Source of the DNA: a virus
Virus record (IMG/VR): IMGVR_UViG_3300022213_000237
Coordinates: 105,568-169,567 of that record
Reading direction: 5' to 3' (one strand)
Length of the DNA: 64,000 nucleotides
Numbering within the stretch: the first letter of the stretch is position 1; the number at the start of each line of letters is the position of its first letter. This document shows positions 1 through 64,000 of the stretch, one piece after another. The position numbers and the translations under genes were made by a program. Below the pieces are notes generated by a model. That model was not told the origin of the DNA, ran no database searches, and saw only the letters and a list, made by a program, of their open reading frames with translations.

Positions 1-432
1 TGAGTACCCATATTCTTTGGTGTGATTTCGTTCTTGAGGGGTACGTTCGATAAAGGAGCTGGCAATCGACATCGTCGTTGAACGCATTCCGCTTAATCGA
101 GCCAGTGTTGGGTAACTGGGCCAATATGTGTTGTCGAGTACGATGTCGCTTTTAGGCTGGAAACCGCGTTCTTTATAGCCGTGAAAGGCGGCGAGGAGAG
201 CTTGTTTGGCTCCCATGGTAACGACGACATGTTTTTTAGCTTGCTTGATGTGATGTCGAATTAAGTCGATGAGACGTGGATCTCCACCGAAGGGTGGATA
301 GCGAGGCTCCGCCGTCATCACCGATTTAGGAGCACACCAGAACGCGGTTTCCTGTAAGAATACGGGTTCCCCGACGGCGAGGTTATAGTAACCAGAAGTT
401 TCTCCACGAAGCATCAATAAGTCATTGGACAT
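1..432 (-). CDS. PLP-dependent class I/II aminotransferase-like protein (partial, runs off left edge; not in ORF track)
   Basis: Manual translation from ATG at 432: MSNDLLMLRGETSGYYNLAVGEP...RYPPFGGDPRL...VVVTMGAKQALLAAF...YWPSY. This matches AspAT-family motifs (NL.vGEP, Y...G...L, vvvT.GakqAl, p.wpsY). Confidence 0.7.
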   Translation of the reverse strand, partial: MSNDLLMLRGETSGYYNLAVGEPVFLQETAFWCAPKSVMTAEPRYPPFGGDPRLIDLIRHHIKQAKKHVVVTMGAKQALLAAFHGYKERGFQPKSDIVLDNTYWPSYPTLARLSGMRSTTMSIASSFIERTPQERNHTKEYGYS

Positions 433-446
433 GTACAATTCGTAGC

Positions 447-890
447 TTACAGATCAGTAATCAAACTAGATGAGCCTTTTGCTTGAGCCCCTGCTGCCCC
501 AGGGCATTCTAGTTTTTCTAGTGGGATAAAGGCCTTGTATTCTGTCTGAGCACCTATTACTTCAGAAACCCACGACACCAAAACTCCACAGACCCTACAC
601 TTTTTAGTGAGGTCTTCGAGCTGAACCATTTGGTGTGGATTTTGAGGTTCAGGTAGCGAGTCATACAGAGTTTTGGATTTAAGTCGTGACTCTTCTAGCT
701 GCTTGGTTTTAATCTCAACGCGCTCTTTGGCCATCTTGGATGCGACCTCAATCAACTCCATAAAATCTGCGCCCGAGACTTGAACAAAATTGCCGTCCTG
801 GCGAATCATAATGTCGACAAGATCGCCACTTTCGGTGAAGGTCAGTCGTGCGTTACCACACATCTTCAAGTAATATTTTTCGTCACTCAT
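447..890 (-). CDS. hypothetical protein with CxxC motif
   Basis: 147 aa ORF overlapping the ligase stop; operon context. Confidence 0.55.
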   Translation of the reverse strand: MSDEKYYLKMCGNARLTFTESGDLVDIMIRQDGNFVQVSGADFMELIEVASKMAKERVEIKTKQLEESRLKSKTLYDSLPEPQNPHQMVQLEDLTKKCRVCGVLVSWVSEVIGAQTEYKAFIPLEKLECPGAAGAQAKGSSSLITDL

Positions 891-2208
891 CTTCTTTTTC
901 CTTTAACTGAATATCGTCCTCACTTCGTAAGCCTCTATAGACTGGGAGACGTGGGACTCGATCATTTGTAAGCTCAAAAAACTTATATGAGCATTTCTTG
1001 CCCGGCAGCTCCGCGCGCATCTCCCACAATTCAGCGCGAGCTTTATCGTCCAGGCCGGTTCCTATTTCGAATTCTACACCTTCGTCCGTCTTGCACTTTA
1101 AAGCACCTAGAGTCCCAGCACCCTTTGCGTCGCGTTGAAGTTCGGCTACTCCGGTGATTACCGCCTCAGCGTCAGAGAACAGTTTAACCTTCAGTAAGGA
1201 TTTGGAACGCTTATTTTCGACAGGATGATAGTACCTTCGAATCATGGCACCTTCATATCGGCGCTCTACGAACTTGGCGCACTCTTCTCTCAGTTTTTCT
1301 GTCGTTGGGTCTATAATTACTTGTGATTCTACGACACTAATTTTGGTCCCAGTGTAGTATTTTGTTAGTAGGTTTTGAGCAAATTCGAGCCTTAGCGTGT
1401 ACGGGTCAAGAGGTTTCTTCCATTCGAAGTCAAAACACGCATCAAAGACAACAAATTTTAAGTCTCCAACTTCGATACCATCTTTTCTCATCATCGTCTT
1501 CTGGATGGACTGAAAATCGATACGCCCATCAACAATGGATACTACTTCACCGTCGAGATACAGCAACCCAGTATAACCAGCTTCTGCGGCCTCACGCCGT
1601 AAGACTTCGAGTTCACTTCTAATGCTCTCAAAATTTCCCCACTCTTTGCCGGTGCGAGAAAGCAGGCGGATTGGAGAATCTGAATCAAGGGGTATAATTG
1701 CGACGCAGCGCCCGCCATCCAGCTTGGGTTGTAAACACCATCTACCTTTAAGGTCTTTTTCTTTTACTTTAGCATAGTCTGTAGCTAGCGGTACCTCAAA
1801 CAGGTAGATGGTATTCTTGCCTAAGGCCTTGTTTATGTCCTTTGCTCCGATATTGATCCGTAAATCTTGACGAAGAATACGAGTAAACCATTTAAGCTGG
1901 GTCTCGTTGCATAGACCCATGTGGGTCGCAACGGCGTTTAGAGCTTCATTCCCGGTTAGTTTTCGGGCGGCCAATTCGATTAAGATATTGTTCGTCGCAT
2001 GTAACCATTGTTCGTCGTCTTTAAAGACACACGGAGCAAGTGCCGGCTCTGGGAGCTTTTTGACCCCAAAGGTTACATCAGGCGATAGAGCAAGGAAAAG
2101 GATTCCAACGAGGGATTCGCATTGGGAGTGCGCTTCTTTAAGCGCCTCAAGTCGGGCATTACCTTGGGCCGCAGCTTCAATCGATTCTAGAGCTTCAATG
2201 ATGTTCAC
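883..2208 (-). CDS. lig: ATP-dependent DNA ligase
   Basis: Motif I KLDGGR, motif III LDGEV, FVVFD, EGAMIR, motif V LLKVK, C-terminal OB fold with GTG and PRLPVY. Confidence 0.95.
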   Translation of the reverse strand: MNIIEALESIEAAAQGNARLEALKEAHSQCESLVGILFLALSPDVTFGVKKLPEPALAPCVFKDDEQWLHATNNILIELAARKLTGNEALNAVATHMGLCNETQLKWFTRILRQDLRINIGAKDINKALGKNTIYLFEVPLATDYAKVKEKDLKGRWCLQPKLDGGRCVAIIPLDSDSPIRLLSRTGKEWGNFESIRSELEVLRREAAEAGYTGLLYLDGEVVSIVDGRIDFQSIQKTMMRKDGIEVGDLKFVVFDACFDFEWKKPLDPYTLRLEFAQNLLTKYYTGTKISVVESQVIIDPTTEKLREECAKFVERRYEGAMIRRYYHPVENKRSKSLLKVKLFSDAEAVITGVAELQRDAKGAGTLGALKCKTDEGVEFEIGTGLDDKARAELWEMRAELPGKKCSYKFFELTNDRVPRLPVYRGLRSEDDIQLKEKEDE

Positions 2209-2708
2209 TGTGTACCGATAGCCTCATGATCTGCAAGATGAACGGCGGCATCGATACCGTACTTGTCCCAACCAGCATGTCCCAATTCTCCGTCCGCATC
2301 CTCACATCCTTGCACCACGTGAGCTAGCTCGTGGGTGAAGGCGCTGCCTTGGACATTAGGTCTATTGGCAACTAACGTTGTATGTGTCGGACAGTCTGTT
2401 TCCCCGGTGACGCCCTTTTGGCCACTGTATGGTGATGTGTAAGTAGGTCCGGTATCATGAAGATACACAGAATGACCTGACAGATATTTACATGTATTCC
2501 CAAAATCACCAGCCGCTGGGTCCACAGACTTAAAAGCTTCTACGGCCCTATCTTCTTGGCGTTGGATATCCTCGCAAGTCCACCCAGCAGGTATGTCCGC
2601 ATAATGCGTAGCCCCTTCGAACTTAAGTCCGCACGTGGTTACGCACAAGGGCTTACCGCAAGCCGTCAACAACAGGAAGATTATCGTACTTTTCTGAAAG
2701 GGTGCCAT
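2205..2708 (-). CDS. putative lipoprotein with HExxH zinc-metallopeptidase motif
   Basis: Short signal with lipobox LTAC; FTHELAHVVQG followed by a downstream H; Cys-rich. Confidence 0.55.
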   Translation of the reverse strand: MAPFQKSTIIFLLLTACGKPLCVTTCGLKFEGATHYADIPAGWTCEDIQRQEDRAVEAFKSVDPAAGDFGNTCKYLSGHSVYLHDTGPTYTSPYSGQKGVTGETDCPTHTTLVANRPNVQGSAFTHELAHVVQGCEDADGELGHAGWDKYGIDAAVHLADHEAIGTQ

Positions 2709-3499
2709 GATAGAGACGCTCCAAAATAAGGAGAAGCGCCGTGATCAACAACAACCCAAGCACGTGGACCTACATCGAACTTTCCGATTTCGACATTGAC
2801 TCCGCCGCCGGCCAGCAGTCCGGGATTAGTTCCTACACCGACCTCGGCTGTAAGATCTAGTTTTTCATACCACTTTTCTTCAATGACGGCAGGATTTACG
2901 GCACCAAGGGCTATATCTACTTGGAAGTTCTTCTCTGACGAAGTAGCAGAGGACCGCCAGGCACCGTCTTTGGTCTGAGACACAATGATATTGAGCTTAA
3001 GGGGTCTAATTTGAGAGAGCCTGATGCCGTAGGTGGTTGGACCTGGGTCTGTAACAGAGCAATCAGCAATAGTTTGGCCCACAACTCGAAAAGGCTCTAG
3101 GTCCATTCCGGTATCAAAATCGACTTTCACCATATTACCGTGCGGGTCTTTGGTCACACGACCGTTGCCCTTGGATTCAAGATCGTGACGCAGCTTGACG
3201 ATAATGGTATTTGCGGTGAGAAGTTGGTCCCCGCTCTTCTTCAGCAATGCCTGTAACTCACTCAATTCTTTGTCTTTTGAATCGAGTAAGCTGCGTAGGT
3301 CGTTGGTCTGGATAGCAAGCTTTTGATACACCCCTTGCTGGACTTCAATTGTTTTGTCGCGGAGCGCTATTTCGTTTTGAAGACGAACAATCCTCTCGTT
3401 CGTCTGATGTTCGCGAAAGGTAAAGGCGCCGACTACAGCTACCAACACCAACAAGAAAACGCCTACGGCAGCAAGCAATTGCTTGATTGAGATATTCAT
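2681..3499 (-). CDS. membrane-anchored coiled-coil protein with beta-rich C-terminus (spanin-like?)
   Basis: N-terminal hydrophobic TM (LLAAVGVFLLVLVAVVGAF), heptad coiled coil, C-terminal alternating beta strands ending YFGASLSWHPF. Confidence 0.5.
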   Translation of the reverse strand: MNISIKQLLAAVGVFLLVLVAVVGAFTFREHQTNERIVRLQNEIALRDKTIEVQQGVYQKLAIQTNDLRSLLDSKDKELSELQALLKKSGDQLLTANTIIVKLRHDLESKGNGRVTKDPHGNMVKVDFDTGMDLEPFRVVGQTIADCSVTDPGPTTYGIRLSQIRPLKLNIIVSQTKDGAWRSSATSSEKNFQVDIALGAVNPAVIEEKWYEKLDLTAEVGVGTNPGLLAGGGVNVEIGKFDVGPRAWVVVDHGASPYFGASLSWHPFRKVR

Positions 3500-4032
3500 T
3501 TCTTTTTGTCCTTCTTTTTGGGTTGTCCGAGAATTCTATCCGCGAGTCCGCGCTCAATTGCTTCTTCAGGTGTAAGCAAAGTCTCATCCACGCACATCTT
3601 CTGGATATCAGCCGGGGTAAGAATGCCACCGCTGCGAGAGGATAGAGCTTTGTTGTACACGTGCAGTCGCTCGCACTCCGCAACGGAACGACGCATATGG
3701 GTTACTGGGCCTTCGCCATGCAAAGACATCTCGTGCAAAAACAACGAAGCGCTGGGTCCAATCCACCTTTCTGTCCCAGCTTGAAAAATAAGCACGGCAA
3801 TGGAAGAAACGGCACCTAATCCGGTAGTTACTACCTTATTGTTAGCGTTCATCAGAGCGTCAAAAATCGCCATACCGCCTTGAGACCAACCACCATCGGA
3901 GGTAATCACAACGTTGATGTCCCCAGCATTTTCTTCAAGAGAATCAATCACATAGAATTCTCTAAGGAATTCATTTACAAACGCTGGATTTACTTCCTCT
4001 GGAGGACAACAAATGATGGAATGTTTGGTCAT
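3496..4032 (-). CDS. clpP: ClpP-like serine protease
   Basis: ITSDGG...GMAIFDAL, GAVSSIA (catalytic Ser), FLHE (His), TPEEAIERGLADRI C-terminal signature. Confidence 0.85.
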   Translation of the reverse strand: MTKHSIICCPPEEVNPAFVNEFLREFYVIDSLEENAGDINVVITSDGGWSQGGMAIFDALMNANNKVVTTGLGAVSSIAVLIFQAGTERWIGPSASLFLHEMSLHGEGPVTHMRRSVAECERLHVYNKALSSRSGGILTPADIQKMCVDETLLTPEEAIERGLADRILGQPKKKDKKK

Positions 4033-4057
4033 TTACTGTCTTTAGCTAGTCGATCTT

Positions 4058-6694
4058 TTACTTCATCATGGTCATCACCAGATTTGGCTCAATTATTTTC
4101 CCGTTGTAAGAGCTGTCCGGCTTGAGGTAGTTTTCAATAGGGCCTTCAATAGTATCTTCGCCCATGTATCCGGTATTGGGCAACAATCCATCTAAATCCT
4201 CACCGTGTGTGAGGCCGTGCTTAAAGTTAGTACGAGAAACAATAGCTCTACCAACCTCAGCACTCCTACTTTTGGCCACATACAAAGTGATTCTCTTGTT
4301 TACTTGGGCCACAGGTGACCGATTAAGAGTGATTACGTTGCTGGCTGCCGTCATCGGACCCCAAGCCTCAAGAACGTCTTCCATTCTAAGCAAGCGATGT
4401 GTGGTGTCACCGCGATTAACCTTAGAACCTTCGCGATTGGTTTGAATAGCCAATAGGGCGTGGAAATCGCACTCGAGTGCCAGCTGGACGTAGTGCTCGT
4501 ATACGATTTCGATGATGGAACGCATAGCAAGCGCGCCTTTACCAGCTAAAGCTTGATTGGTGGTCAATTTAGCTGGATAGTCGGAAACCAGGAGATCAAA
4601 TCCTTTACCGGTTCGGGCTTTGCGTTCGTCCTGGACGCGACGAATTATGGGCATTATTTCCTCGACCGCCATTCCCGCTTTATTATATGGAATGTAGACG
4701 CAATTTTTCGCGATAATGTTCGCGACATGGTTCAGTAATTGAACCCCCTCAGGGGTTTTATAAAGGCGGAAAAGATCTTCTTCGGACCCCTTCAGACACG
4801 CCTTTAAGAGTTTGTTGCGAATATCGTGAGGGCGGCCTTCATGCGTCATCAATAGCACGCTATTGCCGTTCATAATGTTGTGACGAGCAACTGTAAGAAG
4901 GAAGGTGGTGTTGTGTGTAACCGTTAAATCGCCGAGCAAACAAAGACGGTCGCCATCAAGCGTAAATCCATAATAGTCGCCCTCACCGCAAGGCTCAACT
5001 CTAAATCCAGATGTATCGCACGGTTTACTGCCATCTTTGGCGCGTTTACGTTCTAATCTGACGGGAATTTCGGATAAAGCTCCGCTTAGACTCAGCGATA
5101 CATACTGACCCTCGGTTCCGTTTTGATCGGATTTTGTAATAAGCCTCTCTCCAACTTTAAGACCTAAGCTTCGGGCCAAGAAGGCGATGTCTGCTGCCAG
5201 ACGTTTGGATTTTTGGGTAATTTCTATCACTTTATCTCCTGCCCATCCGTCAGTATCTACGATTCCAGCCAACAACTCTAAACGTTGTTGACGAGATCCA
5301 GTAAGATATAAATGAGGGATATGTTTACATCCTAAAAGGTCTAGGCCTCTGAGACTAGAATGGGCGGTGCCTGACCCGATCGCCCGTATCAACCAAGCTC
5401 TATTGTGTGAATTGCCCACTACAGAGATGCCGTGACCACAGGACCTGATCCATGATTCCCACGTTAACGCCAATTCGTCATCCATAGTGGTTAGCACGGC
5501 GCCGGACGAATGCCCATCACCCAACCACATCCCCAGAACGTAAGCCGGAATCGGCTGATTTTGCTGCTGGAAATCTAACCCAACCCTCCAGAGCTTCATT
5601 CTGTTTTTCCAGTTGTTGGATTTCTCTAAATATTCATTAAGAGGAATGTTAACAATATCCCCCTTCCATAAGCATGGCTCTCCGTTCCCGCTAGTTGACG
5701 AATATCTGCCCCTTTGCCTTTCTTTGGGTTCATCGTCTGCACTACATTTTAAGCTTAAGATGTGGACATCGTTACAGATCCACGGATTGCCCCCAGTTTT
5801 GGGGATAATCTTAAATAATGGACCATGTCCTTTGGTGGTGGACAACACTTTGCGAGGTGCCCCATCCGGGCCCATCAATAAATCCCCCGACTTAATGTCC
5901 TCTACAGGAACTCTATGTCCCGAAAACATCAGTATTTCTGTACCTTTACCCCAGCATTTCCCAACGTTAGATGGAGCGAGAACAACAGTGGTGTCACCGC
6001 GTTGCAGTCCACCAGTCGTCTTAATAATACGACCTGTACCGGGCAGACCTTTAGCTTTTTCATCCGCATTTTGTTCCCGCTCGACGGCGCCATCGAGCAA
6101 TGCCTCATCAAGCAAAGGCAGTCCCGTCGACAGAGCCGCTTTCACGTCGTCGTACTTCTGCTGTAAATAGACTTCTGGATTGAGAAACGAAACCTCACGA
6201 CCTTCTTCGAAAGAAGCGACACCAAATTGCTTAACCGCGTCTTCCATGACGGCAGCGACTTCGCTCCATCGTTGGCGATTCCAGAGGTTTGAGGTCTTGA
6301 GAATGGCGTTCTGTAAAACTTTCGATTGTAGCCACGCAGTCAACTCCAATCTGATTTTATCCCATCTGATATCGGCTGTACGCTGCAGAGCGATATTCAG
6401 ACGCGCAGTGAGTCTTTGAGCGGTATCGCTACCCTCGATCACCCACTCCCTGGAGCCGGTCAACTCGCTCTGGGTTGGTGGTCTTCCAAGTGGGTGACTT
6501 ATGGACTGGATTATTTTGTATAATTTTTCGTCATACGGATTCACGAACCAGTCCGGCTGAACCCTGTGCCCCACCTGCATGAAGATCTTTGGGTCTTGAA
6601 TGAGGTGGCCGATGAAGGCCGACTGGTAGGCGTCGCTTAGCGGTAGGGTAGCGCTTACAGGTATTTCCACTTTAAGGGTTTCAACTGACGACAT
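4058..6694 (-). CDS. dnaB: DnaB/gp41-like replicative helicase, intein-containing
   Basis: Walker A APSNVGK[intein]T, THEG, LLVSDY, AIQTNR, VAKSR motifs. Start placed at ATG 6694; the ORF track extends to 6736. Confidence 0.88.
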   Translation of the reverse strand: MSSVETLKVEIPVSATLPLSDAYQSAFIGHLIQDPKIFMQVGHRVQPDWFVNPYDEKLYKIIQSISHPLGRPPTQSELTGSREWVIEGSDTAQRLTARLNIALQRTADIRWDKIRLELTAWLQSKVLQNAILKTSNLWNRQRWSEVAAVMEDAVKQFGVASFEEGREVSFLNPEVYLQQKYDDVKAALSTGLPLLDEALLDGAVEREQNADEKAKGLPGTGRIIKTTGGLQRGDTTVVLAPSNVGKCWGKGTEILMFSGHRVPVEDIKSGDLLMGPDGAPRKVLSTTKGHGPLFKIIPKTGGNPWICNDVHILSLKCSADDEPKERQRGRYSSTSGNGEPCLWKGDIVNIPLNEYLEKSNNWKNRMKLWRVGLDFQQQNQPIPAYVLGMWLGDGHSSGAVLTTMDDELALTWESWIRSCGHGISVVGNSHNRAWLIRAIGSGTAHSSLRGLDLLGCKHIPHLYLTGSRQQRLELLAGIVDTDGWAGDKVIEITQKSKRLAADIAFLARSLGLKVGERLITKSDQNGTEGQYVSLSLSGALSEIPVRLERKRAKDGSKPCDTSGFRVEPCGEGDYYGFTLDGDRLCLLGDLTVTHNTTFLLTVARHNIMNGNSVLLMTHEGRPHDIRNKLLKACLKGSEEDLFRLYKTPEGVQLLNHVANIIAKNCVYIPYNKAGMAVEEIMPIIRRVQDERKARTGKGFDLLVSDYPAKLTTNQALAGKGALAMRSIIEIVYEHYVQLALECDFHALLAIQTNREGSKVNRGDTTHRLLRMEDVLEAWGPMTAASNVITLNRSPVAQVNKRITLYVAKSRSAEVGRAIVSRTNFKHGLTHGEDLDGLLPNTGYMGEDTIEGPIENYLKPDSSYNGKIIEPNLVMTMMK
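4910..5956 (-). mobile_element. Intein (349 aa, class 1) with LAGLIDADG homing endonuclease in the helicase P-loop
   Basis: Begins CWGKGT, block B CNDVHIL, LGMWLGDG and LAGIVDTDG, ends VTHN followed by Thr; removal restores GKT. Confidence 0.95.
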
Positions 6695-6889
6695 GTATGT
6701 CCTTAGTCCTTTATCGGGGATACCGACATATACCACCCCGATCTTTTCGATCTTTTCGATAATATTAAAGCCAAGTTAGCTCGTTGAGGAAGATCACACG
6801 CTACCTGTTCAAACAGATGGCGTCTTCGCTTCTAACAGATAGCTGCTCGATCGTGTGCGCTTCAGTGCTCTATCTCCTTCCTAAAGTGT

Positions 6890-6918
6890 TTGACACCGAC
6901 AGAATATCGTGTCATTAT
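6890..6918 (+). promoter_or_regulatory. putative sigma70-type promoter overlapped by a palindrome
   Basis: TTGACA (6890-6895), 17 nt spacer, TGn-CATTAT (-10 at 6913-6918); TGACAC-N12-GTGTCA inverted repeat overlaps it. Confidence 0.4.
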
Positions 6919-6996
6919 GTCACAGCAACTCAATCCAGCTTTATTTCTCGTCGCACCTGAACACATACAGCCATTAACACTGAACAAACGAGCAGT

Positions 6997-8619
6997 TTGG
7001 AGACCATTTTGAAAACCGAAAACGCCAATCCCCGCAAAAACCCTGAACTTCAGGGCGCACATATCCTGAAGTCGTACCTCAAGAGTTTGAAGATCCCCTT
7101 CGAAATTGGAGGCTCGGAGAATTCTGTTGAAGTCAAAACCGTTGACGGACAGAAGACCGTCTCTGTGGTGGTTGGCTCCGGCTCAGGTCAGATTCAAATT
7201 GATCCTCTAATCATTACCTCTTTTGAGCTATCTAAGTCTTTGAGTGCCCTGCATCTGGTTACTGAAGCCGCTGGCTATGGGCGACCAAATCCAATTAGCC
7301 GTGGTGCTCAATCGACCGGTCGAGTTAACTATCTCGACAACTTCGAAGACGTGTATTTGCGGCACTCAATTTTTCGTCGGTCCCCGAATCAAAACGATGC
7401 CGACTTAGAGCCATTCTTACCAACAATTAAACGTTGCGCCCGCAAAGCCATGTTTCGTTACAAGAACGTTTTCCAAGCCATGGGCTTTAGCGAGGGAGAT
7501 CTCATCACCACCGGCATGGTCTACACCGTTTCTTATCTCCATCACTACAGTTACGCTCCCGACCATATTGATAACGTTAAATTGCTGACAGACTTTCTGA
7601 AACAGCGCTTTGGCGAGATGGCTAAAATCACTTACAAGAAAGCCCTGAACGCAACCTGTTTGCCGCAAGCCGTGAGAGCTAACGCGCTGAATCACGAAGA
7701 TGAAGAAACCTCTTACATCGATACCTACGCAGAATCCGAAGAATCGTCTCCTGACGACGAATATGGAGAAGATGAATTCCGAGTCACGTTCGCTGGCGGT
7801 ATTGTCCGCACTCTCATCGTGAAAAACGACGGCATGCTCGGCCTCGACCTTTATCTCGACGGCAGGAAGTTAAGACCTTCGGAGGCGCGGAGCTTGACCG
7901 AAGATATGCGGCAAGGTCGTGTTAAAAAGGAACGAGTACACGATGTTCTCCCCGAACCGGAAGAATCGGAAGCCTCTATGCAAGCCCGTGCCCTTGCTGC
8001 CCGCAAGGAATTGATTGAAAAACTTAGGGCCATGGATACGGAAACCAGAACCGTGGTACTCGGTTACGCGGCCCTGTCACGAGACTATGCTCCGGATGCT
8101 CGACGAGAGGCACGGAATCTTTGCGAAGAATTGGTGTGTCCGCAATGCGAACGTAAAGTTCCGTCAGGTGCTTATTGTCTGCGATGTGAAGTTGGTGTCG
8201 TACCGCTACTCGGCGTGGATTACATGGCTTTTCGGGAAAAACTGGAAAAGGAGCATCACCCCATGGCAGAAGCTATGTCTGCGCACGTGCCTGAATCGGA
8301 AATTCGAGCCCGCGCCAAGAAACCGGTTGTTCAAACTACGGTGTCTCTTGCTGACGCCACCGAAGCCAAACCGATCGAAATCGTCAAAGTCGTACCCATT
8401 ATTTCCGCAATCGATCGAGAAGCTCTCAAAAAACAGTTGGAAGATGACTTACTTAAGCGACTACCTGCCACCGGGACTTGTCCTTTTTGCAAGAGGGTCT
8501 TGCCACAAAAAGATTTTGGTGTTAGGGTGGCCAACGACAAAACAACGGGTCTACCCTCGCGTGCATCTAGACAATCCCGTTGCCACCCTTGTCGAGGCAA
8601 AAAAGCAAAGAAAGGATAA
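6997..8619 (+). CDS. putative transcription regulator with sigma region-2-like segment and two zinc fingers
   Basis: FLPTIKRCARKA...GFSEGDLITTGMV resembles sigma region 2.1-2.2; CPQC..CLRC and CPFC..CHPC; TTG start. Confidence 0.45.
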   Translation: METILKTENANPRKNPELQGAHILKSYLKSLKIPFEIGGSENSVEVKTVDGQKTVSVVVGSGSGQIQIDPLIITSFELSKSLSALHLVTEAAGYGRPNPISRGAQSTGRVNYLDNFEDVYLRHSIFRRSPNQNDADLEPFLPTIKRCARKAMFRYKNVFQAMGFSEGDLITTGMVYTVSYLHHYSYAPDHIDNVKLLTDFLKQRFGEMAKITYKKALNATCLPQAVRANALNHEDEETSYIDTYAESEESSPDDEYGEDEFRVTFAGGIVRTLIVKNDGMLGLDLYLDGRKLRPSEARSLTEDMRQGRVKKERVHDVLPEPEESEASMQARALAARKELIEKLRAMDTETRTVVLGYAALSRDYAPDARREARNLCEELVCPQCERKVPSGAYCLRCEVGVVPLLGVDYMAFREKLEKEHHPMAEAMSAHVPESEIRARAKKPVVQTTVSLADATEAKPIEIVKVVPIISAIDREALKKQLEDDLLKRLPATGTCPFCKRVLPQKDFGVRVANDKTTGLPSRASRQSRCHPCRGKKAKKG

Positions 8620-8626
8620 AGACAAT

Positions 8627-8851
8627 ATGCTTTGGAGAGCGATGCAAGCGAAGATGGTTCGCAAGACGGCTGAAAAGACACCAAAGATGAAAGAGTGCCC
8701 AAAATGCTATCGGAGGCGCAGTGTCGAAAAGTATTTTGGATTTCGGACCCAGCACGGACTAGATGGTAGGCCTCAGAGATCTATGGTCCAGTCCTACTGC
8801 GTGGACTGTCGCAAAGAAGCTTCAGCGGGCTCAAAACTACACACTAATTAA
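8627..8851 (+). CDS. small zinc-finger protein (74 aa)
   Basis: ATG 8 nt after the upstream stop; CPKC...FGFR...QSYCVDCR parallels the C-terminal finger of 6997..8619. Confidence 0.6.
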   Translation: MLWRAMQAKMVRKTAEKTPKMKECPKCYRRRSVEKYFGFRTQHGLDGRPQRSMVQSYCVDCRKEASAGSKLHTN

Positions 8852-9894
8852 TGCCCTAAGAGACCGCCAAGCGAGATATAAATCTTCCCCCTAGGTTCTG
8901 GCTTGGCGGTCTTGAAGGCTTCGTAAACCCACTCTTCAGACATGTCTCCCAAGTCTTTTTCGTTAGCTTCAGAATCAAGATTTAAAAAGTCTTGTGGCGG
9001 CTGCAACAAGTAAATTTCCAAGTCTTCCGACAGGTCGTATGCCAACTTAGTGATTTCGGCTCCGGCATCGGGATCAAGAGCGATATAAAGCTTTTTAACT
9101 GAGCGCTTAATCGTACCTATTTGTTCCGCCGACACGGCCTTACCCATGGATGCCACATTCCCACCACATTTATGCGCCTTGATGGCGGTAATAGGACCCT
9201 CGGTGAGAATGCAATGCTCTGAACCCTTAAGACGGTCCTGGAACATGAGCTGTCGCTGCCCCTTGCCCACAAGACTCTTGCTTGTCAAAATCTTCGGCAC
9301 CTTGATGACGCGTTGCTGTTCTTCGTCCCAACGTTCAGTAGGGCCAATAAAGCGGGCTTGCCAACCTATCAGTTTGCCGTCTACCTTTACAGGGAAGATG
9401 ACACGTTGATCTACGGGACTGTATTTAAGGTCATAGGTGGTAACATGTTCGGCACGTAAGCCGCGAGAGTGCAGATACAAAGCACCCTTCCTGAATTTCT
9501 CCCACTCGTCCATGCCACAAAAATCAGGCGCCCAAGAAACTTCGGTGCATGTGGTGACAACGGCTGGAGGCGGGAATGCGTCCTCGTCTTCGTCCCATAC
9601 GTCATCTAGTTGGATATCTAAAAAGGTAGCTGACGAAGGAGTGTAGCCGTAAAGCTTCTTACAGATTTCACCGATGGGTATTCCCAACAATTCGGTGAGC
9701 GCGTACTCAGCTTTTCCCTTAAAACCTGTAGCCCTACAATAGTAGCAGACGAATCCGCCACTATCTTTATACATTGCGAGCTTATCCTTTTTAAGACAGC
9801 GGGGACAGGTGAATACATAACTAGTCGCATTGGACCTGTAATGTACCCCGCTGTCTTCAATGAGCTTGGCTAAAGCGCTTTGGTCTATTGCCAT
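8848..9894 (-). CDS. DNA primase (Zn finger + TOPRIM)
   Basis: CPRC...CYYC zinc-binding domain, RVIFP..GWQAR, TEGPITA and ALDPDA TOPRIM acidic motifs, KDLGD. Confidence 0.9.
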   Translation of the reverse strand: MAIDQSALAKLIEDSGVHYRSNATSYVFTCPRCLKKDKLAMYKDSGGFVCYYCRATGFKGKAEYALTELLGIPIGEICKKLYGYTPSSATFLDIQLDDVWDEDEDAFPPPAVVTTCTEVSWAPDFCGMDEWEKFRKGALYLHSRGLRAEHVTTYDLKYSPVDQRVIFPVKVDGKLIGWQARFIGPTERWDEEQQRVIKVPKILTSKSLVGKGQRQLMFQDRLKGSEHCILTEGPITAIKAHKCGGNVASMGKAVSAEQIGTIKRSVKKLYIALDPDAGAEITKLAYDLSEDLEIYLLQPPQDFLNLDSEANEKDLGDMSEEWVYEAFKTAKPEPRGKIYISLGGLLGH

Positions 9895-9908
9895 GGGCCA
9901 ATTCTTTT

Positions 9909-11084
9909 TTAGTCTTCTTTACCTTGAAGACTGTTGTCTTCTCGCAAACCAACTTCAGAATCGCTTTCGCGAATACCGCTAGGCGCAGGTCGCCCAGATT
10001 CCATGGCATCAAAGTCCAGACCCCGAACCCTCTTAAAAATCTCGTTGCAAAGGTCGGGATTGCCTTTTAGCGCGAGAATGAAGTCTTCTCGGGAACCAAA
10101 TTTTGTGTTCTCTCCCTTGGTGGGATATTCGGGAACCAAATAAGTGCGGTTATTGGGACGCAACACGATTCCTTGGCCTACGCCTAGCAGGAAGGCTTCT
10201 TCGTAAACATTGGTAATGCCTTCGTAGTAGTCGAGAGTGAACTGTCCTACACGACCGGGAACGCCAGTAGAATTCCCCTTCATTGTGACCCTAATTTTAT
10301 GCGCAGTTTTCTCCGCATGACCCATGACGTCGGTTTTTGATTCGTCTTCGAACTTCTGATCAAGAAGGTCTGTTTTCCCGTCTTTTGAACGATTTTGTTC
10401 TACGAAGATAAAGTACTCGGCAAAGTGCTGAAGCGCCCAAGCCCCGGCCATTTTGAGCTTGTTGCCACGCATGATTTCGGTTTGGTCCAACTCCGCTCGG
10501 GCCTGGGCAACAAGCGACAAAGCTACTTTGTGGCGACGTAGGGTGCCCTGCACCATAGCGAGACTGTCTTGAATAGTCTTCGCTTGGTCTCCGATTTGCT
10601 GAGTCATTATGGAATCTGCATTAAGGGTTCTGCGTCCAAGGACGTTGGTTATCGAATCAATGGCCACGTACTTGAGAGGCATTCCGTCCTGAAGGTCTTT
10701 TTTGATGTCACCTTCAATGTGGTCAAAAATCTCGTCAGGCTTATTGGTTTCGTAAATCACCAATCGGTCATCATCAATACCGTATTGCTTGCGCATCAAT
10801 GGCGTTAATTGGAGCCCGGCGCGCATTTCAGTGGAGAATAGGATTGCGATAGCATTGGGGTCGGACTGATGAAGTTGTCCAATCTTCATGTACACAGCCA
10901 AAGACTTGCCTCCTTTGGGAGGACCCCAAAACACCTCGCTGTACCCAAGTGGTAGACCGTGAGTCTTACCGTAAATGTAATCGAAAGACGGCGAGCCGGT
11001 ACGAAGTACGTGGAGAAATGGATTGTATTCCCATTTAACGGCGTTATCTTTCTTAAGTAATCGAGTCATCCACTTGTTAGCCAT
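9909..11084 (-). CDS. recA: RecA/UvsX-like recombinase
   Basis: TGSPSFD, Walker A GPPKGGKS, Walker B VAIDSI, IGDQAK, VAQAR, MAGAWALQHFA. Confidence 0.9.
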   Translation of the reverse strand: MANKWMTRLLKKDNAVKWEYNPFLHVLRTGSPSFDYIYGKTHGLPLGYSEVFWGPPKGGKSLAVYMKIGQLHQSDPNAIAILFSTEMRAGLQLTPLMRKQYGIDDDRLVIYETNKPDEIFDHIEGDIKKDLQDGMPLKYVAIDSITNVLGRRTLNADSIMTQQIGDQAKTIQDSLAMVQGTLRRHKVALSLVAQARAELDQTEIMRGNKLKMAGAWALQHFAEYFIFVEQNRSKDGKTDLLDQKFEDESKTDVMGHAEKTAHKIRVTMKGNSTGVPGRVGQFTLDYYEGITNVYEEAFLLGVGQGIVLRPNNRTYLVPEYPTKGENTKFGSREDFILALKGNPDLCNEIFKRVRGLDFDAMESGRPAPSGIRESDSEVGLREDNSLQGKED

Positions 11085-11661
11085 AATGAGGTTTTCCTAT
11101 AATTTTTTGTTCATCTTCCGATGTGTAAGTAGAAGCGCTTTGGGGTCGGTTAATGCCGTTAGATAGAGCGTTTACGCTGCTCAAACTGTCGTATACTTTC
11201 TTGACGGACATGTAACTTTGCTCGAAAGACTTCATTTTAAGCTTCAAAAACTCTACTGCCGCCTCGATCATAGCCACTCGATCCGATAGTTTTTTGTACT
11301 CGGCATCTCTTGCAAGCACGGCCCGCCGCATATCCTCGCTGCCGGACGGATTGCTAGTTCGTACAAGTCCATGGTCTTTGAAATATTGAGGTGCTATTTC
11401 GAGATAAACAATCGCCTTACGTTCTTCAGCGGCCTGATATGCTTGTTTTAATTCCCATTCCAGTTGCATATGGGCTCTTCCGGATCGCCCATAGCCGTCG
11501 ATCATAGCCTGCATAAGGTCTGGAGCAGTTACTTTGTTCACGTGCGCAACTTCTGGCTGCCTAGCTTCAAGGCGGTAGATTTCGTGCATTTCAATCGTAA
11601 TTGGATCTCGACCCGGTGTACCTGCAGGACAGGTGAGAATATTACCTAAAGATAGTTCCAT
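11077..11661 (-). CDS. helical protein, possible UvsY-like recombination mediator
   Basis: GGAG RBS before ATG 11661; coiled coil; lies between ssb and recA (function inferred from context only). Confidence 0.4.
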   Translation of the reverse strand: MELSLGNILTCPAGTPGRDPITIEMHEIYRLEARQPEVAHVNKVTAPDLMQAMIDGYGRSGRAHMQLEWELKQAYQAAEERKAIVYLEIAPQYFKDHGLVRTSNPSGSEDMRRAVLARDAEYKKLSDRVAMIEAAVEFLKLKMKSFEQSYMSVKKVYDSLSSVNALSNGINRPQSASTYTSEDEQKIIGKPHYG

Positions 11662-11671
11662 AGTGGCTCCC

Positions 11672-11714
11672 AAATAGAAAGAGGTCGCGTTAAATTGTGT
11701 GATAGAACGCGACC
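11672..11714 (-). terminator. hairpin / probable intrinsic terminator after ssb
   Basis: 9-bp perfect stem GGTCGCGTT (11683-11691) / AACGCGACC (11706-11714), followed by a T-rich tract on the minus strand. Confidence 0.55.
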
Positions 11715-11732
11715 CCTTCTTATTTCTTGGTT

Positions 11733-12878
11733 TTATTTAGTGACCGAAAAACCAAAACTCTTGATAAACTCGTCGTCACTAAGAGTCTCTGCCGCCGGGG
11801 CACTAGCCGTCTTGGAAGTTTCGACGGGTGCGGACATACTAGGTGGCACGAAATCGCTGGTCTTAATCCGCTCTGGAGTATTAGCCTTCTTTGCGGCCTC
11901 AAGTTCAGCTTTCATCCTGTCCATTTCTGCCTTCATGGCTGCCATTGGATCTACTACAGCGGGTGTAGTCGGAGCAGGCTGTGTCGAGACAACGACATTG
12001 GTGCTTTTGGCTGTGGCGCCCGGTTCCGGTTCATCAGCATCAGGCATTGCGGCATTGCTGATTTCGCCAGTAGAGAAAACGGCATCCACTACTTCGGGGT
12101 CGCCACCGCTGGTAACGAGGCGGTTGATTTCTTCGTACGTCAGGGTACGTCCAAGCTGCGACAAATTATGAGCTTCGGAGCCTAGGCGCTGAAGAACTTC
12201 TTGGGTCAATGGCGCCGGCTTAATTAGCTGGGTGTTGACCTTACGACCTCCAACATCCGCAACAACAGTCTCGGTTACTACCGTAACCGTATGCAGCGTC
12301 TGGTTGCCTTTGCCTGAACGATTAAAGTTAAACCAGACTCCGCCTTCAACACCGATGGGGTCTACGGGAACGCCGCCATTCGACTTACCACTAACCAAGT
12401 CATTGATGACAAGCTGTAAAGCCGCGTAAGCCTTGTGTGGCAGGACCAGGCGCGTAATTTTGCCATCTGCGGTCAGGGCGTTAACATTCCACTTTTTGTC
12501 CAAATTATGAGAAAAAAGCCAGTCGGAAAGTGGTTGTACCGCCTCCTCGATTTCTTTGTCTGACTTACCCTCTTTCTTAAGAGCTTCTTTTCGAGCTTCT
12601 TTGCTCGCAGTGTATTGTGCGATTTGGTCGCACTCAGGACACTGAACCTTAATCATCTTCGTCTTGTAGTCTTTCTTTTGGATACAACGAAACGGGCGCA
12701 TGCCCTTAGTTCCCTTGAATCCCCAATGCAGACACTCATAAACGGCCCAAATCCCTTCCTGCGCTAAATCGAACATCGGAGGAAGGATTCGATAAATATT
12801 GTCGCCATCTACAAGACGTGAATTGTTCTTCTTCTTGGCGCCGTATTGCGGAGCCCCAATTGCTACATTCGTACTCAT
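11733..12878 (-). CDS. ssb: gp32-like single-stranded DNA-binding protein
   Basis: YRILPP, H..C...CPEC zinc ligands, DP..G..F...RSGKG motif, low-complexity linker and acidic C-terminal tail; replication cluster. Confidence 0.75.
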   Translation of the reverse strand: MSTNVAIGAPQYGAKKKNNSRLVDGDNIYRILPPMFDLAQEGIWAVYECLHWGFKGTKGMRPFRCIQKKDYKTKMIKVQCPECDQIAQYTASKEARKEALKKEGKSDKEIEEAVQPLSDWLFSHNLDKKWNVNALTADGKITRLVLPHKAYAALQLVINDLVSGKSNGGVPVDPIGVEGGVWFNFNRSGKGNQTLHTVTVVTETVVADVGGRKVNTQLIKPAPLTQEVLQRLGSEAHNLSQLGRTLTYEEINRLVTSGGDPEVVDAVFSTGEISNAAMPDADEPEPGATAKSTNVVVSTQPAPTTPAVVDPMAAMKAEMDRMKAELEAAKKANTPERIKTSDFVPPSMSAPVETSKTASAPAAETLSDDEFIKSFGFSVTK

Positions 12879-12910
12879 ATTGTCTTACCTTTTGCTGGTG
12901 AGTTTGCTCG

Positions 12911-13690
12911 TTACTTCTTGTTATATACTTTAAGGATCTTTTCGTTTAGTTCTTGAATTAGATCTTCGTCAGTGCTCTGTTCAGTTGCTTCCAATGAAAT
13001 CGTTGGCGTTGATCTGCCAAAGAGTTTCACCGATAAAGATTGCTGCTCATCTGCCGTCAAACCGGTCAAAATACATGGCATTGCGGTAGTAGCGGCCTTG
13101 ACCTCAAGGGCTTTGGTAAGGATCCGATTCGTGAGGTCGAAAGCAAGAAGGTCGTCTCCGTTGCTGTTACGAACCGCCTTCTGAACGATATTTTCCACCT
13201 CAGCATCGCTTCGGAGCGTCAAATCCATATCCATGGAATCTAGTTTGGGCATTTGCAACGTGTGGATCCCGTGCCCTTGCATATATCGCTGCATAACCTG
13301 AGTCAGTAGAATCAGCTGCGCCGACATAAACTGAGGATTCTTTTCATCTAAAGAGGGCCTAACCTGGGCCGCGAATTCCTTGTAAAGAGAGTGACCGTCC
13401 ACCACCACTGCCCCTTCTTTTCCGGCTCTAACGGCAAAACTTTCGGCACGAGGTCCGGTCAAAAACACTTTAATGACTGAATTGCTAATCAGTGTCCGAT
13501 AAGCTTCGGTCAGACTTTTTACCTGATCTTCGGCTTCCCGCTGGCGAATAACAGCACCGGCACGAGTTGACGCATCCCAGCCATCAAGTGGGGAGTTAAG
13601 AACCTTAGTAAAGGCTTCAATATCGTTGAGAATGGCTTGAAGTCGTTCTTTTGCTACTTTTGCTTGTTTTTGTTGGTCTGTGAGTTCCAT
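12911..13690 (-). CDS. hypothetical protein
   Basis: ATG at 13690 just downstream of the dnaE-C stop; 259 aa. Confidence 0.65.
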   Translation of the reverse strand: MELTDQQKQAKVAKERLQAILNDIEAFTKVLNSPLDGWDASTRAGAVIRQREAEDQVKSLTEAYRTLISNSVIKVFLTGPRAESFAVRAGKEGAVVVDGHSLYKEFAAQVRPSLDEKNPQFMSAQLILLTQVMQRYMQGHGIHTLQMPKLDSMDMDLTLRSDAEVENIVQKAVRNSNGDDLLAFDLTNRILTKALEVKAATTAMPCILTGLTADEQQSLSVKLFGRSTPTISLEATEQSTDEDLIQELNEKILKVYNKK

Positions 13691-13694
13691 TATA

Positions 13695-15788
13695 TTACTC
13701 CTGGGAGGTTTCTTCCGGCTCTTCTGAGAGTGGGGGTGCAACTACTAATATCGCGTCGATCGCAAAAGGTCTGTTGGATTTGTATCGCGTGAGATGCAGT
13801 ATCGCGATCGACCCAGCCATATCCTTAGGAGCTTCGAGATGTCCTGATTCTCGATCCGGCCACTTAACGAATAAGAATTGTTCACCATCTACGTCAAAAA
13901 TTACTTCTACGGCAGATTTAGTTCCACCCTTGTAGCTGAATCGTCTTTCGGAAATGATATATCCAGCTACCGTGCAGGCAACATGCTGGCCATCATAAAT
14001 CTCAAATTCTTCGTTATAGTATCTAAGCTGTGCGCCATCAACCAGCGGCACGGCTTCAAGTTTACGGTCGCTGCCGATACCCATCTGACGCTTCATGTCC
14101 GCAATACTTTCTGCAGTACTGGGCAGATACCAATAGTTGCCTTTACCGTCGCTAGTGACACCGTCGATCCGCATATCAACCAAAATAGGCACCACGCTGT
14201 TGGTGTAAATTGGCAAAATGTTTTTCTGCATCTGGAATCTAGTCAACGGATTTAAGTCCACGTACTTTTTATCGACTTTACCTTTTTTAGCTTTCTTTCC
14301 TGTAAGGGCCTGAGTTACATTCGCCACTTCTTGTTCGTAATAATCAAGTTTGTCGTTAACGTGTCTCAATTCTGACGGGAAAAGGCTGTCCATAACGCCA
14401 GAAACAATTAGCTTGCCGACTACGCCTCTATTTAGGGCGCTGAGTCCGGCTTTAACTTTTTGCTTACCTTTGGCGTCAAGCATTGGAGTACCGTCTTCGT
14501 TTACTCGCAATGTGGCTCCAGCCATCTTTTTGCGGACTATTTTTTCAACAAAATCGGTGACGCTTAAATATGGGCGACCAGCGCAAAGTTCGGCATGAGC
14601 TGTGGGACCAACGCCGTTAATAAAGCTCAAAGGCGCTCGGATTCTATCGCCCTGGATTTCAAATTCGTCGCCCGAATACCGCACATCCGGTAAGTCGATC
14701 CACTGTTTGCAATAACGCCAAAACTTTTCAGCAATTTCCTTCTTGTCGGCGTTTTTTAGCACCGCACACCACCACTCGTTGGGGTAGTAATGTTTTAGAT
14801 AGGCGCAAGCATAGGCGGTGACGGAATAGCAGATTGAGTGACTTTTGTTAAAGCCGTATTGTCCAAAGGTGACTATCTGGTTCCAGACCTTCTCCGAGTC
14901 TTCTTTACCGATTTTCTCGGAAGCTTTGGCAATAAAGTTTGGATACGCTTCCAATACCTTAGCCATCTTCTTCTTCGCAATGTTAGTGCGAAAGGTATTG
15001 GCTTCTATGCCAGTGCAACCAGTCAAATGCTGATACAACTTCTGTAATTGTTCTTGGTATACAATTACGCCGTAAGTCTCTGGAAGCAGTGCGTCTAGTG
15101 CTTTAATTGGATCGGATGGAGGAAGGCCTTTAGCTCTGTTGGCGTATTCAACCAACATATTATGTTCTCGGCCAGTAATCGGGTCCTTGACCTTAGCATC
15201 CAGAGGACCTGGGCGATCTAGAGCCGTGAAGGCGCTTATTGCTTCAATCGAGTCAATAGCTTTCACACCCGCCGATTTGTCGTAGTTAAATTGAGTCAAC
15301 CATTGTTTGGCGGAGTTGGTATTGAGCTGGAATACGGTTTCTGTTTTACCTTCGGCAATGTCGTTGAATACGGCTTGGTCTTCGGGAAGGTCCCAAATAT
15401 CCATTGGCACACCAGTCGTGGGATTGGGTACGATACGAAATCCTGGAACTCGGCGACCATTAAGTTTGATATCGGATTCAAAGTCTCGGTCTGGGTATTT
15501 TGCTTGAATGAGCTTAATTGCGGCACCGATGTCCTTCAGGGAATTGAGCCCGAGGAAATCCATTTTCAAACCACCTACGGCCTCAACACTCCCCGCCGTG
15601 TATTGGGTGGTACGAAATCCGCTGATAGTGGTCGTGGGTATGAAATTACTGATGGGCTCATTTGCGATGACAAAGCCGCAATTATGCATTACAACGCCAG
15701 AGGCGTGAACGAAACTATGGTGTTCGTGATTAACAGATAAATCATATACCTGTTCTGGTTCTTTTATTCGTGCTGATATTATCTTCAT
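13695..15788 (-). CDS. dnaE: DNA polymerase III alpha subunit, C-terminal part, preceded by C-intein
   Basis: After 36-aa IntC: CGFVI, LKMDFLGL, VFQL, RPGP, TYGVIVYQEQ, YGFNKSH, INGVG HhH, C-terminal OB fold. Confidence 0.93.
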   Translation of the reverse strand: MKIISARIKEPEQVYDLSVNHEHHSFVHASGVVMHNCGFVIANEPISNFIPTTTISGFRTTQYTAGSVEAVGGLKMDFLGLNSLKDIGAAIKLIQAKYPDRDFESDIKLNGRRVPGFRIVPNPTTGVPMDIWDLPEDQAVFNDIAEGKTETVFQLNTNSAKQWLTQFNYDKSAGVKAIDSIEAISAFTALDRPGPLDAKVKDPITGREHNMLVEYANRAKGLPPSDPIKALDALLPETYGVIVYQEQLQKLYQHLTGCTGIEANTFRTNIAKKKMAKVLEAYPNFIAKASEKIGKEDSEKVWNQIVTFGQYGFNKSHSICYSVTAYACAYLKHYYPNEWWCAVLKNADKKEIAEKFWRYCKQWIDLPDVRYSGDEFEIQGDRIRAPLSFINGVGPTAHAELCAGRPYLSVTDFVEKIVRKKMAGATLRVNEDGTPMLDAKGKQKVKAGLSALNRGVVGKLIVSGVMDSLFPSELRHVNDKLDYYEQEVANVTQALTGKKAKKGKVDKKYVDLNPLTRFQMQKNILPIYTNSVVPILVDMRIDGVTSDGKGNYWYLPSTAESIADMKRQMGIGSDRKLEAVPLVDGAQLRYYNEEFEIYDGQHVACTVAGYIISERRFSYKGGTKSAVEVIFDVDGEQFLFVKWPDRESGHLEAPKDMAGSIAILHLTRYKSNRPFAIDAILVVAPPLSEEPEETSQE
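15681..15788 (-). mobile_element. split intein C-fragment (IntC, 36 aa)
   Basis: MKIISARIKEPEQVYDLSV...GVVMHN then Cys+1; blocks F and G only. Confidence 0.93.
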
Positions 15789-16669
15789 GGATCTATCTTA
15801 CTAAGTAGCTTTCCGATCTCCAACATCACTTCGTACGATACATATCTTCCACGCATCCAATTACAGCGTAAACAAGACGGTACACAGTTTTTCTTAATGT
15901 GACCTATGTCATTGTTTTTACGATCCAGACCGGTAGCAGGTCTTCCGCAATAACAACAAGGAGAACTGCGAGCCTCTAACACGTCATCCACGGTAAGATC
16001 AAAATCCCTTCTTTTGTCTTTATCTCTTCTAACGTAAGAGTGAAGAAGTTTTTTAGCTGCCCGAAGAGTGTTTTGAATTGGGGAGTCTTTAAATCTAGTA
16101 GACTTTACACATTCTTTACACCAATAATTCTGTAGACGTATCACTGACCAACGCTGTTTCCAGCGATGGCCTACAGCGCATTCCCAAGTCGAATGGCATG
16201 AAGCTTTGTCGGACCATTCAATCAACTTACCTCCCTTGAGCTTAACGTATTCGATTGCCTCCTTTTTTAGTGGGCGTTGGCGACGAGAACAAATCCTACA
16301 TGGATTACGCGGCGGTTCAACCGAACGATAACTTCCTAATATTGTACTTCCACATTGGATATGGGTAAGTTTCAGGTTAGGTTCTGAAACCCCCTTGTAG
16401 TCTCCAGGATTTTCTACTCGATACCCCCATGAAAACAACTGAGATTCTATGAATTCTTTACTGTGCTTGGTTCTACCAGATCCACGCCTAGCTCGAATGC
16501 CTTTTGAATTCCCATCCACCCCTCTACGGTAAGTATTTGGTGGTCTGGAGTACAACATAGCTTTGCTCCATTTTCTAATGTGTATTCCGTTATCGTTCGA
16601 ACCCCCTGATTTATTAAAAGGGCCGTGGCGTTGGCGCCTTGTCCTGTATTTATTATTTGTTCGTTGCAT
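15785..16669 (-). CDS. free-standing HNH/His-Me homing endonuclease between the dnaE halves (start uncertain)
   Basis: Zinc-ribbon repeats (WECAVGHRW..WCKEC) and CCYCG..GLDRKNNDIGH..NCVPSCLRCNWMRG; TGA overlaps the IntC ATG (ATGA); 5' part overlaps IntN in another frame. Confidence 0.8.
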   Translation of the reverse strand: MQRTNNKYRTRRQRHGPFNKSGGSNDNGIHIRKWSKAMLYSRPPNTYRRGVDGNSKGIRARRGSGRTKHSKEFIESQLFSWGYRVENPGDYKGVSEPNLKLTHIQCGSTILGSYRSVEPPRNPCRICSRRQRPLKKEAIEYVKLKGGKLIEWSDKASCHSTWECAVGHRWKQRWSVIRLQNYWCKECVKSTRFKDSPIQNTLRAAKKLLHSYVRRDKDKRRDFDLTVDDVLEARSSPCCYCGRPATGLDRKNNDIGHIKKNCVPSCLRCNWMRGRYVSYEVMLEIGKLLSKIDP

Positions 16670-18621
16670 TCGACAATATCCTTTATTTGTCCGTCAGAAA
16701 GTAAGATTGCCTCCCGCGCCGGAAGACAGGCGTGGCGGCTTTTTTGTCGTGCGATACCCAACATTTTCTTAACGATTTCCCATTCTTGTGGGTATCTCTG
16801 AATATACTCCTTAAGCTCCTGAGATTCGTCAATCAAACCTCTTATTTCTTTTCCGTCGTCACCCGTGTACCCAAACACAAAATCGGCATCATCAACACCC
16901 TGAGGCGGCATCGGAAGCTTTTTGCATAAGACTTCAATCTCAGCATCTACGTGGCCATGTAGTGAACGATGAACATCTTTGATAGATGACTTGAGACGTA
17001 GCATCGTATTCGTTGAAATTGCGGCCACGCAATCGGCAAAGCGATTAAACAACCACCCGCGCTCGGGGTCGATAAGGGGGTCTCTATCCGGAAAATCCAT
17101 GTCAATGTCCGGCAGCTTCCCGTCCTCGATACGGTCCTTCGTCAGAAAGCGGTCTTCTGAGAGGTCGTACTTGAGTGGGTCGACGTGAGTGACACCAAGA
17201 TAGTAAACTGCGGATAGGCCGCCTGCGGAGCCACGACCCGCACCGCTAAGTAATCGTTGTTGTTCGTAAAAGGAACAAACTTCTTCGGCAATAAACAAGT
17301 AAGGCAGGAGATCTATTTTGCCGTTGTGATGTAACAGTTCTACTTCTTTCTTTAAACGGGATACGCGTGTCGGATTACCCCAATCCATGCGCCCGTGTTT
17401 GTCGAGCAGGATCTTAAAATACTTAAGAGTATTTGATGGATAGAATGACGCAGGTAAGGATTTGCGATCTGTGAATTTGAAGTCCTTGAAACGCTGACTC
17501 CATTCAATATTTGAGTCTACCATGGATTCGAAGTCGCTCTCCGACATCCCCATCACACCTTTAAAGTAAGACCATGCTTCAGCAGAATCGAACCTGTGAT
17601 ACGAATTTGCGAATTTCCACGAACCACCAGAGCTTCCGAGACGGGAATCCTGGACAATCTTTTCATCTTTGGTGGCGAAATGCGCATCGTCGGAAAGCAA
17701 TATTTTATCGCCACGAGTTCTAGCGAGATGCAACATGAATCGATTGGCGGCCAACTGAACATCGCCATCAGGACACCAAGGCTGGCATTCATTCTTTAGA
17801 AAGTCCTCAACGAGCTTGCACTCGACAATGACTTTGGGTTCGCGTTCCTCCCATTTACGGTTATTCATTACCGCAACCAACAAGCCAACATCCTTACCCC
17901 GTGAAACAGCTTTGGCTAAGTCTTCGGCACTGACGCCATCCGAGAATTTAGTGGTCTTAAGCTTTTTCTCTTTCCAGAACTTAAATTTCTCTCCGCCTTC
18001 AATAGTAACAAAGACACCATTGACCCAGTATTTGTCACAAACATGCGGAAATACTTCAACGTAGAACTTGTTTCCAAACATCGACTTGAGACGTTCGTAG
18101 TATTTAATGGCAATGTCTGGGCGATCCGAAAGCAGGTGGCGTTGCACCATGCCGATTAGACATCCGGAAGTAGCGGTAATGTTGTATTGTGAGAGTCTTT
18201 CTAGATTTTCCCAAGAGAACAACGGCTTCCTTTCGGAGCCGTGCTGCTCTGCGCGAGCATCAGCTAAAGAAAGTTCTTTGACTAACGCCTCGTATCCCTT
18301 TTGGTCTTGGGCGTGAAGCGTAATGTGGTAGTATTTGTTGTAGGAGGCGAAAGTTCCTTTAGCGTCCTTTTCGATACCTGCTGCCTTGAGAATCGGGCAA
18401 TCATCATCTCTAAAATAGCCCTCGACACCCAAAATAGGAATAATGTTGTTCTTTTTGGCAAGGTCGTACACTTCACGACATGCGCCCATAGAACCGTGAT
18501 CAGTACACGTTGTCACTCCCGTACCAAGCTGTATTTCTCTTTCTACAAACGCTTCTGGGGTGGAAGCCGTATCTAATGATTGTTGGTGACAGTGAGGAGT
18601 TGGAAAATTCTTAAAAGCCAT
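16447..18621 (-). CDS. dnaE: DNA polymerase III alpha subunit, N-terminal part, ending in N-intein
   Basis: PHP domain (HCH, TDHG, GVEGY, SGCL, DAHF), GAGRGSAGG, catalytic PDIDMD, RQKSRHA then IntN. Confidence 0.93.
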   Translation of the reverse strand: MAFKNFPTPHCHQQSLDTASTPEAFVEREIQLGTGVTTCTDHGSMGACREVYDLAKKNNIIPILGVEGYFRDDDCPILKAAGIEKDAKGTFASYNKYYHITLHAQDQKGYEALVKELSLADARAEQHGSERKPLFSWENLERLSQYNITATSGCLIGMVQRHLLSDRPDIAIKYYERLKSMFGNKFYVEVFPHVCDKYWVNGVFVTIEGGEKFKFWKEKKLKTTKFSDGVSAEDLAKAVSRGKDVGLLVAVMNNRKWEEREPKVIVECKLVEDFLKNECQPWCPDGDVQLAANRFMLHLARTRGDKILLSDDAHFATKDEKIVQDSRLGSSGGSWKFANSYHRFDSAEAWSYFKGVMGMSESDFESMVDSNIEWSQRFKDFKFTDRKSLPASFYPSNTLKYFKILLDKHGRMDWGNPTRVSRLKKEVELLHHNGKIDLLPYLFIAEEVCSFYEQQRLLSGAGRGSAGGLSAVYYLGVTHVDPLKYDLSEDRFLTKDRIEDGKLPDIDMDFPDRDPLIDPERGWLFNRFADCVAAISTNTMLRLKSSIKDVHRSLHGHVDAEIEVLCKKLPMPPQGVDDADFVFGYTGDDGKEIRGLIDESQELKEYIQRYPQEWEIVKKMLGIARQKSRHACLPAREAILLSDGQIKDIVECNEQIINTGQGANATALLINQGVRTITEYTLENGAKLCCTPDHQILTVEGWMGIQKAFELGVDLVEPSTVKNS
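16450..16728 (-). mobile_element. split intein N-fragment (IntN, 93 aa)
   Basis: CLPAREAILLSDG (block A), LCCTPDHQILTVEGW (block B TxxH), then stop. Confidence 0.93.
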
Positions 18622-18630
18622 TACCCCTGA

Positions 18631-18852
18631 CTATATCGAGGGATCTGCTAACTTAGCTCTCAACCTCATGACGATATCGTTATAGATCCGATGAACGTCT
18701 TCAGCGGTAATCATAAGAGCCTGGGCGACGGTTCGGTCGGGTGCGCCCTCAGGAAAGCGCTCAATCACTCTAGTCAGACTGTAGTCCAATCTCTTGAGGT
18801 AAACAAACTCTGGGTCATTGTTGATACGAAACAAAGCTTCTTCAGTCGTCAT
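18631..18852 (-). CDS. small HTH-like protein
   Basis: 73 aa; PDRTVAQALMITAEDVHRIY helix-turn-helix-like. Confidence 0.5.
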   Translation of the reverse strand: MTTEEALFRINNDPEFVYLKRLDYSLTRVIERFPEGAPDRTVAQALMITAEDVHRIYNDIVMRLRAKLADPSI

Positions 18853-19210
18853 GTGGGAACCTGATGATACGGCCCAAATTAACTTGGGCGGCTTGGACTC
18901 TAACGCTCTCTAGGTTCTCTTCATGTTCTCGGATTTTTTCTTCTATGGCCTTAAGTTTTTCGTCGTCGTTCTTAATTTGTGTCTCGATGTGATGAAGAAA
19001 TGTTTCCACAGACCTCCATTCCGAAAGCAAACAAATTTTGGCCGACTTCATACTCTTCAGGTGCTGTCTGTATTTTCTTCTATGCTCTTTAAAATTCTCA
19101 ATACTTTCTAGAAGCGATGACCGTTCTTTACGTGCATCCCATATCTTGGTCTTAATTCTTTCGTATTCGCTTTCGCTATCAAGGGCGATAGCCTCGTTAT
19201 CTCGACTCAC
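18842..19210 (-). CDS. coiled-coil hypothetical protein
   Basis: 122 aa charged coiled coil; abuts neighbours. Confidence 0.55.
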   Translation of the reverse strand: MSRDNEAIALDSESEYERIKTKIWDARKERSSLLESIENFKEHRRKYRQHLKSMKSAKICLLSEWRSVETFLHHIETQIKNDDEKLKAIEEKIREHEENLESVRVQAAQVNLGRIIRFPHDD

Positions 19211-20494
19211 TTAGAAACCATCAAAAGCCTTGATGATTTCATCTAACGATTCATCTTTATCATGAGTGCTATTTACGTTAATAAAGCGGTAGTCTCCGAC
19301 AACAAAACCAGGAGACGATTCCCACATGCTCTGTCCACACGCACTCTCAAAGAGGCCGATGGAAATTGAGTATTGGTCGGAGGGAATGAGGGCGCCGTTG
19401 GTGATTAAGATGGCGCCGTTACCCATATGAATTACCGTGCCTACGTGAACGTGGCCGATAAAAAAGAGCTTGTATTCGTCGGCGTTAGGTAGGCTGGCGT
19501 TAATGCGATTGATTTGGGCCTCAAGATTTTTGGCATTGATGACACTGCCAGGATAGCCTGGATTCAACACCGTGTCTCCGTGGGTACCAAAACACCGCTG
19601 TCCAAAAGATTCGTAAGTCACGTATGGTTTTAAGGTGATGTCGAACTTAACGTTTTTAAGATTCTTAGCAGCGGTCTTAAGCGAGTAATAGATAATAGTA
19701 GCAAGGCTGTCTGTTTTTTCGTAAGTGGCACGATCTTTATGACGTGAAGTAAAGCGATCGTGATTACCGGGAGCACAATCAACAATCACTTCCGAGAATT
19801 CCCCAGAAAAATATTCAATTGCTTGAAGTAGGAGGTGGATAGCACGAGCCACCTGTGCGGCGAGAATATCTCCATCTCGTAAATCATGAAGCTGGCCCTG
19901 GATGATGTCTCCAGCAAGATGAACACGCAATCTCGTCTCGCTTCTGTGGTCGCGTTTGTAATTACATACGGACTTGACCACATGGGCTAGCCGTCTAGCT
20001 TCTTCTACAGTCCCGTATTTAAGTGGACCATATTTGGGGTCTAGATCGCTACCAAAATGAAGATCGCTTAGAAGTATGTTCAGCTCCCTCGTTATGCCTC
20101 CACGAGCTTTTTTAGGAGGCTTTACCGATAAGGCCTTCGATTTTGCGGCACCAATTTTATTCGATAACCCCTCAAATCTGTCCCAAAAGGCTTGTTCGCG
20201 TGCAGCCGTCTTTGCTTCTTTTCGATTCGTCGAGGCCGTGTCTCGTACTTGGACAGCACGTACCGGTATCTGTTTTCTGTCAGATAAGTCTCTAGAAAAT
20301 GCGGCATCACGCAATGCTGTGAAGCCCCCAAGTTCTTTTATACGAGGAGCATTGTCTGATAACCATTTGTCTTCGTTTGCTTTCATGTACTTCTGAAGCT
20401 GGTTATATGCGAGGTCGTATTCTTTTACACCTAGATGTTCAGAGGCTTCTTTTATGTAGGTAGAAAGCTCTGTCTCAATAGACTCATCTGACAT
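19211..20494 (-). CDS. calcineurin-like metallophosphoesterase
   Basis: SDLHFG, AGDII, PGNHD, THGD, GHVH motifs. Confidence 0.85.
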   Translation of the reverse strand: MSDESIETELSTYIKEASEHLGVKEYDLAYNQLQKYMKANEDKWLSDNAPRIKELGGFTALRDAAFSRDLSDRKQIPVRAVQVRDTASTNRKEAKTAAREQAFWDRFEGLSNKIGAAKSKALSVKPPKKARGGITRELNILLSDLHFGSDLDPKYGPLKYGTVEEARRLAHVVKSVCNYKRDHRSETRLRVHLAGDIIQGQLHDLRDGDILAAQVARAIHLLLQAIEYFSGEFSEVIVDCAPGNHDRFTSRHKDRATYEKTDSLATIIYYSLKTAAKNLKNVKFDITLKPYVTYESFGQRCFGTHGDTVLNPGYPGSVINAKNLEAQINRINASLPNADEYKLFFIGHVHVGTVIHMGNGAILITNGALIPSDQYSISIGLFESACGQSMWESSPGFVVGDYRFINVNSTHDKDESLDEIIKAFDGF

Positions 20495-20505
20495 TATTCA
20501 AATCC

Positions 20506-21078
20506 TTACGACTGCGCCACAGGCGCTTGCTCCGTAGAAGATTCGGGCCCAGATGTAACTTCTGGTGGTTTGGGAGTTACCATCCTGAATGCCTCTTGAA
20601 CCTCGAAACGACTTCCGTTTAAATCCAAGATAAAGCCGGTAGCCTTACCGAGCATCTGTTCTTGGGCCTGGGGCGTAAATTGATCAAATCGTACCTGCAC
20701 ATAGCCGGGAGGAATTGGGTTTCCGTCTTTGTCGAGTTCTCGACCCACAACTATGCAATTGGATTCAAGAGTCGTGAGAGGTTCGAGAATACCTTTGGAT
20801 TTGAGGTCTTCCAACATTTTCTTTTCCCGCTCAACGGCTTCGGCTGTGCGCTTATCTCGAGCAAGCTGAATTTGCTCCTGTACTTTGGCGTCAAAATCAG
20901 GCCCGCTAACGGTAATAAGGGCGTTGATTACCTCAACCATGTTACGCATGGCGCCAGTTACCTGAGCAACCCGCTTGTCAACATCGTTTTCGATATATCC
21001 AGCAAGTCCGTTGGCTAGCTTCTCTAAGTCACTAAGGCGCTCTACAAGAGATTTTGGTTTGTCGTTTTCTGCGGTCAT
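20506..21078 (-). CDS. hypothetical protein
   Basis: 190 aa ORF in operon. Confidence 0.6.
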   Translation of the reverse strand: MTAENDKPKSLVERLSDLEKLANGLAGYIENDVDKRVAQVTGAMRNMVEVINALITVSGPDFDAKVQEQIQLARDKRTAEAVEREKKMLEDLKSKGILEPLTTLESNCIVVGRELDKDGNPIPPGYVQVRFDQFTPQAQEQMLGKATGFILDLNGSRFEVQEAFRMVTPKPPEVTSGPESSTEQAPVAQS

Positions 21079-21079
21079 T

Positions 21080-21952
21080 TTATTGTCCTATTGTGTGGGT
21101 TGGAGTTACGATATGTGTATCCGGATTTCGGATCTCGGAATTAAAGTTTCTGAGACCCATTTCGCCGTGAGCTTGAGCTTGAGCAATCATCTCGTCGGGA
21201 GAAGGCATTGGTTTTGGTCCATTACGATCATAAGGATTAGGCGGTTCTCTAACTTGCCCCCTCTGAATCGAAACCGTACGCACTTCCCCATTAGAGAGGG
21301 TTACGTCCTTTAACTTTCCGGCAGGAGCTTGGTTTTGTGGCACGGCTGGTGTCGGAGCGTGTTGACGCTGCAGCGGCGCAGGCCTTACACTTTGTTCCGT
21401 CTGGGCAGCGGCTGCGCGCTGATGCTTGCCCGTACCAGGGGGTCGACCTCGACCACGCTTGGGGGCAGCTAATTGGCCTAGCGGCTGTTGAACCGGGGCT
21501 ACAGGTTTGGGGGCAGCCAGACGTGCGGGTTGTACATCTGGTCGTGGTATAGAAGCAGGTTTACCTAGTAATTTGGCCGCGAATAGTTTGAGGACGCCCA
21601 TTTCGTCGATATCAAACTTTGAACCCTTTGATCCCTGAGACTCGGTGTCGATACCCAGAAGAATGCGAAGACGTTCTTCAGCAAAGGTCTTGAATTCTTC
21701 TTCTACTGACAACGTTACCGGATCGTCACCCTCAAAGAGGGCACCCTGAATAATTTGCTCATAAAGCGCTGCCTTTGCGAAGCGAATGCGTGCTTCGGTC
21801 ATGAGGTCGACTTCTTGTTGAACCTCTTCGGCGACGCCACCGTCGCTCATAGCCTCAAAAGCGGCGTCTACGCGCTGCTGTTGAGTAAATTGCTGACTAA
21901 GTGATTCTATTCCTGTAGGGCTAACGGGGTACGCTTCTGGATCAAATGGCAT
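21080..21952 (-). CDS. hypothetical protein with AT-hook-like motif
   Basis: KRGRGRPPG within a Pro/Ala/Gln-rich region. Confidence 0.6.
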   Translation of the reverse strand: MPFDPEAYPVSPTGIESLSQQFTQQQRVDAAFEAMSDGGVAEEVQQEVDLMTEARIRFAKAALYEQIIQGALFEGDDPVTLSVEEEFKTFAEERLRILLGIDTESQGSKGSKFDIDEMGVLKLFAAKLLGKPASIPRPDVQPARLAAPKPVAPVQQPLGQLAAPKRGRGRPPGTGKHQRAAAAQTEQSVRPAPLQRQHAPTPAVPQNQAPAGKLKDVTLSNGEVRTVSIQRGQVREPPNPYDRNGPKPMPSPDEMIAQAQAHGEMGLRNFNSEIRNPDTHIVTPTHTIGQ

Positions 21953-21975
21953 AACGACATTGTAGCCACTGGATC

Positions 21976-23850
21976 TTACTTAATTGGACACGCACCCGAC
22001 TCACACTCTGATCCGTCAATGTCGACACCACCAGAGATATCGCCTTCTAGGTCTTTGACTTTAGAGCTTAGTGTCTCGTATTGCTCTCGAGATATAGCTT
22101 CTTTGGGAGCCTGGACAAATCCGTGGTCGTTGTGACACAAAAAGCTAATGGTTTTGATATATTGAAGATTATCTGCAAGCCATGACTTAAGTTGCGGAAT
22201 CTCTTCTTTTTTGTAGTAAACGGTAACACTCACGCTTTGGTCTGCCCAATGCTTTTGTGCAAACTTGACAGTATCTAACTGTTTCCACGTGTTCCAGTCT
22301 TCGTCGGCTACCGGGGCTCCATCTGGAGCTTGTTCGTAAAAATCTACGACGACAGTATTGTGGTCCAGGCTGCCATCAAAACGCACCACGGGTTCAATAT
22401 GATGACCGGCAGCAAGCAATTGAGATACAATAGGATCTGAAGCGCTGAATCTAATTCGCTGAATGTAATAACGGCTGTAGGCGGCGTGAATCCCCTCATA
22501 CCCCTGCATATCCATCATCTTGGACATTGTGCCGGAGGGCTTAACGACCGTGGTCCGGATTGAGCGATTAACTCCATATTGCTTGGAAAATTTCTCGTCT
22601 TCGTCCTGGATTGCGGCATAAACACGATCCAAGGTAGGAGCCGTGAACAGAGGAGATTGCAGGCAGCCGGTGATGCCGATACCTACGCGCATATTTCGCT
22701 TAATGACTTCTTGCGCTCCTGGGATGTGGTATTTTTGCATTGCCACACGCTTGGCCCAACGGAACATAGACCTCGCGGCAAACTCAAATTCCTCGGCATC
22801 AATCAAGTTGGGAAGCGGCAGCTCGGCAAGATTGCATGGTTCAGCTTTTTTGGCTCCGCCTTCTAGTGTTGCTTCCGCGCACGGATTCGTTCCGTTTGCT
22901 GTATCTTTTTTCAATTCACCCATTCGTCCGTATTTTTGGATATTGGTGATATTCACAATACCAAATGGCTCACCATGCTCGTACGTTTTCCAGAAAGAAG
23001 GGTGAAGGTCTTCGACATCATCACAAGCCACCGATAAATTCGCCATGGCTCGGTGTGTTGGGATAGGTCCTAGATCCCATCTTTTGGATTTGAGATATTC
23101 CTTGTCCCAAGCATCGCCGATGATGATGATGGCGCTGCGGCGTACGTTGCCAGCGACTACCATTTCGCCAATCATGCAGAGAACATCCATCGCATCTATA
23201 GGGCGTACCATCTTACCTGAACGCGACGACAGCAGTTCGCATAGCTTCTCCACCATCTTAATGAGTGGTGCAGGTCCAGAAGCAGTGCCACCAAACCCCT
23301 TAATGAGTTCTCCCGCACCACGAATACAATACGTAGAATAGGTAAACGATTTGCCGGTTACAAAATATGCTTCGAGCACGCGCCACGTTAGTTGTACCCA
23401 GCCTTCACGGCTATCAGGCACAATAAAATCTGCATCCTTAGTGAGTTTGTGCTCAATTTGGACACCGTTTTTAACGCGCGGCAATTTACTAGTGTATCTG
23501 TGTTCGATAGAGAGACCGACTCCGCCACCAAGCATCAGAAGATCTTGGGCCATGACAAAATTTTCCCAATCTTCGGAGGTAGTGAACCAACAGTTATTTA
23601 GCGCAACACCACCCAAAGCTTTTTGACTAGGCGCACCTGAGTACCACCAGCCGCGACCTGCCGGACCGGCTTTGCGATTTAGGAGTAGGTACTCTAGCTC
23701 TTTGAGTTCTTTTTCGGGTACATTGAAGCCGTCAGTGTTTCCACGGATAATACGCTCTACGGTGTCAGGGAACTTTTCAAGTATGCCAGTATCCTTGCGA
23801 GCATAGGTACGAGTATATACTACACGGCTCAGGTTCGACCACGGTTTCAT
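21976..23850 (-). CDS. nrdJ: class II (adenosylcobalamin) ribonucleotide reductase, monomeric RTPR type
   Basis: RTYAR, PAGRG, LNNCW, AGNVRRSA, TNPCAE, PCNLAE, VKPSGT, C-terminal CESGACPIK; no beta subunit nearby. Confidence 0.92.
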   Translation of the reverse strand: MKPWSNLSRVVYTRTYARKDTGILEKFPDTVERIIRGNTDGFNVPEKELKELEYLLLNRKAGPAGRGWWYSGAPSQKALGGVALNNCWFTTSEDWENFVMAQDLLMLGGGVGLSIEHRYTSKLPRVKNGVQIEHKLTKDADFIVPDSREGWVQLTWRVLEAYFVTGKSFTYSTYCIRGAGELIKGFGGTASGPAPLIKMVEKLCELLSSRSGKMVRPIDAMDVLCMIGEMVVAGNVRRSAIIIIGDAWDKEYLKSKRWDLGPIPTHRAMANLSVACDDVEDLHPSFWKTYEHGEPFGIVNITNIQKYGRMGELKKDTANGTNPCAEATLEGGAKKAEPCNLAELPLPNLIDAEEFEFAARSMFRWAKRVAMQKYHIPGAQEVIKRNMRVGIGITGCLQSPLFTAPTLDRVYAAIQDEDEKFSKQYGVNRSIRTTVVKPSGTMSKMMDMQGYEGIHAAYSRYYIQRIRFSASDPIVSQLLAAGHHIEPVVRFDGSLDHNTVVVDFYEQAPDGAPVADEDWNTWKQLDTVKFAQKHWADQSVSVTVYYKKEEIPQLKSWLADNLQYIKTISFLCHNDHGFVQAPKEAISREQYETLSSKVKDLEGDISGGVDIDGSECESGACPIK

Positions 23851-23867
23851 TGTTTTGCCTTTTTAAA

Positions 23868-24494
23868 CTACATGATTCCATCGCATGGCGTAGCGCCCGC
23901 GAGAAAAGCAGCCGCCAAGCAAATGGCGTCAGCCGCATCGTTGTCTTTTACTTTTAAAGAGAGTCCGAATTTGTCGTTGACGTAACGAAGCGCCAGGTGC
24001 TTCTTGTTGATCTTGCCTCTAACGCCTAAAGTTTTCTTGTCCACAGAAATTCCTTTTTCTGTGGCTAGCTTTTTGGCCTTGGAAAGTTTGGCATTATTTT
24101 TCTTATCTTCTTTTGTCATCGTCAAACCAAGAGCCTGCCGCCAAGATGAACTTGAGAGGTAGATTACTTTCGCGGTCACACCACGAAGATGGATGAGAAG
24201 ACTCTTGTGTATGAACTCAAGCACTTTCTGACTCCATCTACTCTTACCTAAATTAGTTTCTTCTATTACGATAACGTCGGGAGAGAAGCGAAGCACGAGG
24301 TCGAAGAGCATGGCGGCCATGGCCTCAGAGGCTTTATCGTAAGACCATGGGTACTCTCCAAAAGCAATTACCGGATGATCCAACTTAATACTCCCAAACT
24401 CTAACTTAATGCTCCCAAATATAGAGTCCGCATCGTCTTTTTCGAGATACGCCCAACCAGCCTTCGTGGATATGTCCAGGGCGAGAACTTTCAT
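23868..24494 (-). CDS. RuvC-like Holliday junction resolvase
   Basis: VLALDIS..GWA, IVIEE, SSWR..LG, DNDAADAIC RNase H-fold acidic motifs. Confidence 0.85.
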   Translation of the reverse strand: MKVLALDISTKAGWAYLEKDDADSIFGSIKLEFGSIKLDHPVIAFGEYPWSYDKASEAMAAMLFDLVLRFSPDVIVIEETNLGKSRWSQKVLEFIHKSLLIHLRGVTAKVIYLSSSSWRQALGLTMTKEDKKNNAKLSKAKKLATEKGISVDKKTLGVRGKINKKHLALRYVNDKFGLSLKVKDNDAADAICLAAAFLAGATPCDGIM

Positions 24495-24518
24495 AATAGG
24501 ACCTTAAGATTGTGGTCC

Positions 24519-24965
24519 TTATTTAAGTGGCAGGGTTTGTACTTCATTCTCTTGCAGCAGTTTTTCAAGACCCAGTCTCTTAAGTTTCTCTTCCAAGAAT
24601 GGAGTATCTTGAACCACAACAAAACAAAACACAGCAAAAGATAAAGCCAGCTTAATGGTGGCCAGAGGCATTACTGATGGCAGTGCCGCTCTGCAGCTAC
24701 CCAGAATAGTAAAGTTCTGATCAATCTTCTCCAGTGAAGACAGAAGCTGTTCTTGGTACCCCTTTGAGATAAAAGTATCTAGTGGAGTGGTATCCGATAA
24801 ATTTTTACATAACTCTGTAGAGAGAAACAAAGTTCGGTATTTAATACCTTTCGAGGTCTCTCCCTTAAGGTTATCGAAAGCTTCTTGGGTTAATTTGGCA
24901 GCCAAATGACTAGGAGTACTGTTAACCCAGTTAAGCTCCCAAACGTTGAGTTGGGAAAAATTCAT
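24519..24965 (-). CDS. hypothetical protein
   Basis: 148 aa ORF in operon. Confidence 0.5.
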   Translation of the reverse strand: MNFSQLNVWELNWVNSTPSHLAAKLTQEAFDNLKGETSKGIKYRTLFLSTELCKNLSDTTPLDTFISKGYQEQLLSSLEKIDQNFTILGSCRAALPSVMPLATIKLALSFAVFCFVVVQDTPFLEEKLKRLGLEKLLQENEVQTLPLK

Positions 24966-24972
24966 TGGTAAT

Positions 24973-25317
24973 TTATCCCTTAAGGGCTTCTGCTTCGGCG
25001 TCGTTCTGAATTATTGTGGCAGCAACCGCATCGCCAGAATCAGAAAGCATACGAATCAGGAATTTGCTTCGAAGCTTGTTGCGTTGCGTGATTTCGCTGT
25101 AACCACTAGATGCGGCTTTGACTGCATCTTTCTTGGCCGCGAGATCGCCGTCGGCTTTCTTTGCAGACTGATTGGCCTCTTCGTTCTTTGCCACCTCAGC
25201 ATATTTGATGCGAAGTGCGTCTGTATTGAGTCCATTAACAGAATCAATAAACGTAGGGTCAAATAGGTTGATTCGTTCTTCGAGAGTGAGTTTGGCTTTC
25301 TTGGCTGGTCTTGGCAT
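24973..25317 (-). CDS. hypothetical coiled-coil protein
   Basis: AGGAG RBS; 114 aa. Confidence 0.65.
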   Translation of the reverse strand: MPRPAKKAKLTLEERINLFDPTFIDSVNGLNTDALRIKYAEVAKNEEANQSAKKADGDLAAKKDAVKAASSGYSEITQRNKLRSKFLIRMLSDSGDAVAATIIQNDAEAEALKG

Positions 25318-25340
25318 TTGTGATTTCTCCTGAAATACAT

Positions 25341-27386
25341 CTAGCTTGAGATCGCAAAACGAGAGACGTCGCGCTCGCTTTCGACGTCGATGTAGGCGGC
25401 AAAATATTCTTTGAGTTCGCTAGAATGGTCCACGACCAGAATCAGGCACTCTTCTGCGGCCTTCTGCAGAATTTGCATACATGCTTCTTTGGTTGGGGGA
25501 CAGTGGGCAGAAAAGGATTCGTCGAAAATCATGAATCCAGGGCGCACGCCGGTTCGCTGTCCAATCACTTTCGCAATGGAAAGATCGACTGCTAACTCCA
25601 CCGACTCCAACATGCCGCCAGAGATGCCGCTCTTCAGCGACACCGGTTTCCCGTTTTTCAATACCACGGGCTTAATTTCCTGCTTCACCGCGCCTTTGGC
25701 GGTAACGCCCTCGCTTACGAAGGTGACTGTAGTAGTCGGTACATTCGGTACGGATTTGAGCAATTCGTTGGTTTCGGCAGAAATTTGGGCAAGAACTTCG
25801 TCGAACAACAGAGTCAGATAATGCTTAAGGGCTACCGCTAAGTCGGCTTCCTCTGTATAAGATTTTCTTTTGCCTTCTAGAATTAGTTCTTGATTTTTGA
25901 TATTGACTATCCCCGCTTCGTACTGGCGGGTAACGTCTGCGTATGCACGCATAATTCTTTCGTTTGCTGACTCTACGGTCTTTATTTTTTCTCGCATTGC
26001 GTTTTGTTGTGCGACTAGAGCCTCAAACCCATCGTCAAAATCCTCAAGAGCCTTCCGCGCAACTTCTACCGGCTTGCGAAGTTGTTCCAATACCGCTGCA
26101 TCTTCGGCAGCTTGTTGGGCCTCAAAGAGTTTGGCCTCATTATCGATACGAGACTTCTCTGCTTCGTATTGCCGACTCAAAATCTGATGGACTTCACTCA
26201 TTTTCTCCAGCATCGGATGCTTGTATTGTTGGGCCTGGGCCAACAATTCGTTATACTGGATCTCGTATCGCGCCAAGAGCAATTCAAGTTCTGGCAACTT
26301 CACAATAAGCTCGCGTTGCGCCCTCCACTCAATCTCTTTGAGGTCTAAAGCCTTCTTTGCGTCCTCCCATTGCCGCGAACACGTAGGACAGATGGACAGT
26401 TTCAACTTCTCAATTTCATTGCCGAGGCGTTGGTTTTGTTCCTGAACCTTCTTAGTGGTTACAATATCGTCTCTGAGCTTGTTCTTAAGCTGACCAATAG
26501 CAGCGGCTTCGTCGCTCATTTTTTTTCGCTCAACTTTTTCTTCGATTTTAAGTTGTTCGATTCGGGTCCTCGCATCGTTGGCTTTGGCTACCAATTCATC
26601 TCTCTTGGAGAGGTCTACGACGTAGCTAAGCTTTGGTTTCTTATAAAAACGATTGAGAGGCTCCATTACCACCTTAAGAGCGTCTTCAAAGGCATGGCGT
26701 TTTTCGGCCATTACGTGGATATTGTTATCTATTTCTTCTAAATTCTTACGGTACGCGTCTGTAGATTCCAGTGAAGGCAGAGCAGGTTCCCTCAATTGGG
26801 TCTTCAGCGCCGTGACGGTGTGTTCAAGTTGATCTACTTCTACTTTTAACGTGTTGCTCGTAGCTATCGCCACCGCTATTTGGTCCTCAACCTCTTTGAC
26901 CCCTAAGAGAGTGGCGAGGAATTCGCGTTTTTCGCCATCGGTCATGGACAGAAACCGTCCACGTTCACCTTGCTGCCGATAAGTAAGGGCTTCAAGCAAG
27001 GTTGTGGGAAGGCCTGTGAGTTTTACGATTTCACGCTCAACCTCTTTGGCGGGACTAGATACGGTCTCGCCTAACCGTGTAATCGAGAATTCTTTGCCCC
27101 GCTTGATGATGGCGGGTCCAGAGTCAGTATCTAATTCCAGCTCCACCTGCATAGGCAGAGCCGAATAAAGATTTTGCTGTTCGGTCGCGGCGAAAGGGCA
27201 GAATCCGAAAGCGTAAGTAATTGCTAAAGGAATTGTAGACTTACCGGAACCGCTACTGACCCCCGTGCGTACGTCTCGGCCACGAATACCTACCAATCCC
27301 GTCCTTGGCAACAGCGGGCTTGATTGTTTATCTTGAAAGGCTCTGAATGCCTGAAGAGTTATTTTACGAACATGGACTTTTCCCAT
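25341..27386 (-). CDS. sbcC: SbcC/Rad50/gp46-like ATPase
   Basis: FRAF, Walker A GSGKS, coiled coil with CPTC zinc hook, signature ISGG, Walker B IFDE, VVDH. Confidence 0.92.
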   Translation of the reverse strand: MGKVHVRKITLQAFRAFQDKQSSPLLPRTGLVGIRGRDVRTGVSSGSGKSTIPLAITYAFGFCPFAATEQQNLYSALPMQVELELDTDSGPAIIKRGKEFSITRLGETVSSPAKEVEREIVKLTGLPTTLLEALTYRQQGERGRFLSMTDGEKREFLATLLGVKEVEDQIAVAIATSNTLKVEVDQLEHTVTALKTQLREPALPSLESTDAYRKNLEEIDNNIHVMAEKRHAFEDALKVVMEPLNRFYKKPKLSYVVDLSKRDELVAKANDARTRIEQLKIEEKVERKKMSDEAAAIGQLKNKLRDDIVTTKKVQEQNQRLGNEIEKLKLSICPTCSRQWEDAKKALDLKEIEWRAQRELIVKLPELELLLARYEIQYNELLAQAQQYKHPMLEKMSEVHQILSRQYEAEKSRIDNEAKLFEAQQAAEDAAVLEQLRKPVEVARKALEDFDDGFEALVAQQNAMREKIKTVESANERIMRAYADVTRQYEAGIVNIKNQELILEGKRKSYTEEADLAVALKHYLTLLFDEVLAQISAETNELLKSVPNVPTTTVTFVSEGVTAKGAVKQEIKPVVLKNGKPVSLKSGISGGMLESVELAVDLSIAKVIGQRTGVRPGFMIFDESFSAHCPPTKEACMQILQKAAEECLILVVDHSSELKEYFAAYIDVESERDVSRFAISS

Positions 27387-27389
27387 GTA

Positions 27390-27677
27390 TCATTCTTCCT
27401 GCTGATCAGTTTGCTCGTACTTTAGACGGTGAGCTTCTTCTCTTTCTTTAAAGAGTCTTTCCGCTTCCGAATATCTTTCAAGACGTACGGGCCTAATTCC
27501 GTCATCGAGCACTTCCATGGCTTGAGAAGTGGCAGCCCCTCGGTCATGAACTCCGATTGAGGAACAATACTCGTGAGAGCAATGAGTTGTACCCATACTT
27601 TCTTTAAATGCTTCCAAAGTCATCAGCCTCTTGGTCTTGTGTCCAAGAGAGCATGTAAAATTGTAGACTGGCATCAC
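27390..27677 (-). CDS. FmdB-like zinc-ribbon protein
   Basis: MPVYNFTCSLGH...CSHEYC. Confidence 0.6.
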   Translation of the reverse strand: MMPVYNFTCSLGHKTKRLMTLEAFKESMGTTHCSHEYCSSIGVHDRGAATSQAMEVLDDGIRPVRLERYSEAERLFKEREEAHRLKYEQTDQQEE

Positions 27678-30430
27678 TTCATCATCCCAGAATTTCTGTA
27701 GTAATCATAAGACGCTTCGGCTTCGGAACGCTCAAGAGTGGTATCGCGTGGGAACACAACCACCCCGCCTAGGGTCCCAAGCTGGGAGGCGATTGAAATT
27801 GAGTTACGAACGGCTTCCAGAACAGCCGGAAGCGAATCCACAACACCCGAACCACGAGCTTCCTTGAATTGAGAATCGAGGGCGTCGAAGATGACGGGTT
27901 CGTCCTCTTCTAACAAACCCTTCATTTCTTCCATTCGATTGAAAATTTCTTCGTCCGTATATCCGCAGTTCCGGAGCAAGCGCTCGACAGGCTCGACAAG
28001 CGACTTGCACAAAACCTCTTTAACTACCTGAGACTCAAAGGTCTCTAGTGTTAGAGAGTAATTGGTTACAAGCATCTCGATTGTCTTAAGCAGGGTCCAG
28101 CCGCCGCCAGGCAGAGCCCCGTGTTTGACTGCACCTCTCCAAGCACATGCCGCATCTTCGGCTCGATCTCGTTTCTCTCTCAATTCTCCAGAAGTAGGGG
28201 CGGAGATAATAAGCTTGGCGATGCCGCCAGAGATTTTACCACGACGCTCGTTGAGGATATTCTGCTCTACTTGTGACTCAGCCTGCGGAATTTGGGCCTC
28301 AATCTCTTCAACGCGGGCCAACACCAAACCTTCATCGGCGTGGCCGACGACGCTGGTGCGGTAGCGGGTGGATTCGAAGAACTCTAACTCCGGACCAATA
28401 TCTTCCAGTGTTCCTTCGACGGCAGGGCGTGTCACCGGATCAAAGACAACGCTACCAGTAACCGCAGATAGGTCGTGGAGCAGGTCCAATTGACCAGACT
28501 GCATGGCGTTTCGCGGCAAAGTTAAAGGGAATACATTAATGGTACGATAATCTGACCAATTTCCGGCCATATCTTCGATGGCTTGTTGTGAAAATGCGGT
28601 TGCCACCACCACCACGTTGCGAGTGGCTTTGTTTACTTCGGGTCCGCCCCAGCGTTCACCGATTTTAGTCAAAATAGGTACGACCGTAGCCCAATCGTTG
28701 ATTGATCCGTTATACAGCACGAACACCGGTTTTTCTAGGTATACGCGGTTATGTGCGGCATCGTTCATGAAAATACTAAAATACTTACCCACACAGTCTT
28801 CAAAGCCTGTTGAGATAGGATAGCCTTTAAGGGCCTCGACCTTGTATCCTGAAGGTCCTGATTGTTCAGTAAGAGTGACGTTGCCTTCGTCGCCCGTGAG
28901 TTCGAAACATTGAGCCACAGCTTCCGTCAATTCAACATCGCCGTTCGTCGAACACATGGCCACAGACTTAAGGAGATCTCCGTCCGGCTTAATAGCCAAC
29001 GATTTAACAAAAGGCTCTATCTCGGTGCGGAACACTTTTTCCATGGCACGAACAACGCGTTGTGGAGAGATTTTTGGATTATCTTTGCAAAAGTTATACG
29101 TACGTCGCACAAAGGCTTCGGCCAAGACTGTGGCCGTAGTGGTATTATGTGTCAATACACAGCCATCAGTAATATAAAGAGAGTCCTCGTTACTTACCTT
29201 AATACACTGCATTTCTTCAAAACGGTCGGTGACCTCTACATCTATGATTTTGTCCCCGTACTTATCCCCTCTTAATTCGTGGAAGCGGTGAATTGGGGTG
29301 TCAGAAAACGAATCTGGGTCCTGGTCTCGGGTATGTATACGATAATACAGTGAGATACCCAAGCTTTCGCATAAGTTAAAGAAATCTACAGCAAGTTTAT
29401 CGCCCACAGTGCTAAATTCAAACAATCCTCGCGGATTCACGTATCCGTCGGTGTCAATAAGTCCTTGGAGTAGTTCTTTTCTTGAAGTCACTGATCCAAG
29501 TAAGTATTCGGAGGGAATGGATTTTGAATAACTATCTTGGTTTCTGATACCAACGGTCTCGATCAAGTCTCTGATGGTTTTTTTCTCGGAAGTAACCCCT
29601 TGAATTTTGACCCGGAAAGAGTTTCTTTCATCTACCCAAGTAGTTTTAAGAAAAAGACCTTGAGGTAGCTTGGATTCTACCTTTTTAATGACATGTTCTT
29701 TAGACTTACCCAGTGACAGTTCCACAGAGCCGGTATCAGACAAACTACCGTCCCCCAACAAGACTCCAACCAAATATGGGTCTAGTGGGGTAGCGTTGTC
29801 ACGGAACATCACAGGCCCGGCTTTGGGTACATAATACTTGTATTTATTGTACCCCTCCCCAGTTTGGGTCTTAAAATCTTTAGCGATTTCACGAGTAGTT
29901 AGTGTTTTATGTGACCCCCTGTTGGTGACCACTGACCAGAGATGATCTTCACAACATTCAACAACCTTGTTACCAGAGAAGCTCACTTTCACAAGGCGTT
30001 TCTTACCTTTTGGATATACCCCCAAAACCTTTTGTGTGGTTCCGTTAGAACCACAAATAGTCATTCCTACCTTGATATCCTCCATACGTACGTACCCGTC
30101 CGGAGTCAGGACCTTACTGTATAAAGGTTGAGGTCCATCGCCTGCTTCCGTGGCCGTACGTACGGATGCGTCTCGAGCCAGGGTCATAATAGAATGACGC
30201 ACAGGATTGTCGTAACCCAAAGCCCGAAAGACAGTAACCCCGTCTTTAGTCACCAAGTCAGGGACACCAAACTCTTGGCGCTCTATGGCCACGACCTTAC
30301 CACCAGGACCTAGAGTCGAGCCCACGATTTGAGAAATCTGTTTCATGGTATCGAGTACGAGTCCGTCGAGACTCTCTCCTTCGGTTACCATTATTTTTGC
30401 CACTGACTTTACTTTACGATGTGACGTCAT
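27674..30430 (-). CDS. groEL: GroEL-like chaperonin, intein-containing
   Basis: STLGPGG, TKDGVTV, AGDG[intein]TTTATVLA, ERRGKISGGIA, EKRDRAEDA, LPGGG, GVVD; GGAG RBS before ATG 30430. Confidence 0.93.
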   Translation of the reverse strand: MTSHRKVKSVAKIMVTEGESLDGLVLDTMKQISQIVGSTLGPGGKVVAIERQEFGVPDLVTKDGVTVFRALGYDNPVRHSIMTLARDASVRTATEAGDGPQPLYSKVLTPDGYVRMEDIKVGMTICGSNGTTQKVLGVYPKGKKRLVKVSFSGNKVVECCEDHLWSVVTNRGSHKTLTTREIAKDFKTQTGEGYNKYKYYVPKAGPVMFRDNATPLDPYLVGVLLGDGSLSDTGSVELSLGKSKEHVIKKVESKLPQGLFLKTTWVDERNSFRVKIQGVTSEKKTIRDLIETVGIRNQDSYSKSIPSEYLLGSVTSRKELLQGLIDTDGYVNPRGLFEFSTVGDKLAVDFFNLCESLGISLYYRIHTRDQDPDSFSDTPIHRFHELRGDKYGDKIIDVEVTDRFEEMQCIKVSNEDSLYITDGCVLTHNTTTATVLAEAFVRRTYNFCKDNPKISPQRVVRAMEKVFRTEIEPFVKSLAIKPDGDLLKSVAMCSTNGDVELTEAVAQCFELTGDEGNVTLTEQSGPSGYKVEALKGYPISTGFEDCVGKYFSIFMNDAAHNRVYLEKPVFVLYNGSINDWATVVPILTKIGERWGGPEVNKATRNVVVVATAFSQQAIEDMAGNWSDYRTINVFPLTLPRNAMQSGQLDLLHDLSAVTGSVVFDPVTRPAVEGTLEDIGPELEFFESTRYRTSVVGHADEGLVLARVEEIEAQIPQAESQVEQNILNERRGKISGGIAKLIISAPTSGELREKRDRAEDAACAWRGAVKHGALPGGGWTLLKTIEMLVTNYSLTLETFESQVVKEVLCKSLVEPVERLLRNCGYTDEEIFNRMEEMKGLLEEDEPVIFDALDSQFKEARGSGVVDSLPAVLEAVRNSISIASQLGTLGGVVVFPRDTTLERSEAEASYDYYRNSGMMK
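29144..30133 (-). mobile_element. class 3 intein (330 aa, Pro1) with LAGLIDADG endonuclease in GroEL
   Basis: Starts PQPLYSKVLTP (no Cys/Ser1); WCT triad: DHLW (block B), MQCIKV (block F), YITDG..THN (block G); VGVLLGDG and LQGLIDTDG; Thr+1. Confidence 0.9.
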
Positions 30431-30568
30431 TCTATATCTCTCCGGAGAGGTGCAATACTTCGTAATGCATATATACTGAATTGATCTTCGGCTATGAGAG
30501 CCACGAACAAGCTTTATCAACTCCAGGGGTTGCTAATGGTTTGGAGTCGAACGGTAAACGAGAGTGTG

Positions 30569-30780
30569 ACTTTGTTTAAGAGAAATCCGTATACAAATAC
30601 TAACAACTTTTCTTAAACAAAGTTTTCTAAACTTCTTTGTCAAGTCTTTTGGAAAAACTTTTTTGAAAAAGTAATCAAACTAATTTATTCAAAAAAGTTT
30701 AATAAAAAGGGTGAGTTAAACAATTTTAAGGATTCTCAACAAAAGAACATTCACCCCTTGACAGCACTTTGAGTTATCAT
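30569..30780. other. AT-rich divergence region with inverted repeats; candidate replication origin/control region
   Basis: 13-bp perfect inverted repeat ACTTTGTTTAAGA (30569-30581) / TCTTAAACAAAGT (30611-30623), A/T tracts, TTGACA on both strands (30638-30643 minus, 30758-30763 plus); coding strand switches here. Confidence 0.45.
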
Positions 30781-30847
30781 CCTTGTAACAAGATCCATAC
30801 GCTACAGCAATACCACGTTCCCCTTTTGATTAAGAGGTTTCTCTTCC

Positions 30848-31981
30848 TTGCGCTATCAAGCAAACCACAATTTGAGACAACAAAGATTGTTCAAGTACTT
30901 TGTTGAAGAGTCTCTTGGTAACATTTTTTCGTGTAGTGACAAAAACATCACCCGTTCCCTTGGATACAGAGATGCAGGGTACAAATCTAATACGAGGTTA
31001 AGGGCAGACATCAAAGCCCTTGTAACTTCTGGTCGTATCGAAACTAAAACCGAACTTCACTCTTATTACGACAAAGACAACGTCGAAAGGATTAGGTCCA
31101 CTAGACATGTGTTTGTTACCTCCGACCTTTCTACGGATAAAGGTGCATTACTGTTAGCAAGTTACGTACTCACCCTCAACTCAAGAGTGACGGTCCATGA
31201 CTATACGGTTTGTAGCGCTTTGCAATGTAACACAAAACAGTTAATTGCTTGGCGAAAACAAGCGGTTGCGGAAGGTTTGATTTCTATTTTTTATGCCGGA
31301 TCTTCGGGCAAAGCTTATCGCTATCAAGTAGTTGGAGATTTCGTTCCCGTAAACCTTCCGGGTCGAGTGCAAATAAACGAGAGCGAACAATCCCCTTTAA
31401 CTAGGAAACAGACTTGGAAGTCACAAGCTTCTGGCTTTGGATACTCGCCCGAAGACCTTATTCTCGTATCCCTTCAAAAACGAGACGGGGTAGCAGTAAC
31501 TAATCAACGTGATTTTGCTAAACACGCTGGCGTTAGCTTGCCCACACTCAACAAATGGCTTAAGGTCTTGGAGAAAGAGGGTAAAATTTCTGTCACATTA
31601 CTCCCTAAGAGAAAGCGTGAATACAGGCTGTTGGTCGAATACAACAAGCCGTGGCCAACACAGGACGAATACGCTCAATCCAAAGGATTTGAGGATGCCG
31701 CAGCCATGACAAAATATGAAGTAGATAAGGAAATAGCAAAAATGAGAGAAGAAGACGAGAAAGCTAGATTTTCAGAACGAGCATACAAGCACTTAGAAGC
31801 GGTTAGGGCCGCAGCTATTTCTCGTCCGAAAGAGGAGATGCTTGAAGCCGCCAAAAACAAGTATTACTCCCTTCCTGAAAACAAATACAAACCCTCCACC
31901 GTTTTTTGGCAATTGTTTGCTTGGGATGATCGCTTCAAGTTTGCCGAAGAATACCTTAACTCTTTTAAGGATGAAGACTAG
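30848..31981 (+). CDS. multi-winged-helix DNA-binding protein (possible replication initiator)
   Basis: Three wHTH-like repeats, clearest TNQRDFAKHAGVSLPTLNKWLKVLEKEGKISV; TTG start. Confidence 0.6.
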   Translation: MRYQANHNLRQQRLFKYFVEESLGNIFSCSDKNITRSLGYRDAGYKSNTRLRADIKALVTSGRIETKTELHSYYDKDNVERIRSTRHVFVTSDLSTDKGALLLASYVLTLNSRVTVHDYTVCSALQCNTKQLIAWRKQAVAEGLISIFYAGSSGKAYRYQVVGDFVPVNLPGRVQINESEQSPLTRKQTWKSQASGFGYSPEDLILVSLQKRDGVAVTNQRDFAKHAGVSLPTLNKWLKVLEKEGKISVTLLPKRKREYRLLVEYNKPWPTQDEYAQSKGFEDAAAMTKYEVDKEIAKMREEDEKARFSERAYKHLEAVRAAAISRPKEEMLEAAKNKYYSLPENKYKPSTVFWQLFAWDDRFKFAEEYLNSFKDED

Positions 31982-32014
31982 ATCTACTCGATAAATATCC
32001 TCTTAAGGAGGAGT

Positions 32015-32590
32015 ATGCTCGTAGGATTTATTGGTGGACCTTGTTCCGGTAAAACAACGTCTGCGGCGCGATTATTTGCGGAATTTAAAGACTCTGGTCA
32101 GTCTACCGAATACATTGCAGAAAGAGCGCGTTGGCATATTGCCAAAAAGAAGTACGAGCTTCTCCGAAGAGGCTTGGAGTCTAAGTTCGTCCTCGACGAT
32201 TTGGACCAGCTGTCTATTTTGTCTGATCAAGAACACGCAGAAGATGTAATGAATCAAGACAATATTATTGTCATCACAGATAGTTGCGTCCTTAATACTT
32301 TCTTGTACTTGGGAGATAACGTACTTAACAGTCCATCAATTCAACAATTTGGACGTCAGGTAGCCAAACGCTACGACGTTCTCTTTGTCTGCGCTCCAGT
32401 AGCCCGTCCATTCGGAATAGATCCCAATAGAGTGCACGACGAAGAAGCTTCAAGAATAATTCATGAAAAAGTTGCTTCTCTTTTCCCTCTTCTTGAGGGC
32501 GTAGAAGTCCATAATCTGTCGGGTACTACCCAAGCTAGAGTAAACATCGCCTTTGGGGTAGTGATGAATAAGTTCGCGGGACTACGATGA
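32015..32590 (+). CDS. NadR/AAA_28-like P-loop nucleotide kinase
   Basis: GGPCSGKTT, E.AR, VITDS, YDVLF, DPNRVH; AGGAGG RBS. Confidence 0.8.
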   Translation: MLVGFIGGPCSGKTTSAARLFAEFKDSGQSTEYIAERARWHIAKKKYELLRRGLESKFVLDDLDQLSILSDQEHAEDVMNQDNIIVITDSCVLNTFLYLGDNVLNSPSIQQFGRQVAKRYDVLFVCAPVARPFGIDPNRVHDEEASRIIHEKVASLFPLLEGVEVHNLSGTTQARVNIAFGVVMNKFAGLR

Positions 32591-34083
32591 ATCTAGTTCT
32601 TGAAGATCCAGTCAAATTGAGGGTTGAAATTGACGCCGAACACGAAACGAGTTTGCGTCAAGCCCTCACATATACGAACAAGGCTAAAGTATATGAACTG
32701 GCACGCCTCAAGAAGAATCCTTGGTTTGTAAACCAGCATGGTGAAGAAGCCTATGCGGAAAAATTAGCAGAACTCAAGGCCGAGACGAAGGTTTGCCTTC
32801 TGAAAGAGGATTCCAAGGGCTTGTGGACGTACAGCGGGCTCCTTGACCGCCTCATGAAGAACGGTTTTCTTAAGTACCAGAGCCGTGTCAAATATCCAGA
32901 GGCTGTGGGTATGCCCTGGGATAAGGTCCCAAAATTCAACGACAGATACTATCAGAAACAGATGCACGACAACCTCATTTCCGTAAGACATGGGGCCGTT
33001 GAGGTTGGCACCGGACTGGGTAAAAGTCAGGTAATTCGCAACCTTACAAGAACTTTAGGTCTCAAGACCTTGGTCGTGGCTCCATCTAAGTCGATTGCCA
33101 AAATGCTTTACTCCGACTTTGCTGAACACTTCGGTCGCAAGAAGGTAGGCCTCTATGGTGACGGGAAGAAAGATGCGAAGAAGCAAATAGTGGTGGGCCT
33201 CTTCCAGAGTTTGTGTCGAGTGGAAGAGAATTCTCCCGATTGGAAGGAATTGAAGAAGACGGAGGCTCTCATCGTGGACGAAAGTCACCTCACTCCTGCT
33301 AGTACTCTCAAACAAGTTTGCGAAGGACTGGCTGCCAATACCCCCTATCGTTTCTTTTTCTCTGGCACCCAAATGAGGAATGACGGTGCCGATCTCCTTC
33401 TTGAGGGAATCATCGGACCCGTAGTCTACAGCATGGATGTTAAGAGAGGAGTAGATGAAGGTTTTTTGAGTAAGCCCAATTTCTTCGTCGTAGACATGGT
33501 CTCGCCTTACAGTTACCTGTCTAATAATCCAGACGCAATGTTGGATCGACATTTTTACAGCAATGCGGCAATGTATAAGCGTGCCGCCGATATAGCCAAT
33601 AAGTCGGTGGCTCTACTCGGTCATCAAGTTCTTATCTTGATAGATGAAGTCACTCAATTTCAGCACATTTGGCCACATTTACGCCATCAAGTAGGATTTG
33701 CTCACGGCGGATTAACAAAGACTAACAGAACGACCGTACCCGAACAGTTTTGGAAAGATGATCCAGACGAGTTGGTAGCGCGATTGAATGCTGGAGATTT
33801 ACCTATCCTGGTAGGCACCAGCTGTATTTCTATCGGAACCGACATACGCACCCCCAAGACCTTAATTAATTTACAAGGTGGCACCAGCGAAGTTAAGATC
33901 CGTCAAGCTATTGGTCGCGGCACGCGCCGAGAGAATGGCGTCAAAGAAGAATTCAATTACTTTGATTTTCGGATGAGAGTCAAAAGCCCTGCTGACCCCG
34001 ACTTTGAAGCCATTACAGAACGGCACGCCAGAATTAGAGAAAGCATTTACCACGACGTTTACCCCTCGGTTAAAGTCATATGA
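32587..34083 (+). CDS. superfamily 2 helicase (UvsW-like)
   Basis: Q motif RYYQ, GTGLGKS, DESH, SGT, GTDI, RQAIGRGTR. Confidence 0.9.
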   Translation: MNLVLEDPVKLRVEIDAEHETSLRQALTYTNKAKVYELARLKKNPWFVNQHGEEAYAEKLAELKAETKVCLLKEDSKGLWTYSGLLDRLMKNGFLKYQSRVKYPEAVGMPWDKVPKFNDRYYQKQMHDNLISVRHGAVEVGTGLGKSQVIRNLTRTLGLKTLVVAPSKSIAKMLYSDFAEHFGRKKVGLYGDGKKDAKKQIVVGLFQSLCRVEENSPDWKELKKTEALIVDESHLTPASTLKQVCEGLAANTPYRFFFSGTQMRNDGADLLLEGIIGPVVYSMDVKRGVDEGFLSKPNFFVVDMVSPYSYLSNNPDAMLDRHFYSNAAMYKRAADIANKSVALLGHQVLILIDEVTQFQHIWPHLRHQVGFAHGGLTKTNRTTVPEQFWKDDPDELVARLNAGDLPILVGTSCISIGTDIRTPKTLINLQGGTSEVKIRQAIGRGTRRENGVKEEFNYFDFRMRVKSPADPDFEAITERHARIRESIYHDVYPSVKVI

Positions 34084-35135
34084 CTAGAAAGACTTTTGAT
34101 TCAAATCACTTTAAACAATTTGCGACCGTTTTGGAGGCCGTCATTTCCGGTTGGGATACTGACGAAGACCATTACACCCGCCAAAAGAGGCAGGTAGAGA
34201 CTCTTTGTAAGCTGGAGCGTGAATTCCGCAATACGTTGATTCGTGATTGGCGCGGCCCCACCGTATACAAAGCTTTCGTTAAATATGTTAGAGATGAACG
34301 CAGAAATATTTTGTCAGCACGTCCTTTCTTTCGAGAACGGCAAGATGTTTTTAAGAGCAAAATCGCTCCCGCGCTCAGAGACCGGGCCGATAAGGCACTA
34401 TACAAGTTCGATATCAACTATAGCTTCATTAGCTGGGTTCTAAGGACCAGACACTTTGCACCCCGAAGTAGAGTCATGAGACTTGCCAAGGCTGTGGGGA
34501 TGGCGAGAAAGGAATTGATTGAGATGAATATGCCTCTCGCCATTAGCCGTGCCAGAGTTTTTGCTCGTCACCGACAACAGCACCTTGAATATATGGATTT
34601 GGTCCAAACCGCCGCCGAAGGCCTTATTGCCGCTATAGATAAGTTTGTACTGCCGTATCAAAAAAGCTTTGGTGCCGTAATGTTTGGGAGAATTACAGGC
34701 GATCTCGTTGAAGCTAACAGCGAAACCCTTGTCCACTTTTTCCCTTCCGATAAGAGGAAAATTTATACCGCCAACAAACTTGTACAAAAGGGGAAAACTT
34801 TTGAAGAAATTTCAGAACATATCAACACTGAATCGAAGCGTGACTCTGATGGCGTTATTGATGCTTCTAAACCTAACATTACGACGCCTGACGAGGTACA
34901 GCAACTCCACATCGCGGCATATACGATTTCAGGAGACTCCCCCGGCTTTGAGTCAACAGATAACGACTCCTCAGGGATTGACGATTCTCCGATCCACCGA
35001 TTTGAAGCAGACGAAAGCTGGAGACCGGATGTACGATTCGAGAATGCTCAATTAACATCGGCGCTAGCTAATGAACTAAAGACTTTGTCATTATTCGAGC
35101 GAAAGCTCTTAACCCTTAAAGGAATCCATGTCTAA
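34080..35135 (+). CDS. sigma70-family RNA polymerase sigma factor lacking region 4.2
   Basis: LIEMNMPLAISRA, YMDLVQTAAEGLIAAIDKF, SFGAVMFGRI (region 2); ends LSLFERKLLTLKG with no HTH. Confidence 0.82.
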   Translation: MTRKTFDSNHFKQFATVLEAVISGWDTDEDHYTRQKRQVETLCKLEREFRNTLIRDWRGPTVYKAFVKYVRDERRNILSARPFFRERQDVFKSKIAPALRDRADKALYKFDINYSFISWVLRTRHFAPRSRVMRLAKAVGMARKELIEMNMPLAISRARVFARHRQQHLEYMDLVQTAAEGLIAAIDKFVLPYQKSFGAVMFGRITGDLVEANSETLVHFFPSDKRKIYTANKLVQKGKTFEEISEHINTESKRDSDGVIDASKPNITTPDEVQQLHIAAYTISGDSPGFESTDNDSSGIDDSPIHRFEADESWRPDVRFENAQLTSALANELKTLSLFERKLLTLKGIHV

Positions 35136-35430
35136 AAAATTGGTAGGTTTCAATAAAAATATCGGTGTAGAGCCGCCCCATTCTTACACCGCAGAGAAGA
35201 AAATTGTAGGTGGTGTTGCGTCGCCGGTCCATCGAGTTGCAATGGCACCCCTTAAGGTTGTTATTGGCAATGGCACCAATATCGAACCAGGAATGACGGT
35301 TTATGTCCCAGCAATATTTCTGCAACATAAGTGGGCGACTGACGTGTATGAAATCGATGGTTTACGGTTCTGTCTGTTGACGGAACAAAACGTGGTCGCG
35401 GTTTCTTCAGAGGAAGACGATGCCGACTAA
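35128..35430 (+). CDS. groES: GroES-like co-chaperonin
   Basis: 100 aa; mobile-loop-like EKKIVGGVASP, VVIGNG..IEPGMTVYV, YEIDGLRFCLLTEQNVVAV align with cpn10 consensus. Confidence 0.7.
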   Translation: MSKKLVGFNKNIGVEPPHSYTAEKKIVGGVASPVHRVAMAPLKVVIGNGTNIEPGMTVYVPAIFLQHKWATDVYEIDGLRFCLLTEQNVVAVSSEEDDAD

Positions 35431-36424
35431 AGTGTTGTATGTCGGAGATCCCCATGCGCGGCCCGACTGCTTGGAAGAGATGCGGAAACTCATCGACTTC
35501 ATCGCTATAACGGCGGTGCAAGAGAATGTGAGCCATATCGTTTTCCTAGGTGATCTCTTCCATACTCACAGTGTGATTCACCTCAGCGTTCTCGCCTTCT
35601 GGCGTGAAGCTTTTGCTCAGTTATGTAAATTACCTTTAGAGGTAGTGGTTCTTGTAGGAAACCACGACATGTCGGGTCGCAATGGCGACAAAAACAATGC
35701 GTTGATGTTGTATGAGCGAAATAACTGGAGAAATAGCTTGTGTATCGTTGATCGCCCTAAGTTCGGGATCATTGACGAAGATGTGATGATGTTGCCTTAT
35801 TACAAAGACAACGCTGAATTCGTTGAGGTCTGTAATGAGAATCCTACGGCAGTTGTGGTCTGTCACCAGACTTTTGATGGTTCAAAATACGAGAATGGGT
35901 TCCCTGCCAAGGACGGTGTGGAACTCAACCTGATACCTCAAAAAGTAGTAATCTCTGGTCATATCCATACACCCCAACAAATTGGGAAAGTGTGGTATCC
36001 CGGAAGCCCTCGTTGGCAGACAATTTCTGACGCAAACATAGACAGAGCCATATGGGTCGTTGAGCATGACAAAGGCGCGATCAAAATTCTAAAAGGTTAC
36101 TCTACCCATAAGGTTTGTAAACCCATAGAATTGCTAGTAGATAGGCCAGAAGAACCGGCCAAGTTGCCCGATTATGAGGCGGAAGTCATAGTGGACGTAT
36201 TTGGAGAACCGGCGCATGTGAAACAACGCGCAGAAGAACTCGAAAAGTTGGGATATCGTGTACGACAATTTCCTACCTTGACTAAGCCAGTCAGAATCAA
36301 AGAGTCCGACGGACTTCCGGAATCATTCAAAAAATTCATTGGCTCTTACAGCGCAAAGAACGGAACTCCAGCAGAGAGATTGATGGAAATGGCATCAAAG
36401 AGAATCTCCTGGTTAGGAGCTTAA
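35420..36424 (+). CDS. sbcD: SbcD/Mre11/gp47-like nuclease
   Basis: GDPH, LGDLFH, VGNHD, CHQT, SGHIH, YPGSP. Confidence 0.9.
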   Translation: MPTKVLYVGDPHARPDCLEEMRKLIDFIAITAVQENVSHIVFLGDLFHTHSVIHLSVLAFWREAFAQLCKLPLEVVVLVGNHDMSGRNGDKNNALMLYERNNWRNSLCIVDRPKFGIIDEDVMMLPYYKDNAEFVEVCNENPTAVVVCHQTFDGSKYENGFPAKDGVELNLIPQKVVISGHIHTPQQIGKVWYPGSPRWQTISDANIDRAIWVVEHDKGAIKILKGYSTHKVCKPIELLVDRPEEPAKLPDYEAEVIVDVFGEPAHVKQRAEELEKLGYRVRQFPTLTKPVRIKESDGLPESFKKFIGSYSAKNGTPAERLMEMASKRISWLGA

Positions 36425-36856
36425 GTGACAACGCCAACGCAAGAAGAATTGGTTCGTTTGAGAGAAATAACCCGCATGACGGGATATTTGACTAACGTTC
36501 AGATTCGTCAGCTCCAAATGTGGCCGCGTATTGTGTTGGCGGCTCACGACGCATCTGTAGAGTTTGATCCAGACACCCATGAAGTCGAAGTCGACCTTCT
36601 GGGTATTGATTACAATGCGATTTGGACGCCACAAGAGCAAATGCAGTTGTTGCCGGAGATGTTGGTTAAAGAATACCAGACACGACTTCAATACTTCGAC
36701 AAATGTGTAAAGTATTTGTTAGGTAATGAATACGGCGTGACCGTAAAGTTTAAGGGTAAAGTGTTGGGACGTTCACCTCCTACGGCTCCAGTAAGTGGCG
36801 CGCATCTACCCGATTTTGAGAGGGCCGAAGAATGGCTGAAGAAGACAAAGAAATAA
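36425..36856 (+). CDS. hypothetical protein
   Basis: GTG start with AGGAG RBS; 143 aa. Confidence 0.6.
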   Translation: MTTPTQEELVRLREITRMTGYLTNVQIRQLQMWPRIVLAAHDASVEFDPDTHEVEVDLLGIDYNAIWTPQEQMQLLPEMLVKEYQTRLQYFDKCVKYLLGNEYGVTVKFKGKVLGRSPPTAPVSGAHLPDFERAEEWLKKTKK

Positions 36857-37461
36857 TTAAGCGCCCAGAAGACAATCTGACGAAAATAGAGCAGGAAGAG
36901 CTTACTAAGTATCGACGCAGTGATGGCTACGCGCCTTTAGCTGCGTCTACAGCCGTGCGGCTATATCAGTTGTTCTTGTTGGGCCACTCGTGTGAGGAGA
37001 TTGTACGTACAAATGATAACCGTTTTCCGTTGGGTATGGTGGTCGATGCTCGCATTCGTCATGACTGGGATCGTCGTCGCACTGAGTATATCGATAGGCT
37101 GTATGAAGAGGCTGGAAGTATGGTGCGACAACGTCAAGTGGAAAGCGCTATGTTTCTTGGGGATATGCTTGCTGCGGCGCATGCAGAGTATGGCCCCAAA
37201 TTCCAAAAGTTCATTCAATCAAGAGACCCGAAAGACCTGCCCCCAGAATTTAAAATAGATACTCCCACAAAATACAAGATGGTTATCGACGGCCTCATGA
37301 AGATAACTGGTCAAGACAAGAAAGATGCAGCCGGCGCAGCCGTCCAGGTTATCGGCAACAATGTTATGTTGCAGGAAAGCGGATCTAAAACCGTTACTTC
37401 TCAAGAAGGGTTTGACATTCTTAAGCAGCTAGAACGTCTTGATAGTGAAAAGGTGAAGTAA
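36832..37461 (+). CDS. putative terminase small subunit
   Basis: Helical with N-terminal HTH-like region; stop overlaps terL start (positional inference). Confidence 0.45.
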   Translation: MAEEDKEIIKRPEDNLTKIEQEELTKYRRSDGYAPLAASTAVRLYQLFLLGHSCEEIVRTNDNRFPLGMVVDARIRHDWDRRRTEYIDRLYEEAGSMVRQRQVESAMFLGDMLAAAHAEYGPKFQKFIQSRDPKDLPPEFKIDTPTKYKMVIDGLMKITGQDKKDAAGAAVQVIGNNVMLQESGSKTVTSQEGFDILKQLERLDSEKVK

Positions 37462-40400
37462 TGGACAAGCTACCGAAATTAACTCCGGCGCAGCTAGAAT
37501 TTTTGGCTGCCAATAGAGAGCAACTTGAGCGCCGGGCGCTCTTTGCCGTCTGTATATCCAAAGAACATCTGCATGCCTGGATTAAGCGGTATCTGAAAAT
37601 CGATCTGCCGGACACAATTGTCTGCGACGATGACGTAACGACGCCTGCTTCTAACAGCACCCCCATGGACCTTGTGTGGGAAATTTATCAAAAGGCTTTA
37701 CAGGGCGATGACGAGAAGTTTCAGCGCGTACTTGCTTACGCCGCGCGGGACAGCTTTAAAACACTATCCGCTTCGGTTCTAGAAATCCTTTGTTTGTTTC
37801 ATCTTCGGCGCGACGTTGCCCACATGGCTGCCATTGAAGCCCAGGCCCAAAAGGCTGCTTCGTATGTCTCTAAGTATTTGAATTTTCCTTATTTGCGAGA
37901 CTTTGTATCAGGAAACAATAAACGTGAAATACGTATTACACGTTACGAAGATTCTCGAGGAAACATCCTTACCCCAAGAGAGTTCGAAGAACTAGAGCCT
38001 AGAGATCAGCGCAAATACGAGCCTATTTCTCATTACATGAAGATCGTCATTGCGACCCTTAGCGGTGCGAATTGTGTAGACCCTACTACTTTTATTCGTC
38101 TAGCCAATGGAGAGGATGTTCTTGCTGTAGATATTAAGTCTGGTGATGAAATTTTAAATTTTGATCTTAAAAATCACACTTGGACGACTTCTAAGGTTGG
38201 AAGTGTTGTGTCATCTATTAAAGCTGCTATGAAGGTTTCTTTGGATGACGGCTCCTATGTGGTTGTGTCCGAAGACCATCCAGTTTTGACTACTCGAGGA
38301 TGGATTCGCGCCAGAGCTTTGCGGCTTACTGACAAGGTTCTTCCTCCTCCAATTTCCAGTACAACTCAGGTAATTAAACCACCTATTTTGGCTGACGGCG
38401 TTACCTTGGAATCGTTTAGCGTCGATCAGTTAATTTTGGGTTCTGTTCTTGGTGATTCTAGTTTGACGTGGCCCAAAAATTCATCTGGAGATAATTACGG
38501 TTCGGGGCCCCGTTTTCAAGTTTATCATTGCGCGGCCCAACTTCCTTATCTTTATCACAAGAAGGAGATCTTGGAGAATGCTGGCATTAAGTGTAGCGTA
38601 TATATGGATCCACGTGGTGGTGGAAAATTAATGACTGGAGTTTTACCTCAATACGCTGACTATTATCGGATGATGTATCCTGAGAATAAGAAGCAGGTAA
38701 CCAAGGAATGGTTGTCTAAACTTACCGACGAAGGACTGGCTTATTGGTTAATGGATGACGGCTCCGGTTCTCCTCAGAAATTGGGGTCCAGAAAAGATAA
38801 ACACATTTCAATAGCTACCTGTGGTTTTAGTTTACAGGAACATCAATTAATAGTTGATTTGTTTTTAGCAAAAGGACTGAATCCCAAAATTGGGACAGTA
38901 ACAAACCAAAGCTCCAAAACTTGGAATGTGATTGAATTTGATCTTGATTCTTCTAGAGAGTTATCGTCCCGTCTCGATAAATGGATCCATCCTGTATTGA
39001 AATATAAGTTCCCCACACCATTTCAGCTTCTAGATACCAGGTGTATTGAGACTGGAGCACCAATACAGAGATCTTCTGGTCTTGGATTCAGTAGAATTAC
39101 CCGCACTCCTAAGGTCTCTGAAAGAGAAAGATGGTCTGCTTTTAGAGATATGTTTACTCGAAGTATTCAACAATTAGAATTCTTGGGCAAACGAGTAATG
39201 ATGGATATTTCTGTCGATACAGACGATGAGATGAAACGTAACTTCGTAGCTAACTCCTCGTTATTATTACATAATTCCGAGCATGTGAGTTTTATGGTTC
39301 TCGACGAACTCGACTTAGCTCCAGCTGGCCCGGTTGAAGAAGCAAAAATGATTCCCGCCCCAGGTCAGGTTCGCGGTGAACTTCCCATCACGTTCATGAC
39401 GTCGACGCGCAAGTTTGCCATCGGACTTGTTCAGCAAGAAATAGATAAAGCTCAAAAGGACAGCGATTACCATTTACAGATTCGTCATTGGAATATCATC
39501 GACGTGACGAAGCGCTGTGAACCTAAACGCCATCTGCCCGAAGAACCCAAAATTCCTATATATTATTCGGAGCACAGCCTACGGGCAATCAGTGAACCAG
39601 AGTACAACCTTCTTTCCACTGAAGAGAAGACCAAGTTCCTAAAGCAAGAAGGCTACGCTGGTTGTTTACGTAATTGTTCTTTGTTTGCTGTCTGCAAGGG
39701 GCGATTAGCTACTAAACAAAAGGTAACTGACGACAATGTTAAGCCTAGGCCGATGTTAAAGCCTATTCCTCACGTCCTCACTCAATTCAAATCAGTCAAT
39801 CCAGACCACGCTAAAGCGCAATTGATGTGCTGGAAACCTTCTTCGGAAGGACTCATATATCCCTTTTTTAATTACTCTCGTCACATGATTGATGCCGCCG
39901 AGATGTATGAAAAAATAACTGGTGAGGAAATTCCTAAAGACCAATTAAATAATTTTACCAAGGCTGACCTAATCAAGGTTCTGCAAGAACGTGAAGTCGA
40001 ATTCTATACAGGCATGGACTGGGGTTATACTCACAATTGGGCAGCTGTAACCGGGGCTAAGGTTGGTCACCGATTCTTTGTCTTTGACGTCATTGCGGTT
40101 GCTGAGCTGGAAGTCATGCAGAAGATAGAGATGTACAAAAATAAGTTGGGGTTCCTGGACGCCACTGTATTTGCTGACCCCGAAGATCGCTCTAGCATAG
40201 AGACCTTCCGAAAAAATGGTGTTCGCATGCGAAAATGGAAGAAGGGTAGCGTAATTGGTGGTATCGATGCCGTACGTACTAAACTAATGCCCGGTCTTAA
40301 TAAAGAACCGGAACTGTATTTCCTGGCTAACGATGAAGGTTGTGAGTTACTGGCGGATCGTATTGCCAAGTATGCCTGGGTTCTCGACGCTACCCAGAAA

Positions 40401-40721
40401 CCTACCGATGTTCCTAGTGATTTTGAAGATGATGAATGCGACGCCCTCAGATACGTGATTGTGAATTTGTTTGGTAATCGTAGCAATATGGTGGCGGCAA
40501 TTGGTCCCGTGGCTCCCGGCGTTCAGTACGACCCTTCCTTTCCGGCGCCACGAGATGGAATGGGAATACCTCCTGGTATTTCCGTGTATCAAAACGAGAC
40601 TATTCTTGAATCTACTACTGAAAATTGGATGGATCGTAAAATTCAAGAACTTACCGGCAACCACGAAGATCCCAACGTCCCGAAATCCGGACGTAAAGGT
40701 TCTTTCAGCTTTGATTTTTGA
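37461..40721 (+). CDS. terL: terminase large subunit, intein-containing
   Basis: Walker A variant AARDSFKT, Walker B MVLDE, TSTR, nuclease GMDWG, ADPED, DDECDALRY. Confidence 0.9.
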   Translation: MDKLPKLTPAQLEFLAANREQLERRALFAVCISKEHLHAWIKRYLKIDLPDTIVCDDDVTTPASNSTPMDLVWEIYQKALQGDDEKFQRVLAYAARDSFKTLSASVLEILCLFHLRRDVAHMAAIEAQAQKAASYVSKYLNFPYLRDFVSGNNKREIRITRYEDSRGNILTPREFEELEPRDQRKYEPISHYMKIVIATLSGANCVDPTTFIRLANGEDVLAVDIKSGDEILNFDLKNHTWTTSKVGSVVSSIKAAMKVSLDDGSYVVVSEDHPVLTTRGWIRARALRLTDKVLPPPISSTTQVIKPPILADGVTLESFSVDQLILGSVLGDSSLTWPKNSSGDNYGSGPRFQVYHCAAQLPYLYHKKEILENAGIKCSVYMDPRGGGKLMTGVLPQYADYYRMMYPENKKQVTKEWLSKLTDEGLAYWLMDDGSGSPQKLGSRKDKHISIATCGFSLQEHQLIVDLFLAKGLNPKIGTVTNQSSKTWNVIEFDLDSSRELSSRLDKWIHPVLKYKFPTPFQLLDTRCIETGAPIQRSSGLGFSRITRTPKVSERERWSAFRDMFTRSIQQLEFLGKRVMMDISVDTDDEMKRNFVANSSLLLHNSEHVSFMVLDELDLAPAGPVEEAKMIPAPGQVRGELPITFMTSTRKFAIGLVQQEIDKAQKDSDYHLQIRHWNIIDVTKRCEPKRHLPEEPKIPIYYSEHSLRAISEPEYNLLSTEEKTKFLKQEGYAGCLRNCSLFAVCKGRLATKQKVTDDNVKPRPMLKPIPHVLTQFKSVNPDHAKAQLMCWKPSSEGLIYPFFNYSRHMIDAAEMYEKITGEEIPKDQLNNFTKADLIKVLQEREVEFYTGMDWGYTHNWAAVTGAKVGHRFFVFDVIAVAELEVMQKIEMYKNKLGFLDATVFADPEDRSSIETFRKNGVRMRKWKKGSVIGGIDAVRTKLMPGLNKEPELYFLANDEGCELLADRIAKYAWVLDATQKPTDVPSDFEDDECDALRYVIVNLFGNRSNMVAAIGPVAPGVQYDPSFPAPRDGMGIPPGISVYQNETILESTTENWMDRKIQELTGNHEDPNVPKSGRKGSFSFDF
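38073..39275 (+). mobile_element. intein (401 aa, class 1) with LAGLIDADG endonuclease in terminase
   Basis: CVDPTT start, SEDHPVLT, LGSVLGDS and LAYWLMDDG, ends LLHN then Ser; visibly more AT-rich than flanks. Confidence 0.93.
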
Positions 40722-40755
40722 CACGGTCACAATCTTGACCAAATAGAGGAATCCC

Positions 40756-41733
40756 ATGCCCATTGTTGATATCCATTCCACCATCGTCATGTATGGTGAC
40801 GGCGAGACGCCGACCCAGAACCCGCAACGACGCTTTGTTGATTGGTCACGTCATTTAACTGGCGTGAGAATCGAAAATCCGTCAGTTCGAGAGTATGTAG
40901 CCCAACCAGGGGAACAACTCAGTATTTTCAGTGGTGTACGGTCTACCGCCATCGACAATACCACCGAGTTCGATCTCACCCTTAATCCCGTCAAGGACTC
41001 TACGTACCGATTAACGGGTTCCGGTGGTACGGCTCCGGGATTTCGTACAGCTCGGGTCTATGACGCCACAAATAACGTCCATACGATGACGGTGAATAAC
41101 AACGCCACGATGTCGATGGAAATTGGGGTCGGGAACTTCGGGGCCTCTGTTGGTGATTGGGTATTTATTCCCGATACCACGACTGGCGATAGCGCAAGTC
41201 CTTTTAATGTCGCAAATACTGGATTCTGGGTTGTTATCGCCGCCACCGCCACTAAATTGACCATGATTAGACGCGTGGGCGAAGATTTTAATGGTGTCGA
41301 TGAGGCGCCTACGGTTCCAAGCGGATCCATCCAGATCTTTTCTTCAGCTGGCGTTCAGATTGGAGATGTGGTCAAGTTAAGCTCCGGCTTTTCGCAACCC
41401 ACCCTTGGTACTTATGAAGTCGCCGAAGTTACCAGCAATTGGATTGAATTTGTTTCTGCCACTCCATTGCCGCTTGAAAGCGGAATAATCCCACTAGCCG
41501 CCAATATTATATTCTACAGTGACTTCAAACGTTTTGTTCGTGTTGAGGCGGATCAGCTCGCTATTGTGAGATTGAATGGAGACACGGGCAATACAAACGA
41601 AGTCGCCCCTCTGTTGGCTGGAGATCCAGAAGCAGTTGGACACTTTGAGAAATGGGGTCCGGTGTGGGAATTAAAGGTAGTAAATCAATCTACCGTCAAT
41701 CCTATGAAGGTTACTGTAATTTCTGCGGAATAA
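40756..41733 (+). CDS. putative virion structural protein (beta-rich)
   Basis: Thr/Gly/Val-rich, between terL and portal. Confidence 0.55.
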   Translation: MPIVDIHSTIVMYGDGETPTQNPQRRFVDWSRHLTGVRIENPSVREYVAQPGEQLSIFSGVRSTAIDNTTEFDLTLNPVKDSTYRLTGSGGTAPGFRTARVYDATNNVHTMTVNNNATMSMEIGVGNFGASVGDWVFIPDTTTGDSASPFNVANTGFWVVIAATATKLTMIRRVGEDFNGVDEAPTVPSGSIQIFSSAGVQIGDVVKLSSGFSQPTLGTYEVAEVTSNWIEFVSATPLPLESGIIPLAANIIFYSDFKRFVRVEADQLAIVRLNGDTGNTNEVAPLLAGDPEAVGHFEKWGPVWELKVVNQSTVNPMKVTVISAE

Positions 41734-41737
41734 AAAT

Positions 41738-43756
41738 ATGGCCGAAAACAAATCACCTCCAGGACCATTGCAGGCCGTCGTCGATGCTAAGGTACAGCGC
41801 TCCGGTGGGCGTATCAAATTCTCTCTTCATGATATCGATGAAGAAGGGAAGCTCCGCAAGTCCAAGGAAGAAGAAAATCCGTTGGCGGGTACCAAGCTTC
41901 AAAAAAGTTTCGTCAATTACACCGAAGACGTTAAGCGTGGGAAGGAAGTTAATCGTCTATCTTTTGAGGTAGACCCGACACACGCAAATTATTATCAGTC
42001 GTTGTGGATGCCTAAGTGGGGGCAACTTCCTGACCATGTCTTAAAACAAGTCTCCCTAAAAGATTCGTTGGTCGCCTCGATACTCACCATGCGCTCAAGC
42101 CAGATGTCTGCGTTTGGACGCGAATTGCAAGATCGCTTTGCTTCTGGTTATCGTATTGAGCCTCGGCCAGGTGTGATGGAAGATGCGTCCAATGAGCAAA
42201 AGGAGCTGCTCCAGAAGAGAATTGAAGATGCCAGTAAGTTGATTTCTACTTGCGGCTCTATCGAGGGGGTTCGTTTTGATGAGCGCATGTCTCTTTCTAC
42301 CTTTTTGTCGCTGCAAACCCGCAACGCTCTAGTTTTTGGTCGTTTTGCCACAGAAATTATATACACCCGAGATCCAGACGGAACTCGTAAATTTCACAGC
42401 TACCGGCCTGTCGATGCTGGGACCATTTACCAAGCGGCACCACGTCAAGATCATCTCAATCAAGTACGTAAAGAGGCTCTGCACCTACTTCAGCAGCTAA
42501 AAGGGCCAGATGCAGAAAAATTGAGTGCAGAAAAGTTTGAAAACGACGAATACGCCTGGGTGCAGGTGCTGGATGGCAAGCCTCGGCAAGCCTACACACC
42601 GGAAGAGATGGTCGTTCATAACATGTTTCCGTTAACGGATATTGAGTTGCGGGGTTATCCGATTAGTCCGATTGAAACCGTAATCGATGGCATCGCCACC
42701 CATATGAACATTGTACAGCACAATAAACTGTACTTTCAAAGTGGTCGAGCTGCCCGTGGTATGGTCGTCATTAAGTCACCGGACGTAGACCAGGGACTTG
42801 TGGCGCAAATACGTCAACATTTTAACGCGTCTATTAATTCTGTTTCTAACGCTTGGCGTGTACCTGTTTTTGGTGTTGACCCCGAAGATAGCGTCGAATG
42901 GGCACCCTTTGATATGTCCTCGGGCCGTGACATGGAGTTTCAATACCTATCTGACCAAAACGCGCGGGAAATTTGTTCTGCGTTCTTGATTTCGCCAGAA
43001 GAGCTACCCGGCTATCAGCACCTTAGTCGCGGCACTAACTCTCAGGCGCTTAGCGAAAGCTCTAATGAGTATAAGCTTGAGGCTGCTCGAGATGTCGGTA
43101 TCCGGCCTCTACTTAATCATTTCCAAGATTTCTTAAATGATCACATTTTACCTCTTATCGACCCCGCAGTTGCGCAGCTGTGCTCGCTAAAGCTCTACGG
43201 TCTCGATGCTGATACCGAAGAGAAAGAAGATACAGGTCTCACCAATCGTATGCAGATTGACCTGACCATGGACGAAATCCTTGAGCGTAAGGAAAAAGAT
43301 CCAGTTGGGAAAGAGTGGGGAGGGAAGTTTCTCTTCAATCCTGCTTGGCAGTCGGTGCTAGATAAGTATTTTAAGGTTTCGGACATCAAAAAACATTTCT
43401 TTGGGTTACAGCCCACAGAAGACGATGAATATGTAAGAGACCCCTTTTGGTTCAATTACCAACAGCTGAAGATGCAGGCAGAGCAAATGGAGCAACAAGC
43501 TCAGGCGCAACAACAGCAAGCTCAAGCCGAGAGCGGTGGTGAAGTCCAGGACGAAAGCCAAGAACAGGATTCTCAATTAGCTCAAAGCGCAGACAAAGCC
43601 ATTGATTTGATGAGCAAGAGCGAGAAACAACTGCCTCCCGGTAAACGGCGTTTGTTACATCTACACAAGAAAATCGTGAAAGACGCCATGGCGGAATGGG
43701 AAAAAGACAGTAAAGAAGCCTTGGCTGCGGTCGTGCAAGCCGTGAAGGACGAATAA
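41738..43756 (+). CDS. portal protein
   Basis: RPVDAGTI, GYPISPIE, YFQSG..ARG, NAWRVPV, DMEFQ..ICSAFLISPEEL, GIRPLL portal motifs. Confidence 0.88.
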   Translation: MAENKSPPGPLQAVVDAKVQRSGGRIKFSLHDIDEEGKLRKSKEEENPLAGTKLQKSFVNYTEDVKRGKEVNRLSFEVDPTHANYYQSLWMPKWGQLPDHVLKQVSLKDSLVASILTMRSSQMSAFGRELQDRFASGYRIEPRPGVMEDASNEQKELLQKRIEDASKLISTCGSIEGVRFDERMSLSTFLSLQTRNALVFGRFATEIIYTRDPDGTRKFHSYRPVDAGTIYQAAPRQDHLNQVRKEALHLLQQLKGPDAEKLSAEKFENDEYAWVQVLDGKPRQAYTPEEMVVHNMFPLTDIELRGYPISPIETVIDGIATHMNIVQHNKLYFQSGRAARGMVVIKSPDVDQGLVAQIRQHFNASINSVSNAWRVPVFGVDPEDSVEWAPFDMSSGRDMEFQYLSDQNAREICSAFLISPEELPGYQHLSRGTNSQALSESSNEYKLEAARDVGIRPLLNHFQDFLNDHILPLIDPAVAQLCSLKLYGLDADTEEKEDTGLTNRMQIDLTMDEILERKEKDPVGKEWGGKFLFNPAWQSVLDKYFKVSDIKKHFFGLQPTEDDEYVRDPFWFNYQQLKMQAEQMEQQAQAQQQQAQAESGGEVQDESQEQDSQLAQSADKAIDLMSKSEKQLPPGKRRLLHLHKKIVKDAMAEWEKDSKEALAAVVQAVKDE

Positions 43757-45756
43757 TGGCTAAGATCAAGCGCCTGTCTAAAAAGACGATGACTAAAATA
43801 GCCGACGCCGTCGACGCCCTCTTCGACAAAATGAAGGTGCGGCTTCTCGGCCCTCGTATGGTGGATAAGAAACTATTTATCACCTACAATCGCGAGAAAT
43901 CGTTACCCGGTCTCTACGAGCAGGCGCATATCGAAGAGAAAGGTATTCCAGACAAGGAACATCTTGATCAATTGGTGCGTACCACTGAAAATTACTTAGA
44001 AGCAGTGCGTCATCGAGCGAAGGCTAAGACCGTGGTCGCGGTACAGTCATTTATGGCCGAAAATCCTGACGCTAATGTAACCGACGTCCTGGGTGGCGAA
44101 CTTGCTGATATTTATGGTCAGGTTAAGCACGAGGTACGTAGGATTGCGGATACCGAAGCCCAGCATTTTCGCAATGTTGGTGTGATGGACGGTATTGTAA
44201 GAGTTAGCGCCGCCCACGGCATAAGTGATCCGATAGTGTATTTTGTTACAGTCAGAGACCAATACAGATGCGAGGAATGTACCCGACTCCATTTGCTTGA
44301 AGACGGCATCACTCCACGTGTCTGGAAATTGTCCGAATTAGGACATGGATATCATCAAAAAGGTGATGAAAATCCAAAGGTTGGGGGACTACACCCACAT
44401 TGTAGGTGCGTGTGGGATGGAAACGCACCTGTAATTACAGAGTCTGGTATCAAACCACTTAAATCTGTAGAGATAGGCGACCGGGTATTGACTCATACTG
44501 GTAAGTTTAAGAAAGTTATTGGTACTTTTTCTAAAGATGGTCTACTGCCGGAGAAAACGGACGACGTATACCGAATAGAATTCAGGTCCCCGCTGGGAAA
44601 AATACACAAGCTGCGTGTTACCAACGATCACTTAATGTTAACTCAGCGTGGTTGGGTGAGGGCCGAGGCCCTGGTCCCCGGTAAAGATACATTAGAATAT
44701 CTATTCGCTTCTTGTGAGACATGCAAAAAAGCATTTCCTCATAATATTCAAAAGCCTCGAAAAAGATTCTGCTCTTATAAGTGTTCTATTTCTGACAAAA
44801 TAGGTAAACCAAGTCCTACTCTTGGCAGGAAAGCTACACCAGAAGAAAAAGAGTTGAGATTAAAATCCATTAAAGCACTTTACGAAAAGAAGCACAAAAC
44901 AACATTCCCCCAAAAGACTGTTAATTGTAACGGGTGCGGAAACGAGTTTACAGTTGAAACTGGGTATAGGGATAAGTCTGGACATTGGGTGTCTCGTAAG
45001 AATTATAAGCTCGAGTATTGCTCTCGATCGTGTATTTCTAAGGCCATAGCTCTCAAACAATGGTCAAGTGCTGAACATAGACTTGCTGTTTCGGAAGCTA
45101 ATCGAAAATCTATGTTAGAACAATATCGTACTGGCAGACGCAACCCTTTAGGTATTAAAGAAGCCAGGCAAGCTCTTTACGGTTTGGGTCGAGGCGGAAG
45201 TAAAGACGAGAAACGTTTGTATCAAACAATTAAAAGCTCTTACTTAGACGCCGAATCCAACTATTCGATAGGAAGATATTTTGCTGATGTTGCTATTCCA
45301 TCTATTAAGACAGTTGTAGAGTGGGACGGTGGTGGTCACTGGCTTGATGTATATAAAGGCAAAAAGACTATGGAAGAAAAGATAGCTGAAGACGCAACTC
45401 GTGATGAGTTTATGAGAAGTTTGGGGTGGCACGTTCTCAGATATACAGAAGAAACAGGGTTTAGCACAATATTCGAAGATATCCGGAGGGTGGCTCAAAA
45501 TTCTACTGGTCAATACTCATTCAGGCCTGTTGAAATTGTCAAAGTAGTTAGAATTCCAGCCAGCAAAGCCTCCCCTGGAAGGAGATTATATGATATAACT
45601 GTAGAGGATGATTCTTCTTTTGTTGTTATGGGTATTGTTTCTCATAATTGTTCTATGACCACACTTCTTCCCGGATTCGGATTTGATAGTGCCGGTATGG
45701 TTGCGTGGAAGGGTGAACATCACGACGAGTTTGAGCGCCAGCGTGCAGGGCTTTAA
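43756..45756 (+). CDS. MuF/SPP1 gp7-like head morphogenesis protein, intein-containing
   Basis: RRIADTE, D.yrCeeC, LHPHCR[intein]C motif; directly after portal. Confidence 0.85.
   Translation: MAKIKRLSKKTMTKIADAVDALFDKMKVRLLGPRMVDKKLFITYNREKSLPGLYEQAHIEEKGIPDKEHLDQLVRTTENYLEAVRHRAKAKTVVAVQSFMAENPDANVTDVLGGELADIYGQVKHEVRRIADTEAQHFRNVGVMDGIVRVSAAHGISDPIVYFVTVRDQYRCEECTRLHLLEDGITPRVWKLSELGHGYHQKGDENPKVGGLHPHCRCVWDGNAPVITESGIKPLKSVEIGDRVLTHTGKFKKVIGTFSKDGLLPEKTDDVYRIEFRSPLGKIHKLRVTNDHLMLTQRGWVRAEALVPGKDTLEYLFASCETCKKAFPHNIQKPRKRFCSYKCSISDKIGKPSPTLGRKATPEEKELRLKSIKALYEKKHKTTFPQKTVNCNGCGNEFTVETGYRDKSGHWVSRKNYKLEYCSRSCISKAIALKQWSSAEHRLAVSEANRKSMLEQYRTGRRNPLGIKEARQALYGLGRGGSKDEKRLYQTIKSSYLDAESNYSIGRYFADVAIPSIKTVVEWDGGGHWLDVYKGKKTMEEKIAEDATRDEFMRSLGWHVLRYTEETGFSTIFEDIRRVAQNSTGQYSFRPVEIVKVVRIPASKASPGRRLYDITVEDDSSFVVMGIVSHNCSMTTLLPGFGFDSAGMVAWKGEHHDEFERQRAGL
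44407..45648 (+). mobile_element. intein (414 aa) with zinc-finger and Vsr/DUF559-like endonuclease
   Basis: CVWDGNAPVIT start, VTNDHLMLTQRGW, YFADVAIP..VVEWDGGGHW..RDEFMRSLGWHVLR, LYDITV..IVSHN then Cys. Confidence 0.9.
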
Positions 45757-45966
45757 ACCGGCTCAAAGCCGGTCATGAATCCGATTTCGTCGACTGGCTA
45801 CTCATTAGTTTTCTCCTTGGTTAATGGCCGGAATGGGTAACCCCGTTTAGAGCCAAGTAAACAGAGTAACGTTCACGGTAGGAACAAGTCAAGGGCGGCG
45901 GCAATCTTTGCGGTATGGGTTTGTTGGACGCTACCGGATTTGAGGTCACTGCGTTTACATTTTTGA

Positions 45967-48900
45967 GTGAAGACGTCAATGAATAAGCTAACTAAATCGA
46001 TGGTTATTGATGGAATTGCAGCTTCACAAGCTATTGATTCTTCAGGTGAAATCTTAGACATCGAAGGCTTAGATATTTCGTCAGTTAAAGAGGGTACGGC
46101 TCAAATAAATTACGAGCACCGCTCTGATTCGTCTGATGGGGCGAGCGCCAATGATATTATTGGCCATATCACTTACGCGAAGAAGATTTTTGGTCCCAAA
46201 GACTGCGAAAACGACCGACAACTTAAGTACTGGAATTCGGTCCAGTTACCGTTTGTGTACATCAAAGCCGAGCTTTTTGACGGTGAGGGGCATGTCGGAG
46301 CACAGGCAGCGGCGGCATTGATTCGATATTACCACCTCCGACGCCTACCCCTTGTGGCGAGATACTCAATCGAGGGATCTACTTTAAAACGAGAAGGCAA
46401 CACCCTCAAACGCTCTATAATGAAGAGGGTTTCTCTCACCGTAAAACCTTGTAATCGTTCATGCATTTCTGGTGTTCTTTCCGATGGCGAAAAACCCGAA
46501 GCTTCACCAGACGCGCTTGAAAGTCTTAAGCGTTTTGAGAATCCAGGTCGTGCGAAACTCGGCGGCTACGAAGGCGAATTCGAACCCGTGGTTTTAGACC
46601 CTCTTCAGAAGATGAGAGACGCGGTGGAATCGCTGCGTGAGATGAATAATCTCAATAAAGCTCTTTCAGCTGGCGGCTTTGATGCTGTCCCTACAACTCT
46701 TACTGGCGGAGCCGCACTTTCGGCTGAGAATTTTGGCGACGTTGAGAAGAGAAAGAAATTTATTAAGAATCAGGTTCTTGGCGCCGTACGTGATTGGCGA
46801 GGTCGTGGTGACCTTCGGAAGTTTCTGAAGCATCGTATGCCCGACGCATCAGAGGACTTCATCAATCATTTTGCTGCTCTGGTCGAAGACTATCAACTTA
46901 AGAAGTTTGCCGACCTTGAAGCCAACCTAAATAAGGCAGTAGCTGGCGGCGCCGTTGCAGGTAAGACTCCAGCGGCTGCGATACAGCCCGCAGACAAACT
47001 GGCACCAAAGAAACCTGATTCTAAGGTCCAGACCAAGGCCAAGGCACAAAAGCTGGCGACCGTGGAGCAACATCACGCCAAAGTCAAAGCCACACAAGAA
47101 AACGAAGATAACCTAACCGAAGCCGACCTTGGCGATCAACCTTTAACCGTGCGCGGTAAAGCGGTACGCGCGAACGACAATATCACGTCTCCTCATTTTG
47201 ATGAGCGAACAGGTACTCTACACACTCAACGCGGGTCCTTCAAGATGTACTTGCCGCAGGAAGATAAATTCCCAGGCGCTTTAGAGTCATTCCATAACGC
47301 TCTGAATGATCCAAAGGCTACTCATTTCCATGACTACGCTACCAGTAATTGGCTGAAGGTTCACAAACTTCTTAAGGAGGGTCGTCTGCCTCCGGAAGTG
47401 ATTATGCACAGTGTGTTGTTTTCACAACTGAGTCCCAATACACCTGTCCCCATGCAGGAGCTAATGTACGGACATTTAGTGGACACCATGAAGGAAAAAG
47501 GGGTAGATGCCCGTTCGCCTTCATTCTCTTCTATTAAAGACGATTGGATAGGCAGAGATACCGGTAAGAAATTCCCTGAAGTGGCGGGAGATTTTTTCCA
47601 ACAGAATCAAGGAATCCGTCTCAAAAACCCAACATCTACTAGAGAAGCTGGAGATATGGGGAGTTTCATGCTTGCGAACAACAAGTTCAAAAACATGGAA
47701 CAGTATCATGGTCTCCATAATTCGTTAGTGGAGCTGTTTGGTCGTCATAGTACCGATGCCCGCGCAGCCGTTTCCGAGCTTATGGGTCATAAGCATAAAG
47801 CCAACTTGTGGGAAGCAAGGCGTGCTCGCGAAATCGAGAAAGGTAGACCCGATCCTGGTGAATATGCCGATGGCCCAGCAGTCCCAGGCCTAGCACCAAA
47901 GACTGGACGCTACATGGCGGCCATGATTGGCGGCGGCAACGTCCACGTGCCAGATACCCATTTTGCCCGTTATTTATTTGGTCTCGAGAAGGGTACGGAT
48001 AAGCGTTCAATTGCTTACCTCAAAAACACTTTATGGAATCCCAACAACAGTCACGTTCTTGAGGGTATCGATCGTTTTTACGCCACGAATCACCCAGCTG
48101 TCCAGCACATGATGGATCATCCTGTTTTTGGTAAACAGTTTGCTTCCCGCGAAGACGCTATTTTCCCCGCGTTCTGGAAGAATTGGATAGCTATCGCACC
48201 ACACGAGCGAGCACGCAAAATGAAGACCATGGCTTACAACGAAGCCACGGACCATAAACCTTTCTGGGAAGCCATCGCTCCATTTACGAAAGCAGAAAAC
48301 GACGATGTGAGCTTTGACTTTGGTGCTAATGCGGACACACATGCACATGCGCGTAAGGTTGTTAATCGATTACGAGAACCTAATCGTTCTGTGGGTCATG
48401 CTTTTGTGGATTATGTTGTTGGCAAGTCCCCAAAACGTCCAGATATTCACCCCGACCTGGAACGACATCTAGCTCGTCACGGCATTGTTGATCCAGCTGG
48501 ATACGGATTCGATGAATCTGGCCGCAGTATGCGCCGACCTATTCCGGGTCCGCGTAAAATTGGTCGCGGCGAGGAGCCTCGAGACCTACACAGATTCAGG
48601 ATGATGAATCGTGGCTGGGATCCCGGCTACGTCAAAGGCGAGCTAGAGAAGTCTGAATCCGGAAATACATTGCCGCAGCAAACGGCACGGCTGCATGCTC
48701 AATGGGTTGAGCAATACGGCGAGATTCCGGCGCAAATGCTATACTACGCTCACATCGTTCCTCAGCTGTTGCGCGCGAGCCGCAGAAACGAGAACGTGAT
48801 TGTCAAGTTTCAGCGTATAGCCGAAGATTTACGTAAGGCCGTACCTCAAGACCCGCCATTGCCAGAATTACCTAAACACGACACCACAGGCTTACATGAG

Positions 48901-50055
48901 TTTCAGAATTCTTGGACTAAGCCCGGTGAAATCGAACTAACAGCCGGCCCATTCAAAGGCAGTAAGCTCGCATATCTTGGTAAGGATAGCTTGAAAGGTA
49001 AGCATTTTGCTAAAGCCCCGACCGGCGAACTACATACTCTACCATTTAGTCAGGAAGGCAAGGCGTTCAAAATCAATGTTCCGCCTCAACCCGTCAAATT
49101 GCCGGCGTATGTGGATGCAAATCAACATAGCGATCCTCTTAATAAGACGTTTGCTCAGAAGTCGCTCTTACACGGCATTGATATCAATGATCGTGTGGGT
49201 CGCATCGAAACCGAAACACTTACGTCCAGCGCCCCAGGTGCCGGTTGGTATAAGAATCATGCGGGTGAGATGGGTTTGGTCAAACCTGATCCAAAAGGGG
49301 CTGCAGATTGGTGGGCTGATGAAGATCCAGAGTATGTTCGTGCTCAAAAATCTTACGACTTGCCAAGTCGTGAAGCTTTGTATCCGGTCATGGCCAAAGA
49401 ATTTTTCGGCATGGGTCAATATGTGCCCACTACCGCCAAGTTTACTCATCCTAAGACGGGCGAGCCTATGTCCGTTCAGCAGCGAGTTGCTGGCGCCGAA
49501 CATGTCGACATAGATGACGACGACCACGCCTACAATTTACACAAACTCTACAGTCAAGGCGAGTTAGATAAGTTAGGCCTCATGGATATCTTGATGGGTA
49601 ATAATGATCGCCATCAAGGTAATTTTATGATGACTTCAAAAGAGCCACATGTTCATCTAATAGATAACGGATTATCTTTGGATTACAAGAATCCGTTGAT
49701 ACCTCACGAAGTATGGCTATCTCATCAATGGATGACTGACCATATGCATGGGCATCCCAGCTTCGGCGCTCATCCGATTCATGCAGCCGCCACCAACTGG
49801 TTGCTTGGATTGGATCATGGAGAATTTGTTAAACAACTTCTTAACCATGGTGTTCCCGAAAACATTGTCAAGCATGCGTCGCGACGCATGCAGGCTCTAC
49901 AATTAGAAGCTGCGCAATCAAAACTCGACCCCGCGCAGCCGTTTACACGGGCCCGCGCTGGCCACGTTGTCGATAACCTCAATGGATTTGTCAATCGTTG
50001 GGGTTCACCATTTGTAGCGGCAAAACCTAAGGCCACAAATTCGGACTCAGAGTAA
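45967..50055 (+). CDS. prohead protease fused to HhH-GPD glycosylase-like and PI3/4-kinase/HipA-like domains
   Basis: N-term IDGIAA..IDSSGE..INYEH..IIGHI..YSIEG protease; VPGLAPKT..VPDTHFAR (~47881-47970); REAL..VPTT..DILMGNNDRHQGN..LIDNGLS (~49250-49950). Confidence 0.8.
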   Translation: MKTSMNKLTKSMVIDGIAASQAIDSSGEILDIEGLDISSVKEGTAQINYEHRSDSSDGASANDIIGHITYAKKIFGPKDCENDRQLKYWNSVQLPFVYIKAELFDGEGHVGAQAAAALIRYYHLRRLPLVARYSIEGSTLKREGNTLKRSIMKRVSLTVKPCNRSCISGVLSDGEKPEASPDALESLKRFENPGRAKLGGYEGEFEPVVLDPLQKMRDAVESLREMNNLNKALSAGGFDAVPTTLTGGAALSAENFGDVEKRKKFIKNQVLGAVRDWRGRGDLRKFLKHRMPDASEDFINHFAALVEDYQLKKFADLEANLNKAVAGGAVAGKTPAAAIQPADKLAPKKPDSKVQTKAKAQKLATVEQHHAKVKATQENEDNLTEADLGDQPLTVRGKAVRANDNITSPHFDERTGTLHTQRGSFKMYLPQEDKFPGALESFHNALNDPKATHFHDYATSNWLKVHKLLKEGRLPPEVIMHSVLFSQLSPNTPVPMQELMYGHLVDTMKEKGVDARSPSFSSIKDDWIGRDTGKKFPEVAGDFFQQNQGIRLKNPTSTREAGDMGSFMLANNKFKNMEQYHGLHNSLVELFGRHSTDARAAVSELMGHKHKANLWEARRAREIEKGRPDPGEYADGPAVPGLAPKTGRYMAAMIGGGNVHVPDTHFARYLFGLEKGTDKRSIAYLKNTLWNPNNSHVLEGIDRFYATNHPAVQHMMDHPVFGKQFASREDAIFPAFWKNWIAIAPHERARKMKTMAYNEATDHKPFWEAIAPFTKAENDDVSFDFGANADTHAHARKVVNRLREPNRSVGHAFVDYVVGKSPKRPDIHPDLERHLARHGIVDPAGYGFDESGRSMRRPIPGPRKIGRGEEPRDLHRFRMMNRGWDPGYVKGELEKSESGNTLPQQTARLHAQWVEQYGEIPAQMLYYAHIVPQLLRASRRNENVIVKFQRIAEDLRKAVPQDPPLPELPKHDTTGLHEFQNSWTKPGEIELTAGPFKGSKLAYLGKDSLKGKHFAKAPTGELHTLPFSQEGKAFKINVPPQPVKLPAYVDANQHSDPLNKTFAQKSLLHGIDINDRVGRIETETLTSSAPGAGWYKNHAGEMGLVKPDPKGAADWWADEDPEYVRAQKSYDLPSREALYPVMAKEFFGMGQYVPTTAKFTHPKTGEPMSVQQRVAGAEHVDIDDDDHAYNLHKLYSQGELDKLGLMDILMGNNDRHQGNFMMTSKEPHVHLIDNGLSLDYKNPLIPHEVWLSHQWMTDHMHGHPSFGAHPIHAAATNWLLGLDHGEFVKQLLNHGVPENIVKHASRRMQALQLEAAQSKLDPAQPFTRARAGHVVDNLNGFVNRWGSPFVAAKPKATNSDSE

Positions 50056-50059
50056 AGAT

Positions 50060-50512
50060 ATGATCTCCAACGGCATCTACAGACTATATAAGCTCCATCA
50101 CGATGAGCTAAACAATACGACCCGGAGTCTAGCTGGACGAATTCTCGTACACGATGGGCAGATTGAGCACCTTGAAGATCATGGCGGCATGGACCGTTTA
50201 CTACCCTCAGGTCCAGTCACTCCCGCGTTGGAGCGCAGATTCTCTCGTCTCACCTCCAGCGGTTACCACGAATTAATTAACGAAGCCGACATCGCGGCGG
50301 GCCATCATCCCGACGAAGTACAAGACCTAGATGTAGGTCCTGTTGAAGCAGAACATAAATTCATCATGACTGGCGATGGGGTTTCTACACCCGCAATGGT
50401 GGAAATGTGGGACGACATTATTACCGTCGATGGTCGTGAACTTGATGCTGTCGAAGCACACTCCCTACTCAATGAAGTAGCTGGCGGTAGGATTGTTCTT
50501 ACACCAATCTAA
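50060..50512 (+). CDS. hypothetical protein in head module
   Basis: 150 aa acidic ORF. Confidence 0.6.
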   Translation: MISNGIYRLYKLHHDELNNTTRSLAGRILVHDGQIEHLEDHGGMDRLLPSGPVTPALERRFSRLTSSGYHELINEADIAAGHHPDEVQDLDVGPVEAEHKFIMTGDGVSTPAMVEMWDDIITVDGRELDAVEAHSLLNEVAGGRIVLTPI

Positions 50513-50541
50513 GATCTATCGCTATCCCGAGCATAGGAACC

Positions 50542-51768
50542 ATGAGCAAAAATATTCTTAAACTTTTTGACGACCTCAAAAAAATGGACCCAACGCTCTC
50601 GCAAGCATTGGCAAATATTCGTGCTGGTCGCGCTACGCCTCAAGATGCAGATGTAGTCAGCAGGGGCCTATACACAGACACGATGATTCCGCGTATTGGC
50701 AATAAATACGCTTATAATGATCATGTTTCTCGACACGCAAATGATGGCATCCATACCCATTTAGATTTAAACGATTTTCGTCAAATCAATAAACAGCATG
50801 GCCAGCAACACGGGGACGCCGCCATTAAACAATTTGGTAACATTGCAGCCGACGTATCCCGCATGTTTGGCGGCAAAATGCATCGCCGTGGCGGCGACGA
50901 GTTTTCTGCTTGGTTTCATCGTCCGGAAGCTGCGCACGGGTTTGCGCGCGAACTCAGAAATCGGTTAGAGAAAACTCCTAAAGTCGCGGGTACACACAAT
51001 CTCGCAGCTTCTATCGGTATCGGCTACACACCAGAGCATGCCGAGAAGGCCTTACTCGAGGCCAAAAAGCAACTTGGTTCCACGGATCCAACTACAGGTC
51101 AACGTGTTAATGTGCATAGTGTAGGAAACGCTCCTACCGTAATCCATAGCTTGACTCACGAACAGCCTCCCGAAAACTGGAAGCCATCTAAAGGTCAGGC
51201 GCCCGGCCAAGCCAAAGAGTTGCCATCTTTAGCTCCAGCCGGATTACAATTTAATAACCCGCTCGCAAAAAGTACTGCTAAACAGCCGGTACCCTCAAAA
51301 CATCCGGCTCTAGAAGGTGGAAGAGTAGGTATCATGACTGGTGAAAATCCTTTTCATCCGGCTACCGCCTCTGGCGGGAACGCGGGTCTCGAAAACGAGT
51401 TACGGAGTAGGGGGTTGCGTTTTGAGAAGGTTAAGGGAAAGTATTCTGAAGGTGAGCCAGAAAATAGTTTCATCATTCACGACGTCGATGCTCCAACGCT
51501 AATGGATTTAGGTAAACGCTACGGGCAAGACAGCGTACTCCATTCTCATAATGGTACTCATAAACTAATTTACACAAACGGACCTAATGAAGGCACATAT
51601 CACCCTGGTCACGGATTAACGGTTCATCCACAAGAGCCGGAAATGTACTATTCGACCTTAGTCCATAATGGGAATCCGGTTCACTTCACTATGAACTTGG
51701 ATTTTGATCAGAAACTTCCTTTGTCTTCTCATTCGACTCAGAAGCCTTCGAACCACGAGCAGCAATAA
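50542..51768 (+). CDS. GGDEF diguanylate cyclase domain fused to DUF3293-like domain
   Basis: TDTMIPRIGN, DLNDFRQIN..HG..HGD, RRGGDEF (50890-50904), ASIGIG, AEKALLEAK; C-part IMTGENP..ENSF..GKRYGQDSVL. Confidence 0.85.
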   Translation: MSKNILKLFDDLKKMDPTLSQALANIRAGRATPQDADVVSRGLYTDTMIPRIGNKYAYNDHVSRHANDGIHTHLDLNDFRQINKQHGQQHGDAAIKQFGNIAADVSRMFGGKMHRRGGDEFSAWFHRPEAAHGFARELRNRLEKTPKVAGTHNLAASIGIGYTPEHAEKALLEAKKQLGSTDPTTGQRVNVHSVGNAPTVIHSLTHEQPPENWKPSKGQAPGQAKELPSLAPAGLQFNNPLAKSTAKQPVPSKHPALEGGRVGIMTGENPFHPATASGGNAGLENELRSRGLRFEKVKGKYSEGEPENSFIIHDVDAPTLMDLGKRYGQDSVLHSHNGTHKLIYTNGPNEGTYHPGHGLTVHPQEPEMYYSTLVHNGNPVHFTMNLDFDQKLPLSSHSTQKPSNHEQQ

Positions 51769-52000
51769 AACAGATCTTACATTGTGCCCGATTAGGGTAG
51801 AAGCATAAATCCGCCGGCAGAAGCTGCTGACAGATTTTACATTGTTTTAATCCACACGGAATTTTTTGTCGCCGTTTAACTCTACACAGACGACAATGAC
51901 TTTGTACCGGCCTTATTCTATCTGGTGATTTTTTCAGATGGAATTCTGATTCATCTTTTTCAAGACCGCATTTCGAGCATTTGTATTTTTTGTTGGTCAC
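51689..52000 (-). CDS. small zinc-finger protein (EndoVII/HNH N-terminal-like), possibly a remnant
   Basis: CSKC..KDESEF..QSHCRLC and CKIC..CKIC; antisense to the structural operon, 3' end overlaps the GGDEF gene. Confidence 0.45.
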   Translation of the reverse strand: MTNKKYKCSKCGLEKDESEFHLKKSPDRIRPVQSHCRLCRVKRRQKIPCGLKQCKICQQLLPADLCFYPNRAQCKICFIAARGSKASESNEKTKEVSDQNPSS

Positions 52001-52105
52001 ATTGAAAAGATTACTGTTTCATTTTTGGTGATCCGTTAAAGCCCCAATCTCCCAGAATGTAAGAGGGAACTATCCTCTTTAAAACTTCTTTCAAGGAGCT
52101 AACAG

Positions 52106-52555
52106 ATGGCCGCCACACAAAAAGCCGTTGCTATTGCACGCCAACTTGCTGAAAACCTCGCACTTCGCACCGGCCTCGCTGCCGTTTCGGGCGTTGACGC
52201 ATCAGGTAACCCCACTATCGCCCTGGGCACTCAGTCTGCTGGACAGCAGGCCGCGTTTATCCGCGTGAAGCAAGACTATGATCCTGCTCTCGAAGTGGAC
52301 GGCGTCGGTAACGCTCAACGTCGCTACACCCCCCACGTTATTCAGGTGGTTCTTGAGACCTCGACGATTGCCAACGTTCCTCTTATGACCGGTGCAAATC
52401 AGGTCATGATGTGGAAAGAGGTTGAAGTGTTCGGCACCAAGATCCAGCTCTACATGACCGCCAATACGACTGCTGTCAGCGTCACCGGTATCGATGCTGC
52501 CAACTTGAAGGCGACCGTGGATGATCTCTGGCAGCCGATGTTGTCGACCATCTAA
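52106..52555 (+). CDS. putative head structural/decoration protein
   Basis: AGGAG RBS, codon style like the capsid gene, upstream of scaffold and MCP. Confidence 0.55.
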   Translation: MAATQKAVAIARQLAENLALRTGLAAVSGVDASGNPTIALGTQSAGQQAAFIRVKQDYDPALEVDGVGNAQRRYTPHVIQVVLETSTIANVPLMTGANQVMMWKEVEVFGTKIQLYMTANTTAVSVTGIDAANLKATVDDLWQPMLSTI

Positions 52556-52594
52556 TTCGTCTTCCCACCCTTCACTCTTTACTACGAGTCTACA

Positions 52595-53521
52595 ATGCCT
52601 AAAAAGACTTACACAAACGAAGAGCTGAACGCGCTGGTGGCCGAGTTTTCCGCAGAGTTCGACCAGCTCGTTAAAGCAGAAGTCGCAAAAAGCGGTGCTG
52701 CTTTAGCCAAGTCTGAAGAACTTCGTAAGGACGATGAGTCCAGCGATGGAGATGACCAGAAGTCGCCTCCTCCAGACAGCGCTTCCGCAGATGCTTCTTC
52801 ACCTGCTCCGGCAGCTTCCGCAACTTCTCCAGACCCAGCTTCTCCTGCAGACGCTTCGGCACCTCCTGCAGACGCTTCGGCACCTCCGGCTCCCGACGCT
52901 TCTGCTTCTGCTCCGGCAGACCCCGCAGCTTCTGCGGCAGGAAGCGATCCTATGGCGGCTCTGACTCAGGCGTATTCGCAACTCTCTCCAGATGAGTTGG
53001 CTATGCACTTTCAGGCGCTTAAGCAGGTTCTTATGGCCGGTCAAGCTGGCGCCGAAGGCGCTGGAATGCCCGCAGACCCTATGGCAGGCTCTTCTGCTCC
53101 GGCTGCAGGTCCAGCAGCAGTAGCTCCTCTCGCAGGAGAAGGAAGCCAGCCTGTCGATCCAGCATCGACGATGGCGCTCAAGAGCGAAAACGAAGAATTG
53201 ACTCTCGTCAAGTCTGAGCGTGATGCCGCCGCAATGAAAATTGCGGAACTTGAGAAGTCCGTTGCTGCACTTACCGATTCACTCGGCAAAGTGTTGGCTC
53301 AGCCGATGCGAAAATCAATCACCGGCAAAGACATCGCAGGTGTTCTTGCTACTGACCCGAAACCGGCTCCTAAGTATGAGTCGATGACGAAGTCTGAAAT
53401 TACTAAAAAGCTACTCACTGTAGCTAACGACCCCGCACTGAAGAAGTCGGATCGTCAACTGATTAACAACTATTACAAGGGTGAAGCAAATGTCGAAGCC
53501 CTTGCACACCTTCTCAGCTAA
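52595..53521 (+). CDS. capsid scaffolding protein
   Basis: Directly upstream of MCP; coiled coil plus Ala/Pro/Asp low complexity; many xxKS(E) motifs. Confidence 0.65.
   Translation: MPKKTYTNEELNALVAEFSAEFDQLVKAEVAKSGAALAKSEELRKDDESSDGDDQKSPPPDSASADASSPAPAASATSPDPASPADASAPPADASAPPAPDASASAPADPAASAAGSDPMAALTQAYSQLSPDELAMHFQALKQVLMAGQAGAEGAGMPADPMAGSSAPAAGPAAVAPLAGEGSQPVDPASTMALKSENEELTLVKSERDAAAMKIAELEKSVAALTDSLGKVLAQPMRKSITGKDIAGVLATDPKPAPKYESMTKSEITKKLLTVANDPALKKSDRQLINNYYKGEANVEALAHLLS
52842..52887 (+). repeat. 21-bp tandem repeat (about 2.2 copies) encoding PADASAP
   Basis: CTCCTGCAGACGCTTCGGCAC at 52842 and 52863. Confidence 0.9.
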
Positions 53522-53559
53522 TCCCTGAGATTTCATCTTCCCGTAAAGGAGATTACACA

Positions 53560-54963
53560 ATGGCCGCAGGACTAATTGAAAAGCTAGACGAGCTGCGCAA
53601 AGCTTTGGAAGCGGGTAACTTCAACGCCCGTCCTTCGAGCCTTGTTCAGGGCTCCGCAATGCAAGTGGAAGACATTTCGCCAGTGATGGTTAATGTCACC
53701 TACAATGACAAAACTCTTAAACTCCAGAAGAAACTGGGAGTGAAGCCCGCGAAGGGAACCTTCATCCAGTTCCTACGACGTTTGTCGTACGGTACCTGGG
53801 GCGGATCCGCTCAGCTCGAAGGAGCAGTTGGTAATGAGCAGACCGGTGATTACGTACGTGCCGGTATTCCGATGGCGTACTACTCGGAAGTTCGTCGCGT
53901 CACCCACGTGGCATCGCTCGTCAAGACTGTTACTGGCGAAGATCCGAAAGAGCTGGAAGCGGAAGCCGCTGCTCTTCGTCTCGCTGGCGACATCGAGTTC
54001 GACTGTTTCCGTGGCAAGGCCGACTTCACCAACGCAGGCGTGTTCGATGGTAACCCCAACGTCATCCCCGCGCTCGCGAACATGATTGGTCTCGAAGTTC
54101 AGATCCGTCAGTCCGATCTGCAGAGCAACACCCAGGACCTGATGTTCGAAGCCTACGGCTCGGGCCTCTCGGTCGTCATCAATGGTGGCTCGACGCTGTC
54201 GAAGAGCAACATCGAAGACGCTCATGTTCGTAGCCAGATGAACCACGGCACTGCGGACAAGCTCTTTGTCGACCCTCTCGTTCTGTCCGCACATAACAAA
54301 ATTATGTGGAACAACGAGCGCGTGGTTCTCGGCGCTTCCGCCCAGGATGCGACCGGTCAAGACCTTCGTCGCCAGTTTGTTTCCGGCGGTATGGTCGAAA
54401 TCGAAGCTTCCCGTTTCCTCTCGGGCAAGTTCAAGTCGAGCCGTCCTCGTCTTAACGCTCCTGCGGCACCGTCGATTGCTGTTGACGCGACCAACGCCTC
54501 GAGCACGGCATTCGTTGCTGGCCAGGTTTACACCTACTACGTTACGGCTGAAAACAGCCTCGGCGAAGGTTTCCCCTCGGCTAGCGCGTCAGATACTGTT
54601 ACCGTCAACGGTAACCGCATCGACGTGACCATCACCCCCGGCGCAGGTACGCAAACGTTCTTCAACGTTTACCGTTCACCCGCTGGTGGAAGCGCGGCGC
54701 AAGCTCGCTTCATCGGTCGAATCGTGAACTCGGGTGCTGCGACCACGGTGTTCCGAGACCTTGGCAACAAGATCCCCGGATTCGTGACCGGCTTCCTGGT
54801 GCAAGAAGACACGATGGAACTCATGGAACTGTCGGCATACAGCCGCATGAAGCTCGCGGTCACCGACCTGTCGGAACCCGAAGCCCACTTCAGATTCCTT
54901 TGCTTGAAAGTTACGGAGCCCAGAAAAAATTGTTTGATCGATAACCTCCGTGGCGATCTGTAA
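53560..54963 (+). CDS. major capsid protein (SPO1/Twort-like)
   Basis: N-arm LRKALEAG..GSAMQVE, IEFDCFRG, GLEVQI, C-terminal APAAP..YTYYVTAEN..GE..PS..FNVYR; strong RBS; followed by terminator. Confidence 0.88.
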   Translation: MAAGLIEKLDELRKALEAGNFNARPSSLVQGSAMQVEDISPVMVNVTYNDKTLKLQKKLGVKPAKGTFIQFLRRLSYGTWGGSAQLEGAVGNEQTGDYVRAGIPMAYYSEVRRVTHVASLVKTVTGEDPKELEAEAAALRLAGDIEFDCFRGKADFTNAGVFDGNPNVIPALANMIGLEVQIRQSDLQSNTQDLMFEAYGSGLSVVINGGSTLSKSNIEDAHVRSQMNHGTADKLFVDPLVLSAHNKIMWNNERVVLGASAQDATGQDLRRQFVSGGMVEIEASRFLSGKFKSSRPRLNAPAAPSIAVDATNASSTAFVAGQVYTYYVTAENSLGEGFPSASASDTVTVNGNRIDVTITPGAGTQTFFNVYRSPAGGSAAQARFIGRIVNSGAATTVFRDLGNKIPGFVTGFLVQEDTMELMELSAYSRMKLAVTDLSEPEAHFRFLCLKVTEPRKNCLIDNLRGDL

Positions 54964-54997
54964 TTAGATAACACTAAGTAATAATTAAAGAATTAAG

Positions 54998-55032
54998 GCC
55001 CGGCACCGAAAGGTGACCGGGCTTTTCTTTTT
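54998..55032 (+). terminator. rho-independent terminator after MCP
   Basis: GCCCGG-CACC-GAAA-GGTG-A-CCGGGC followed by TTTTCTTTTT. Confidence 0.9.
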
Positions 55033-55088
55033 GTAAAATGTGGTTATTGCTGGTGTTTTGTTAGATCTTATGCTATTAGTACATTAAA

Positions 55089-56849
55089 ATGTCTGAGCTT
55101 ACACCAGAAGAAAAAAAGAAACGTAGAAACGAGCAGATTCGTATCGCCAGAGCCAAACGTTTTGAAGACCCAGTTTATAAAGCAGAACAGCTTCGGAAGA
55201 ACGCGGAACGCACGGCTCGACTGCGGGCAAAGAAAATAGCGGCTGACCCGGATTATTTACGTAAAGAGGCTGAATACAATAAAAAATATCGAGCCAAAAA
55301 TTCAGAAGCACTTCGGCAACAAAATAAAGAATATCACGCCCAACATAGAGAAAAACGAAATGCGGCCACAAGAGCCTGGAAAGAGGCTCACCCCAAAGAA
55401 TCTGCCCCCAACTCCAACATCGTTGCTCCAGAGATCAAGCTTAAAATCGTAGAGCTTCGCAAACAAGGTATTGAGCAGGCGGAGATTGCGAAGCAGTTAG
55501 GGATTAAAACAACGACAGTAACGTACGTATGCCACCAAGCCGATATCATTCTCACAAAAGAGCAGCGTTCGGCTAGAACCTGGGGCGATACAGATTTACA
55601 GCGGCTTAAGGACCTTCGGAAAGAGCATCCAGATTGGACCAGAAGACAGTTAAGCCAGGCCACCGGATTCAGTGTCCCCACCATCAAAAGAATATTGGCG
55701 TTAGCTGGTCCTGACGCCGCTTTGTCGCCAGAACAAATACAAATCAACGCTCGCGCCGCAAGAACCGTTAACGCAGAAGAGCGACTATTACAGAGATACG
55801 GTGGAAAAAGTTGGCAAGAGGTAATGAGCCTTCTTGCTTCGCGTCGCGGAGGGAAGGTTTTAGGTCAATATCAAGACCACAAAGTGAAATTGGAATTTGA
55901 ATGTCAAGAGGGCCACAAATTCTTTGTGGTTCCCAATGGTATCCAACAAGGGCAGTGGTGCGCAAGATGCGCTAATGTTGGGCCATCCAAAGCCCAACTA
56001 GAGATTTCTGAATACGTAAAGTCTTTGGGGATAAAAGTAGTTGATGGAGACCGATCGGTCATCAAACCCCTGGAAATCGATATTTACTGTCCTGAGATTG
56101 GATTAGCCATAGAGTACAATGGATTATATTGGCATTCTTCAGCTGTACTTAAAGAGCGTGGTCGGCATTTTAGAAAATGGCAGGCTCTGAATACCGCTGG
56201 AATCGATTTGTTTGCTATTTTTCAAGACGAATGGATTGTAAAGAGAGATCTCATTCAGGCTATGATTCGCCAGCGGGTGGGAAAATCTTCGGCACACAGA
56301 ATTTACGCCCGAGACTTGGAATTTAGAAGAATTGCGAGAGACGTCGCCGTCGAATTCTTTGAACGAAATCATCTCGACGGAGCTGGAGCGTTTTTTGACG
56401 CGTACGGGCTTTTTGACGGAGATAGGTTGATAATGGCCGCAGCCACGAGAACCAACTTTAATGGTGAATTCGAACTCGCTCGTATGGCCACGGATTATGA
56501 TTTTGCTGTACCTGGGGGCGCGAGTAAATTGCTGACACATATAGGTAGACCCATCATTTCATTCAGCAACAACCGACTATCTAACGGTAACGTTTATAGT
56601 AAACTGGGAGGTAAGTTGATTCAAGTGAACTCACCATCCTATTGGTATACAGACGGCACGGCAAGGATTTGGAGATGGAAATGTAGACGTATCAACACCC
56701 CTGAGATTTTGGCCAGATACCCCACAGAAGAATTGCAAGCCCTTAATGGAGTATTTAGTAAAAAAGAGTTCGGAGACGACCGTAAGCTATTTCGTATTGA
56801 AGATTACGGGCATCAGAAGTGGGAACTTGATTTAAAGATCCCCCGATAA
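55089..56849 (+). CDS. Hef-like free-standing homing endonuclease (PD-(D/E)xK) with HTH repeats and GNAT-like C-terminus
   Basis: HTH repeats, FECQEGH..WCARC ribbon, LEIDIY..LAIEYNGLYWHS, NHL.G..ELARMA..VPGGASKLL. Confidence 0.75.
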   Translation: MSELTPEEKKKRRNEQIRIARAKRFEDPVYKAEQLRKNAERTARLRAKKIAADPDYLRKEAEYNKKYRAKNSEALRQQNKEYHAQHREKRNAATRAWKEAHPKESAPNSNIVAPEIKLKIVELRKQGIEQAEIAKQLGIKTTTVTYVCHQADIILTKEQRSARTWGDTDLQRLKDLRKEHPDWTRRQLSQATGFSVPTIKRILALAGPDAALSPEQIQINARAARTVNAEERLLQRYGGKSWQEVMSLLASRRGGKVLGQYQDHKVKLEFECQEGHKFFVVPNGIQQGQWCARCANVGPSKAQLEISEYVKSLGIKVVDGDRSVIKPLEIDIYCPEIGLAIEYNGLYWHSSAVLKERGRHFRKWQALNTAGIDLFAIFQDEWIVKRDLIQAMIRQRVGKSSAHRIYARDLEFRRIARDVAVEFFERNHLDGAGAFFDAYGLFDGDRLIMAAATRTNFNGEFELARMATDYDFAVPGGASKLLTHIGRPIISFSNNRLSNGNVYSKLGGKLIQVNSPSYWYTDGTARIWRWKCRRINTPEILARYPTEELQALNGVFSKKEFGDDRKLFRIEDYGHQKWELDLKIPR

Positions 56850-56858
56850 TAATCATGA

Positions 56859-57701
56859 GTGAAGATCTCAGCCAAAATTATTGCCGATAGCGTGCTCGCG
56901 CCTGGTCATGCCGCAGGTATTCCTCGTTTAACTACGATGGAGTTGACGTACCCTAGATTCATTCACTCGGAGTTCATGACGCATCGCGTCTTTTCTCGTA
57001 ATGCTGCGTCTTCCCGCGCCATTCCCGTGCGCAAAATGCTGACACAAGTTTGGAAAGACCCGGCAATGCCAACATACTGGGGCTCGAACAAGCCGGGTAT
57101 GCAGGCGGGTGCGGAGTTAACCGGTTGGCGCCTCAAAGCCGCTAAAAAGCTTTGGGTGTTAGCCGGTTGGGTGATGGTTGCGTTCGCTTGGAGTCTATCA
57201 AAACTAGGGCTCCATAAACAAATCGCTAATCGTATTCTCGAGCCGTGGATGTGGATGAAGACAATTGTATCCGCCACCGACTGGGGAAACTTCTTTAACC
57301 TCCGAATCCATGCCGATGCGCAGCCAGAAATAAAAGTTCTGGCGGAGGCCATGCTGAAAGCCATGAACAGCAGCCGCCCTCGCCAGCTACAACCGGGCCA
57401 GTGGCATCTACCGTACGTACGCGGCTCAGAATACTTGCTTTACAGCTATGACAGCATGGGCTTGCAACAGATCTCTGCCGCCCGCTGTGCCCGCGTTTCA
57501 TATCTAAATCATGACGGTTCGAAGCCCGACGTCAAAAAAGATCTCGAGCTATACGAAATGCTTGCGAAAGCCCCACACGCATCTCCCTTTGAACACCAAG
57601 CCACCCCGGTTGTGGGAAGGCACGGCAACTTCAACGGTTGGAAGCAATTCCGCCAATTCATACCTAACGAGAATCAACCTGACTACAAAGGATTTAAATA
57701 A
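56859..57701 (+). CDS. thyX: FAD-dependent thymidylate synthase
   Basis: EFMTHRVFSRNAASSRA motif, HKQIANRILEP, FFNLR..AQPEI, HASPFEH. Confidence 0.9.
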   Translation: MKISAKIIADSVLAPGHAAGIPRLTTMELTYPRFIHSEFMTHRVFSRNAASSRAIPVRKMLTQVWKDPAMPTYWGSNKPGMQAGAELTGWRLKAAKKLWVLAGWVMVAFAWSLSKLGLHKQIANRILEPWMWMKTIVSATDWGNFFNLRIHADAQPEIKVLAEAMLKAMNSSRPRQLQPGQWHLPYVRGSEYLLYSYDSMGLQQISAARCARVSYLNHDGSKPDVKKDLELYEMLAKAPHASPFEHQATPVVGRHGNFNGWKQFRQFIPNENQPDYKGFK

Positions 57702-58513
57702 TGCCGTTACCACTCATCTTGTTATGCGGTAATGCCGGCTCAGGCAAAGACACTGTAGCTGGTTTCATTGCCAAGAATTTTGGCGCCGTCTGTATTGCGC
57801 AAGCCGACCCCATGAAAAGGTTTTTGCTCAAGACTTTTGGTTTCACTGAAGAACAGCTATGGGGTCCTAGCGAGATGCGGAATGGGGTTGACTCCCGCTT
57901 CGACAACAATTGGCGTCTTTGGTCCGAAACTCGACACCGACTCCGTAGCGATGCCTCATGGTTTGTTGAAGAAGTGTTACCAGATCTAGACGACGCTGAA
58001 CATATATTAGCGGTAAAAAAACTTGTTGATTGGGGTAACGAAATAACAGATACGAAGAACAGGTCGGGTATCACGCCACGAAAAGTGCTCCAATCAATGG
58101 GTACAGAGTGGGGTAGAGCGGTGTCTCGTGACGTGTGGAGTAATTACGCCAAGACCACAGCTTTCAAGCTGCTGGGCGGCGGTTATTCCTATAATCGAGT
58201 GTCCGGACTTGTGACCGATGCTACCAGTAATCCCAACTTTGTGGTTATAACAGACGGTAGGTTTCGCAATGAAATCGTTAACGTCCTCGCCGTCGGTGGC
58301 TCCGTATGGGACATCTCCTCACCCAAAGTACTCAAAGAAGATAATGCCGCCGTCGAAGCCGCAGGCATTAAGGGGCATGCTTCAGAGGCAGAGCTTAAGT
58401 CCGTTCCTTTGCATTTCTTTACTAATGTTTTTGTGAACAATAAGTCGGCTGGCTTAGATTTCTGCGAAAAAAAGGTCGTTGAGCGCATGGTGAATGAATG
58501 GGGTACAAAATGA
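57701..58513 (+). CDS. deoxynucleoside monophosphate kinase
   Basis: GNAGSGKDT, ADPMK, TPRKVLQSMGTEWGR, VITDGRFRNE, HASE. Confidence 0.9.
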   Translation: MPLPLILLCGNAGSGKDTVAGFIAKNFGAVCIAQADPMKRFLLKTFGFTEEQLWGPSEMRNGVDSRFDNNWRLWSETRHRLRSDASWFVEEVLPDLDDAEHILAVKKLVDWGNEITDTKNRSGITPRKVLQSMGTEWGRAVSRDVWSNYAKTTAFKLLGGGYSYNRVSGLVTDATSNPNFVVITDGRFRNEIVNVLAVGGSVWDISSPKVLKEDNAAVEAAGIKGHASEAELKSVPLHFFTNVFVNNKSAGLDFCEKKVVERMVNEWGTK

Positions 58514-58881
58514 AGAAAAGTAAATACGAAGCAGAAAAAGATCGAGTGAGATTGCTTCAAGTCATTGACGCACTTGATCGTCACGTAGACAGAACTCTAA
58601 TCCACGCTTTGTTGCCTAATATATCCTACGGCACCATAAGTGGTCGACTTGTCGACCTTGTAAATGCTGGTTTATTAGAGGAAGACGGAGAAAACGAATA
58701 TTACGTGCCGCATCTTCGTTCCGGCCTAAATCTTTCGTCGACGTGGAATCCTCGAGCCGCATCCGACGCTACATTTGCTAATGGCGCACAATTCACTAAG
58801 CGATATCGTAAAACCGCTGCCTGGTCTTGGCTTTCTGCCTATAAAGCGCTTAAAGGTAAAGTAGATCAACTCGGTAAGTAA
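58510..58881 (+). CDS. winged-helix protein
   Basis: ATGA overlap with kinase stop; SYGTISGRLVDLVNAGLLE. Confidence 0.55.
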   Translation: MKKSKYEAEKDRVRLLQVIDALDRHVDRTLIHALLPNISYGTISGRLVDLVNAGLLEEDGENEYYVPHLRSGLNLSSTWNPRAASDATFANGAQFTKRYRKTAAWSWLSAYKALKGKVDQLGK

Positions 58882-58885
58882 TTGG

Positions 58886-59119
58886 ATGGCTACCATCCAA
58901 GACCTAGAAGATATCCGCAGTGAATTGAGACTCGGAACCATTAACAAATACCAAGCCTTACAAAGGGTGGGGGAGTTAATGGTTCAAGCCAAATCAAGAG
59001 CTTTGCGCACAAAGTGTGAGGCTTTTCTCGACGAAATCATAGGCCTTCCTTCCGAACCTAAGGAAATGTCGGCGAAAGAGCGCGAGGCTCTGGAAGAGCA
59101 TTTTCGGAACGAAGGGTGA
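58886..59119 (+). CDS. hypothetical protein
   Basis: 77 aa, coupled to neighbours. Confidence 0.55.
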   Translation: MATIQDLEDIRSELRLGTINKYQALQRVGELMVQAKSRALRTKCEAFLDEIIGLPSEPKEMSAKEREALEEHFRNEG

Positions 59120-59478
59120 AGATCAACTTGCTAGGAAAGAACATGTCCGAGACTCTTCAAGAAATTCAGTCCCGTATCGAACCCACTCGTAAACAACTTG
59201 AGACCATGCTTGAACGCAAAGAGCTTAGCCCAGCTCTCTTCTTCAAAGCCCTCATGGGTCTGGCCTATGAATATGTGGTTGCTGACCATACAGAAGAAGC
59301 TGCTGGGTTAGTGATGCAAATTCCCCCCGATTATTGGCGCGGCGACGCCAAGCTTCAGATGCAACAAGACGTACAGTATTTTCAGCGGTCGGCCACCGTT
59401 TATCGCTCTCTGCGTGATTGCGGACTGCTGATGTTCGCGTTCCCATTAGGTCAGCCTTCAACTACGGCAAAGGCATGA
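59116..59478 (+). CDS. hypothetical protein
   Basis: 120 aa, GTGA overlap. Confidence 0.55.
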   Translation: MKINLLGKNMSETLQEIQSRIEPTRKQLETMLERKELSPALFFKALMGLAYEYVVADHTEEAAGLVMQIPPDYWRGDAKLQMQQDVQYFQRSATVYRSLRDCGLLMFAFPLGQPSTTAKA

Positions 59479-59870
59479 CGATGGATATCGGTGACAGAGT
59501 AATAGATGGGGATGAAGTCAAAACCTTTCAACGCAAGGCCATTGTCTTGTATCTCGACACTGTTTTTGGCGACAGATATCAGGAAGCAGATATCTATTTT
59601 GAAAACCCTGTGCCTGTAAGAGATCACGAGAACAACATTGTTGGTTGGGCTACTTTGCATCGGGAAGGTAAGGTGTTGGAGGCGGAATTTTTCTTGGATT
59701 ACCACAACCCAATCAGATTGGATATTGAGGCGGGGAACAAATGGTACCCCACTTTAGATGGAATATTTTTTACCTCAACCACAAAACTTCATGTCATGTA
59801 CGGTGGTATCAATCAAATCGTCTTGAAGCGAGGTCCTGAAAATTTACCATTTAAGGCAGACCCGCTATGA
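59475..59870 (+). CDS. hypothetical protein
   Basis: ATGA overlap at 59475 preferred over ORF-track start 59418. Confidence 0.5.
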   Translation: MTMDIGDRVIDGDEVKTFQRKAIVLYLDTVFGDRYQEADIYFENPVPVRDHENNIVGWATLHREGKVLEAEFFLDYHNPIRLDIEAGNKWYPTLDGIFFTSTTKLHVMYGGINQIVLKRGPENLPFKADPL

Positions 59871-60076
59871 ATCAAAAGTTCGCGCGTGTCATGGTATCTA
59901 TAAACAGGACCATGTGGTGGGTGATGCTGGCTACCATACCAGTAGATATTTTTATAGTATTCTTTTGGCTAGAAGCCTCAAAGGTCTTACCGCAAGGCCG
60001 TGGATTAGCTACATCTTCTCTTGTTTTTGCTGCCATTAAAACGGCCTGGTGCTGGCTGAATCGCGCGCCTAAATAA
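59867..60076 (+). CDS. small two-TM membrane protein
   Basis: Two hydrophobic segments in 69 aa; ATGA overlap. Confidence 0.5.
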   Translation: MNQKFARVMVSINRTMWWVMLATIPVDIFIVFFWLEASKVLPQGRGLATSSLVFAAIKTAWCWLNRAPK

Positions 60077-60109
60077 GCGGCAATCTTGGGATCTGAGGAT
60101 ATTTGAAAC

Positions 60110-60511
60110 ATGCTGCTTTCTGCTCGAATGATGACCGATGTGGGAGACGTCAATACTTTCCGATACGTGGATAGTGTTGAATTCACTGAGGGTGATGCTC
60201 CAGCCGTCTATTTTCAGTTGATTGATAGGTCTAAGGATAAAGACTACAGACCACAGGGTCGTCGTTTTTGTCCCGCAGCAGCGGCCACGCTTCAGGTCGT
60301 AATAAAGCTCGTTGACTCGGCCAAAACTATTACTCGTTTTGCTTCTCAGCCCTTTGCTGAAGACCCTTCGATTTGGATGCTGCAGCTTCAGTCCACCGAC
60401 GCCATCAAGGGTACCGTCAGTTTCCTTTTGACTCTGACCGAAGGCGCGGCGACCACTCGAGGACGCCTCGACGCCGCCCTTTCGGTTTCGTCTCAAGTAC
60501 AGGGGTTCTAA
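60110..60511 (+). CDS. putative virion structural protein
   Basis: Beta-rich 133 aa; GAGG RBS; precedes the neck-like gene. Confidence 0.55.
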   Translation: MLLSARMMTDVGDVNTFRYVDSVEFTEGDAPAVYFQLIDRSKDKDYRPQGRRFCPAAAATLQVVIKLVDSAKTITRFASQPFAEDPSIWMLQLQSTDAIKGTVSFLLTLTEGAATTRGRLDAALSVSSQVQGF

Positions 60512-61360
60512 ATGGCTGACTACACCAAATCTTCTATCGACCCTCGAGGTGTACTGCCCGAGAATGCGGTCGATGCGCAGGAATGGTCTCGGTATGAGCC
60601 ACTACTGACCCCGGAGCAGCTTAAGAACCGCTTCCTGAAGGGCATTCCTCTGGTATTCAACATCATGGATCCGGTCACAAAGAAATATGACCGCCTTGAG
60701 CCCGAAGACCTCAAGGACATGATTGTACGCGCTGTTGCCCAGCTGGAGATGGACAGCAAAATTGATATCTTTCCTGTTCAGCGCAAAGAAAAGAAACCCT
60801 TCGACCGCAATGAGATGGTCGACCTCGGTTATATGCGCGCGAATTATCGCCCCATTCGCTCTATTGATAAGCTTGCTATCGGACCCGGTAATTCACCCGA
60901 TATTTTGACCATAGCTCCAGAATGGCTGGCTCAAGACGGGTGGGTTCGTGGCGAAGTCCGTATCGTTCCCACTATCAATACCGTGATTAGTGGCGGATAC
61001 GTGCCTGCCGACGCGGGAGTGGGTCAGGGTTCCGCCTTTGTCGCCCTCATGGGAACCAAGGGTTGGATTTCTTCGTTTTGGACCATGGAATACACTACGG
61101 GATTCAGTGACGGCAGAATTCCTATTGTCGTGAATGAGTTGATTGGGTGCTATGCCGCCATCGAAGCTCTTTCGTTATTGGCTTCTACTCATCGCACCAA
61201 TTCACAGTCCTTAGGAATGGACGGAGCAAGCCAGAGTACATCGGGGCCGGGACCACAGGTATACGACGGACGAATCAAACTCCTTGAAGATCGCCGCAAG
61301 AATCTGCTTTCGAAGCTACGCGGCATGATGGGTTCGAAATTTGTGATCGGAAATATATAA
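60512..61360 (+). CDS. putative neck / head-tail adaptor protein
   Basis: LTPEQLK..L.GI, AVAQLE...IDI, YTTGF..IP..ELIG.YAA, SQSLGMDGASQS pattern typical of myophage neck proteins. Confidence 0.65.
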   Translation: MADYTKSSIDPRGVLPENAVDAQEWSRYEPLLTPEQLKNRFLKGIPLVFNIMDPVTKKYDRLEPEDLKDMIVRAVAQLEMDSKIDIFPVQRKEKKPFDRNEMVDLGYMRANYRPIRSIDKLAIGPGNSPDILTIAPEWLAQDGWVRGEVRIVPTINTVISGGYVPADAGVGQGSAFVALMGTKGWISSFWTMEYTTGFSDGRIPIVVNELIGCYAAIEALSLLASTHRTNSQSLGMDGASQSTSGPGPQVYDGRIKLLEDRRKNLLSKLRGMMGSKFVIGNI

Positions 61361-61375
61361 TTACGGACACTTACC

Positions 61376-63901
61376 ATGTTTGATATGCGCCAAATTAACA
61401 GAATGATGGATGCGGTCAAATCGCATTTGAGCGATAGAGCACCGCACCAGGGTGCAGCCTGTCATTTAAGCGGTAATTGTTATGTCCAAGCCGAAGCTCT
61501 GCATCACCTGCTTGGTGGCGAACAGACTGGATGGGTTCCGCACACACTCCAAGTTGATGGCGGACCACATTGGTTTCTTCGCCATAAACACAGCGGTACG
61601 ATTTTAGACCCGACTCGCCCAGAGACACCTTTGTCTTACGACCAAGGCAAGTTCACCGCCTTTCTTACTAAGCAGCCATCAAAACGCACTCAAGTGGTGT
61701 TGAATCGCATCGCTGGCGACCATGATCCCGTCTCTAAATCCGAAGACTTTGATAAGGCAGTTTTAGATCCTAATTCTGGGTATAGATTTGAGCATAAAGC
61801 CATACCCATGACGAATCACTATGGGACAACTCCCGAGTCTCGTTATTATAATATACATCAAGTCAGCGCCTTTGCTCCTAACGGTGAAGAAATAGGTAGA
61901 GCCACCTTTAATCACGATAAAGCGTCTAATACGTTAGAAACTGGAAATACCTTTGTACACGAAAATCATCGTCGTAAAGGTATTGCGTCAGCAATGTATT
62001 CGCATGCAGAAAAAGCTACTGGAATGAAGATAATTCCTTCCAAAGCTCAGTCTAAAGATGCTCAAGCTTTATGGGCAGCAAATTCTGCGAATAAACAATT
62101 TGGTAAATCCGAATCCTCAGCCGACCATAGCACAAAAACTGCGGCCAGCATCGCCGTCTTCAATAGTGAAGGTCACTTGCTAATGGGTCAGCGTAACGAC
62201 TCAAAGCGATGGACATTGCCTGGCGGCAAAATGGATGTCGGAGAACTGCCAGAAGAGTGTGCGCGCCGAGAACTTCAAGAAGAAGCCGGTCTACAAGCGA
62301 AGCGACTTAAATTCCTTGGTCGCGGAGTTGGAGGCAAAGACAGCGACTGGACAGTGTACTCTTTCGAAGCTCATTGCGACGACAAACCTGACGCCGGCAA
62401 CGACCCCGACAAAGAGTGCGATTCTTGGGAGTGGATTCCTGTAGCTGATGGTTTGCCGAAGGAAATCTCGAACCAGTTACATAATCGCGATCGCGACGTC
62501 ACTCTCCAGCTACTAGGCCTCCAATCAGGAAGCTTGGAGCCAACAGAGTTATCCAAAGGTTTAAAGCATAGATTCTTGGGCGCTATCGCCGCCGCAGGAT
62601 TAGCGATGTCGCCTCAAGCTCTTGCCGGTGAGCCCGACAAAAAGCCAAGCCTTAGCGGTCTGCACCACGAATTACATCCCATTGCGCAGCTTGAGTCTTC
62701 TGGTGGGAAAAATATTAACCATAAACCACACTCGCTTGGTGAATTTCATACTGCCGTCGGGGCAGTTGGATTGAAGCCAAGCACGGCACATGACGAATAT
62801 ATGAAGTCGTCGTGGTTACAAAAAGTATTCCCAAACATTAGCGATCCCCAAAAATTCACGCACGAATTCAAGAGGAACGACGCCCTCTACAATCACACAG
62901 CCACATCCCATTGGCACCGACTCAAAAAACTGTTTGGCGGTGATACAACTAAAGCCGCTTATGCGTGGCGTTGGGGTCAGGGAGCAGCACTTCGTGACGC
63001 TCCGGAAGTACAGGCCGGAGACCCTTATGTCCAGGCGTATCAGAAGCTTACTAGCAAAGCACGTGCGGCAGCAATGGGCCGACACCTGATCAACCCGCTT
63101 TCGAAAGAGGAAGTCGACAAGTGGACCTCAATGGGCTCGAAACCTTCAAAAGCTAAGTCGCTGCGTACTTTTGATCATTATTCGATGCAACCCGGTCTCA
63201 AAGAGTTGGACCCTAAATTCCAGGGCACTGGGTCGGTGGGGCCCGAGAAAGGTAGACCCAAACGTATTCCGCGTGTATACATGTACGCCGCCGATACCGC
63301 ACCAGAACAGCATGTGGCCGCCGCGTCTCGTGCCAAATACAGGGTTGAGTTACCGGCAGCAGCTAAATTCTATGACATGGGCGCAGATGAGCTTGGGTTA
63401 CTAGAACCCAAAATGCGTTCAACCAAATATGGCCAATTCTACGAACCAGCCGACCTCGACGAAGTAGAGCGTAAGATAAAGCGTTTAGGTTATCACGGTT
63501 ACCATAATTACATGTCTACCGCACCTAACGCTTACGCCGTATTTACTAAGGTTAAAGCCAAAGAATTGAAGAAGACGGAGTCCTCAACAGACCATCTCTC
63601 TAAAGTAGAACCCTGGTTCCAGGCCATGTTGGCACAGAATGAAGCCCGTAAGCAGAAGATTAATGAGTTAGTGCAAACCACCAGAGGTTCTGTATGGGCT
63701 AGTCGCAATGGTGGGCATTTAGTTGTAGGCAAAGACCCACATGATCGTAGTCGTTGGCGAGTTACTCCCATCCAAAGCGATGGTACGCCTACGAGCCACA
63801 CCGTTGCTCCAGACCATACCGAAGCACTCAAGACTGCTCATTCTCTTGGCGCCAACCTACTTGATGAGCCGGTTAAAAACTACCGTTGTAAAGCGGCCTA
63901 A
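61376..63901 (+). CDS. polyvalent protein: papain/transglutaminase-like + GNAT + Nudix + lytic transglycosylase-like + ART-like + unknown domain
   Basis: GNCY..HWFL..LDPT; VHENHRRKGIASAMY; GGKMDVGELPEECARRELQEEAG; QLESSGG..GAVGLKPSTA..AYAWRWG; HYS..LDPKFQGTG..RVYMY..GYHGY. Confidence 0.8.
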   Translation: MFDMRQINRMMDAVKSHLSDRAPHQGAACHLSGNCYVQAEALHHLLGGEQTGWVPHTLQVDGGPHWFLRHKHSGTILDPTRPETPLSYDQGKFTAFLTKQPSKRTQVVLNRIAGDHDPVSKSEDFDKAVLDPNSGYRFEHKAIPMTNHYGTTPESRYYNIHQVSAFAPNGEEIGRATFNHDKASNTLETGNTFVHENHRRKGIASAMYSHAEKATGMKIIPSKAQSKDAQALWAANSANKQFGKSESSADHSTKTAASIAVFNSEGHLLMGQRNDSKRWTLPGGKMDVGELPEECARRELQEEAGLQAKRLKFLGRGVGGKDSDWTVYSFEAHCDDKPDAGNDPDKECDSWEWIPVADGLPKEISNQLHNRDRDVTLQLLGLQSGSLEPTELSKGLKHRFLGAIAAAGLAMSPQALAGEPDKKPSLSGLHHELHPIAQLESSGGKNINHKPHSLGEFHTAVGAVGLKPSTAHDEYMKSSWLQKVFPNISDPQKFTHEFKRNDALYNHTATSHWHRLKKLFGGDTTKAAYAWRWGQGAALRDAPEVQAGDPYVQAYQKLTSKARAAAMGRHLINPLSKEEVDKWTSMGSKPSKAKSLRTFDHYSMQPGLKELDPKFQGTGSVGPEKGRPKRIPRVYMYAADTAPEQHVAAASRAKYRVELPAAAKFYDMGADELGLLEPKMRSTKYGQFYEPADLDEVERKIKRLGYHGYHNYMSTAPNAYAVFTKVKAKELKKTESSTDHLSKVEPWFQAMLAQNEARKQKINELVQTTRGSVWASRNGGHLVVGKDPHDRSRWRVTPIQSDGTPTSHTVAPDHTEALKTAHSLGANLLDEPVKNYRCKAA

Positions 63902-63911
63902 TCTTGGTAGC

Positions 63912-64000
63912 ATGGAATCGCTACCTCCTGAAGATATTCAGCTGCATAAATCCTTAAAAGGATACACCTTCGGTGAGCCACAACACGAGCCTGAGCTGGG
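63912..64000 (+). CDS. partial ORF running off right edge
   Basis: ATG at 63912, MESLPPEDIQLHKSLKGY..., open to window end. Confidence 0.5.
   Translation, partial: MESLPPEDIQLHKSLKGYTFGEPQHEPEL

Follow-up and report, generated by a model that had tools for sequence, protein, structure and literature searches.

A naturally split intein flanking an HNH endonuclease gene in the fractured dnaE of an Mx1-like myxophage

The dnaE locus and its uninterrupted counterpart

The sequence analyzed here, which we refer to as the window, is a 64,000-nucleotide stretch of a 169.6-kb genome from a sediment metagenome. The phage itself is uncultured, and its nearest named relative is Myxococcus phage Mx1. 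Three open reading frames (ORFs) lie at the dnaE locus, all on the minus strand and each in its own frame (18621..16447, 16669..15785, and 15788..13695). The first ORF (18621..16447) encodes 724 amino acids (aa) and consists of an N-terminal DnaE piece (DnaE-N; 631 aa) followed by an N-terminal intein half (IntN; 93 aa). The last ORF (15788..13695) encodes 697 aa and consists of a C-terminal intein half (IntC; 36 aa) followed by the remainder of DnaE (DnaE-C; 661 aa). Between the two dnaE pieces, the only frame that stays open is that of an HNH nuclease. The IntC ORF has its own ATG at 15788, its frame differs from that of IntN, and numerous stops lie upstream in that frame. The locus thus contains two adjacent dnaE pieces on the same strand, each with its own stop and start and each carrying one intein half, as in a fractured gene. 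A megablast search of the locus against phage records yielded no match, and promoter-like and terminator-like sites at the locus were no more frequent than in shuffled sequences.

The N-extein (16729..18621, minus strand; 631 aa) contains a PHP domain and the first part of the catalytic domain of the DNA polymerase III (Pol III) alpha subunit (Pfam PF02811, 4.7e-23; PF07733, 9.7e-27) and ends in RQKSRHA. It is collinear with residues 1 to 631 of Mx1 DnaE at 69% identity. The C-extein (13695..15680, minus strand; 661 aa and the stop) begins with the +1 cysteine (CGFVIANEP) and comprises the end of the catalytic domain, the fingers, and the HhH region (PF17657, 3.1e-21; PF14579, 1.7e-8). It is collinear with the C-terminal part of Mx1 DnaE at 61% identity. 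Mx1 DnaE is an unbroken protein of 1289 aa that reads RQKSRHA-CAYVIADE where the window has RQKSRHA|Cys1...Asn36|CGFVIANE, and IntN is missing from it at exactly the insertion point. Because this uninterrupted protein aligns collinearly across the junction, the boundaries between exteins and intein are fixed; compared with this intein-less allele, the intein is inserted precisely and in frame. The anatomy proposed in an earlier note on this DNA (631-aa extein, 93-aa IntN, 36-aa IntC, and an HNH gene) held to the residue. The joined sequence that it predicted, RQKSRHA-CGFVI in a 1292-aa polymerase, agrees in length and junction with the spliced product that we computed (1292 aa; RQKSRHA-CGFVIANE).

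This insertion site is not the one used in cyanobacteria. The Npu and Ssp DnaE inteins are inserted at FAEY|CFNKSH, whereas in the window the insertion is at RHA|C, 276 residues upstream of that position. The cyanobacterial position is unbroken in the window (QYGFNKSHS, with FNKSH at residue 312 of the C-terminal fragment), which bears out the uninterrupted YGFNKSH of the earlier note. Two models of cyanobacterial half genes (NF007079 and NF005616) were matched weakly. An intein-sized interruption at RHA|C was found in none of nine relatives (Mx1 and eight IMG/VR contigs, the latter found with the N-extein), and the +1 residue was Cys or Ser at the seven empty sites that were read at the DNA level. 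Such a patchy presence of the intein among relatives fits a mobile element.

The intein halves and their family

IntN (16450..16728, minus strand; CLPAREA...VKNS) is followed by a TAG stop at 16449-16447. Its block A contains the nucleophile Cys1 (in CLPAREAILL), and its block B contains the T-x-x-H motif as TPDH at residues 59 to 62. IntC (15681..15788, minus strand; MKIISAR...VVMHN) has the sequence MKIISARIKEPEQVYDLSVNHEHHSFVHASGVVMHN and comprises blocks F and G (VYDLSVNHEHHSF...VVMHN|C), with a penultimate His and a terminal Asn followed by the +1 Cys. The break in the intein therefore falls after block B and before block F, at the point of endonuclease insertion. IntN scored 24.7 bits against the NCBIfam model TIGR01445 (intein_Nterm; cutoff, 24.5), and IntC scored 25.2 bits against TIGR01443 (intein_Cterm; cutoff, 15.6), while matches to the Pfam Intein_splicing model scored under the cutoff of that model. 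Since every residue needed for class-1 splicing is present, these halves are predicted to be a naturally split intein that splices.

The earlier note took the pair to be probably orthogonal, a reading that is not supported as it stands: the closest solved structure to IntN was in fact the Npu DnaE intein, although as a weak match (28.6 bits; E value of 1.2e-5) with about 30% identity over 73 aligned residues, as counted from the alignment. The match of IntN to gp41-1 had an E value of 0.72, and IntC alone had no significant match among PDB sequences. We rejected as unproven any particular affinity to the cyanobacterial DnaE intein, as inteins of unrelated hosts score equally well or better in a large library. 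Fast split inteins usually have stronger charge segregation between their halves than is seen here, where the net charges of -6 for IntN and -1 for IntC give weak complementarity.

A homologous intein is present at RHA|C in no fewer than 24 DnaE proteins from metagenomes, with 23 homologues counted for IntN at this site. Of these 24 proteins, 13 end just past IntN, with a stop 88 to 111 aa after Cys1; another 6 fuse IntN in frame to HNH and end in (I/V)DP; 2 have a contiguous intein; and the other 3 have tails of different kinds. One contiguous allele (P0021) is a mini-intein with a nuclease remnant of about 20 aa, and the other (P0036) carries a different insert. The HNH domain, or its remnant, that relatives carry sits exactly where the window intein is broken. 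Among the IntC partners, P0008, P0010, and P0012 are full length, with an M(K/R)I(V/I) start and a 36-aa IntC, and P0009 and P0011 were called from a later Met. The architectures of P0004-P0012, P0021, P0024-26, P0031, P0036, and P0134 (the last a free-standing nuclease) are those given by the protein calls. Since the exteins of the family are only about 45 to 57% identical to those of the window, the layout has been kept across deep divergence. A tree of 24 IntN sequences had support on 2 of 21 branches, so it does not tell in which order the split, fused, and contiguous states arose. Scans of IMG/VR with IntN or IntC peptides and with a degenerate DLSVxHEHHSF pattern, which does match the window itself, returned no loci, as did a JGI metagenome scan. 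With its place in this family, the arrangement is not a solitary invention, and the independent derivation proposed in the earlier note is not supported.

These relatives also bear on whether the halves splice. One alternative is that the intein halves merely dock the two polymerase pieces noncovalently, an assembly mode of the kind proposed for the fragmented NrdA of phage Aeh1. We consider this improbable: all catalytic positions (Cys1, T-x-x-H, the block F Asp and His, His-Asn, and Cys or Ser at +1) are intact in the window and conserved in the family, with Cys1 a cysteine in all 24 members, and the halves have been kept at full length (93 and 36 aa) rather than as shrunken relics.

The HNH nuclease gene

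The frame of the middle ORF is open from 16669 to 15785 (294 aa), and three starts may be considered: GTG 16519, ATG 16558, and TTG 16438. No ATG directly follows the IntN stop in this frame. GTG 16519 has no well-spaced Shine-Dalgarno sequence, and ATG 16558 has GGAG at 7 nt. One homologue, P0134 (239 aa, 46% identity), is free-standing, and its N terminus, MDTNSKS, aligns with VDGNSKG at GTG 16519. We conclude that the nuclease gene probably starts at this GTG (15785..16519, minus strand; 244 aa). The gene would then share the final 73 nt of the IntN cistron; at its other end, the stop codon TGA (15787-15785) and the ATG of IntC overlap as ATGA. Thus, an HNH gene does lie between the dnaE halves, as had been noted from the sequence alone, but it is not set cleanly between them.

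The nuclease matched PHROG families annotated as endonuclease VII (phrog_1035; 4.2e-10) and HNH endonuclease (phrog_559; 3.2e-6), and the ORF had no match in Pfam, NCBIfam, or PDB sequences. An AF2 model had a mean pLDDT of 76, with about 90 for the C-terminal 90 residues. The best match of the model in the PDB was the HNH nuclease PacI (PDB code 3LDY; E value of 3.4e-4, probability 1.0); the Gme HNH nickase came next. The protein contains the CxxC zinc ligands and the His/Asn catalytic motif of the HNH fold within an invariant motif, C..C.R...G..R..N..GH...NC...CLRCNWMRG, in which C..C, GH, N, and C..CN are invariant. By this model and these motifs, the middle ORF encodes an HNH-type nuclease with a PacI-like fold. 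The window protein also has an extra N-terminal module that is shared with P0134 and absent from the fused forms.

The HNH frame is -1 relative to that of IntN and stays open for 223 nt within it. This arrangement, along with the missing ATG just past the IntN stop and the in-frame IntN-HNH fusions that are common in relatives, could reflect a -1 frameshift that is programmed toward the IntN end, in which case the nuclease would have no start of its own, would be made as a DnaE-N-IntN-HNH fusion, and would be freed on splicing. Such a frameshift is very unlikely: the overlap contains no in-register X_XXY_YYZ slippery heptamer, P0134 starts with Met at the position of GTG 16519, and the extra N-terminal module of the window nuclease is missing in the fused forms.

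The integrity of the three frames was assessed in other assemblies. In a second assembly (a 169,568-bp contig), the 724-aa N-terminal piece had one substitution and the C-terminal piece was identical, and a Logan contig of run X1 that spanned 13600-18700 differed by a single substitution and contained no indel. Since this run probably corresponds to the source sample, the second assembly is not independent data. A second sediment run yielded only small pieces, including a 183-nt contig with 1 mismatch within the nuclease gene, which is not enough to indicate a habitat or a separate occurrence of the locus. It is hardly credible, then, that a contiguous IntN-HNH-IntC intein was turned into three frames by two indel errors, the case that the earlier note had named as its own refutation: contiguous (P0021 and P0036) and in-frame IntN-HNH alleles do occur at this site and the frames were checked on contigs rather than on raw reads, but the two assemblies concur without an indel, 13 relatives stop and three IntC partners begin with Met at the same places, a simple indel cannot yield a fused form from an HNH/IntN overlap of at least 73 nt with a P0134-type N-terminal module, and the ATGA overlap after (I/V)DP agrees with the DP in which the nuclease of every relative ends.

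Known fractured genes and the proposed mechanism

Fractured genes with split inteins that flank an endonuclease gene were already known, as the earlier note had stated. Dassa et al. (2009) reported dnaE itself among such genes, with three fractured loci (DnaE-1 to -3) that came from ocean metagenomes and had split inteins at noncyanobacterial points (PMC2677866). The arrangement in the window is therefore not new in kind; rather, it is a real and tidy case of one that has been on record since 2009. Like the window, those loci have adjacent gene pieces on the same strand with intein halves, a break at the endonuclease point, and a central homing endonuclease gene (PMC2677866). Their nucleases are GIY-YIG or Vsr-like, with HNH predicted only as possible (PMC2677866), whereas the window nuclease is of the HNH type with a PacI-like fold, in a frame that overlaps IntN. 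The insertion points of those dnaE loci and RHA|C were compared as noncyanobacterial sites.

The cyanobacterial Ssp and Npu DnaE inteins share with the window the host protein and the position of the intein break (about 100 aa for IntN and 36 aa for IntC). Besides their different insertion site, their halves are encoded at separate loci, whereas here they are adjacent and accompanied by a nuclease gene. The gp41-1 and NrdJ-1 split inteins, which reportedly came from the 2009 data set and serve as fast ligation tools, likewise derive from phage-type fractured genes with typically split inteins, but they have other host proteins and are very distant in sequence. A contiguous intein is also known in which an out-of-frame nuclease of the HNH/endonuclease VII superfamily sits at the endonuclease position, in a frame that differs from that of the splicing domain. 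There, the intein frame stays open, whereas here IntN stops and IntC restarts. In phage Aeh1, nrdA is split by the HNH gene mobE without an intein, and the halves assemble noncovalently (PMC2677866; PMC3045599). The two systems are alike in having an HNH homing endonuclease gene between the halves of an essential gene of replication or nucleotide metabolism, and they differ in the split intein that is present here. In relatives L006 and L009, dnaE is cut without an intein, in a manner comparable to Aeh1 nrdA.

Collectively, the Mx1 alignment, the intein models, and the HNH fold uphold the core reading, in which dnaE is fractured at a noncyanobacterial site that holds a naturally split intein together with an HNH homing endonuclease gene. 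We are highly confident that this is a genuine fractured dnaE of an Mx1-like myxophage whose polymerase would be trans-spliced from two pieces and for which the HNH nuclease would act as the mobility engine. A single minus-strand transcription unit would give DnaE-N-IntN, the HNH endonuclease, and IntC-DnaE-C, with the nuclease gene most likely beginning at GTG 16519, where it would overprint the last 24 IntN codons, and ending on the ATGA that starts IntC. IntN and IntC would associate and fold as one HINT domain. Class-1 trans-splicing would then proceed by an N-S acyl shift at Cys1, trans-thioesterification to Cys+1, cyclization of the terminal Asn, and an S-N shift, yielding a seamless 1292-aa Pol III alpha subunit in which the RQKSRHA-CGFVIANE motif is restored. 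The HNH protein would presumably cut the intein-less dnaE of coinfecting relatives near RHA|C(S), and repair would copy the entire cassette of IntN, endonuclease gene, and IntC.

Naturally split inteins are working parts of protein ligation, cyclization, and split-protein logic. To our knowledge, only a few of them are fast and mutually orthogonal; thus, any natural pair that is well defined and has its native Cys+1 junction residues is a candidate tool. For the pair described here, about two dozen variants from nature can serve as comparisons. What intein biology stands to gain comes more from the family than from the window, as the site is empty, contiguous, half-fused, or fractured across diverged Mx1-like phages. 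Our confidence is evenly divided on whether the dnaE site R-x-K-x-R-H-A|C keeps a full natural series of steps of nuclease gain and loss, comprising empty alleles, P0021, P0036, the DnaE-N-IntN-HNH form, and the three-gene form of the window. The half-fused DnaE-N-IntN-HNH precursors are presumably followed by an ATGA-coupled IntC-DnaE-C. If these half-fused forms are real, the nuclease would be made within a polymerase precursor and released by trans-splicing, which would be the step IIIa intermediate of the 2009 gene-breaking model. The RHA|C family could allow tests of the route that has been proposed to link free-standing nucleases with the nuclease domains of inteins.

Layout of the dnaE locus and the empty allele in phage Mx1

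The dnaE locus of the window is made up of three ORFs on the minus strand, running from 18621 to 13695 and each in a different frame. The first (18621..16447, 724 aa) encodes the N piece of DnaE followed by IntN, the N-terminal half of a split intein; the middle one (16669..15785, open for 294 aa) encodes an HNH nuclease; and the third (15788..13695, 697 aa) encodes the C-terminal intein half, IntC, followed by the C piece of DnaE. Pfam assigns the PHP and Pol III alpha catalytic domains to the first ORF, and the end of the Pol III alpha catalytic domain, the fingers, and an HhH domain to the third. Because the first ORF matches the profile of PHROG family 405 (DNA polymerase) to position 556 and the third matches from position 548, these two ORFs are consecutive pieces of one polymerase.

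The boundaries of the insertion were read from Myxococcus phage Mx1 (169,621 bp), the closest named relative of the window phage, whose own virus record spans 169,567 bp and is complete by CheckV. The Mx1 DnaE is encoded by a single uninterrupted gene (1289 aa), and the dnaE neighborhood is the same in both, with a metallophosphatase upstream and SSB and RecA downstream. In the alignment, Mx1 is continuous at the junction (...GISRQKSRHA-CAYVIADE...); the first ORF of the window reads ...GIARQKSRHA, 93 additional residues, and a stop, and the third has 36 additional residues before CGFVIANE.... Searched separately by tblastn, the N- and C-exteins (the DnaE parts) were 69% and 61% identical to Mx1, with no part missing. 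An earlier note on this DNA had proposed a fractured dnaE with a split intein at a noncyanobacterial site, and the Mx1 alignment and tblastn searches indicate that all of its lengths are correct: 631 + 93 residues, 36 + 661 residues, and a predicted 1292 aa after splicing fit the alignment. The cyanobacterial split site is intact in the window, as the note held, and reads QYGFNKSHS.

Both inserted halves carry intein motifs. IntN begins with Cys1 (CLPAREAILL) and contains TPDH; IntC contains VYDLSV.HEHHSF and ends in VVMHN, immediately before Cys+1. IntN reached the curated cut-off of TIGR01445 (24.7 bits; cut-off, 24.5) and IntC passed that of TIGR01443 (25.2 bits; cut-off, 15.6); matches to Pfam Intein_splicing were under the cut-off of that model. 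Among solved structures, the Npu DnaE intein is closest to IntN (E = 1.2e-5) and gp41-1 is much farther away (E = 0.72); the Npu alignment reaches the last residue of IntN, which places the break at the usual endonuclease insertion point. IntC by itself is too short and had no significant match in the PDB. The net charges of IntN and IntC are -6 and -1, respectively. From these sequence features, the two halves together are predicted to be an intact class-1 intein.

The free-standing nuclease gene

The middle ORF had no match in Pfam, NCBIfam, or PDB sequences and matched the PHROG families "endonuclease VII" (4.2e-10) and "HNH endonuclease" (3.2e-6). Its final ~160 residues align to the HNH parts of relatives in which the nuclease is fused, and the invariant nuclease pattern is C..C.R...G..R..N..GH...NC...CLRCNWMRG.Y...E.M...G..L...DP. 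An AlphaFold model of the ORF (mean pLDDT, 76; ~90 in the C-terminal domain) had the HNH restriction enzyme PacI as its best PDB match (E = 3.4e-4; probability, 1.0), and the next matches were also HNH enzymes. The window nuclease has an additional N-terminal zinc-ribbon-like module, which is absent from the fused forms and is shared with P0134, a free-standing homolog (239 aa; 46% identity, 98% coverage). Since the N terminus of P0134 (MDTNSKS) lines up with VDGNSKG at GTG 16519, this GTG is most likely the start of the nuclease gene, giving a product of 244 aa; possible alternatives are TTG 16438 and ATG 16558, the latter preceded by GGAG at a distance of 7 nt. Read from GTG 16519, the gene runs over the final 73 nt of the IntN cistron, and at its other end the stop codon (TGA) shares bases with the ATG of IntC (ATGA). 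We also considered a -1 frameshift from IntN into the nuclease frame and found no in-register slippery heptamer.

Two further observations concern this region. A 9-bp hairpin with a T-rich run lies at 16708-16728, on the first seven codons of IntN; such sites are no commoner in the region than in shuffled sequences, so this one is probably due to chance. Another sediment metagenome (run X2), generated in a different study, contains a 183-nt contig that matches the HNH gene with 1 mismatch (window 15872-16054), as well as dnaE scraps of 90 to 95% identity. These pieces may come from a close relative, or the nuclease gene may be present there as a mobile copy.

A family of inteins at the RHA|C site

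Using the junction plus IntN as the query, we found 23 further DnaE proteins in which a homologous intein occupies the R-x-K-x-R-H-A|C site. Of the 24 family members in total, 13 stop 88 to 111 residues past Cys1, and six run in frame into an HNH domain ending in (I/V)DP. Two are contiguous: P0021, a 150-aa mini-intein that retains ~20 residues from the beginning of the nuclease, and P0036, a 290-aa intein carrying another insert. The other three have other tails. IntC was found at the N terminus of five partner proteins, three of which (P0008, P0010, and P0012) start with M(K/R)I(V/I) and have an IntC of 36 aa; the remaining two were called from a later Met. The exteins of the relatives are only ~45 to 57% identical to those of the window; thus, the stop and start positions have been kept over deep divergence. 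A 290-aa metagenomic protein, P0017, resembles the central part of a dnaE broken into three: at its N terminus it carries the IntC of a different split intein (...LAVHN|SAGG), and at its C terminus an RHA|C-family IntN.

The rival explanation, that an assembly artefact lies behind the three-frame layout, is very unlikely. In a three-frame translation of the junction region, the N-piece frame has many stops past its TAG, the C-piece frame has many stops ahead of its ATG, and the gap between the dnaE pieces is open in the middle frame only. In a second assembly, on a 169,568-bp contig, the N piece is again 724 aa long with one residue changed (V472A), and the C piece is identical. A Logan contig from run X1 spans 13600-18700 with that same substitution as its sole change and no indels; X1 is probably the source sample of the window, so this contig adds another assembly but no independent data. 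The comparative evidence is the stronger argument against an artefact.

No intein-sized interruption was found at the RHA|C site in Mx1 and eight related IMG/VR contigs, and the +1 residue was Cys or Ser at the seven empty sites read as DNA. Intein-bearing alleles are scattered over diverged relatives, a patchy distribution that fits a mobile element. The resolution of an IntN tree was too poor to order the architecture states.

Other breaks in dnaE and known fractured genes

Related sequences carry other breaks in dnaE. On one related phage contig (L009, 6001-11381), dnaE has a contiguous ~430-aa intein at a different site (GSSRG|CLEGD...AVHN|SAGG) with a LAGLIDADG-looking insert, and is also split near residue 520 into two overlapping ORFs without intein motifs. 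The same nonintein cut near residue 520 is present on a second contig (L006, 4362-9141), where a 222-aa HNH ORF lies between the dnaE halves on the opposite strand (6142-6810). The metagenomic proteins P0085 and P0103 each consist of an N-terminal part of DnaE with an IntN at its end, at two more sites (...GIFQ|C and ...LDMRA|C), indicating that split inteins fracture dnaE at several points.

Fractured genes were defined by Dassa et al. in 2009 (PMC2677866), who reported that split inteins break dnaE at more than one point and described three such loci (GOS DnaE-1 to -3). The nucleases at their loci are GIY-YIG or Vsr-like, whereas that of the window is HNH, a type which they predicted could fracture genes as well. 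Contiguous actinophage inteins that contain out-of-frame genes for endonuclease VII-like nucleases are described in a 2025 preprint; their layout is related to that of the window, but the intein is unsplit.

The core reading of the earlier note, a fractured dnaE with a naturally split intein and an HNH homing-endonuclease gene, is thus well supported at the level of sequence. An independent origin and orthogonality of the split intein, as suggested there, and any special novelty are not well supported: the arrangement is of a known kind, and the element is part of a sizeable intein family. What the window and its relatives add is a series of architectures at one dnaE site across the whole family.

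Follow-up and report, generated by a model that had tools for sequence, protein, structure and literature searches.

Genes and modules at the locus

The stretch of DNA analysed here (64,000 nucleotides; hereafter the window) covers the head genes of a myovirus related to Myxococcus phage Mx1, with a circular genome of 169.6 kb. A short peptide motif, hydrophobic-x-Lys|Ser/Ala-Glu in its core form and, judging from sequence, probably the site of the head protease, recurs along genes that all lie on the plus strand. The portal protein (41738..43756; PF04860, phrog_12) carries motif sites near both termini (41852, 41897, 43610), the scaffold (52595..53521) carries 8-9 copies, and the major capsid protein (53560..54963; phrog_752) carries one at 53593 (L12-x-K14|A15) that is invariant in 13 sequences. 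Capsid K14 aligns with K24 of PDB 5LII, a Herelleviridae capsid protein of 463 aa, and entry 9ROW is that same protein at 439 aa with its chain starting at residue 25 (an offset of 24 residues); as K14 is thus aligned to the Lys before the 9ROW chain start, we read the motif as the capsid maturation site. The genes at 55089-60511 (HNH-type, ThyX, dNMP kinase and small ORFs), the MuF gene and the adaptor at 60512 are within the span and outside the motif system. MuF (43756-45756) owes its extra length to an intein (the Mx1 MuF is 268 aa) and has no toxin domain C-terminal to it, so a MuF-toxin reading was dropped. Promoter and terminator scans stayed at chance level, searches for tRNAs and single-protein locus scans found nothing, and PADLOC returned generic kinase/Nudix matches only.

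The 1362-aa product of 45967..50055 opens with a domain (45997..46500) that its fold, catalytic residues and gene position identify as an SPO1-like prohead serine protease of the HK97/assemblin fold. Structurally, this domain matches T4 gp21 (5JBL; Z 9.6, rmsd 2.7, 124 aligned) and herpes proteases (Z 7.2), with prohead proteases as its BFVD matches, and it aligns with the SPO1-like protease (hhalign 97.7%); His51 (46117) and Ser134 (46366) are invariant in 50 protease sequences, and the gene sits between portal and scaffold/capsid. Searching PDB sequences with the protease profile returned no matches. Behind the protease lie motif site K231, with the lysine present in 115 of 118 homologues, and a copy of the capsid N-terminal arm (together 46651..46730), which reaches 49% to a capsid N-terminus and is also present in the SP10 protease. 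Residues 324-775 (46936..48291) form a linker and an HhH-GPD DNA glycosylase fold that resembles the 8-oxoG glycosylase 3N0U (Z 14.8, rmsd 3.1, 207 aligned) and keeps Lys645 and Asp663 (at least 90% conserved), from which glycosylase activity is predicted. The following 120-aa private insert (48292..48651), with the motif on both sides (48283, 48643), is covered by at most 4 of 119 homologues, is absent in Mx1 and matches no Pfam or PHROG family; homologue alignments around it end in a cluster at 770-793 and start at 884-902. After site 48829 come an SH3-like barrel and a PI3/4K-HipA-like kinase (48838..50052; PF00454). The earlier note had asked whether such sites sit in disordered linkers, and the structure model of the fusion (mean pLDDT 74.9) agrees, placing the five junction lysines at helix ends, beside or inside low-confidence or non-regular linkers. 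Weak motif matches at residues 625, 675, 820 and 1016 were set aside as chance, being poorly conserved or inside folds, and Foldseek with the whole model returned no match at E<0.001.

Downstream, a 150-aa protein (50060..50512), which in relatives (L007, L016) is fused to protease and GGDEF, precedes a GGDEF domain with intact signature (50542..51270; PF00990, E 4.6e-11) and, after site 51262, a SAM-lyase-like/DUF3293 module (51271..51768; PF23780, E 1.3e-5, at 25.6 bits under the curated cut-off of 28). In Mx1 the GGDEF gene ends at the Lys equivalent to site 51262, and the SAM-lyase-like module is located in another protein.

The 841-aa protein strings together a YunG-like module (61376..61738; phrog_12251), a GNAT (61757..62107; PF13508/PF00583), a Nudix hydrolase (62108..62557; PF00293, E 2.4e-24), an SLT-like lytic transglycosylase (62627..63106; ESM Atlas cosine 0.92, PF01464 clusters), a tentative ART-like module of the His/Tyr/Glu type (63107..63574; family m15) and a sixth module (63575..63901) whose Mx1 equivalent follows a motif site in another protein. 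Neither this sixth module nor the one at L001:1289 has a match in Pfam or PHROG, and a single-sequence fold of the whole 841-aa protein was unusable (pLDDT 38). At 63912..64000, with a site at 63942, begins an 818-aa GNAT-ParB-GNAT-kinase polyprotein that is complete over the circular join (L001:56-2512) and is followed by p103, p261, P613 and P587. Profile or structure matches thus back the domain calls first made from the letters alone for protease, HhH glycosylase fold, kinase, GGDEF, GNAT, Nudix and SLT; the ART-like call draws on motif inspection and on ART-PolyVal (PF18760) matches in the Mx1 counterpart protein, with no direct Pfam match in the module itself.

Distribution of the motif

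All 12 of the pentapeptides checked against the coordinates of the earlier note translate as given. Codons at the sites differ between copies, marking a peptide motif and not a DNA repeat, and a DNA-level repeat or recombination site at the junctions is accordingly not supported. Statistically, the loose pattern proposed in that note, [LFVM]xK[SAG], is enriched about 2-fold in six named head-module proteins (28 vs 13.3 expected by shuffling) and occurs at chance level in the other ORFs (111 vs 111.1 expected in 40,894 aa), so that about half of the loose matches are chance. The strict form, [LFVMI]xK[SA]E, separates the two sets of proteins sharply: 9 vs 0.8 expected in the same six proteins and 9 vs 0.6 in an independent set of eight further head-module genes past the circular join (L001), or 18 vs 1.4 in total, against 3 vs 6.0 outside the head module. 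The three sites 62549, 63098 and 63566 that had been claimed for the 841-aa protein fail the strict pattern; the first two have canonical sites at the equivalent junction in relatives, and the third is matched there only by an alignment break at 723-738. An apparent genome-wide avoidance of KSE outside the head module (initially 1 vs 9.8 expected) was rejected, as it ranks only 10th of 3,030 tripeptides in a Markov control and gives p 0.08 in Mx1.

The enrichment is replicated in Mx1 (16 vs 1.3 expected in the head module, 5 vs 4.6 elsewhere) and in about 170 related loci. Across this clade it is highest in the scaffold (19.9x) and p103 (10.9x), followed by the 841-class (6.6x), 818-class (5.8x), portal (4.5x) and protease (4.4x), against 0.3 for both adaptor and MuF, 0.4 for terminator, 0.6 for terminase and 0.7 for sheath, and so appears to track proteins of the prohead interior. 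Within folded modules the strict motif is scarce (16 vs about 40 expected, in a partly circular comparison from which the HhH profile, which spans a junction, was excluded). The idea that cargo is "address-tagged" fared unevenly: sites within the 30 N-terminal residues are enriched in capsid, scaffold and p261 and, among relatives of the 841-aa protein, occur in 14 of 50 (3.9 expected), but many polyproteins that start with Nudix, and 14 Nudix genes that stand alone, have no leader site, and no shared targeting or amphipathic consensus emerged upstream of the sites.

Module exchange and proposed cleavage and delivery

Evolutionarily, the motif marks domain borders. Homology breakpoints fall within 12 aa of a site in 467 of 1951 cases, where shifted sites give 248 +/- 15 (with a maximum of 295 in 500) and control motifs 0.87-1.01x, and motif-bounded fragments recur whole and in differing orders among relatives, where entire modules, including 2H and HExxH types, are gained, lost or reordered at the sites in polyproteins of up to 3,203 aa. 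Domain swapping at the motif, for which the earlier note suggested a comparison of related phages, is seen in the relatives, even if some junctions have degenerate sites only (the glycosylase/896 segment in Mx1 and the Nudix/ART borders).

Because these enzymes are strung on the capsid-maturation motif, we posit, as the reading we find reasonably likely, that the motif is a prohead protease cut site whose use has been extended to cargo enzymes that are packaged in the head, cut apart and ejected into the host. A very unlikely alternative is that the motif stays uncut and serves as a tag for binding or assembly, or is a preferred fusion linker, and that the polyproteins act whole, like the N4 virion RNAP, which is packaged uncut (PMC5512222). 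Fusion of genes that began or ended with sites would leave junction sites without selection for cutting, and several motif copies end amphipathic helices; however, the junction motif is identical to the capsid maturation site, nearly all junctions have kept it in the 22 relatives compared with the 841-aa protein, and a signal-like segment within a chain is most easily explained by a cut ahead of it.

That cryptic signal-peptide-like segment (62558..62626), recognized in a clade comparison of SLT modules, directly follows site 62549 and has a basic n-region, an Ala/Gly/Leu h-region and an Ala-x-Ala end. It is found in 53 of 55 clade SLT modules, against 0-11% of nine other module types, and its position just behind a hydrophobic-x-Lys site in 50 of the 55 argues that the chain is really cut; if so, virion cargo whose signal peptide is unmasked by the protease would represent a novel means of delivery. 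In a few stand-alone SLT genes the leader ahead of the signal is only 5-8 residues long, and for these products plain secretion from the cell that makes them could be enough. A second, rather unlikely, alternative places all the products in that cell: the head protease would cut the sites, releasing the enzymes at maturation, and they would act late and not be injected, the unmasked signal exporting the transglycosylase to aid lysis or exclude superinfection. The segment suits host Sec export in either cell, no targeting leader was found, and prohead proteases can cut cytoplasmic substrates (T4 gp21 on CD-NTase, PMC12991175). Yet the motif is not avoided in non-head proteins, as fits a protease that works only inside the prohead; one of the polyproteins includes the protease in its own chain, Mx1 has a separate annotated endolysin, and polyvalent proteins that act early typically carry such a set of modules (PMC5512222).

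A third possibility, clearly unlikely in our view, accepts packaging and cutting and assigns the products to the core or to DNA care, with no host-directed counter-defence role; modules would stay in the head, degrade, or protect and repair incoming phage DNA (glycosylase, Nudix sanitiser). Indeed, the scaffold, P587 and P613 are low-complexity proteins with candidate sites every 20-160 aa, as in T4 core proteins, the glycosylase fold is nearest to 8-oxoG repair enzymes, and mCpol is degenerate in the window and Mx1. On the other hand, most modules keep their catalytic motifs, and GNAT, ART, kinase, 2H and HExxH modules come, go and change places rapidly, which is a signature of conflict and not of housekeeping.

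Mechanistically, for injected cargo we infer cleavage, packaging and ejection as follows. The motif would have been inherited from SPO1-like ancestors, where it served maturation of capsid, scaffold, portal and protease, and this clade would have extended it to cargo. Late polyproteins would co-assemble in the prohead interior, the protease fusion probably by way of its capsid N-arm copy. The protease would then cut after Lys, a step for which the identity of the site is strongly suggested: capsid and portal would be trimmed, the scaffold and the low-complexity core proteins destroyed, and the polyproteins split into single domains of 12-50 kDa. By analogy with T4 Alt/IP, folded domains would remain in the head and be ejected with the DNA, to act in the first minutes on targets predicted from folds: nucleotide signals (Nudix, GGDEF, mCpol and, in relatives, 2H), DNA or restriction (SAM lyase-like, glycosylase and ParB-like modules), host proteins (GNAT, ART, kinases) and the cell wall (the transglycosylase, its signal-like N-terminus exposed only by the cut). 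Since any motif-flanked domain would be released, modules can be freely gained, lost and reordered, as the comparison of relatives shows. A fuller picture, which we regard as possible and on balance doubtful, is that the capsid-maturation site serves as a universal release linker and gives the virion an exchangeable set of at least a dozen enzymes, among them a transglycosylase with an export signal switched on by the cut, which host Sec exports after injection to remodel the wall; cyclase/mCpol modules would meanwhile provide or jam nucleotide immune signals ahead of any phage gene expression. Rounding up of Mx1-infected cells following adsorption has been reported (PMC6070905). Comparison of the modules with anti-defence families of tested function gave no match, and a literature search found no proteomics or cleavage data for this clade.

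Comparison with known systems

Herelleviridae (SPO1, SP10, phi812) share homologous capsid, protease and scaffold, the N-arm copy behind the protease, and the motif in portal, protease, scaffold and capsid N-terminus; they differ in having proteases of about 250 aa without cargo and no effector polyproteins in the regions compared (L190, L191). On sequence grounds, then, the motif itself is ancestral, and the novelty is its use as a linker between effector modules. Mx1 (OR576727.2) has a syntenic head module, a capsid 72% identical and the same enrichment of the motif, but differs in module content and order; its genes are annotated merely as protease, NUDIX hydrolase, kinase and cyclase. Our literature search, which covered few subscription journals, found no description of Mx1 protein processing and no published phage cargo-polyprotein linker code. 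In SPN3US and phiKZ (gp245/gp175) many internal head proteins are likewise processed at one motif, but that motif is Ala-x-Glu, shuffled enzyme modules are absent, about 80% of SPN3US head proteins are uncut, and cuts remove terminal propeptides and do not split domains (PMC10052503).

T4 is another parallel (IPI-III, Alt and gp21; PMC9026906): a short hydrophobic-x-P1 motif is common to capsid, core and cargo, the cargo includes an ART, and gp21 has the protease fold seen here. P1 is Glu there (gp21 specificity I/L-x-E) and Lys here, and T4 cargo consists of single proteins trimmed at their ends, unlike the multi-enzyme chains with internal sites described above, one of them fused to the protease. 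The T4 capsid targeting sequence (CTS) comprises the N-terminal 10 residues, ending in Glu, and no CTS-like consensus was found here; with a Lys-based motif and a leader in part of the cargo, these proteins do not class with the CTS-bearing internal proteins.

Phage polyvalent proteins (Iyer et al. 2017, PMC5512222) are likewise mosaic, multi-domain late-gene products with 2-15 unrelated effector domains to a chain in shuffled architectures, and have in common with this clade GNAT, ART (PF18760 in Mx1), kinase, Nudix, ParB, 2H, lysozyme and MPTase-like domains. The polyproteins here have that build as well and are encoded among late virion genes, between portal and sheath; of the hallmark domains, a Pfam scan of the window's own proteins gave no match to MPTase, ART-PolyVal, PBECR or LPD, ART-PolyVal has matches in the Mx1 and L193 counterparts, and relatives carry an HExxH module. 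The paper proposes packaging and possible proteolytic release, mainly through autoproteolysis by MPTase, places assemblin-like peptidases at C-termini only and, in the passages compared, defines no junction motif, whereas here the assemblin-fold protease is N-terminal and the junctions are marked by the capsid-maturation motif. Were cleavage to occur as posited, it would be a concrete mechanism by which polyvalent proteins yield individual effectors, as has long been proposed. The motif would then be a sequence rule for telling the proteins packed in the head, and the points at which they are cut, by which a large clade could be mined for injected effectors, with dozens of motif-bounded module families as candidates for pre-expression counter-defence. 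The clade has a member in culture, Mx1, whose host is genetically tractable. By analogy, the system in the window would work like T4 internal proteins and phage polyvalent proteins combined.

A lysine motif confined to inner-head proteins

The window derives from a single contig of 169,567 bp whose two termini overlap by 126 bases; the genome is therefore circular and its head module continues at the contig start (L001), with the last ORF of the window, an 818-aa polyprotein, whole across the circular join (L001:56-2512). Its capsid protein shares 72% identity with that of the cultured Myxococcus phage Mx1 and ~25% with those of SPO1-like phages, the head-module gene order is syntenic with Mx1, and the host is likely myxobacterial. 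In many relatives (L004, L005, L012, L013, and others) the protease gene lies in inverse orientation to those of scaffold and capsid, either by itself or together with the portal and terminase genes. Inteins with endonuclease domains occupy the large terminase (window 37461-40721) and MuF (43756-45756), the Mx1 orthologues having neither, and a 586-aa endonuclease-like gene (55089-56849) is inserted directly 3' of the capsid gene; several relatives have a homologue in the corresponding position, and Mx1 has none.

On translation, every motif coordinate in the earlier note proved correct, and the loose pattern it suggested counting, [LFVM]xK[SAG], showed about twofold enrichment in the six proteins it named (28 versus 13.3 expected) and none in other ORFs (111 versus 111.1). 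The strict pattern, [LFVMI]xK[SA]E, was found 9 times versus 0.8 expected in these six proteins, 9 versus 0.6 in eight downstream genes outside the earlier reader's view, and 3 versus 6.0 in the remaining ORFs (40,894 aa); a version with Arg for Lys showed no enrichment. Mx1 behaved similarly (head module, 16 versus 1.3; elsewhere, 5 versus 4.6). The residue after Lys is by preference Ser, with Ala second and Met, Asp, and Gly tolerated, and the next is preferentially Glu/Asp.

Among ~170 related loci, with 2,733 non-redundant proteins assigned to classes by best match, the strict motif was enriched in scaffold (19.9x), the downstream protein p103 (10.9x), the 841-aa (6.6x) and 818-aa (5.8x) polyprotein classes, downstream p261 (5.7x), GGDEF (5.0x), portal (4.5x), protease (4.4x), and downstream P613 (3.5x), and depleted or flat in adaptor and MuF (0.3 each), terminator and p292 (0.4 each), terminase (0.6), sheath (0.7), and HNH (0.8), while the capsid carries a single N-terminal copy (40 of 44 sequences versus 2.8 expected). 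Proteins cut by a protease that is shut inside the prohead would be expected to show such a distribution. In the SPO1-like phages SP10 and Adastra the motif occurs in capsid, portal, and protease, and 7-9 times in scaffold, but is near-absent from neck/tail genes; it is therefore ancestral, and the earlier suggestion of a linker grammar undescribed for this group holds for its use between effector domains rather than for the motif itself. Bacteroides phage DAC19 (L192) has the same motif where its capsid protein begins, as do several of the head genes upstream, and the Lys code thus reaches beyond Herelleviridae and the Mx1-like clade.

The motif as a probable prohead protease site

Residues 11-~170 of the 1362-aa protease fusion (window 45967-50055) match the T4 gp21/assemblin fold (Z 9.6) and, by hhalign, SPO1-like prohead proteases (97.7% and 96.8%); His51 and Ser134 are invariant, as are capsid Leu12, Lys14, and Ala15. 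Capsid Lys14 aligns to Lys24 of a Herelleviridae capsid chain (PDB 5LII, 463 aa). The same protein in 9ROW has 439 aa, and its Gly5 is Gly29 of 5LII; the 9ROW chain hence begins immediately after the aligned Lys24 and can be read as the putative mature form. Behind Lys231 of the fusion (window 46651-46730) lies a copy of the capsid N-arm, near-identical in Mx1 and also present in the SP10 protease, and thus probably general among SPO1-like phages; it is a candidate route of protease and cargo into the shell.

Support for cleavage that is independent of motif enrichment comes from the 841-aa polyprotein (from window 61376), in which Lys394 is followed first by basic residues and then by an uncharged run of Ala/Gly/Leu that closes with Ala-x-Ala (window 62558-62626), a segment that only cleavage behind Lys394 would expose; the lytic transglycosylase (SLT) module comes next. 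Scored by a heuristic without SignalP, such a signal-like stretch precedes 53 of 55 clade SLT modules and 0-11% of nine other module types; a hydrophobic-x-Lys lies at most 14 residues upstream in 50 of the 55, mostly behind acidic residues. The simplest explanation for a signal peptide in the middle of a chain would be that cleavage releases it, though the segment could instead be a membrane anchor. The motif might also be an uncut tag, and SPN3US, where the majority of head proteins may remain uncut (PMC10052503), counsels caution; we nevertheless consider it very likely that the chains are cut at these sites.

Module exchange at motif sites

Alignments to Mx1 break at motif sites: the Mx1 protease fusion lacks exactly residues 775-895, its GGDEF gene ends at the Lys equivalent of window 51262 (the SAM-lyase-like domain being in a different Mx1 protein), the final module of the 841-aa protein is found within its P613 counterpart, and its counterpart of the 818-aa protein has neither ParB nor the second GNAT. 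In two relatives (L007 and L016) p150 and GGDEF are joined to the protease, a motif site preceding GGDEF. Across 119 long protease fusions, Lys231 is retained in 115 of 118, and Lys957 in 67 of ~85, while region 800-880 is represented in at most 4. Clade-wide, 467 of 1,951 homology breakpoints fell within 12 aa of a site versus 248 ± 15 with circularly shifted sites (maximum 295 in 500 shifts), as did 161 of 471 breakpoints recurring at least 5 times (versus 60 ± 7), these figures being effect sizes rather than exact probabilities because related sequences are non-independent; three control motifs showed no enrichment at breakpoints (0.87-1.01x). Cut in silico, the proteins yield fragments that group into recurrent families; the order of these families varies widely from chain to chain, the longest chain having 3,203 aa, and one GNAT family had 11 distinct upstream and 13 distinct downstream neighbors in 15 occurrences. 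The domain swapping sought among related phages was thus borne out, 21 relatives of the 841-aa protein behaving alike. Giant motif-punctuated polyproteins of 2,068-3,203 aa in relatives (L028:1345-10956, L091:1503-7748, L022:12339-18851, L165:1831-8037) consist mostly of modules without a Pfam match.

The proposed linker position also agreed with an AlphaFold model of residues 5-1199 of the protease fusion (46 sequences, mean pLDDT 74.9), in which Lys231, 323, 775, and 957 are predicted to terminate helices beside low-confidence or irregular linkers and Lys895 to lie in a disordered stretch, low confidence in the private insert being partly due to scarce homologues.

Cargo modules and their likely fate

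The window encodes a module whose fold matches HhH-GPD glycosylases (3N0U, Z 14.8) and an SH3-like barrel with kinase, besides GGDEF, GNAT, Nudix, and SLT modules, a SAM-lyase-like module (match under the cut-off), an ART-like module (assigned from motif alone), a YunG-like module, and two modules of no named family. Past the circular join are two GNATs, a ParB-like module, a kinase, and a degenerate mCpol; relatives add ART-PolyVal and, by eye on consensus motifs, 2H phosphoesterase, Alt-type ART, and HExxH peptidase. Activities and targets are predicted from domain identity. In this genome and in Mx1 the mCpol domain (L001:5147-5500) lacks the catalytic Asp motifs that are intact in 23 of 39 relatives; it might make or bind a decoy signal, with possible relevance to Panoptes-type defense (PMC12657218).

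The modules might alternatively be core or DNA-care components. P587 (587 aa, L001:9669-11432) is of low complexity and internally repetitive, has Cys-rich ends, and carries 12 motif sites; it is a candidate degradable core protein, and its Mx1 counterpart carries the SAM-lyase-like module. Packaging of the cargo in the head seems probable to us. The enzymes could still act late, inside the producing cell; on balance we lean towards ejection of the products as effectors. T4 offers a precedent, its head proteases trimming cargo that is later ejected, large fusions included (PMC9026906), and polyvalent proteins (PMC5512222) comprise the same domain classes as the cargo here. A literature search found no description of a capsid-maturation motif as linker in shuffled multi-enzyme chains. 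The individual ingredients are already known; what appears new is the use of a maturation motif to link modules, and the observation is real and directly testable in Mx1.

Follow-up and report, generated by a model that had tools for sequence, protein, structure and literature searches.

A phage prohead protease fused to DNA-glycosylase-like and lipid-kinase-like domains, a candidate carrier of packaged enzymes

The prohead proteases of HK97 and T4 switch on once enclosed in an assembled prohead and are held inactive outside it. In lambda C/Nu3, P2 gpO and Mu gpI/Z, an N-terminal prohead protease is continuous with further head-assembly sequence, the whole polypeptide undergoes processing in the prohead, and the C-terminal parts are scaffolds that are later degraded. 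Here we describe a 1362-residue phage protein that unites in one chain a capsid-maturing protease, a domain resembling a DNA glycosylase, and a lipid-kinase-like kinase. It is encoded in the window, the 64,000-nucleotide stretch analysed here (positions 105,568 to 169,567 of IMG/VR record IMGVR_UViG_3300022213_000237). The gene is flanked by portal and capsid genes in this 169,567-bp virus record, which is related to Myxococcus phage Mx1, and its neighbours include terminase, MuF-like and scaffold genes. The reading frame is open throughout, and a public gene call (P0002) places the start at the ATG at 45979. A first-pass annotation had read the gene as a fusion; the same protease, glycosylase-like and kinase layout recurs in the Mx1 isolate genome as well as in over 100 independent contigs, ruling out an assembly chimera. 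The extra domains of the Mx1 protein go undescribed in the Mx1 genome paper (PMC10720576) and in a myxophage review (PMC6070905), and none of the publications consulted gives an account of protease-borne glycosylase-like/kinase cargo. The features of the locus are as follows, a slash within a motif marking the candidate cut.

45967..50055, + strand: whole polyprotein gene, 1362 aa counted from GTG; likely true start ATG 45979, giving 1358 aa
45979..46491, + strand: prohead serine protease catalytic domain, residues 5-175 (phrog_1028, SPO1-like homology, invariant His51 and Ser134)
46492..46935, + strand: protease C-terminal extension, residues 176-323 (alignable with stand-alone proteases to about residue 320)
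46936..47136, + strand: variable linker rich in Ala, Lys and Pro, residues 324-390 (sparsely occupied and poorly conserved in the family alignment)
47137..48291, + strand: HhH-GPD-fold domain, residues 391-775 (structure model, VIA-align, hhalign against Nth; Lys645, Asp663)
48292..48651, + strand: lineage-specific insert, residues 776-895 (bracketed by FTK/AE and LEK/SE; 13.6 kDa, basic)
48652..48837, + strand: conserved three-helix segment, residues 896-957 (occupancy 1.0, model helices; ends LRK957/A)
48838..49116, + strand: small beta-rich domain, residues 958-1050 (strands at model positions 81-147; outside most structural matches)
49117..49986, + strand: PI4-kinase type II-like kinase, residues 1051-1340 (Pfam, Foldseek, VIA-align, motif conservation)
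50060..50512, + strand: 150-aa gene (homologous to P0099 residues ~830-955, E 4e-10)
50542..51768, + strand: GGDEF cyclase plus DUF3293/SAM-lyase-like domain, with a PLAK/S junction (Pfam)
52595..53521, + strand: scaffold-like protein with 8 [LIVMF]-x-K-[AS] motifs (1.36 expected, P<0.0005)
53560..54963, + strand: major capsid protein (phrog_752, E 7e-42; candidate propeptide cut ELRK14/ALEAG)

By sequence homology, residues 1 to about 323 are a complete HK97/SPO1-type prohead serine protease. The assignment is transitive, since Pfam HMMs leave the domain unmatched, its divergence being too great for a direct PF04586 match. The profile phrog_1028 ('head maturation protease') is matched by 88 of 116 family members (best E 1.2e-11), and all 23 tblastn matches are SPO1-like head maturation proteases. 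A blastp alignment to SPO1 gp3.2, a Pfam Peptidase_S78 protein (E 1e-8), pairs His51 and Ser134, both invariant in the family alignment, with its NFDH and FSVEG motifs. This evidence upholds the first-pass call of a head-maturation protease, although not its length of about 175 aa. Related phages carry cargo-less, stand-alone proteases of 300-366 aa at the same genome position, and two of these from the same head module (P0171, 317 aa; P0145, 300 aa) align only to residues 1 to about 320, so the protease unit comprises the catalytic domain and its C-terminal extension. Within the extension lie a candidate self-cleavage site (LNK231/A), a segment that repeats the capsid N-arm motif (residues 229-256, nt 46651-46734) and resembles the capsid N-terminus, helices, and a further site, LNK323/A.

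The modelled middle domain (pLDDT 95.4) resembles a bifunctional DNA glycosylase/AP lyase. Its top 22 structural matches all belong to the HhH-GPD superfamily, led in VIA-align by the Thermotoga Tm1821 Ogg (3n0u_A; Z 14.3, rmsd 3.0, 202 aligned). An ungapped hhalign alignment with E. coli Nth equates K645 with K120 and D663 with D138 at identical spacing, and catalytic-type Asp, Lys, His and Arg residues, K645 and D663 among them, are each conserved in 237 of 238 sequences. The helix-hairpin-helix motif from which a glycosylase-like domain had first been proposed (VPGLAPKT...VPDTHFAR) is present at residues 639-668 (nt 47881-47970), and both the fold match and the EndoIII-like Lys/Asp spacing agree with that proposal. 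There are no cysteines, and the domain thus lacks an Fe-S cluster. Because PF00730 gives no match and a PDB profile search came back empty, the assignment draws on transitive homology and the predicted fold. Its closed family numbers about 206 representatives, nearly all of them in large head or polyvalent proteins of phages; about 17% of the proteins with this domain have no protease part, so protease fusion is not the sole route, if such proteins are packaged at all.

The kinase retains a complete catalytic set (K1106, E1136, D1214-R-H-x-x-N1219 and D1233). Pfam PF00454 scores 31 bits against a cut-off of 27.1, with the sequence match confined to the catalytic-loop region (profile positions 127-176 of 241). 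Foldseek retrieves 4hne (E 3.6e-6), and VIA-align retrieves PI4-kinase type II (9hhm_B; Z 18.8, rmsd 3.1, 241 aligned), with weaker matches to CtkA (Z 14.1) and HipT (Z 12.5). The motifs D..MGNNDRHQGN and LIDNG lie at residues 1207-1219 and 1231-1235 (nt 49585-49671), as first reported; the kinase fold assigned from them stands, with its DRHxxN and DxG elements, while the accompanying label 'HipA-like' is better replaced by PI4K-type-II-like.

A hydrophobic-x-Lys motif followed by Ala or Ser occurs in the linkers of the polyprotein and also ahead of the predicted mature capsid N-terminus. Candidate sites in the polyprotein are K231, K323, K775, K895 and K957, and the Lys is conserved at K231 in 120 of 120 sequences, at K775 in 108 and at K957 in 84. 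Of 228 proteins, 127 have the motif at the end of the middle domain, where 14.6% would be expected to have it, and polyprotein P0001 taken alone shows a modest enrichment (8 motifs versus 3.6 expected, P=0.03). The motif Lys residues of the scaffold-like protein are kept in 5 distant orthologues. SPO1 shows comparable counts, with 11 motifs in the scaffold (1.09 expected) and 5 in the protease (1.07 expected). In the HK97 capsid sequence, K103/S104 falls inside FNK/S, and is reported to be the cleavage site (Duda et al. 1995). Two such motifs flank the insert, FTK/AE at 773-777 and LEK/SE at 893-897, matching an earlier description of a bracketed segment of about 120 aa. The insert is unique among 120 homologues, residues 781-895 having no counterpart in Mx1 or in any of the 119 other aligned homologues (occupancy 0.01), and at its right end the ancestral junction seen in P0099, IDPFVEGEINK/AE, is repeated.

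The C-terminal modules are exchanged between lineages, which carry a kinase, a GGDEF domain or none. In P0099, the place of the kinase is taken by GGDEF, or by the 150-aa gene plus GGDEF, fused; a homologous cyclase is part of the polyprotein (E 7e-30) and a separate cyclase gene is absent. From this in-frame fusion in another lineage, the 150-aa gene of the window is likely a fellow cargo gene. The cyclase likewise serves as the polyprotein C-terminal module in other lineages, the Mx1 orthologue of 50542..51768 stops at the PLAK/S junction, and a short form of the polyprotein has a separate GGDEF gene after it. P0075 has a GNAT module in the polyprotein, and protease-less forms bear other enzymes instead.

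Cargo-less proteases at the same position, C-terminal swapping and a conserved Lys motif that the junctions share with the capsid and scaffold together lead us to favour, with some confidence, a protease-borne and self-cleaving cargo train destined for the next host cell. We infer packaging, cleavage, ejection and all substrates of the polyprotein modules. The protease part would co-assemble into the prohead core like any prohead protease, and its passengers would enter alongside. Once activated, the protease would cut after Lys in hydrophobic-x-Lys sites followed by Ala or Ser, trimming the capsid protein after Lys14, chopping the scaffold, and cutting the polyprotein inside the head at its five candidate sites. 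The products would be a glycosylase-like protein of about 50 kDa, a 13.6-kDa insert protein and a kinase of about 45 kDa, which may leave the head together with the DNA and be active from the onset of the next infection. Host DNA and host defence or translation proteins, proposed at first pass, are putative targets.

We consider it unlikely that the glycosylase-fold domain and the kinase instead work jointly on the phage's own DNA as a hypermodification machine, the kinase, for example, activating a hydroxymethyl-pyrimidine and the HhH-fold enzyme substituting or exchanging the base, late or in the head. Fusion to the protease would then merely tie the enzymes in time and place to packaging, with no injected effectors. 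Unidentified minor pyrimidines have been reported in Mx1 DNA (PMC6070905), and a ThyX-like enzyme and a dNMP kinase are encoded directly after the capsid gene in the window. Both domains occur together in 155 of 240 family proteins (65%), and at one locus the glycosylase-like domain and a PI3/PI4-kinase are separate adjoining genes, which could hint at joint enzymology over independent effectors; about a third of the family lacks the kinase, however, and the GGDEF, GNAT and SAM-lyase-like swaps at the same positions suit effector cargo better. One structural match of the middle domain is a phage 5-PmdU glycinyltransferase (8z2m), but its Z of 3.9 is weak beside 14.3 for Ogg and 8-9 for EndoIII, OGG1 and Mag, and the Lys/Asp pair with its spacing is of the bifunctional glycosylase/lyase type. 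The known 5-hmdU DNA kinases are P-loop enzymes, unlike the PI-kinase-like fold seen here.

An internal head or DNA-handling protein seems equally improbable. In this reading the HhH domain, serving as a core, pilot or DNA-end protein, would chiefly be a binder of packaged DNA, perhaps attached covalently by a Lys Schiff base at sites that are abasic or modified; the C-terminal enzymes would be pulled out with the exiting DNA or work on head proteins while the head assembles. Binding of HhH motifs to the DNA backbone is independent of sequence, and the middle domain is basic (pI 9.2). It is also the single constant passenger, conserved above the kinase (38% versus 26% mean column identity), and forms the core of protease-less polyvalent proteins as well. 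The near-invariance of its Asp, Lys, His and Arg nevertheless suggests chemistry beyond binding, as do inteins inserted within three of its most conserved motifs in homologues, and related phages build the same head module without an HhH domain, which is therefore dispensable for head structure.

Very unlikely is a late cytoplasmic precursor that is not packaged and from which the protease frees the enzymes in the infected cell, in the style of viral polyproteins: late expression could make repair or signalling enzymes available while DNA is being packaged, but prohead proteases are activated only within the assembled prohead, the junction motif is identical to that on the capsid N-terminus and scaffold, and the modules are attached to a protease extension bearing a capsid N-arm-like element.

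SPO1 gp3.2 (Bacillus phage, Herelleviridae; HK97 gp4 type) has a homologous catalytic domain, and both phages share the gene order portal, protease, scaffold, capsid. Their capsid proteins are homologous (gp6.1, E 7e-21; ALNK/ALEAGH in SPO1), a K/[AS]-L-E-A-G element lies both behind the protease domain (PLDK/SLEAGY in gp3.2) and at the capsid N-terminus, and both scaffolds are rich in L-x-K-[AS]. However, gp3.2 has 256 aa and no passengers, whereas the window protein has about 1040 more residues and two enzyme folds. The middle domain shares the fold of Ogg2 (Tm1821, 3n0u), over 202 of the 209 Tm1821 residues, and the helix-hairpin-helix, Gly-rich loop and Lys and Asp 18 apart of E. coli Nth; it differs from HhH-GPD glycosylases in its size (about 385 aa versus about 210), its lack of Fe-S cysteines and the absence of sequence-level membership. 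The kinase shares its fold, DRHxxN catalytic loop, DxG and above-cut-off PF00454 match with PI4KII alpha/beta, to which it is closer than to CtkA and the HipA/HipT kinases, but it is phage-encoded, fused to a head protease, and matches in sequence only in the catalytic-loop region.

Polyvalent proteins of phages and conjugative elements (Iyer et al. 2017, PMC5512222) likewise join several unrelated enzyme domains in one virion-associated polypeptide, swap modules between relatives and are presumed to be delivered with DNA; the terms 'glycosylase', 'PI3K' and 'HipA' are absent from the text of PMC5512222, and neither A1 nor P0001 contains Pfam LPD domains. As with the T4 internal proteins and Alt, which are processed by gp21, the prohead protease would free the passengers by cutting at a short consensus sequence, although the candidate cut here follows Lys and that of T4 follows Glu. 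The carrier also differs from both, being the prohead protease rather than MuF or an N-terminal capsid-targeting peptide. Compared with the protease-scaffold fusions of lambda, P2 and Mu, the C-terminal parts here fold as enzymes whose active sites are conserved, and the scaffold has a separate gene.

The polyprotein gene lies within the virion head module, and the window that holds it is the final 64 kb of the 169,567-bp virus record. The module runs from a large terminase with a LAGLIDADG intein, through a 325-aa gene, the portal and a MuF-like gene with an intein, to the polyprotein, and continues with a 150-aa gene, a GGDEF gene, a 149-aa gene, a scaffold-like 308-aa gene and the major capsid protein. 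Gene order is identical in the sole named relative, Myxococcus phage Mx1, whose 1239-aa orthologue (WNM70322.1) is annotated 'putative prohead protease'; the Mx1 genome announcement (PMC10720576) offers this annotation only. Features of the window used below are as follows.

27674-30520 (-), 948-aa ORF outside the head module
37461-40721 (+), large terminase split by an intein that contains a LAGLIDADG homing endonuclease (Pfam LAGLIDADG_2, E 1.8e-21; Intein_splicing weak); its Mx1 counterpart is shorter by about 420 aa
43756-45756 (+), MuF-like head protein with an intein-like insert bearing a DUF559/Vsr-type endonuclease and zinc-finger-like motifs; its counterpart in Mx1 has 258 aa only
45757-45966, 210-nt gap 5' of the polyprotein gene containing a GC-rich hairpin (ACCGGCTCAAAGCCGGT); at this place four small genes lie on the reverse strand in Mx1
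45967-50055 (+), polyprotein ORF, open for 1362 codons from GTG; the public gene call starts at ATG 45979 and gives 1358 aa
50542-51768 (+), GGDEF cyclase and DUF3293/S-AdoMet-lyase-like domain, joined at PLAK/S (the slash marks the position after the motif Lys); the Mx1 cyclase ends exactly at this junction
55089-56849 (+), 586-aa HNH/HTH homing endonuclease gene between the capsid and ThyX-like genes; Mx1 has none at this place
56859-58513 (+), ThyX-like (Thy1) gene, then dNMP kinase, directly 3' of the head module
61376-63901 (+), 841-aa multi-domain protein with GNAT and NUDIX domains (Pfam), annotated NUDIX in Mx1 and in record L004; probably another polyvalent virion protein

The first-pass annotation had described this gene as a head protease carrying a glycosylase-like domain and a kinase, and every motif it quoted is present where it had been placed. 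The same architecture is common to at least 193 clusters (90% identity), mostly from 150-180-kb contigs, and recurs in an isolate genome and more than 100 contigs; the fusion is thus neither an artefact of assembly nor a chimera.

Sequence relatives identify the N-terminal third as a complete prohead protease of the HK97/SPO1 S78 kind, though a divergent one. Residues 13-166 align to gp3.2 of Bacillus phage SPO1 (E 1e-8), itself a member of Pfam Peptidase_S78 (PF04586, 23.7 bits against a 21-bit cut-off). When residues 5-185 are compared by tblastn with 50,697 phage records, the matches are Mx1 and 23 SPO1-like Herelleviridae (E 2e-4 to 0.3, 85% coverage), with every match falling on the head maturation protease gene, and 88 of the 116 family N-termini match PHROG 1028 (phrog_1028, 'head maturation protease'; best E 1.2e-11). 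His51 and Ser134 are invariant across the 116 sequences, and their partners in SPO1 gp3.2 lie in NFDH and FSVEG. In the window and its relatives the gene is flanked by the portal on one side and the scaffold and capsid genes on the other; the capsid proteins of this phage and SPO1 are also homologous (E 7e-21). PF04586 itself matches neither the polyprotein nor any of the 116 N-terminal domains (E ≤ 1), Pfam as a whole assigns those domains to no meaningful family, and a PDB profile search with the protease alignment is empty. Against HK97 gp4, hhalign gives E 0.005 with the Ser strand three residues out of register, and a plain Smith-Waterman comparison of the polyprotein aligns an irrelevant region.

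A length-restricted search recovers stand-alone versions of the protease, 300-366 aa long. Two of these, P0171 and P0145, lie on contigs longer than 120 kb. Each stands in the corresponding module, after the portal and MuF-like genes and ahead of a ~150-aa gene, scaffold and capsid, with nothing appended, and their alignment to the polyprotein covers residues 1 to ~320 and ends there. The ancestral unit is thus residues 1 to ~323, and everything beyond it is an addition that is dispensable for head assembly. Complex prediction of the scaffold with the protease extension (205-325) scores 0.00, which carries no weight on either side of the question of binding.

The boundaries of the added modules are marked by a short motif, a hydrophobic residue, any residue and Lys followed by Ala or Ser, which defines candidate cut sites at K231, K323, K775, K895 and K957. 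Among 120 sequences the motif Lys is kept at K231 in all 120, at K775 in 108, at K957 in 84 and at K323 in 81. Family-wide, 127 of 228 proteins have the strict motif where the middle domain ends, in a window of 30 residues (14.6% expected), and 110 of 185 have it in the 60 residues upstream of that domain (27% expected). Cuts at all five sites would give pieces with computed masses of 25, 10, 50.5, 13.6, 7.3 and 44.9 kDa.

The same motif recurs in the structural proteins of the head. The capsid protein begins MAAGLIEKLDELRK/ALEAGNFNA, the slash following the motif Lys; the stretch after it resembles polyprotein residues 232-256 (13 of 26 positions identical), and this N-terminal motif is kept in Mx1 and in SPO1 gp6.1. 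Eight motifs are found in the scaffold-like protein against 1.36 expected (P<0.0005), with their lysines kept across five scaffolds of 25-39% identity, while the count in 20 other window proteins is at background level. SPO1 follows the same pattern (L011, the SPO1 record, 3926-6866): its scaffold gp3.3 has 11 L-x-K-[AS] motifs against 1.09 expected, and its protease gp3.2 has five against 1.07, including PLDK/SLEAGY past the catalytic domain, an element that mirrors the SPO1 capsid N-terminus, K/ALEAGH. A predicted Lys cut-site code seems to be common to Herelleviridae and Mx1-like phages. Our literature search on SPO1-like phages found no experimentally mapped capsid cleavage sites. In HK97 gp5, Lys103-Ser104 lies within FNK/S, as checked in the sequence, and this bond is reportedly the maturation cut, a result credited to Duda et al. 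1995. Outside the head module, the 948-aa ORF is the sole protein with a motif excess (six [LIVMF]-x-K-[AS] motifs, 2.1 expected, P=0.017) and could be a further substrate of the head protease.

Two of the candidate sites enclose residues 776-895, which had been singled out early as a 120-aa insert; this holds, with Mx1 and 119 of 119 other aligned homologues lacking the segment. The cut-site motif stands at both of its ends, and its base composition is like that of the remainder of the gene. A search limited to proteins of similar length finds no homologue, and the virus genome contains no second copy. The insert lacks the terminal residues of an intein, which excludes that identity.

The segment between the linker and the insert, residues 391-775, adopts a helix-hairpin-helix (HhH)-GPD fold in its predicted structure, helical and two-lobed, with the HhH where the two lobes meet. 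AlphaFold2, run with a 108-sequence alignment, models it at pLDDT 95.4 and pTM 0.93, and in an exhaustive VIA-align search of this model the top 22 rows all belong to the HhH-GPD superfamily. The best match is the Thermotoga Ogg enzyme Tm1821 (3n0u_A, Z 14.3, rmsd 3.0, 202 of 209 Tm1821 residues aligned), followed at Z 8.6-9.1 by human OGG1, the queuine-salvage enzyme DUF2419, EndoIII, MagIII and Mag1; unrelated rows start at Z 5.5. The glycosylase-like call made from motifs in the first reading is thus borne out on the predicted model. The fold is recovered by VIA-align alone: Foldseek against the PDB returns nothing significant, and against a viral library it gives marginal matches to large Caudovirales proteins (E about 5e-3, prob 1.0).

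The active-site register is consistent with this assignment. Aligned by hhalign to the E. coli Nth sequence, the family profile pairs residues 637-669 with Nth 112-144 in an ungapped match, placing Lys645 on Nth Lys120 and Asp663 on Nth Asp138. Lys645, Asp663, His665 and Arg668 each occur in 237 of 238 sequences, a count drawn from 240 proteins with the middle domain, including representatives below 50% identity. The HhH hairpin, the Gly/Pro-rich loop and the catalytic-type Asp follow canonical HhH-GPD spacing, and the Lys within the HhH, a hallmark of bifunctional glycosylase/AP lyases, is present as K645. Residues 391-775 contain no cysteine, which implies that the domain has no Fe-S cluster; the [4Fe-4S] loop of the Nth/MutY subgroup is missing, so the domain resembles the cluster-free Ogg/AlkA-type members.

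Sequence models do not reach this family. PF00730 has no match to the polyprotein gene, even when the virus genome is searched alone; no Pfam family covers any of 108 middle domains; NCBIfam adds nothing; and the PDB yields no match to single-sequence searches with three polyprotein segments or to a profile search with the middle-domain alignment. Searched against 1.84 billion representatives, the middle-domain profile recovers 206 proteins; 174 lie below 1e-30, a distant tail is absent, and by this sequence measure the family is closed. Fold match, Lys/Asp register and sequence closure together argue that the domain, as modelled, is a new sequence family of the HhH-GPD fold with a Lys-plus-Asp glycosylase/AP lyase signature. 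In several homologues (P0040, P0056, P0060, P0086, P0100, P0103-P0105 and P0121, the last with two together) inteins occupy three of the most conserved blocks of the domain, SPN/TPVP, ELMY/[GS]HLVD and GGGN/xxVPDTH, the slash here marking the insertion point. Functionally critical sites are where inteins tend to insert.

Beyond the insert, a three-helix segment (896-957) and a small beta domain (958-1050) lead into the C-terminal domain, which on its predicted structure is a kinase of the PI3/PI4-kinase superfamily fold. Pfam PF00454 (PI3_PI4_kinase) scores 31 bits here against a 27.1-bit cut-off (E 3.1e-7), over profile positions 127-176 of 241 only, and is also present in the precomputed annotation of many homologues. 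The model (pLDDT 91.1) finds PI4-kinase type II as the best match in both structure searches, by Foldseek (4hne_B, E 3.6e-6) and by VIA-align (9hhm_B, Z 18.8, rmsd 3.1, 241 aligned), with weaker VIA-align matches to CtkA (Z 14.1), Fam20 (about 13), HipT (12.5) and HipA (10.8). Of the initial label, a PI3/4-kinase/HipA-like core, the first half stands, and we drop 'HipA-like' given these scores. The kinase profile aligns to the catalytic and activation loops of PI3K-alpha; DRHxxN (D1214-R-H-x-x-N1219) and DxG (I-D1233-N-G) are kept in all kinase-type members, and K1106, E1136, D1214, R1215, N1219 and D1233 are at least 90% conserved. From their positions, K1106 and E1136 would be the ATP-binding Lys and Glu. 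The fold fits a lipid or a protein substrate alike, since the protein kinases CtkA and HipT match at Z 12-14.

The modules around the middle domain are exchanged among relatives. Some lineages carry a GGDEF cyclase at the C-terminus in place of the kinase. In one such homologue, P0099, counterparts of the 150-aa gene (E 4e-10) and the GGDEF gene (E 7e-30) are fused in frame into the polyprotein and no separate cyclase gene is left at the locus; a short form of the polyprotein has no C-terminal enzyme, and a distinct cyclase gene comes after it. In P0075 a GNAT module precedes the middle domain, and in some protease-less proteins the domain stands behind SAM-lyase-like, GNAT or metalloprotease modules, retaining x-K/[AS]-E immediately before it. 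The SAM-lyase-like module joined to the window's GGDEF cyclase is the same one that heads three of these protease-less proteins (P0240, P0246 and P0253), which bear the glycosylase-like domain. On an 89.8-kb contig (Logan SRR23086379), the homologue P0281 is a stand-alone 448-aa glycosylase-like domain with three PI3_PI4_kinase-matching genes (749, 1554 and 363 aa) just upstream, so that the two domain types are linked even when unfused.

At least two unrelated catalytic domains thus share one polypeptide and are shuffled among relatives, as in polyvalent proteins. The polyprotein contains no LPD or MuF Pfam module, the MuF-like protein being a separate upstream gene, and LPD22 matches one of 108 members (E 0.1). 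Glycosylase, PI3K and HipA domains are not mentioned in the polyvalent protein review (PMC5512222, Iyer et al. 2017).

We infer from the junction motifs, from the same motif in capsid and scaffold, from the SPO1 code and from the interchangeable passengers that the appended modules are probably cargo, which would be packaged with the protease, cleaved free by it and ejected to act on substrates in the host. According to a review of myxophages (PMC6070905), Mx1 DNA may contain unidentified minor pyrimidines; together with the ThyX-like and dNMP kinase genes, this hints at modified pyrimidines in the phage DNA. Two readings follow. The data allow an injected glycosylase/lyase that would attack unmodified host DNA while phage DNA is protected. 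A rival that we retain holds that the glycosylase-fold enzyme and the kinase instead help to make the DNA modification, a view favoured by the presence of both domains together in 65% of family proteins and by their neighbouring positions when they are separate genes. However, many family members have no kinase, the middle domain bears an EndoIII-type Lys/Asp pair, and its match to a true glycosylase far exceeds that to the sole phage hypermodification enzyme listed (Z 14.3 versus 3.9).

Host-DNA attack forms one part of a broader proposal, in which the protease would serve Mx1-like phages as a general loading dock. Any enzyme fused to the protease, or bearing the Lys code, would enter each head in tens of copies, be released by cleavage and pass into the host; the constant passenger, a new, phage-only, bifunctional HhH-GPD glycosylase/lyase clade, would nick unmodified host DNA on entry and spare the phage's own modified-pyrimidine DNA; and a PI4KII-like kinase or GGDEF cyclase would reprogramme signalling or defence of the host within the first seconds after infection. 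That all of this holds together we consider rather unlikely. If it did, no DNA glycosylase and no kinase would be known to have been delivered by a phage virion before. On the cargo reading, the few proteins that phages inject would be joined by two more enzyme classes. A clade of ~170-kb soil phages, with at least 200 representative sequences and including the culturable pair of Mx1 and Myxococcus xanthus (strain DK1050), would ship a DNA-cutting repair-type enzyme and a kinase of eukaryote-like lipid-kinase fold in its capsid. Fusion to the maturation protease would be a new route for targeting cargo to the head, and the simple, portable cut-site code (hydrophobic-x-Lys/Ala or Ser), common to SPO1-like phages, could serve to direct proteins of choice into capsids. 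Being invisible to sequence HMMs, the glycosylase-like family would extend the HhH-GPD superfamily and may be connected with the modified pyrimidines that were described for Mx1 DNA long ago.

In its overall logic the polyprotein resembles the polyvalent proteins of phages and the internal proteins of T4, which are released by gp21. Its protease is a divergent relative of the HK97/SPO1 S78 enzymes, and its passengers belong to the HhH-GPD and PI3/PI4-kinase superfamilies by fold rather than by sequence model. What sets it apart from these known systems is that the putative carrier is the prohead protease itself, that the constant passenger is a glycosylase/lyase-like enzyme, and that the candidate cut site falls after Lys, a putative feature shared with Herelleviridae.

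Follow-up and report, generated by a model that had tools for sequence, protein, structure and literature searches.

The window analysed here, 64,000 nucleotides of a viral genome (positions 105,568–169,567 of IMG/VR record IMGVR_UViG_3300022213_000237), ends with genes for proteins that combine many catalytic domains. This locus raises the question of how one chain, carrying activities that belong to different compartments, is deployed. To our knowledge, the polyvalent proteins of phages are a recognised class that has had almost no experimental testing. The protein considered here, P0001, is encoded by a single unbroken ORF of 841 aa.

61376–63901, plus strand: whole ORF, polyvalent protein, with 37 homologues (E down to 1e-239) and a syntenic 1479-aa orthologue in Mx1

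When the gene was compared by megablast with 50,697 phage records, no match was obtained. It sits between the genes for the major capsid and tail sheath proteins, the order being portal, MuF-like protein, protease-cargo protein, scaffold, capsid, P0001 and tail sheath, and this order is syntenic in Mx1 and in a further phage, L005. P0001 is a genuine late protein, and the phage is an uncultured relative of Myxococcus phage Mx1. The sequence-only reading had called the neighbour a neck gene. For the upstream neighbour of P0001, a 282-aa protein, phrog_772 ('tail fiber protein') was the sole PHROG match, and Pfam gave none, so that these searches lend no support to that label.

P0001 is a polyvalent multi-effector protein of an Mx1-like contractile-tailed phage, built of six independently folding modules (A to F) on flexible linkers.

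61376–61729, plus strand: module A (aa 1–118), YunG-like Cys-His-Asp domain, transglutaminase/papain-like fold
61751–62095, plus strand: module B (aa ~126–240), minimal GNAT acetyltransferase
62123–62530, plus strand: module C (aa 250–385), Nudix hydrolase with a complete Nudix box at aa 283–306
62633–63091, plus strand: module D (aa 420–572), SLT-type lytic transglycosylase fold
63161–63565, plus strand: module E (aa 596–730), ADP-ribosyltransferase (ART)-like fold, undescribed sequence family
63599–63898, plus strand: module F (aa 742–841, core 742–835), conserved domain with W774, D787-P-H789, W794-R795 and H808

Four of the modules are assigned to a superfamily by sequence or predicted fold, namely GNAT, Nudix, SLT-type lytic transglycosylase and ART fold, while that of module A is tentative. 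For modules A, D, E and F, neither Pfam nor PHROGs (both E up to 10) nor profile searches against PDB sequences returned anything usable.

In module A, C35, H65 and D78 are invariant over 25 homologues. In the predicted structure, the Cys lies at the N-terminus of a helix and is followed by the His and the Asp on successive strands, all of them conserved. The fold matches were weak; together with the invariant triad, they tentatively suggest a transglutaminase/papain-like Cys-His-Asp enzyme. The YunG family HMMs (PF24585/PF24591) gave no match in P0001, and its homologues scored 17–23.5 bits against them, below the gathering cut-off of 27. A literature search on YunG yielded nothing useful.

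A module was accepted as GNAT when it scored above the gathering cut-off of an HMM and contained the acetyl-CoA loop Q/R-x-x-G-x-G/A. Module B scored 21.3–25.2 bits against Acetyltransf_1 (PF00583; cut-off 20.7), the higher value being that of the isolated segment, which also scored 27.6 bits against PF13508 (cut-off 27), and its loop reads RRKGIA (aa 199–204). The model match spans only the central motifs of the module, which is short (~115 aa). To count as Nudix, a module had to contain the box GX5EX7REUXEEXGU and to exceed the gathering cut-off of the HMM, and module C does both (PF00293, E 2.4e-24, 86.3 bits, cut-off 21.1); it also matched phrog_1198 (E 2.4e-19). Its relatives in the PDB include NUDT1, MutT/ADPRase, NUDT15, MTH1 and RppH, and it is nearest to generic MutT/NUDT1-type enzymes. 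The roles suggested in the sequence-only reading, with Nudix degrading alarmones or ADPR-type signals and the GNAT, ART and deamidase domains modifying host proteins, gained no support from the analysis.

Module D is predicted to have the lysozyme-like SLT fold, and among the matches to its model are T7 gp16 and a pre-ejectosome protein of a cyanophage. Over 34 sequences, the catalytic E440 is invariant, S441 is conserved in at least 90%, and the segments GAVGLKPSTA and AAYAWRWG are conserved, their equivalence to the GLMQ-like and AYNxG-like motifs being judged by eye. A search of the genome in six frames with PF01464 (SLT) was empty. Since no match to module D was obtained in Pfam, PHROGs or a profile search against PDB sequences, it represents a divergent family with the lytic transglycosylase fold, outside the recognised SLT (PF01464) members.

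Module E is ART-like by its predicted fold. With the catalytic H-Y-E and R-S-E constellations of the ART superfamily in view, the alignment of its sequences gave H601, S603, Y637, E644, Y655, Y666 and D671 as conserved residues. No Pfam match to ART-PolyVal (PF18760) was found for aa 580–745, and when module E was aligned by hhalign with two ART-PolyVal domains the probability was 0.09, the sole resemblance being a local GYxG...F at the C-terminus. By the same two means (Pfam, and hhalign for ART-PolyVal), module E has no detectable sequence relationship to ParT, the RES-domain proteins MbcT/NatT, diphtheria toxin, AcrIF11 or ART-PolyVal. Module F is conserved over 24 aligned homologues. Its model (pLDDT ~97) predicts a long helix followed by 4–5 strands and a helix; no fold match appeared in the lists for the 449-residue model, as part of which it was searched. 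In Mx1, module F is located in another gene, together with mCpol. Two undescribed domain families are defined, the ART-fold module E and the ~95-aa module F. Metagenomes contain at least 424 representative clusters of the two together, whereas sequenced phage isolates are almost devoid of them.

The sequence-only reading had laid out six domains along this ORF, and the module borders fall within a few residues of those it gave. All five of its domain identities hold up, by Pfam, conserved residues and fold matches, including the ART-like domain that it had considered its weakest call. The letters HYS, GTG and YMY on which that call was based coincide with conserved columns (H601, S603, G617, G619, Y637), and the sixth domain of ~90 aa, which it had left without a name, is the conserved module F.

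The modules are independent of one another. Their order is permuted among homologues; the model of D, E and F together predicts confident domains joined by low-confidence linkers (pTM 0.45); and one relative has module E as a stand-alone gene of 140 aa in the same slot.

By its sequence features, P0001 is a member of an established class, the polyvalent proteins of phages (Iyer et al. 2017, J Bacteriol; PMC5512222). Such proteins have at least two biochemically disparate domains in one chain, and P0001 has GNAT and Nudix by Pfam, SLT and ART folds by predicted structure, and the Cys-His-Asp domain. Its gene is phage-encoded among late virion genes, and its homologues vary in architecture while sharing hallmark domains, as in the shuffled architectures of the class; they carry ART-PolyVal (PF18760), PBECR5 (PF18814), ParB, GNAT and PI3/4-kinase domains. 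An annotated counterpart is WNM70333.1 of Mx1 ('NUDIX hydrolase', 1479 aa, OR576727.2), the syntenic orthologue, which shares, at 41–52% identity and with the same linkers, module A, GNAT, Nudix, the signal-like segment with SLT, and E in its C-terminal part. Its extra modules are an unknown one of ~290 aa, a true ART-PolyVal and one that is ParB-like, and it lacks module F. P0001 also differs from what the survey of the class describes (PMC5512222). Nudix, present in P0001, is mentioned there once; the YunG-like module A and modules E and F, which have no Pfam model, are not prominent there; and linkers have 0 occurrences in its text, whereas P0001 has a linker at each of five junctions.

The new element here is the linker motif.

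61724–61750, plus strand: linker 1, PVSK-SEDFD, KSE at aa 121–123 (pLDDT <50 at aa 117–125)
62093–62119, plus strand: linker 2, QFGK-SESSA, KSE at aa 244–246
62537–62629, plus strand: linker 3, ELSK-GLKHR, with a signal/SAR-like Ala/Gly-rich hydrophobic stretch FLGAIAAAGLAM and then the c-region SPQALAG
63092–63160, plus strand: linker 4, NPLSK-EEVDKW..., in homologues NPL-x-K-S/A-E (pLDDT <50 at aa 586–593)
63566–63598, plus strand: linker 5, LKK-TESSTDHLS, KTE at aa 733–735 (pLDDT 53 over aa 733–742)

The sequence-only reading had noticed a K followed by S, G, E or T at the domain borders. All five junctions indeed read hydrophobic-x-K, followed by S, S, G, E and T, respectively. From 102 sites in the 37 homologues, the consensus is P-hydrophobic-x-K-S/A-E-D-L-x-K, and two of the five junctions of P0001 (LSK-G and LSK-E) depart from its K-S/A-E part. 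When KSE was counted over the genome, the head-region proteins had 18 in 10,694 residues (3.3 expected) and the non-head proteins 1 in 42,021 residues (10.1 expected), a 70-fold enrichment in the head region (p = 5e-12). A similar count in Mx1 gave 17 in the head region and 1 elsewhere (p = 8e-8). The broad motif hydrophobic-x-K-[SAG] was only 1.7-fold enriched. Further carriers of the motif, or of a variant of it, include the following two proteins.

52595–53521, plus strand: scaffold-like acidic, Pro/Ala-rich protein of 308 aa, directly upstream of the major capsid gene, with four KSE and one KAE
53560–54963, plus strand: major capsid protein, with LRK-ALEAG at the N-terminus, conserved in Mx1 and L008

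The scaffold-like protein is the densest carrier of the motif, and its orthologue in phage L008 has 10 KSE-type motifs. At the N-terminus of the capsid protein, the variant hydrophobic-x-K-A is kept in three phages. Moreover, the homologues that start with Nudix begin with the linker-2 element M-x-L-G-K-S-Q at their extreme N-terminus; they have no upstream domain to link, yet the motif is retained. A short motif shared by head proteins including the scaffold, and confined to them, is expected of the substrates of a head-maturation protease, and such a motif was found here. As the linker occurs almost only in head-region proteins, it probably marks the points at which a phage protease cuts. 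The earlier suggestion that the chain may be cut apart gains strong indirect support from the enrichment of KSE in the head region, its depletion elsewhere, in this genome as well as in Mx1, and its retention at the Nudix-first N-termini.

The same observations bear on a different explanation, according to which P0001 is packaged and injected as one intact chain, like the N4 virion RNA polymerase, T7 gp16 or P1 DarB. Under that view the linker word is no cleavage site; it would serve for docking or recognition (scaffold or portal might bind it during loading, for example), or would simply be a favoured flexible linker passed on as modules were shuffled. Several polyvalent proteins are delivered unprocessed according to Iyer et al. 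(PMC5512222), the motif travels with the modules, so that shuffling from shared ancestry could spread it, and the two junctions lacking the full consensus fit this explanation as well. Shuffling, however, leaves unexplained the tenfold depletion of KSE below expectation in non-head proteins, the scaffold-like, non-polyvalent protein being the densest carrier, and the motif at the extreme N-terminus of the Nudix-first homologues; the existence of module E as a separate gene in one relative also speaks against it. We regard an intact chain as unlikely.

The second polyvalent protein, immediately downstream, had been overlooked in the sequence-only reading. Its linkers are the same as those of P0001, and one of its GNAT domains is paralogous to module B.

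63875–63879, plus strand: homopolymer A5 near the 3′ end of the P0001 gene; the duplicate copy at the contig start is A6
63912–64000, plus strand: start of the second polyvalent protein (818 aa, continuing at the contig start), with GNAT, ParB-like, GNAT and PI3/4-kinase/HipA-like domains

The change from A5 to A6 in the contig-end duplicate alters the last residues of P0001, and A4 or A7 would join the two frames. A fusion or programmed frameshift between P0001 and the 818-aa ORF was considered, but in Mx1 and L005 the two genes are separate and lie 2–7 nt apart, and for this reason it was rejected as the normal state.

A candidate for the protease that would cut at the linkers is encoded upstream of the scaffold gene.

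45967–50055, plus strand: 1362-aa protein, N-terminal candidate head-maturation protease fused to PI3/4-kinase-like cargo (PF00454 at the C-terminus)

Residues 5–54 of this protein weakly matched phrog_1028 'head maturation protease' (E 1e-4, 22.9 bits), and its Mx1 orthologue is annotated as 'putative prohead protease'. The Pfam S77 and S78 protease models had no match in the genome. The 666-aa protein that follows the portal was considered as the protease and rejected, as its weak similarity is to MuF and an intein interrupts it.

Cutting could instead be due to module A, a cysteine peptidase on this view, which would process the linkers in cis or in trans; the cysteine protease domain of MARTX toxins acts in this way, and the MPTase domains of polyvalent proteins have been proposed to. 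Its Cys-His-Asp triad is invariant in 25 sequences, its list of fold matches includes the peptidases LapG, vasohibin, PeiW and NlpC/P60, and autoproteolysis by the MPTase domain has already been proposed for the polyvalent class (Iyer et al., PMC5512222), although P0001 itself lacks MPTase. The same list is, however, equally rich in deamidases, acyltransferases and transglutaminases. Many homologues have the same linkers but no module A; the motif is commonest in non-polyvalent proteins such as the scaffold; and in phiCbK-like phages the homologues of module A are free-standing genes near the DNA polymerase, outside the head modules. Cutting by module A thus appears very improbable.

A head-maturation protease as the cutting enzyme has parallels in other phages. 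In T4 (Alt, IPI–III) and in phiKZ/SPN3US, a short word recurs in the scaffold, the head proteins and the enzymes carried as cargo, these enzymes being packaged in the head and then ejected. In SPN3US, gp245 cleaves proteins of the head as well as ejected ones after A-X-E, where P4 is hydrophobic and P1′ is Ser (PMC10052503); the word here is hydrophobic-x-K-S/A-E followed by D or S, and has an invariant Lys, unlike those of T4 and phiKZ/SPN3US. The protease of these phages mostly trims N-terminal propeptides, whereas in P0001 the motif separates each catalytic domain from the next, a layout that would imply polyprotein-style dicing. Nudix and ART domains have been predicted to be head-packaged in myoviruses (PMC9503650), and polyvalent proteins have been predicted to be injected (PMC5512222).

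On balance, we lean towards P0001 being a head-packaged cargo that is diced by the head-maturation protease. P0001 would be produced along with the head proteins and taken into the prohead, where the N-terminal domain of the 1362-aa protein would cut the five hydrophobic-x-K-[S/A](-E) linkers, after either the K or the E. This cutting, suggested by the motif statistics, would give six products of 12–20 kDa. By analogy with T4 Alt and the internal proteins, and with the ejection proteins of phiKZ/SPN3US, the pieces may exit together with the DNA when the next cell is infected. Each would then act separately: the Cys-His-Asp, GNAT and ART-fold pieces on host macromolecules, the freed Nudix domain on a nucleotide-diphosphate substrate, and the lytic transglycosylase on peptidoglycan. 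Against this reading stand the weak protease match, the two junctions that depart from the consensus and the modest enrichment of the broad motif; nor was a capsid-targeting signal identified. A literature search for Mx1 virion data found nothing useful.

Ahead of module D lies the signal/SAR-like segment of linker 3, which the sequence-only reading had overlooked. This region was modelled as disordered (pLDDT <50). In at least 22 of 34 homologues, an uncharged run of 14–19 residues (12–19 as a Gly/Ala-rich stretch) precedes module D, with a K/R-rich n-region ahead of it and an AxA-like motif at its end. It bears directly on the earlier argument that activities of incompatible compartments share this chain: once module D is freed by cutting, the segment would stand at its new N-terminus. 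T7 gp16-type ejected lytic transglycosylases differ in this respect, as the SLT module of P0001 follows such a segment, is flanked by cytoplasm-type enzymes and is undetected by the Pfam SLT model. A hydrophobic signal-like segment within a protein that is to be packaged from the cytoplasm sits awkwardly with packaging, and argues against it.

The segment is also evidence for another reading, in which P0001 is a late enzyme of the producing cell and not a virion cargo, with module D as the muralytic enzyme of lysis; either the chain would be inserted N-in/C-out through its internal hydrophobic segment, or Sec would export a freed D fragment. The Pfam families SLT, Phage_lysozyme, Amidase_2, GH19, M15_4 and GH25 had no match anywhere in the genome, and no endolysin is annotated within the first 100 kb of Mx1, although a divergent endolysin could escape these six families and the Mx1 annotation covered is that of the first 100 kb. 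An N-in/C-out topology would, however, place module F and the ART-fold module, which on that assignment would need NAD+, in the periplasm. In addition, the P0001 gene lies among head, neck and tail genes and not beside recognisable lysis genes, and a lytic transglycosylase domain is characteristic of internal proteins that are ejected, for instance T7 gp16. A role in lysis is therefore improbable in our judgement.

Packaging and dicing by the head-maturation protease may be extended to the whole clade, though here we are speculating and hold the extended version to be doubtful. Mx1-like phages would have a head-internal polyprotein factory, in which a cargo-fused protease recognising hydrophobic-x-K-S/A-E cuts ~10 late proteins up into small effectors, several dozen in number (Nudix, GNAT, ART-fold, Cys-His-Asp, kinase, ParB, and mCpol and GGDEF partners). 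Dicing would unmask the signal peptide of the lytic transglycosylase, and after injection the host Sec system would export this one module to the periplasm, the rest remaining in the cytoplasm. Module E and module F would each represent a new, widespread family of injected effectors.

The Mx1-like clade offers a concrete, testable answer to the question of how a chain with activities for different compartments is deployed. The very strong genome-wide signature of the linker word points to dicing by a protease inside the capsid, and Mx1, grown on Myxococcus, is a cultivable model for the processing of polyvalent proteins. If this is true, the cleavable linker and the packaging route could be put to practical use for filling phage heads with foreign enzymes.

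The polyvalent protein is encoded by a single open frame of 841 codons, and its six modules (A–F) are joined by five linkers.

Window 61376-63901, + strand: 841-aa polyvalent protein; putative YunG-like Cys-His-Asp (A), GNAT (B), Nudix (C), SLT-type (D), ART-like (E) and a domain without known function (F)

It is one of the polyvalent proteins, a class that Iyer et al. delineated by computation in 2017 (PMC5512222), and its architecture is ordinary for that class. Its gene falls after the capsid gene and before the tail sheath gene (the latter at the contig start), which makes it a late gene of the structural region. Among cultured phages, the nearest relative is Myxococcus phage Mx1 (capsid protein 73% identical), with which the order major capsid, thymidylate synthase, dNMP kinase, small ORFs, ~282-aa protein, large 'NUDIX hydrolase' and kinase is shared. 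The 282-aa upstream neighbour had been called a neck gene; this label was not confirmed, its sole match being a PHROG labelled tail fibre, with no Pfam match.

The IMG/VR record totals 169,567 bp, of which the window is the final 64 kb. Its first ~130 bases (1-145 of L003/L004, the contig start) repeat its last (window 63870-64000), indicating a circular closure or permutation of the genome despite its linear label. A T/G mismatch separates the two copies, and A5 at 63875-63879 is A6 at the contig start; the latter difference leaves the last residues of the polyvalent protein uncertain, shifting its C-terminus from ...VKNYRCKAA to ...VKKLPL. A run of A4 or A7 would join its ORF in frame to the following one.

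Window 63912-64000, continuing into L004 56-2512: second polyvalent protein, 818 aa; GNAT, ParB-like (DGNHR), GNAT and PI3/4-kinase/HipA-like domains

The linkers of the 818-aa protein read LLKSE, VHKAE and VKKSE, and its orthologue in Mx1 and in the relative L005 is a shorter 'kinase'.

Each of the five junctions of the 841-aa protein carries hydrophobic-x-K, the next residue being S, S, G, E and T in turn. A total of 102 K-[STA]-E sites from 37 homologues gave the consensus P-hydrophobic-x-K-S/A-E-(D/S)-L-(E/D)-K. KSE occurred 18 times among the 10,694 residues of the head region (portal to sheath genes), against 3.3 expected from composition. Among the other 42,021 residues of the genome it occurred once against 10.1 expected, permuted words being found 4-16 times (Fisher p = 5e-12, head region versus rest). 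The counts for Mx1, over its first 100 kb, were 17 among 10,057 head-region residues and 1 among 20,434 others (p = 8e-8). In the present genome, the rarity of KSE outside the head region suggests that the other proteins are under selection to avoid it.

The densest carrier of the motif was an acidic, Pro/Ala-rich scaffold-like protein directly upstream of the capsid gene. Its orthologue in L008, a distant relative (14-kb Logan SRR28285651 contig; capsid 54% identical), had ten hydrophobic-x-K-S/A/G-E/D sites. At the capsid N-terminus, hydrophobic-x-K-A-L/M-E-A-G was conserved in all three phages (this genome, Mx1 and L008). Nudix-first homologues open with M-x-L-G-K-S-Q..., at a spot where there is nothing to link; at N-terminal sites and at the C/D junction, K-S was kept and E was not. 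Sites were also seen in the portal protein.

Window 41738-43756: portal protein, 672 aa; MSKSE at residue 627 (Mx1 portal sites at residues 47 and 639)

These portal sites suggest that the portal may be trimmed too.

Were the word a plain flexible linker, its head restriction, its depletion elsewhere and its N-terminal retention would be left unexplained. All three would be accounted for if the word were recognised by a protease associated with the head. In T4 and phiKZ/SPN3US, a short word marks where the prohead protease cleaves scaffold, capsid and ejection proteins; in phiKZ/SPN3US it is A-X-E (PMC10052503). The Pfam S77 and S78 protease models had no match in the genome. One protein is a candidate.

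Window 45967-50055: 1362-aa protein; first 54 residues match phrog_1028 'head maturation protease' (E 1e-4, ~23 bits); PI3/4-kinase-like domain at the C-terminal end

The orthologue in Mx1 bears the annotation 'putative prohead protease'. Given the kinase-like end, the candidate protease would be joined to cargo in one chain.

Packing of the domains into one obligate structure, which would have counted against the sequence-only reading, was not borne out. Module order varied among homologues (e.g. C-D-B-A, C-E-D, C-A-D), with ART-PolyVal, PBECR5, ParB and PI3/4-kinase as extra domains. A model of D+E+F (mean pLDDT 87, pTM 0.45) lost confidence precisely over aa 393-417, 586-593 and 733-742. 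In L008, the slot after a 276-aa protein held small separate genes in place of one polyvalent gene, one being module E alone (140 aa).

Module B (aa ~126-240), searched as an isolated segment, scored above the Acetyltransf_1 and Acetyltransf_7 Pfam cut-offs, and its CoA loop is RRKGIA. Module C (aa 250-385) is, by its sequence, unambiguously a Nudix domain, the box being complete; among solved structures it comes nearest to generic MutT/NUDT1/NUDT15/RppH enzymes, which point to no particular substrate. The group of Iyer et al. later argued that myoviruses often package Nudix and ART proteins in the head (PMC9503650). When 1.84 billion representative proteins were scanned in full with HMMER, 424 (E up to 1e-3; 100 to 2,800 residues) carried E, F or both, free-standing forms included. 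Among 50,697 GenBank phage records, Mx1 was the only carrier of either. Module F (aa 742-835) was confidently modelled as a domain of helix plus sheet, in which W, DPH, WR and H residues are conserved. No family was assigned to it, and no fold match was seen in searches with the longer D+E+F model. In Mx1, module F belongs to another late gene, adjoining an mCpol domain. Other proteins and inserts were as follows.

Window 37461-40721: 1086-aa protein where Mx1 has its terminase large subunit (667 aa); intein with LAGLIDADG endonuclease (PF03161, E 1.8e-21)
Window 43756-45756: weak MuF-like head protein after the portal, 666 aa; intein with endonuclease at ~residues 220-631 (Hint/Intein_splicing, DUF559 and HNH-like matches)
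Window 50542-51768: 408-aa head-module protein; GGDEF (E 4.6e-11) and DUF3293/SAM-lyase-like domain, the latter a separate 160-aa gene adjoining free-standing module E in L008
Window 55089-56849: homing/HNH endonuclease gene, 586 aa, between the capsid and thymidylate synthase genes; absent there in Mx1
L004 5147-6988 (genome start, outside the window): 613-aa late protein; N-terminal mCpol (minimal CRISPR polymerase), three TAKSE/VAKSE sites; Mx1 orthologue has mCpol plus module F

Between the Nudix and SLT modules lies K-G-L-K-H-R, then FLGAIAAAGLAM, then SPQALAG: positive charges lead into 12 hydrophobic residues rich in Gly/Ala, the end is AxA-like, and the whole is predicted to be disordered. 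The same layout preceded module D in at least 22 of 34 homologues, with KSE directly in front in some. If the chain were cut before this segment, module D would gain a signal-peptide or SAR-like N-terminus. That module D serves in lysis is kept as a rival explanation, because six common endolysin families (Pfam SLT, Phage_lysozyme, Amidase_2, GH19, Peptidase_M15_4 and GH25) had no match in the whole genome; the first 100 kb of Mx1 (1-100000) carry no endolysin annotation.

Three features are described in none of PMC5512222, PMC9503650 and PMC10052503: the families formed by modules E and F, a signal-like segment within the chain, and a protease-type word separating each catalytic domain from the next. 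Conservation of that word would imply polyprotein-style dicing. We infer that a cut before module D would resolve the conflict of compartments raised by the sequence-only reading. The linker signature itself is strong, replicated and cheap to test in Mx1.
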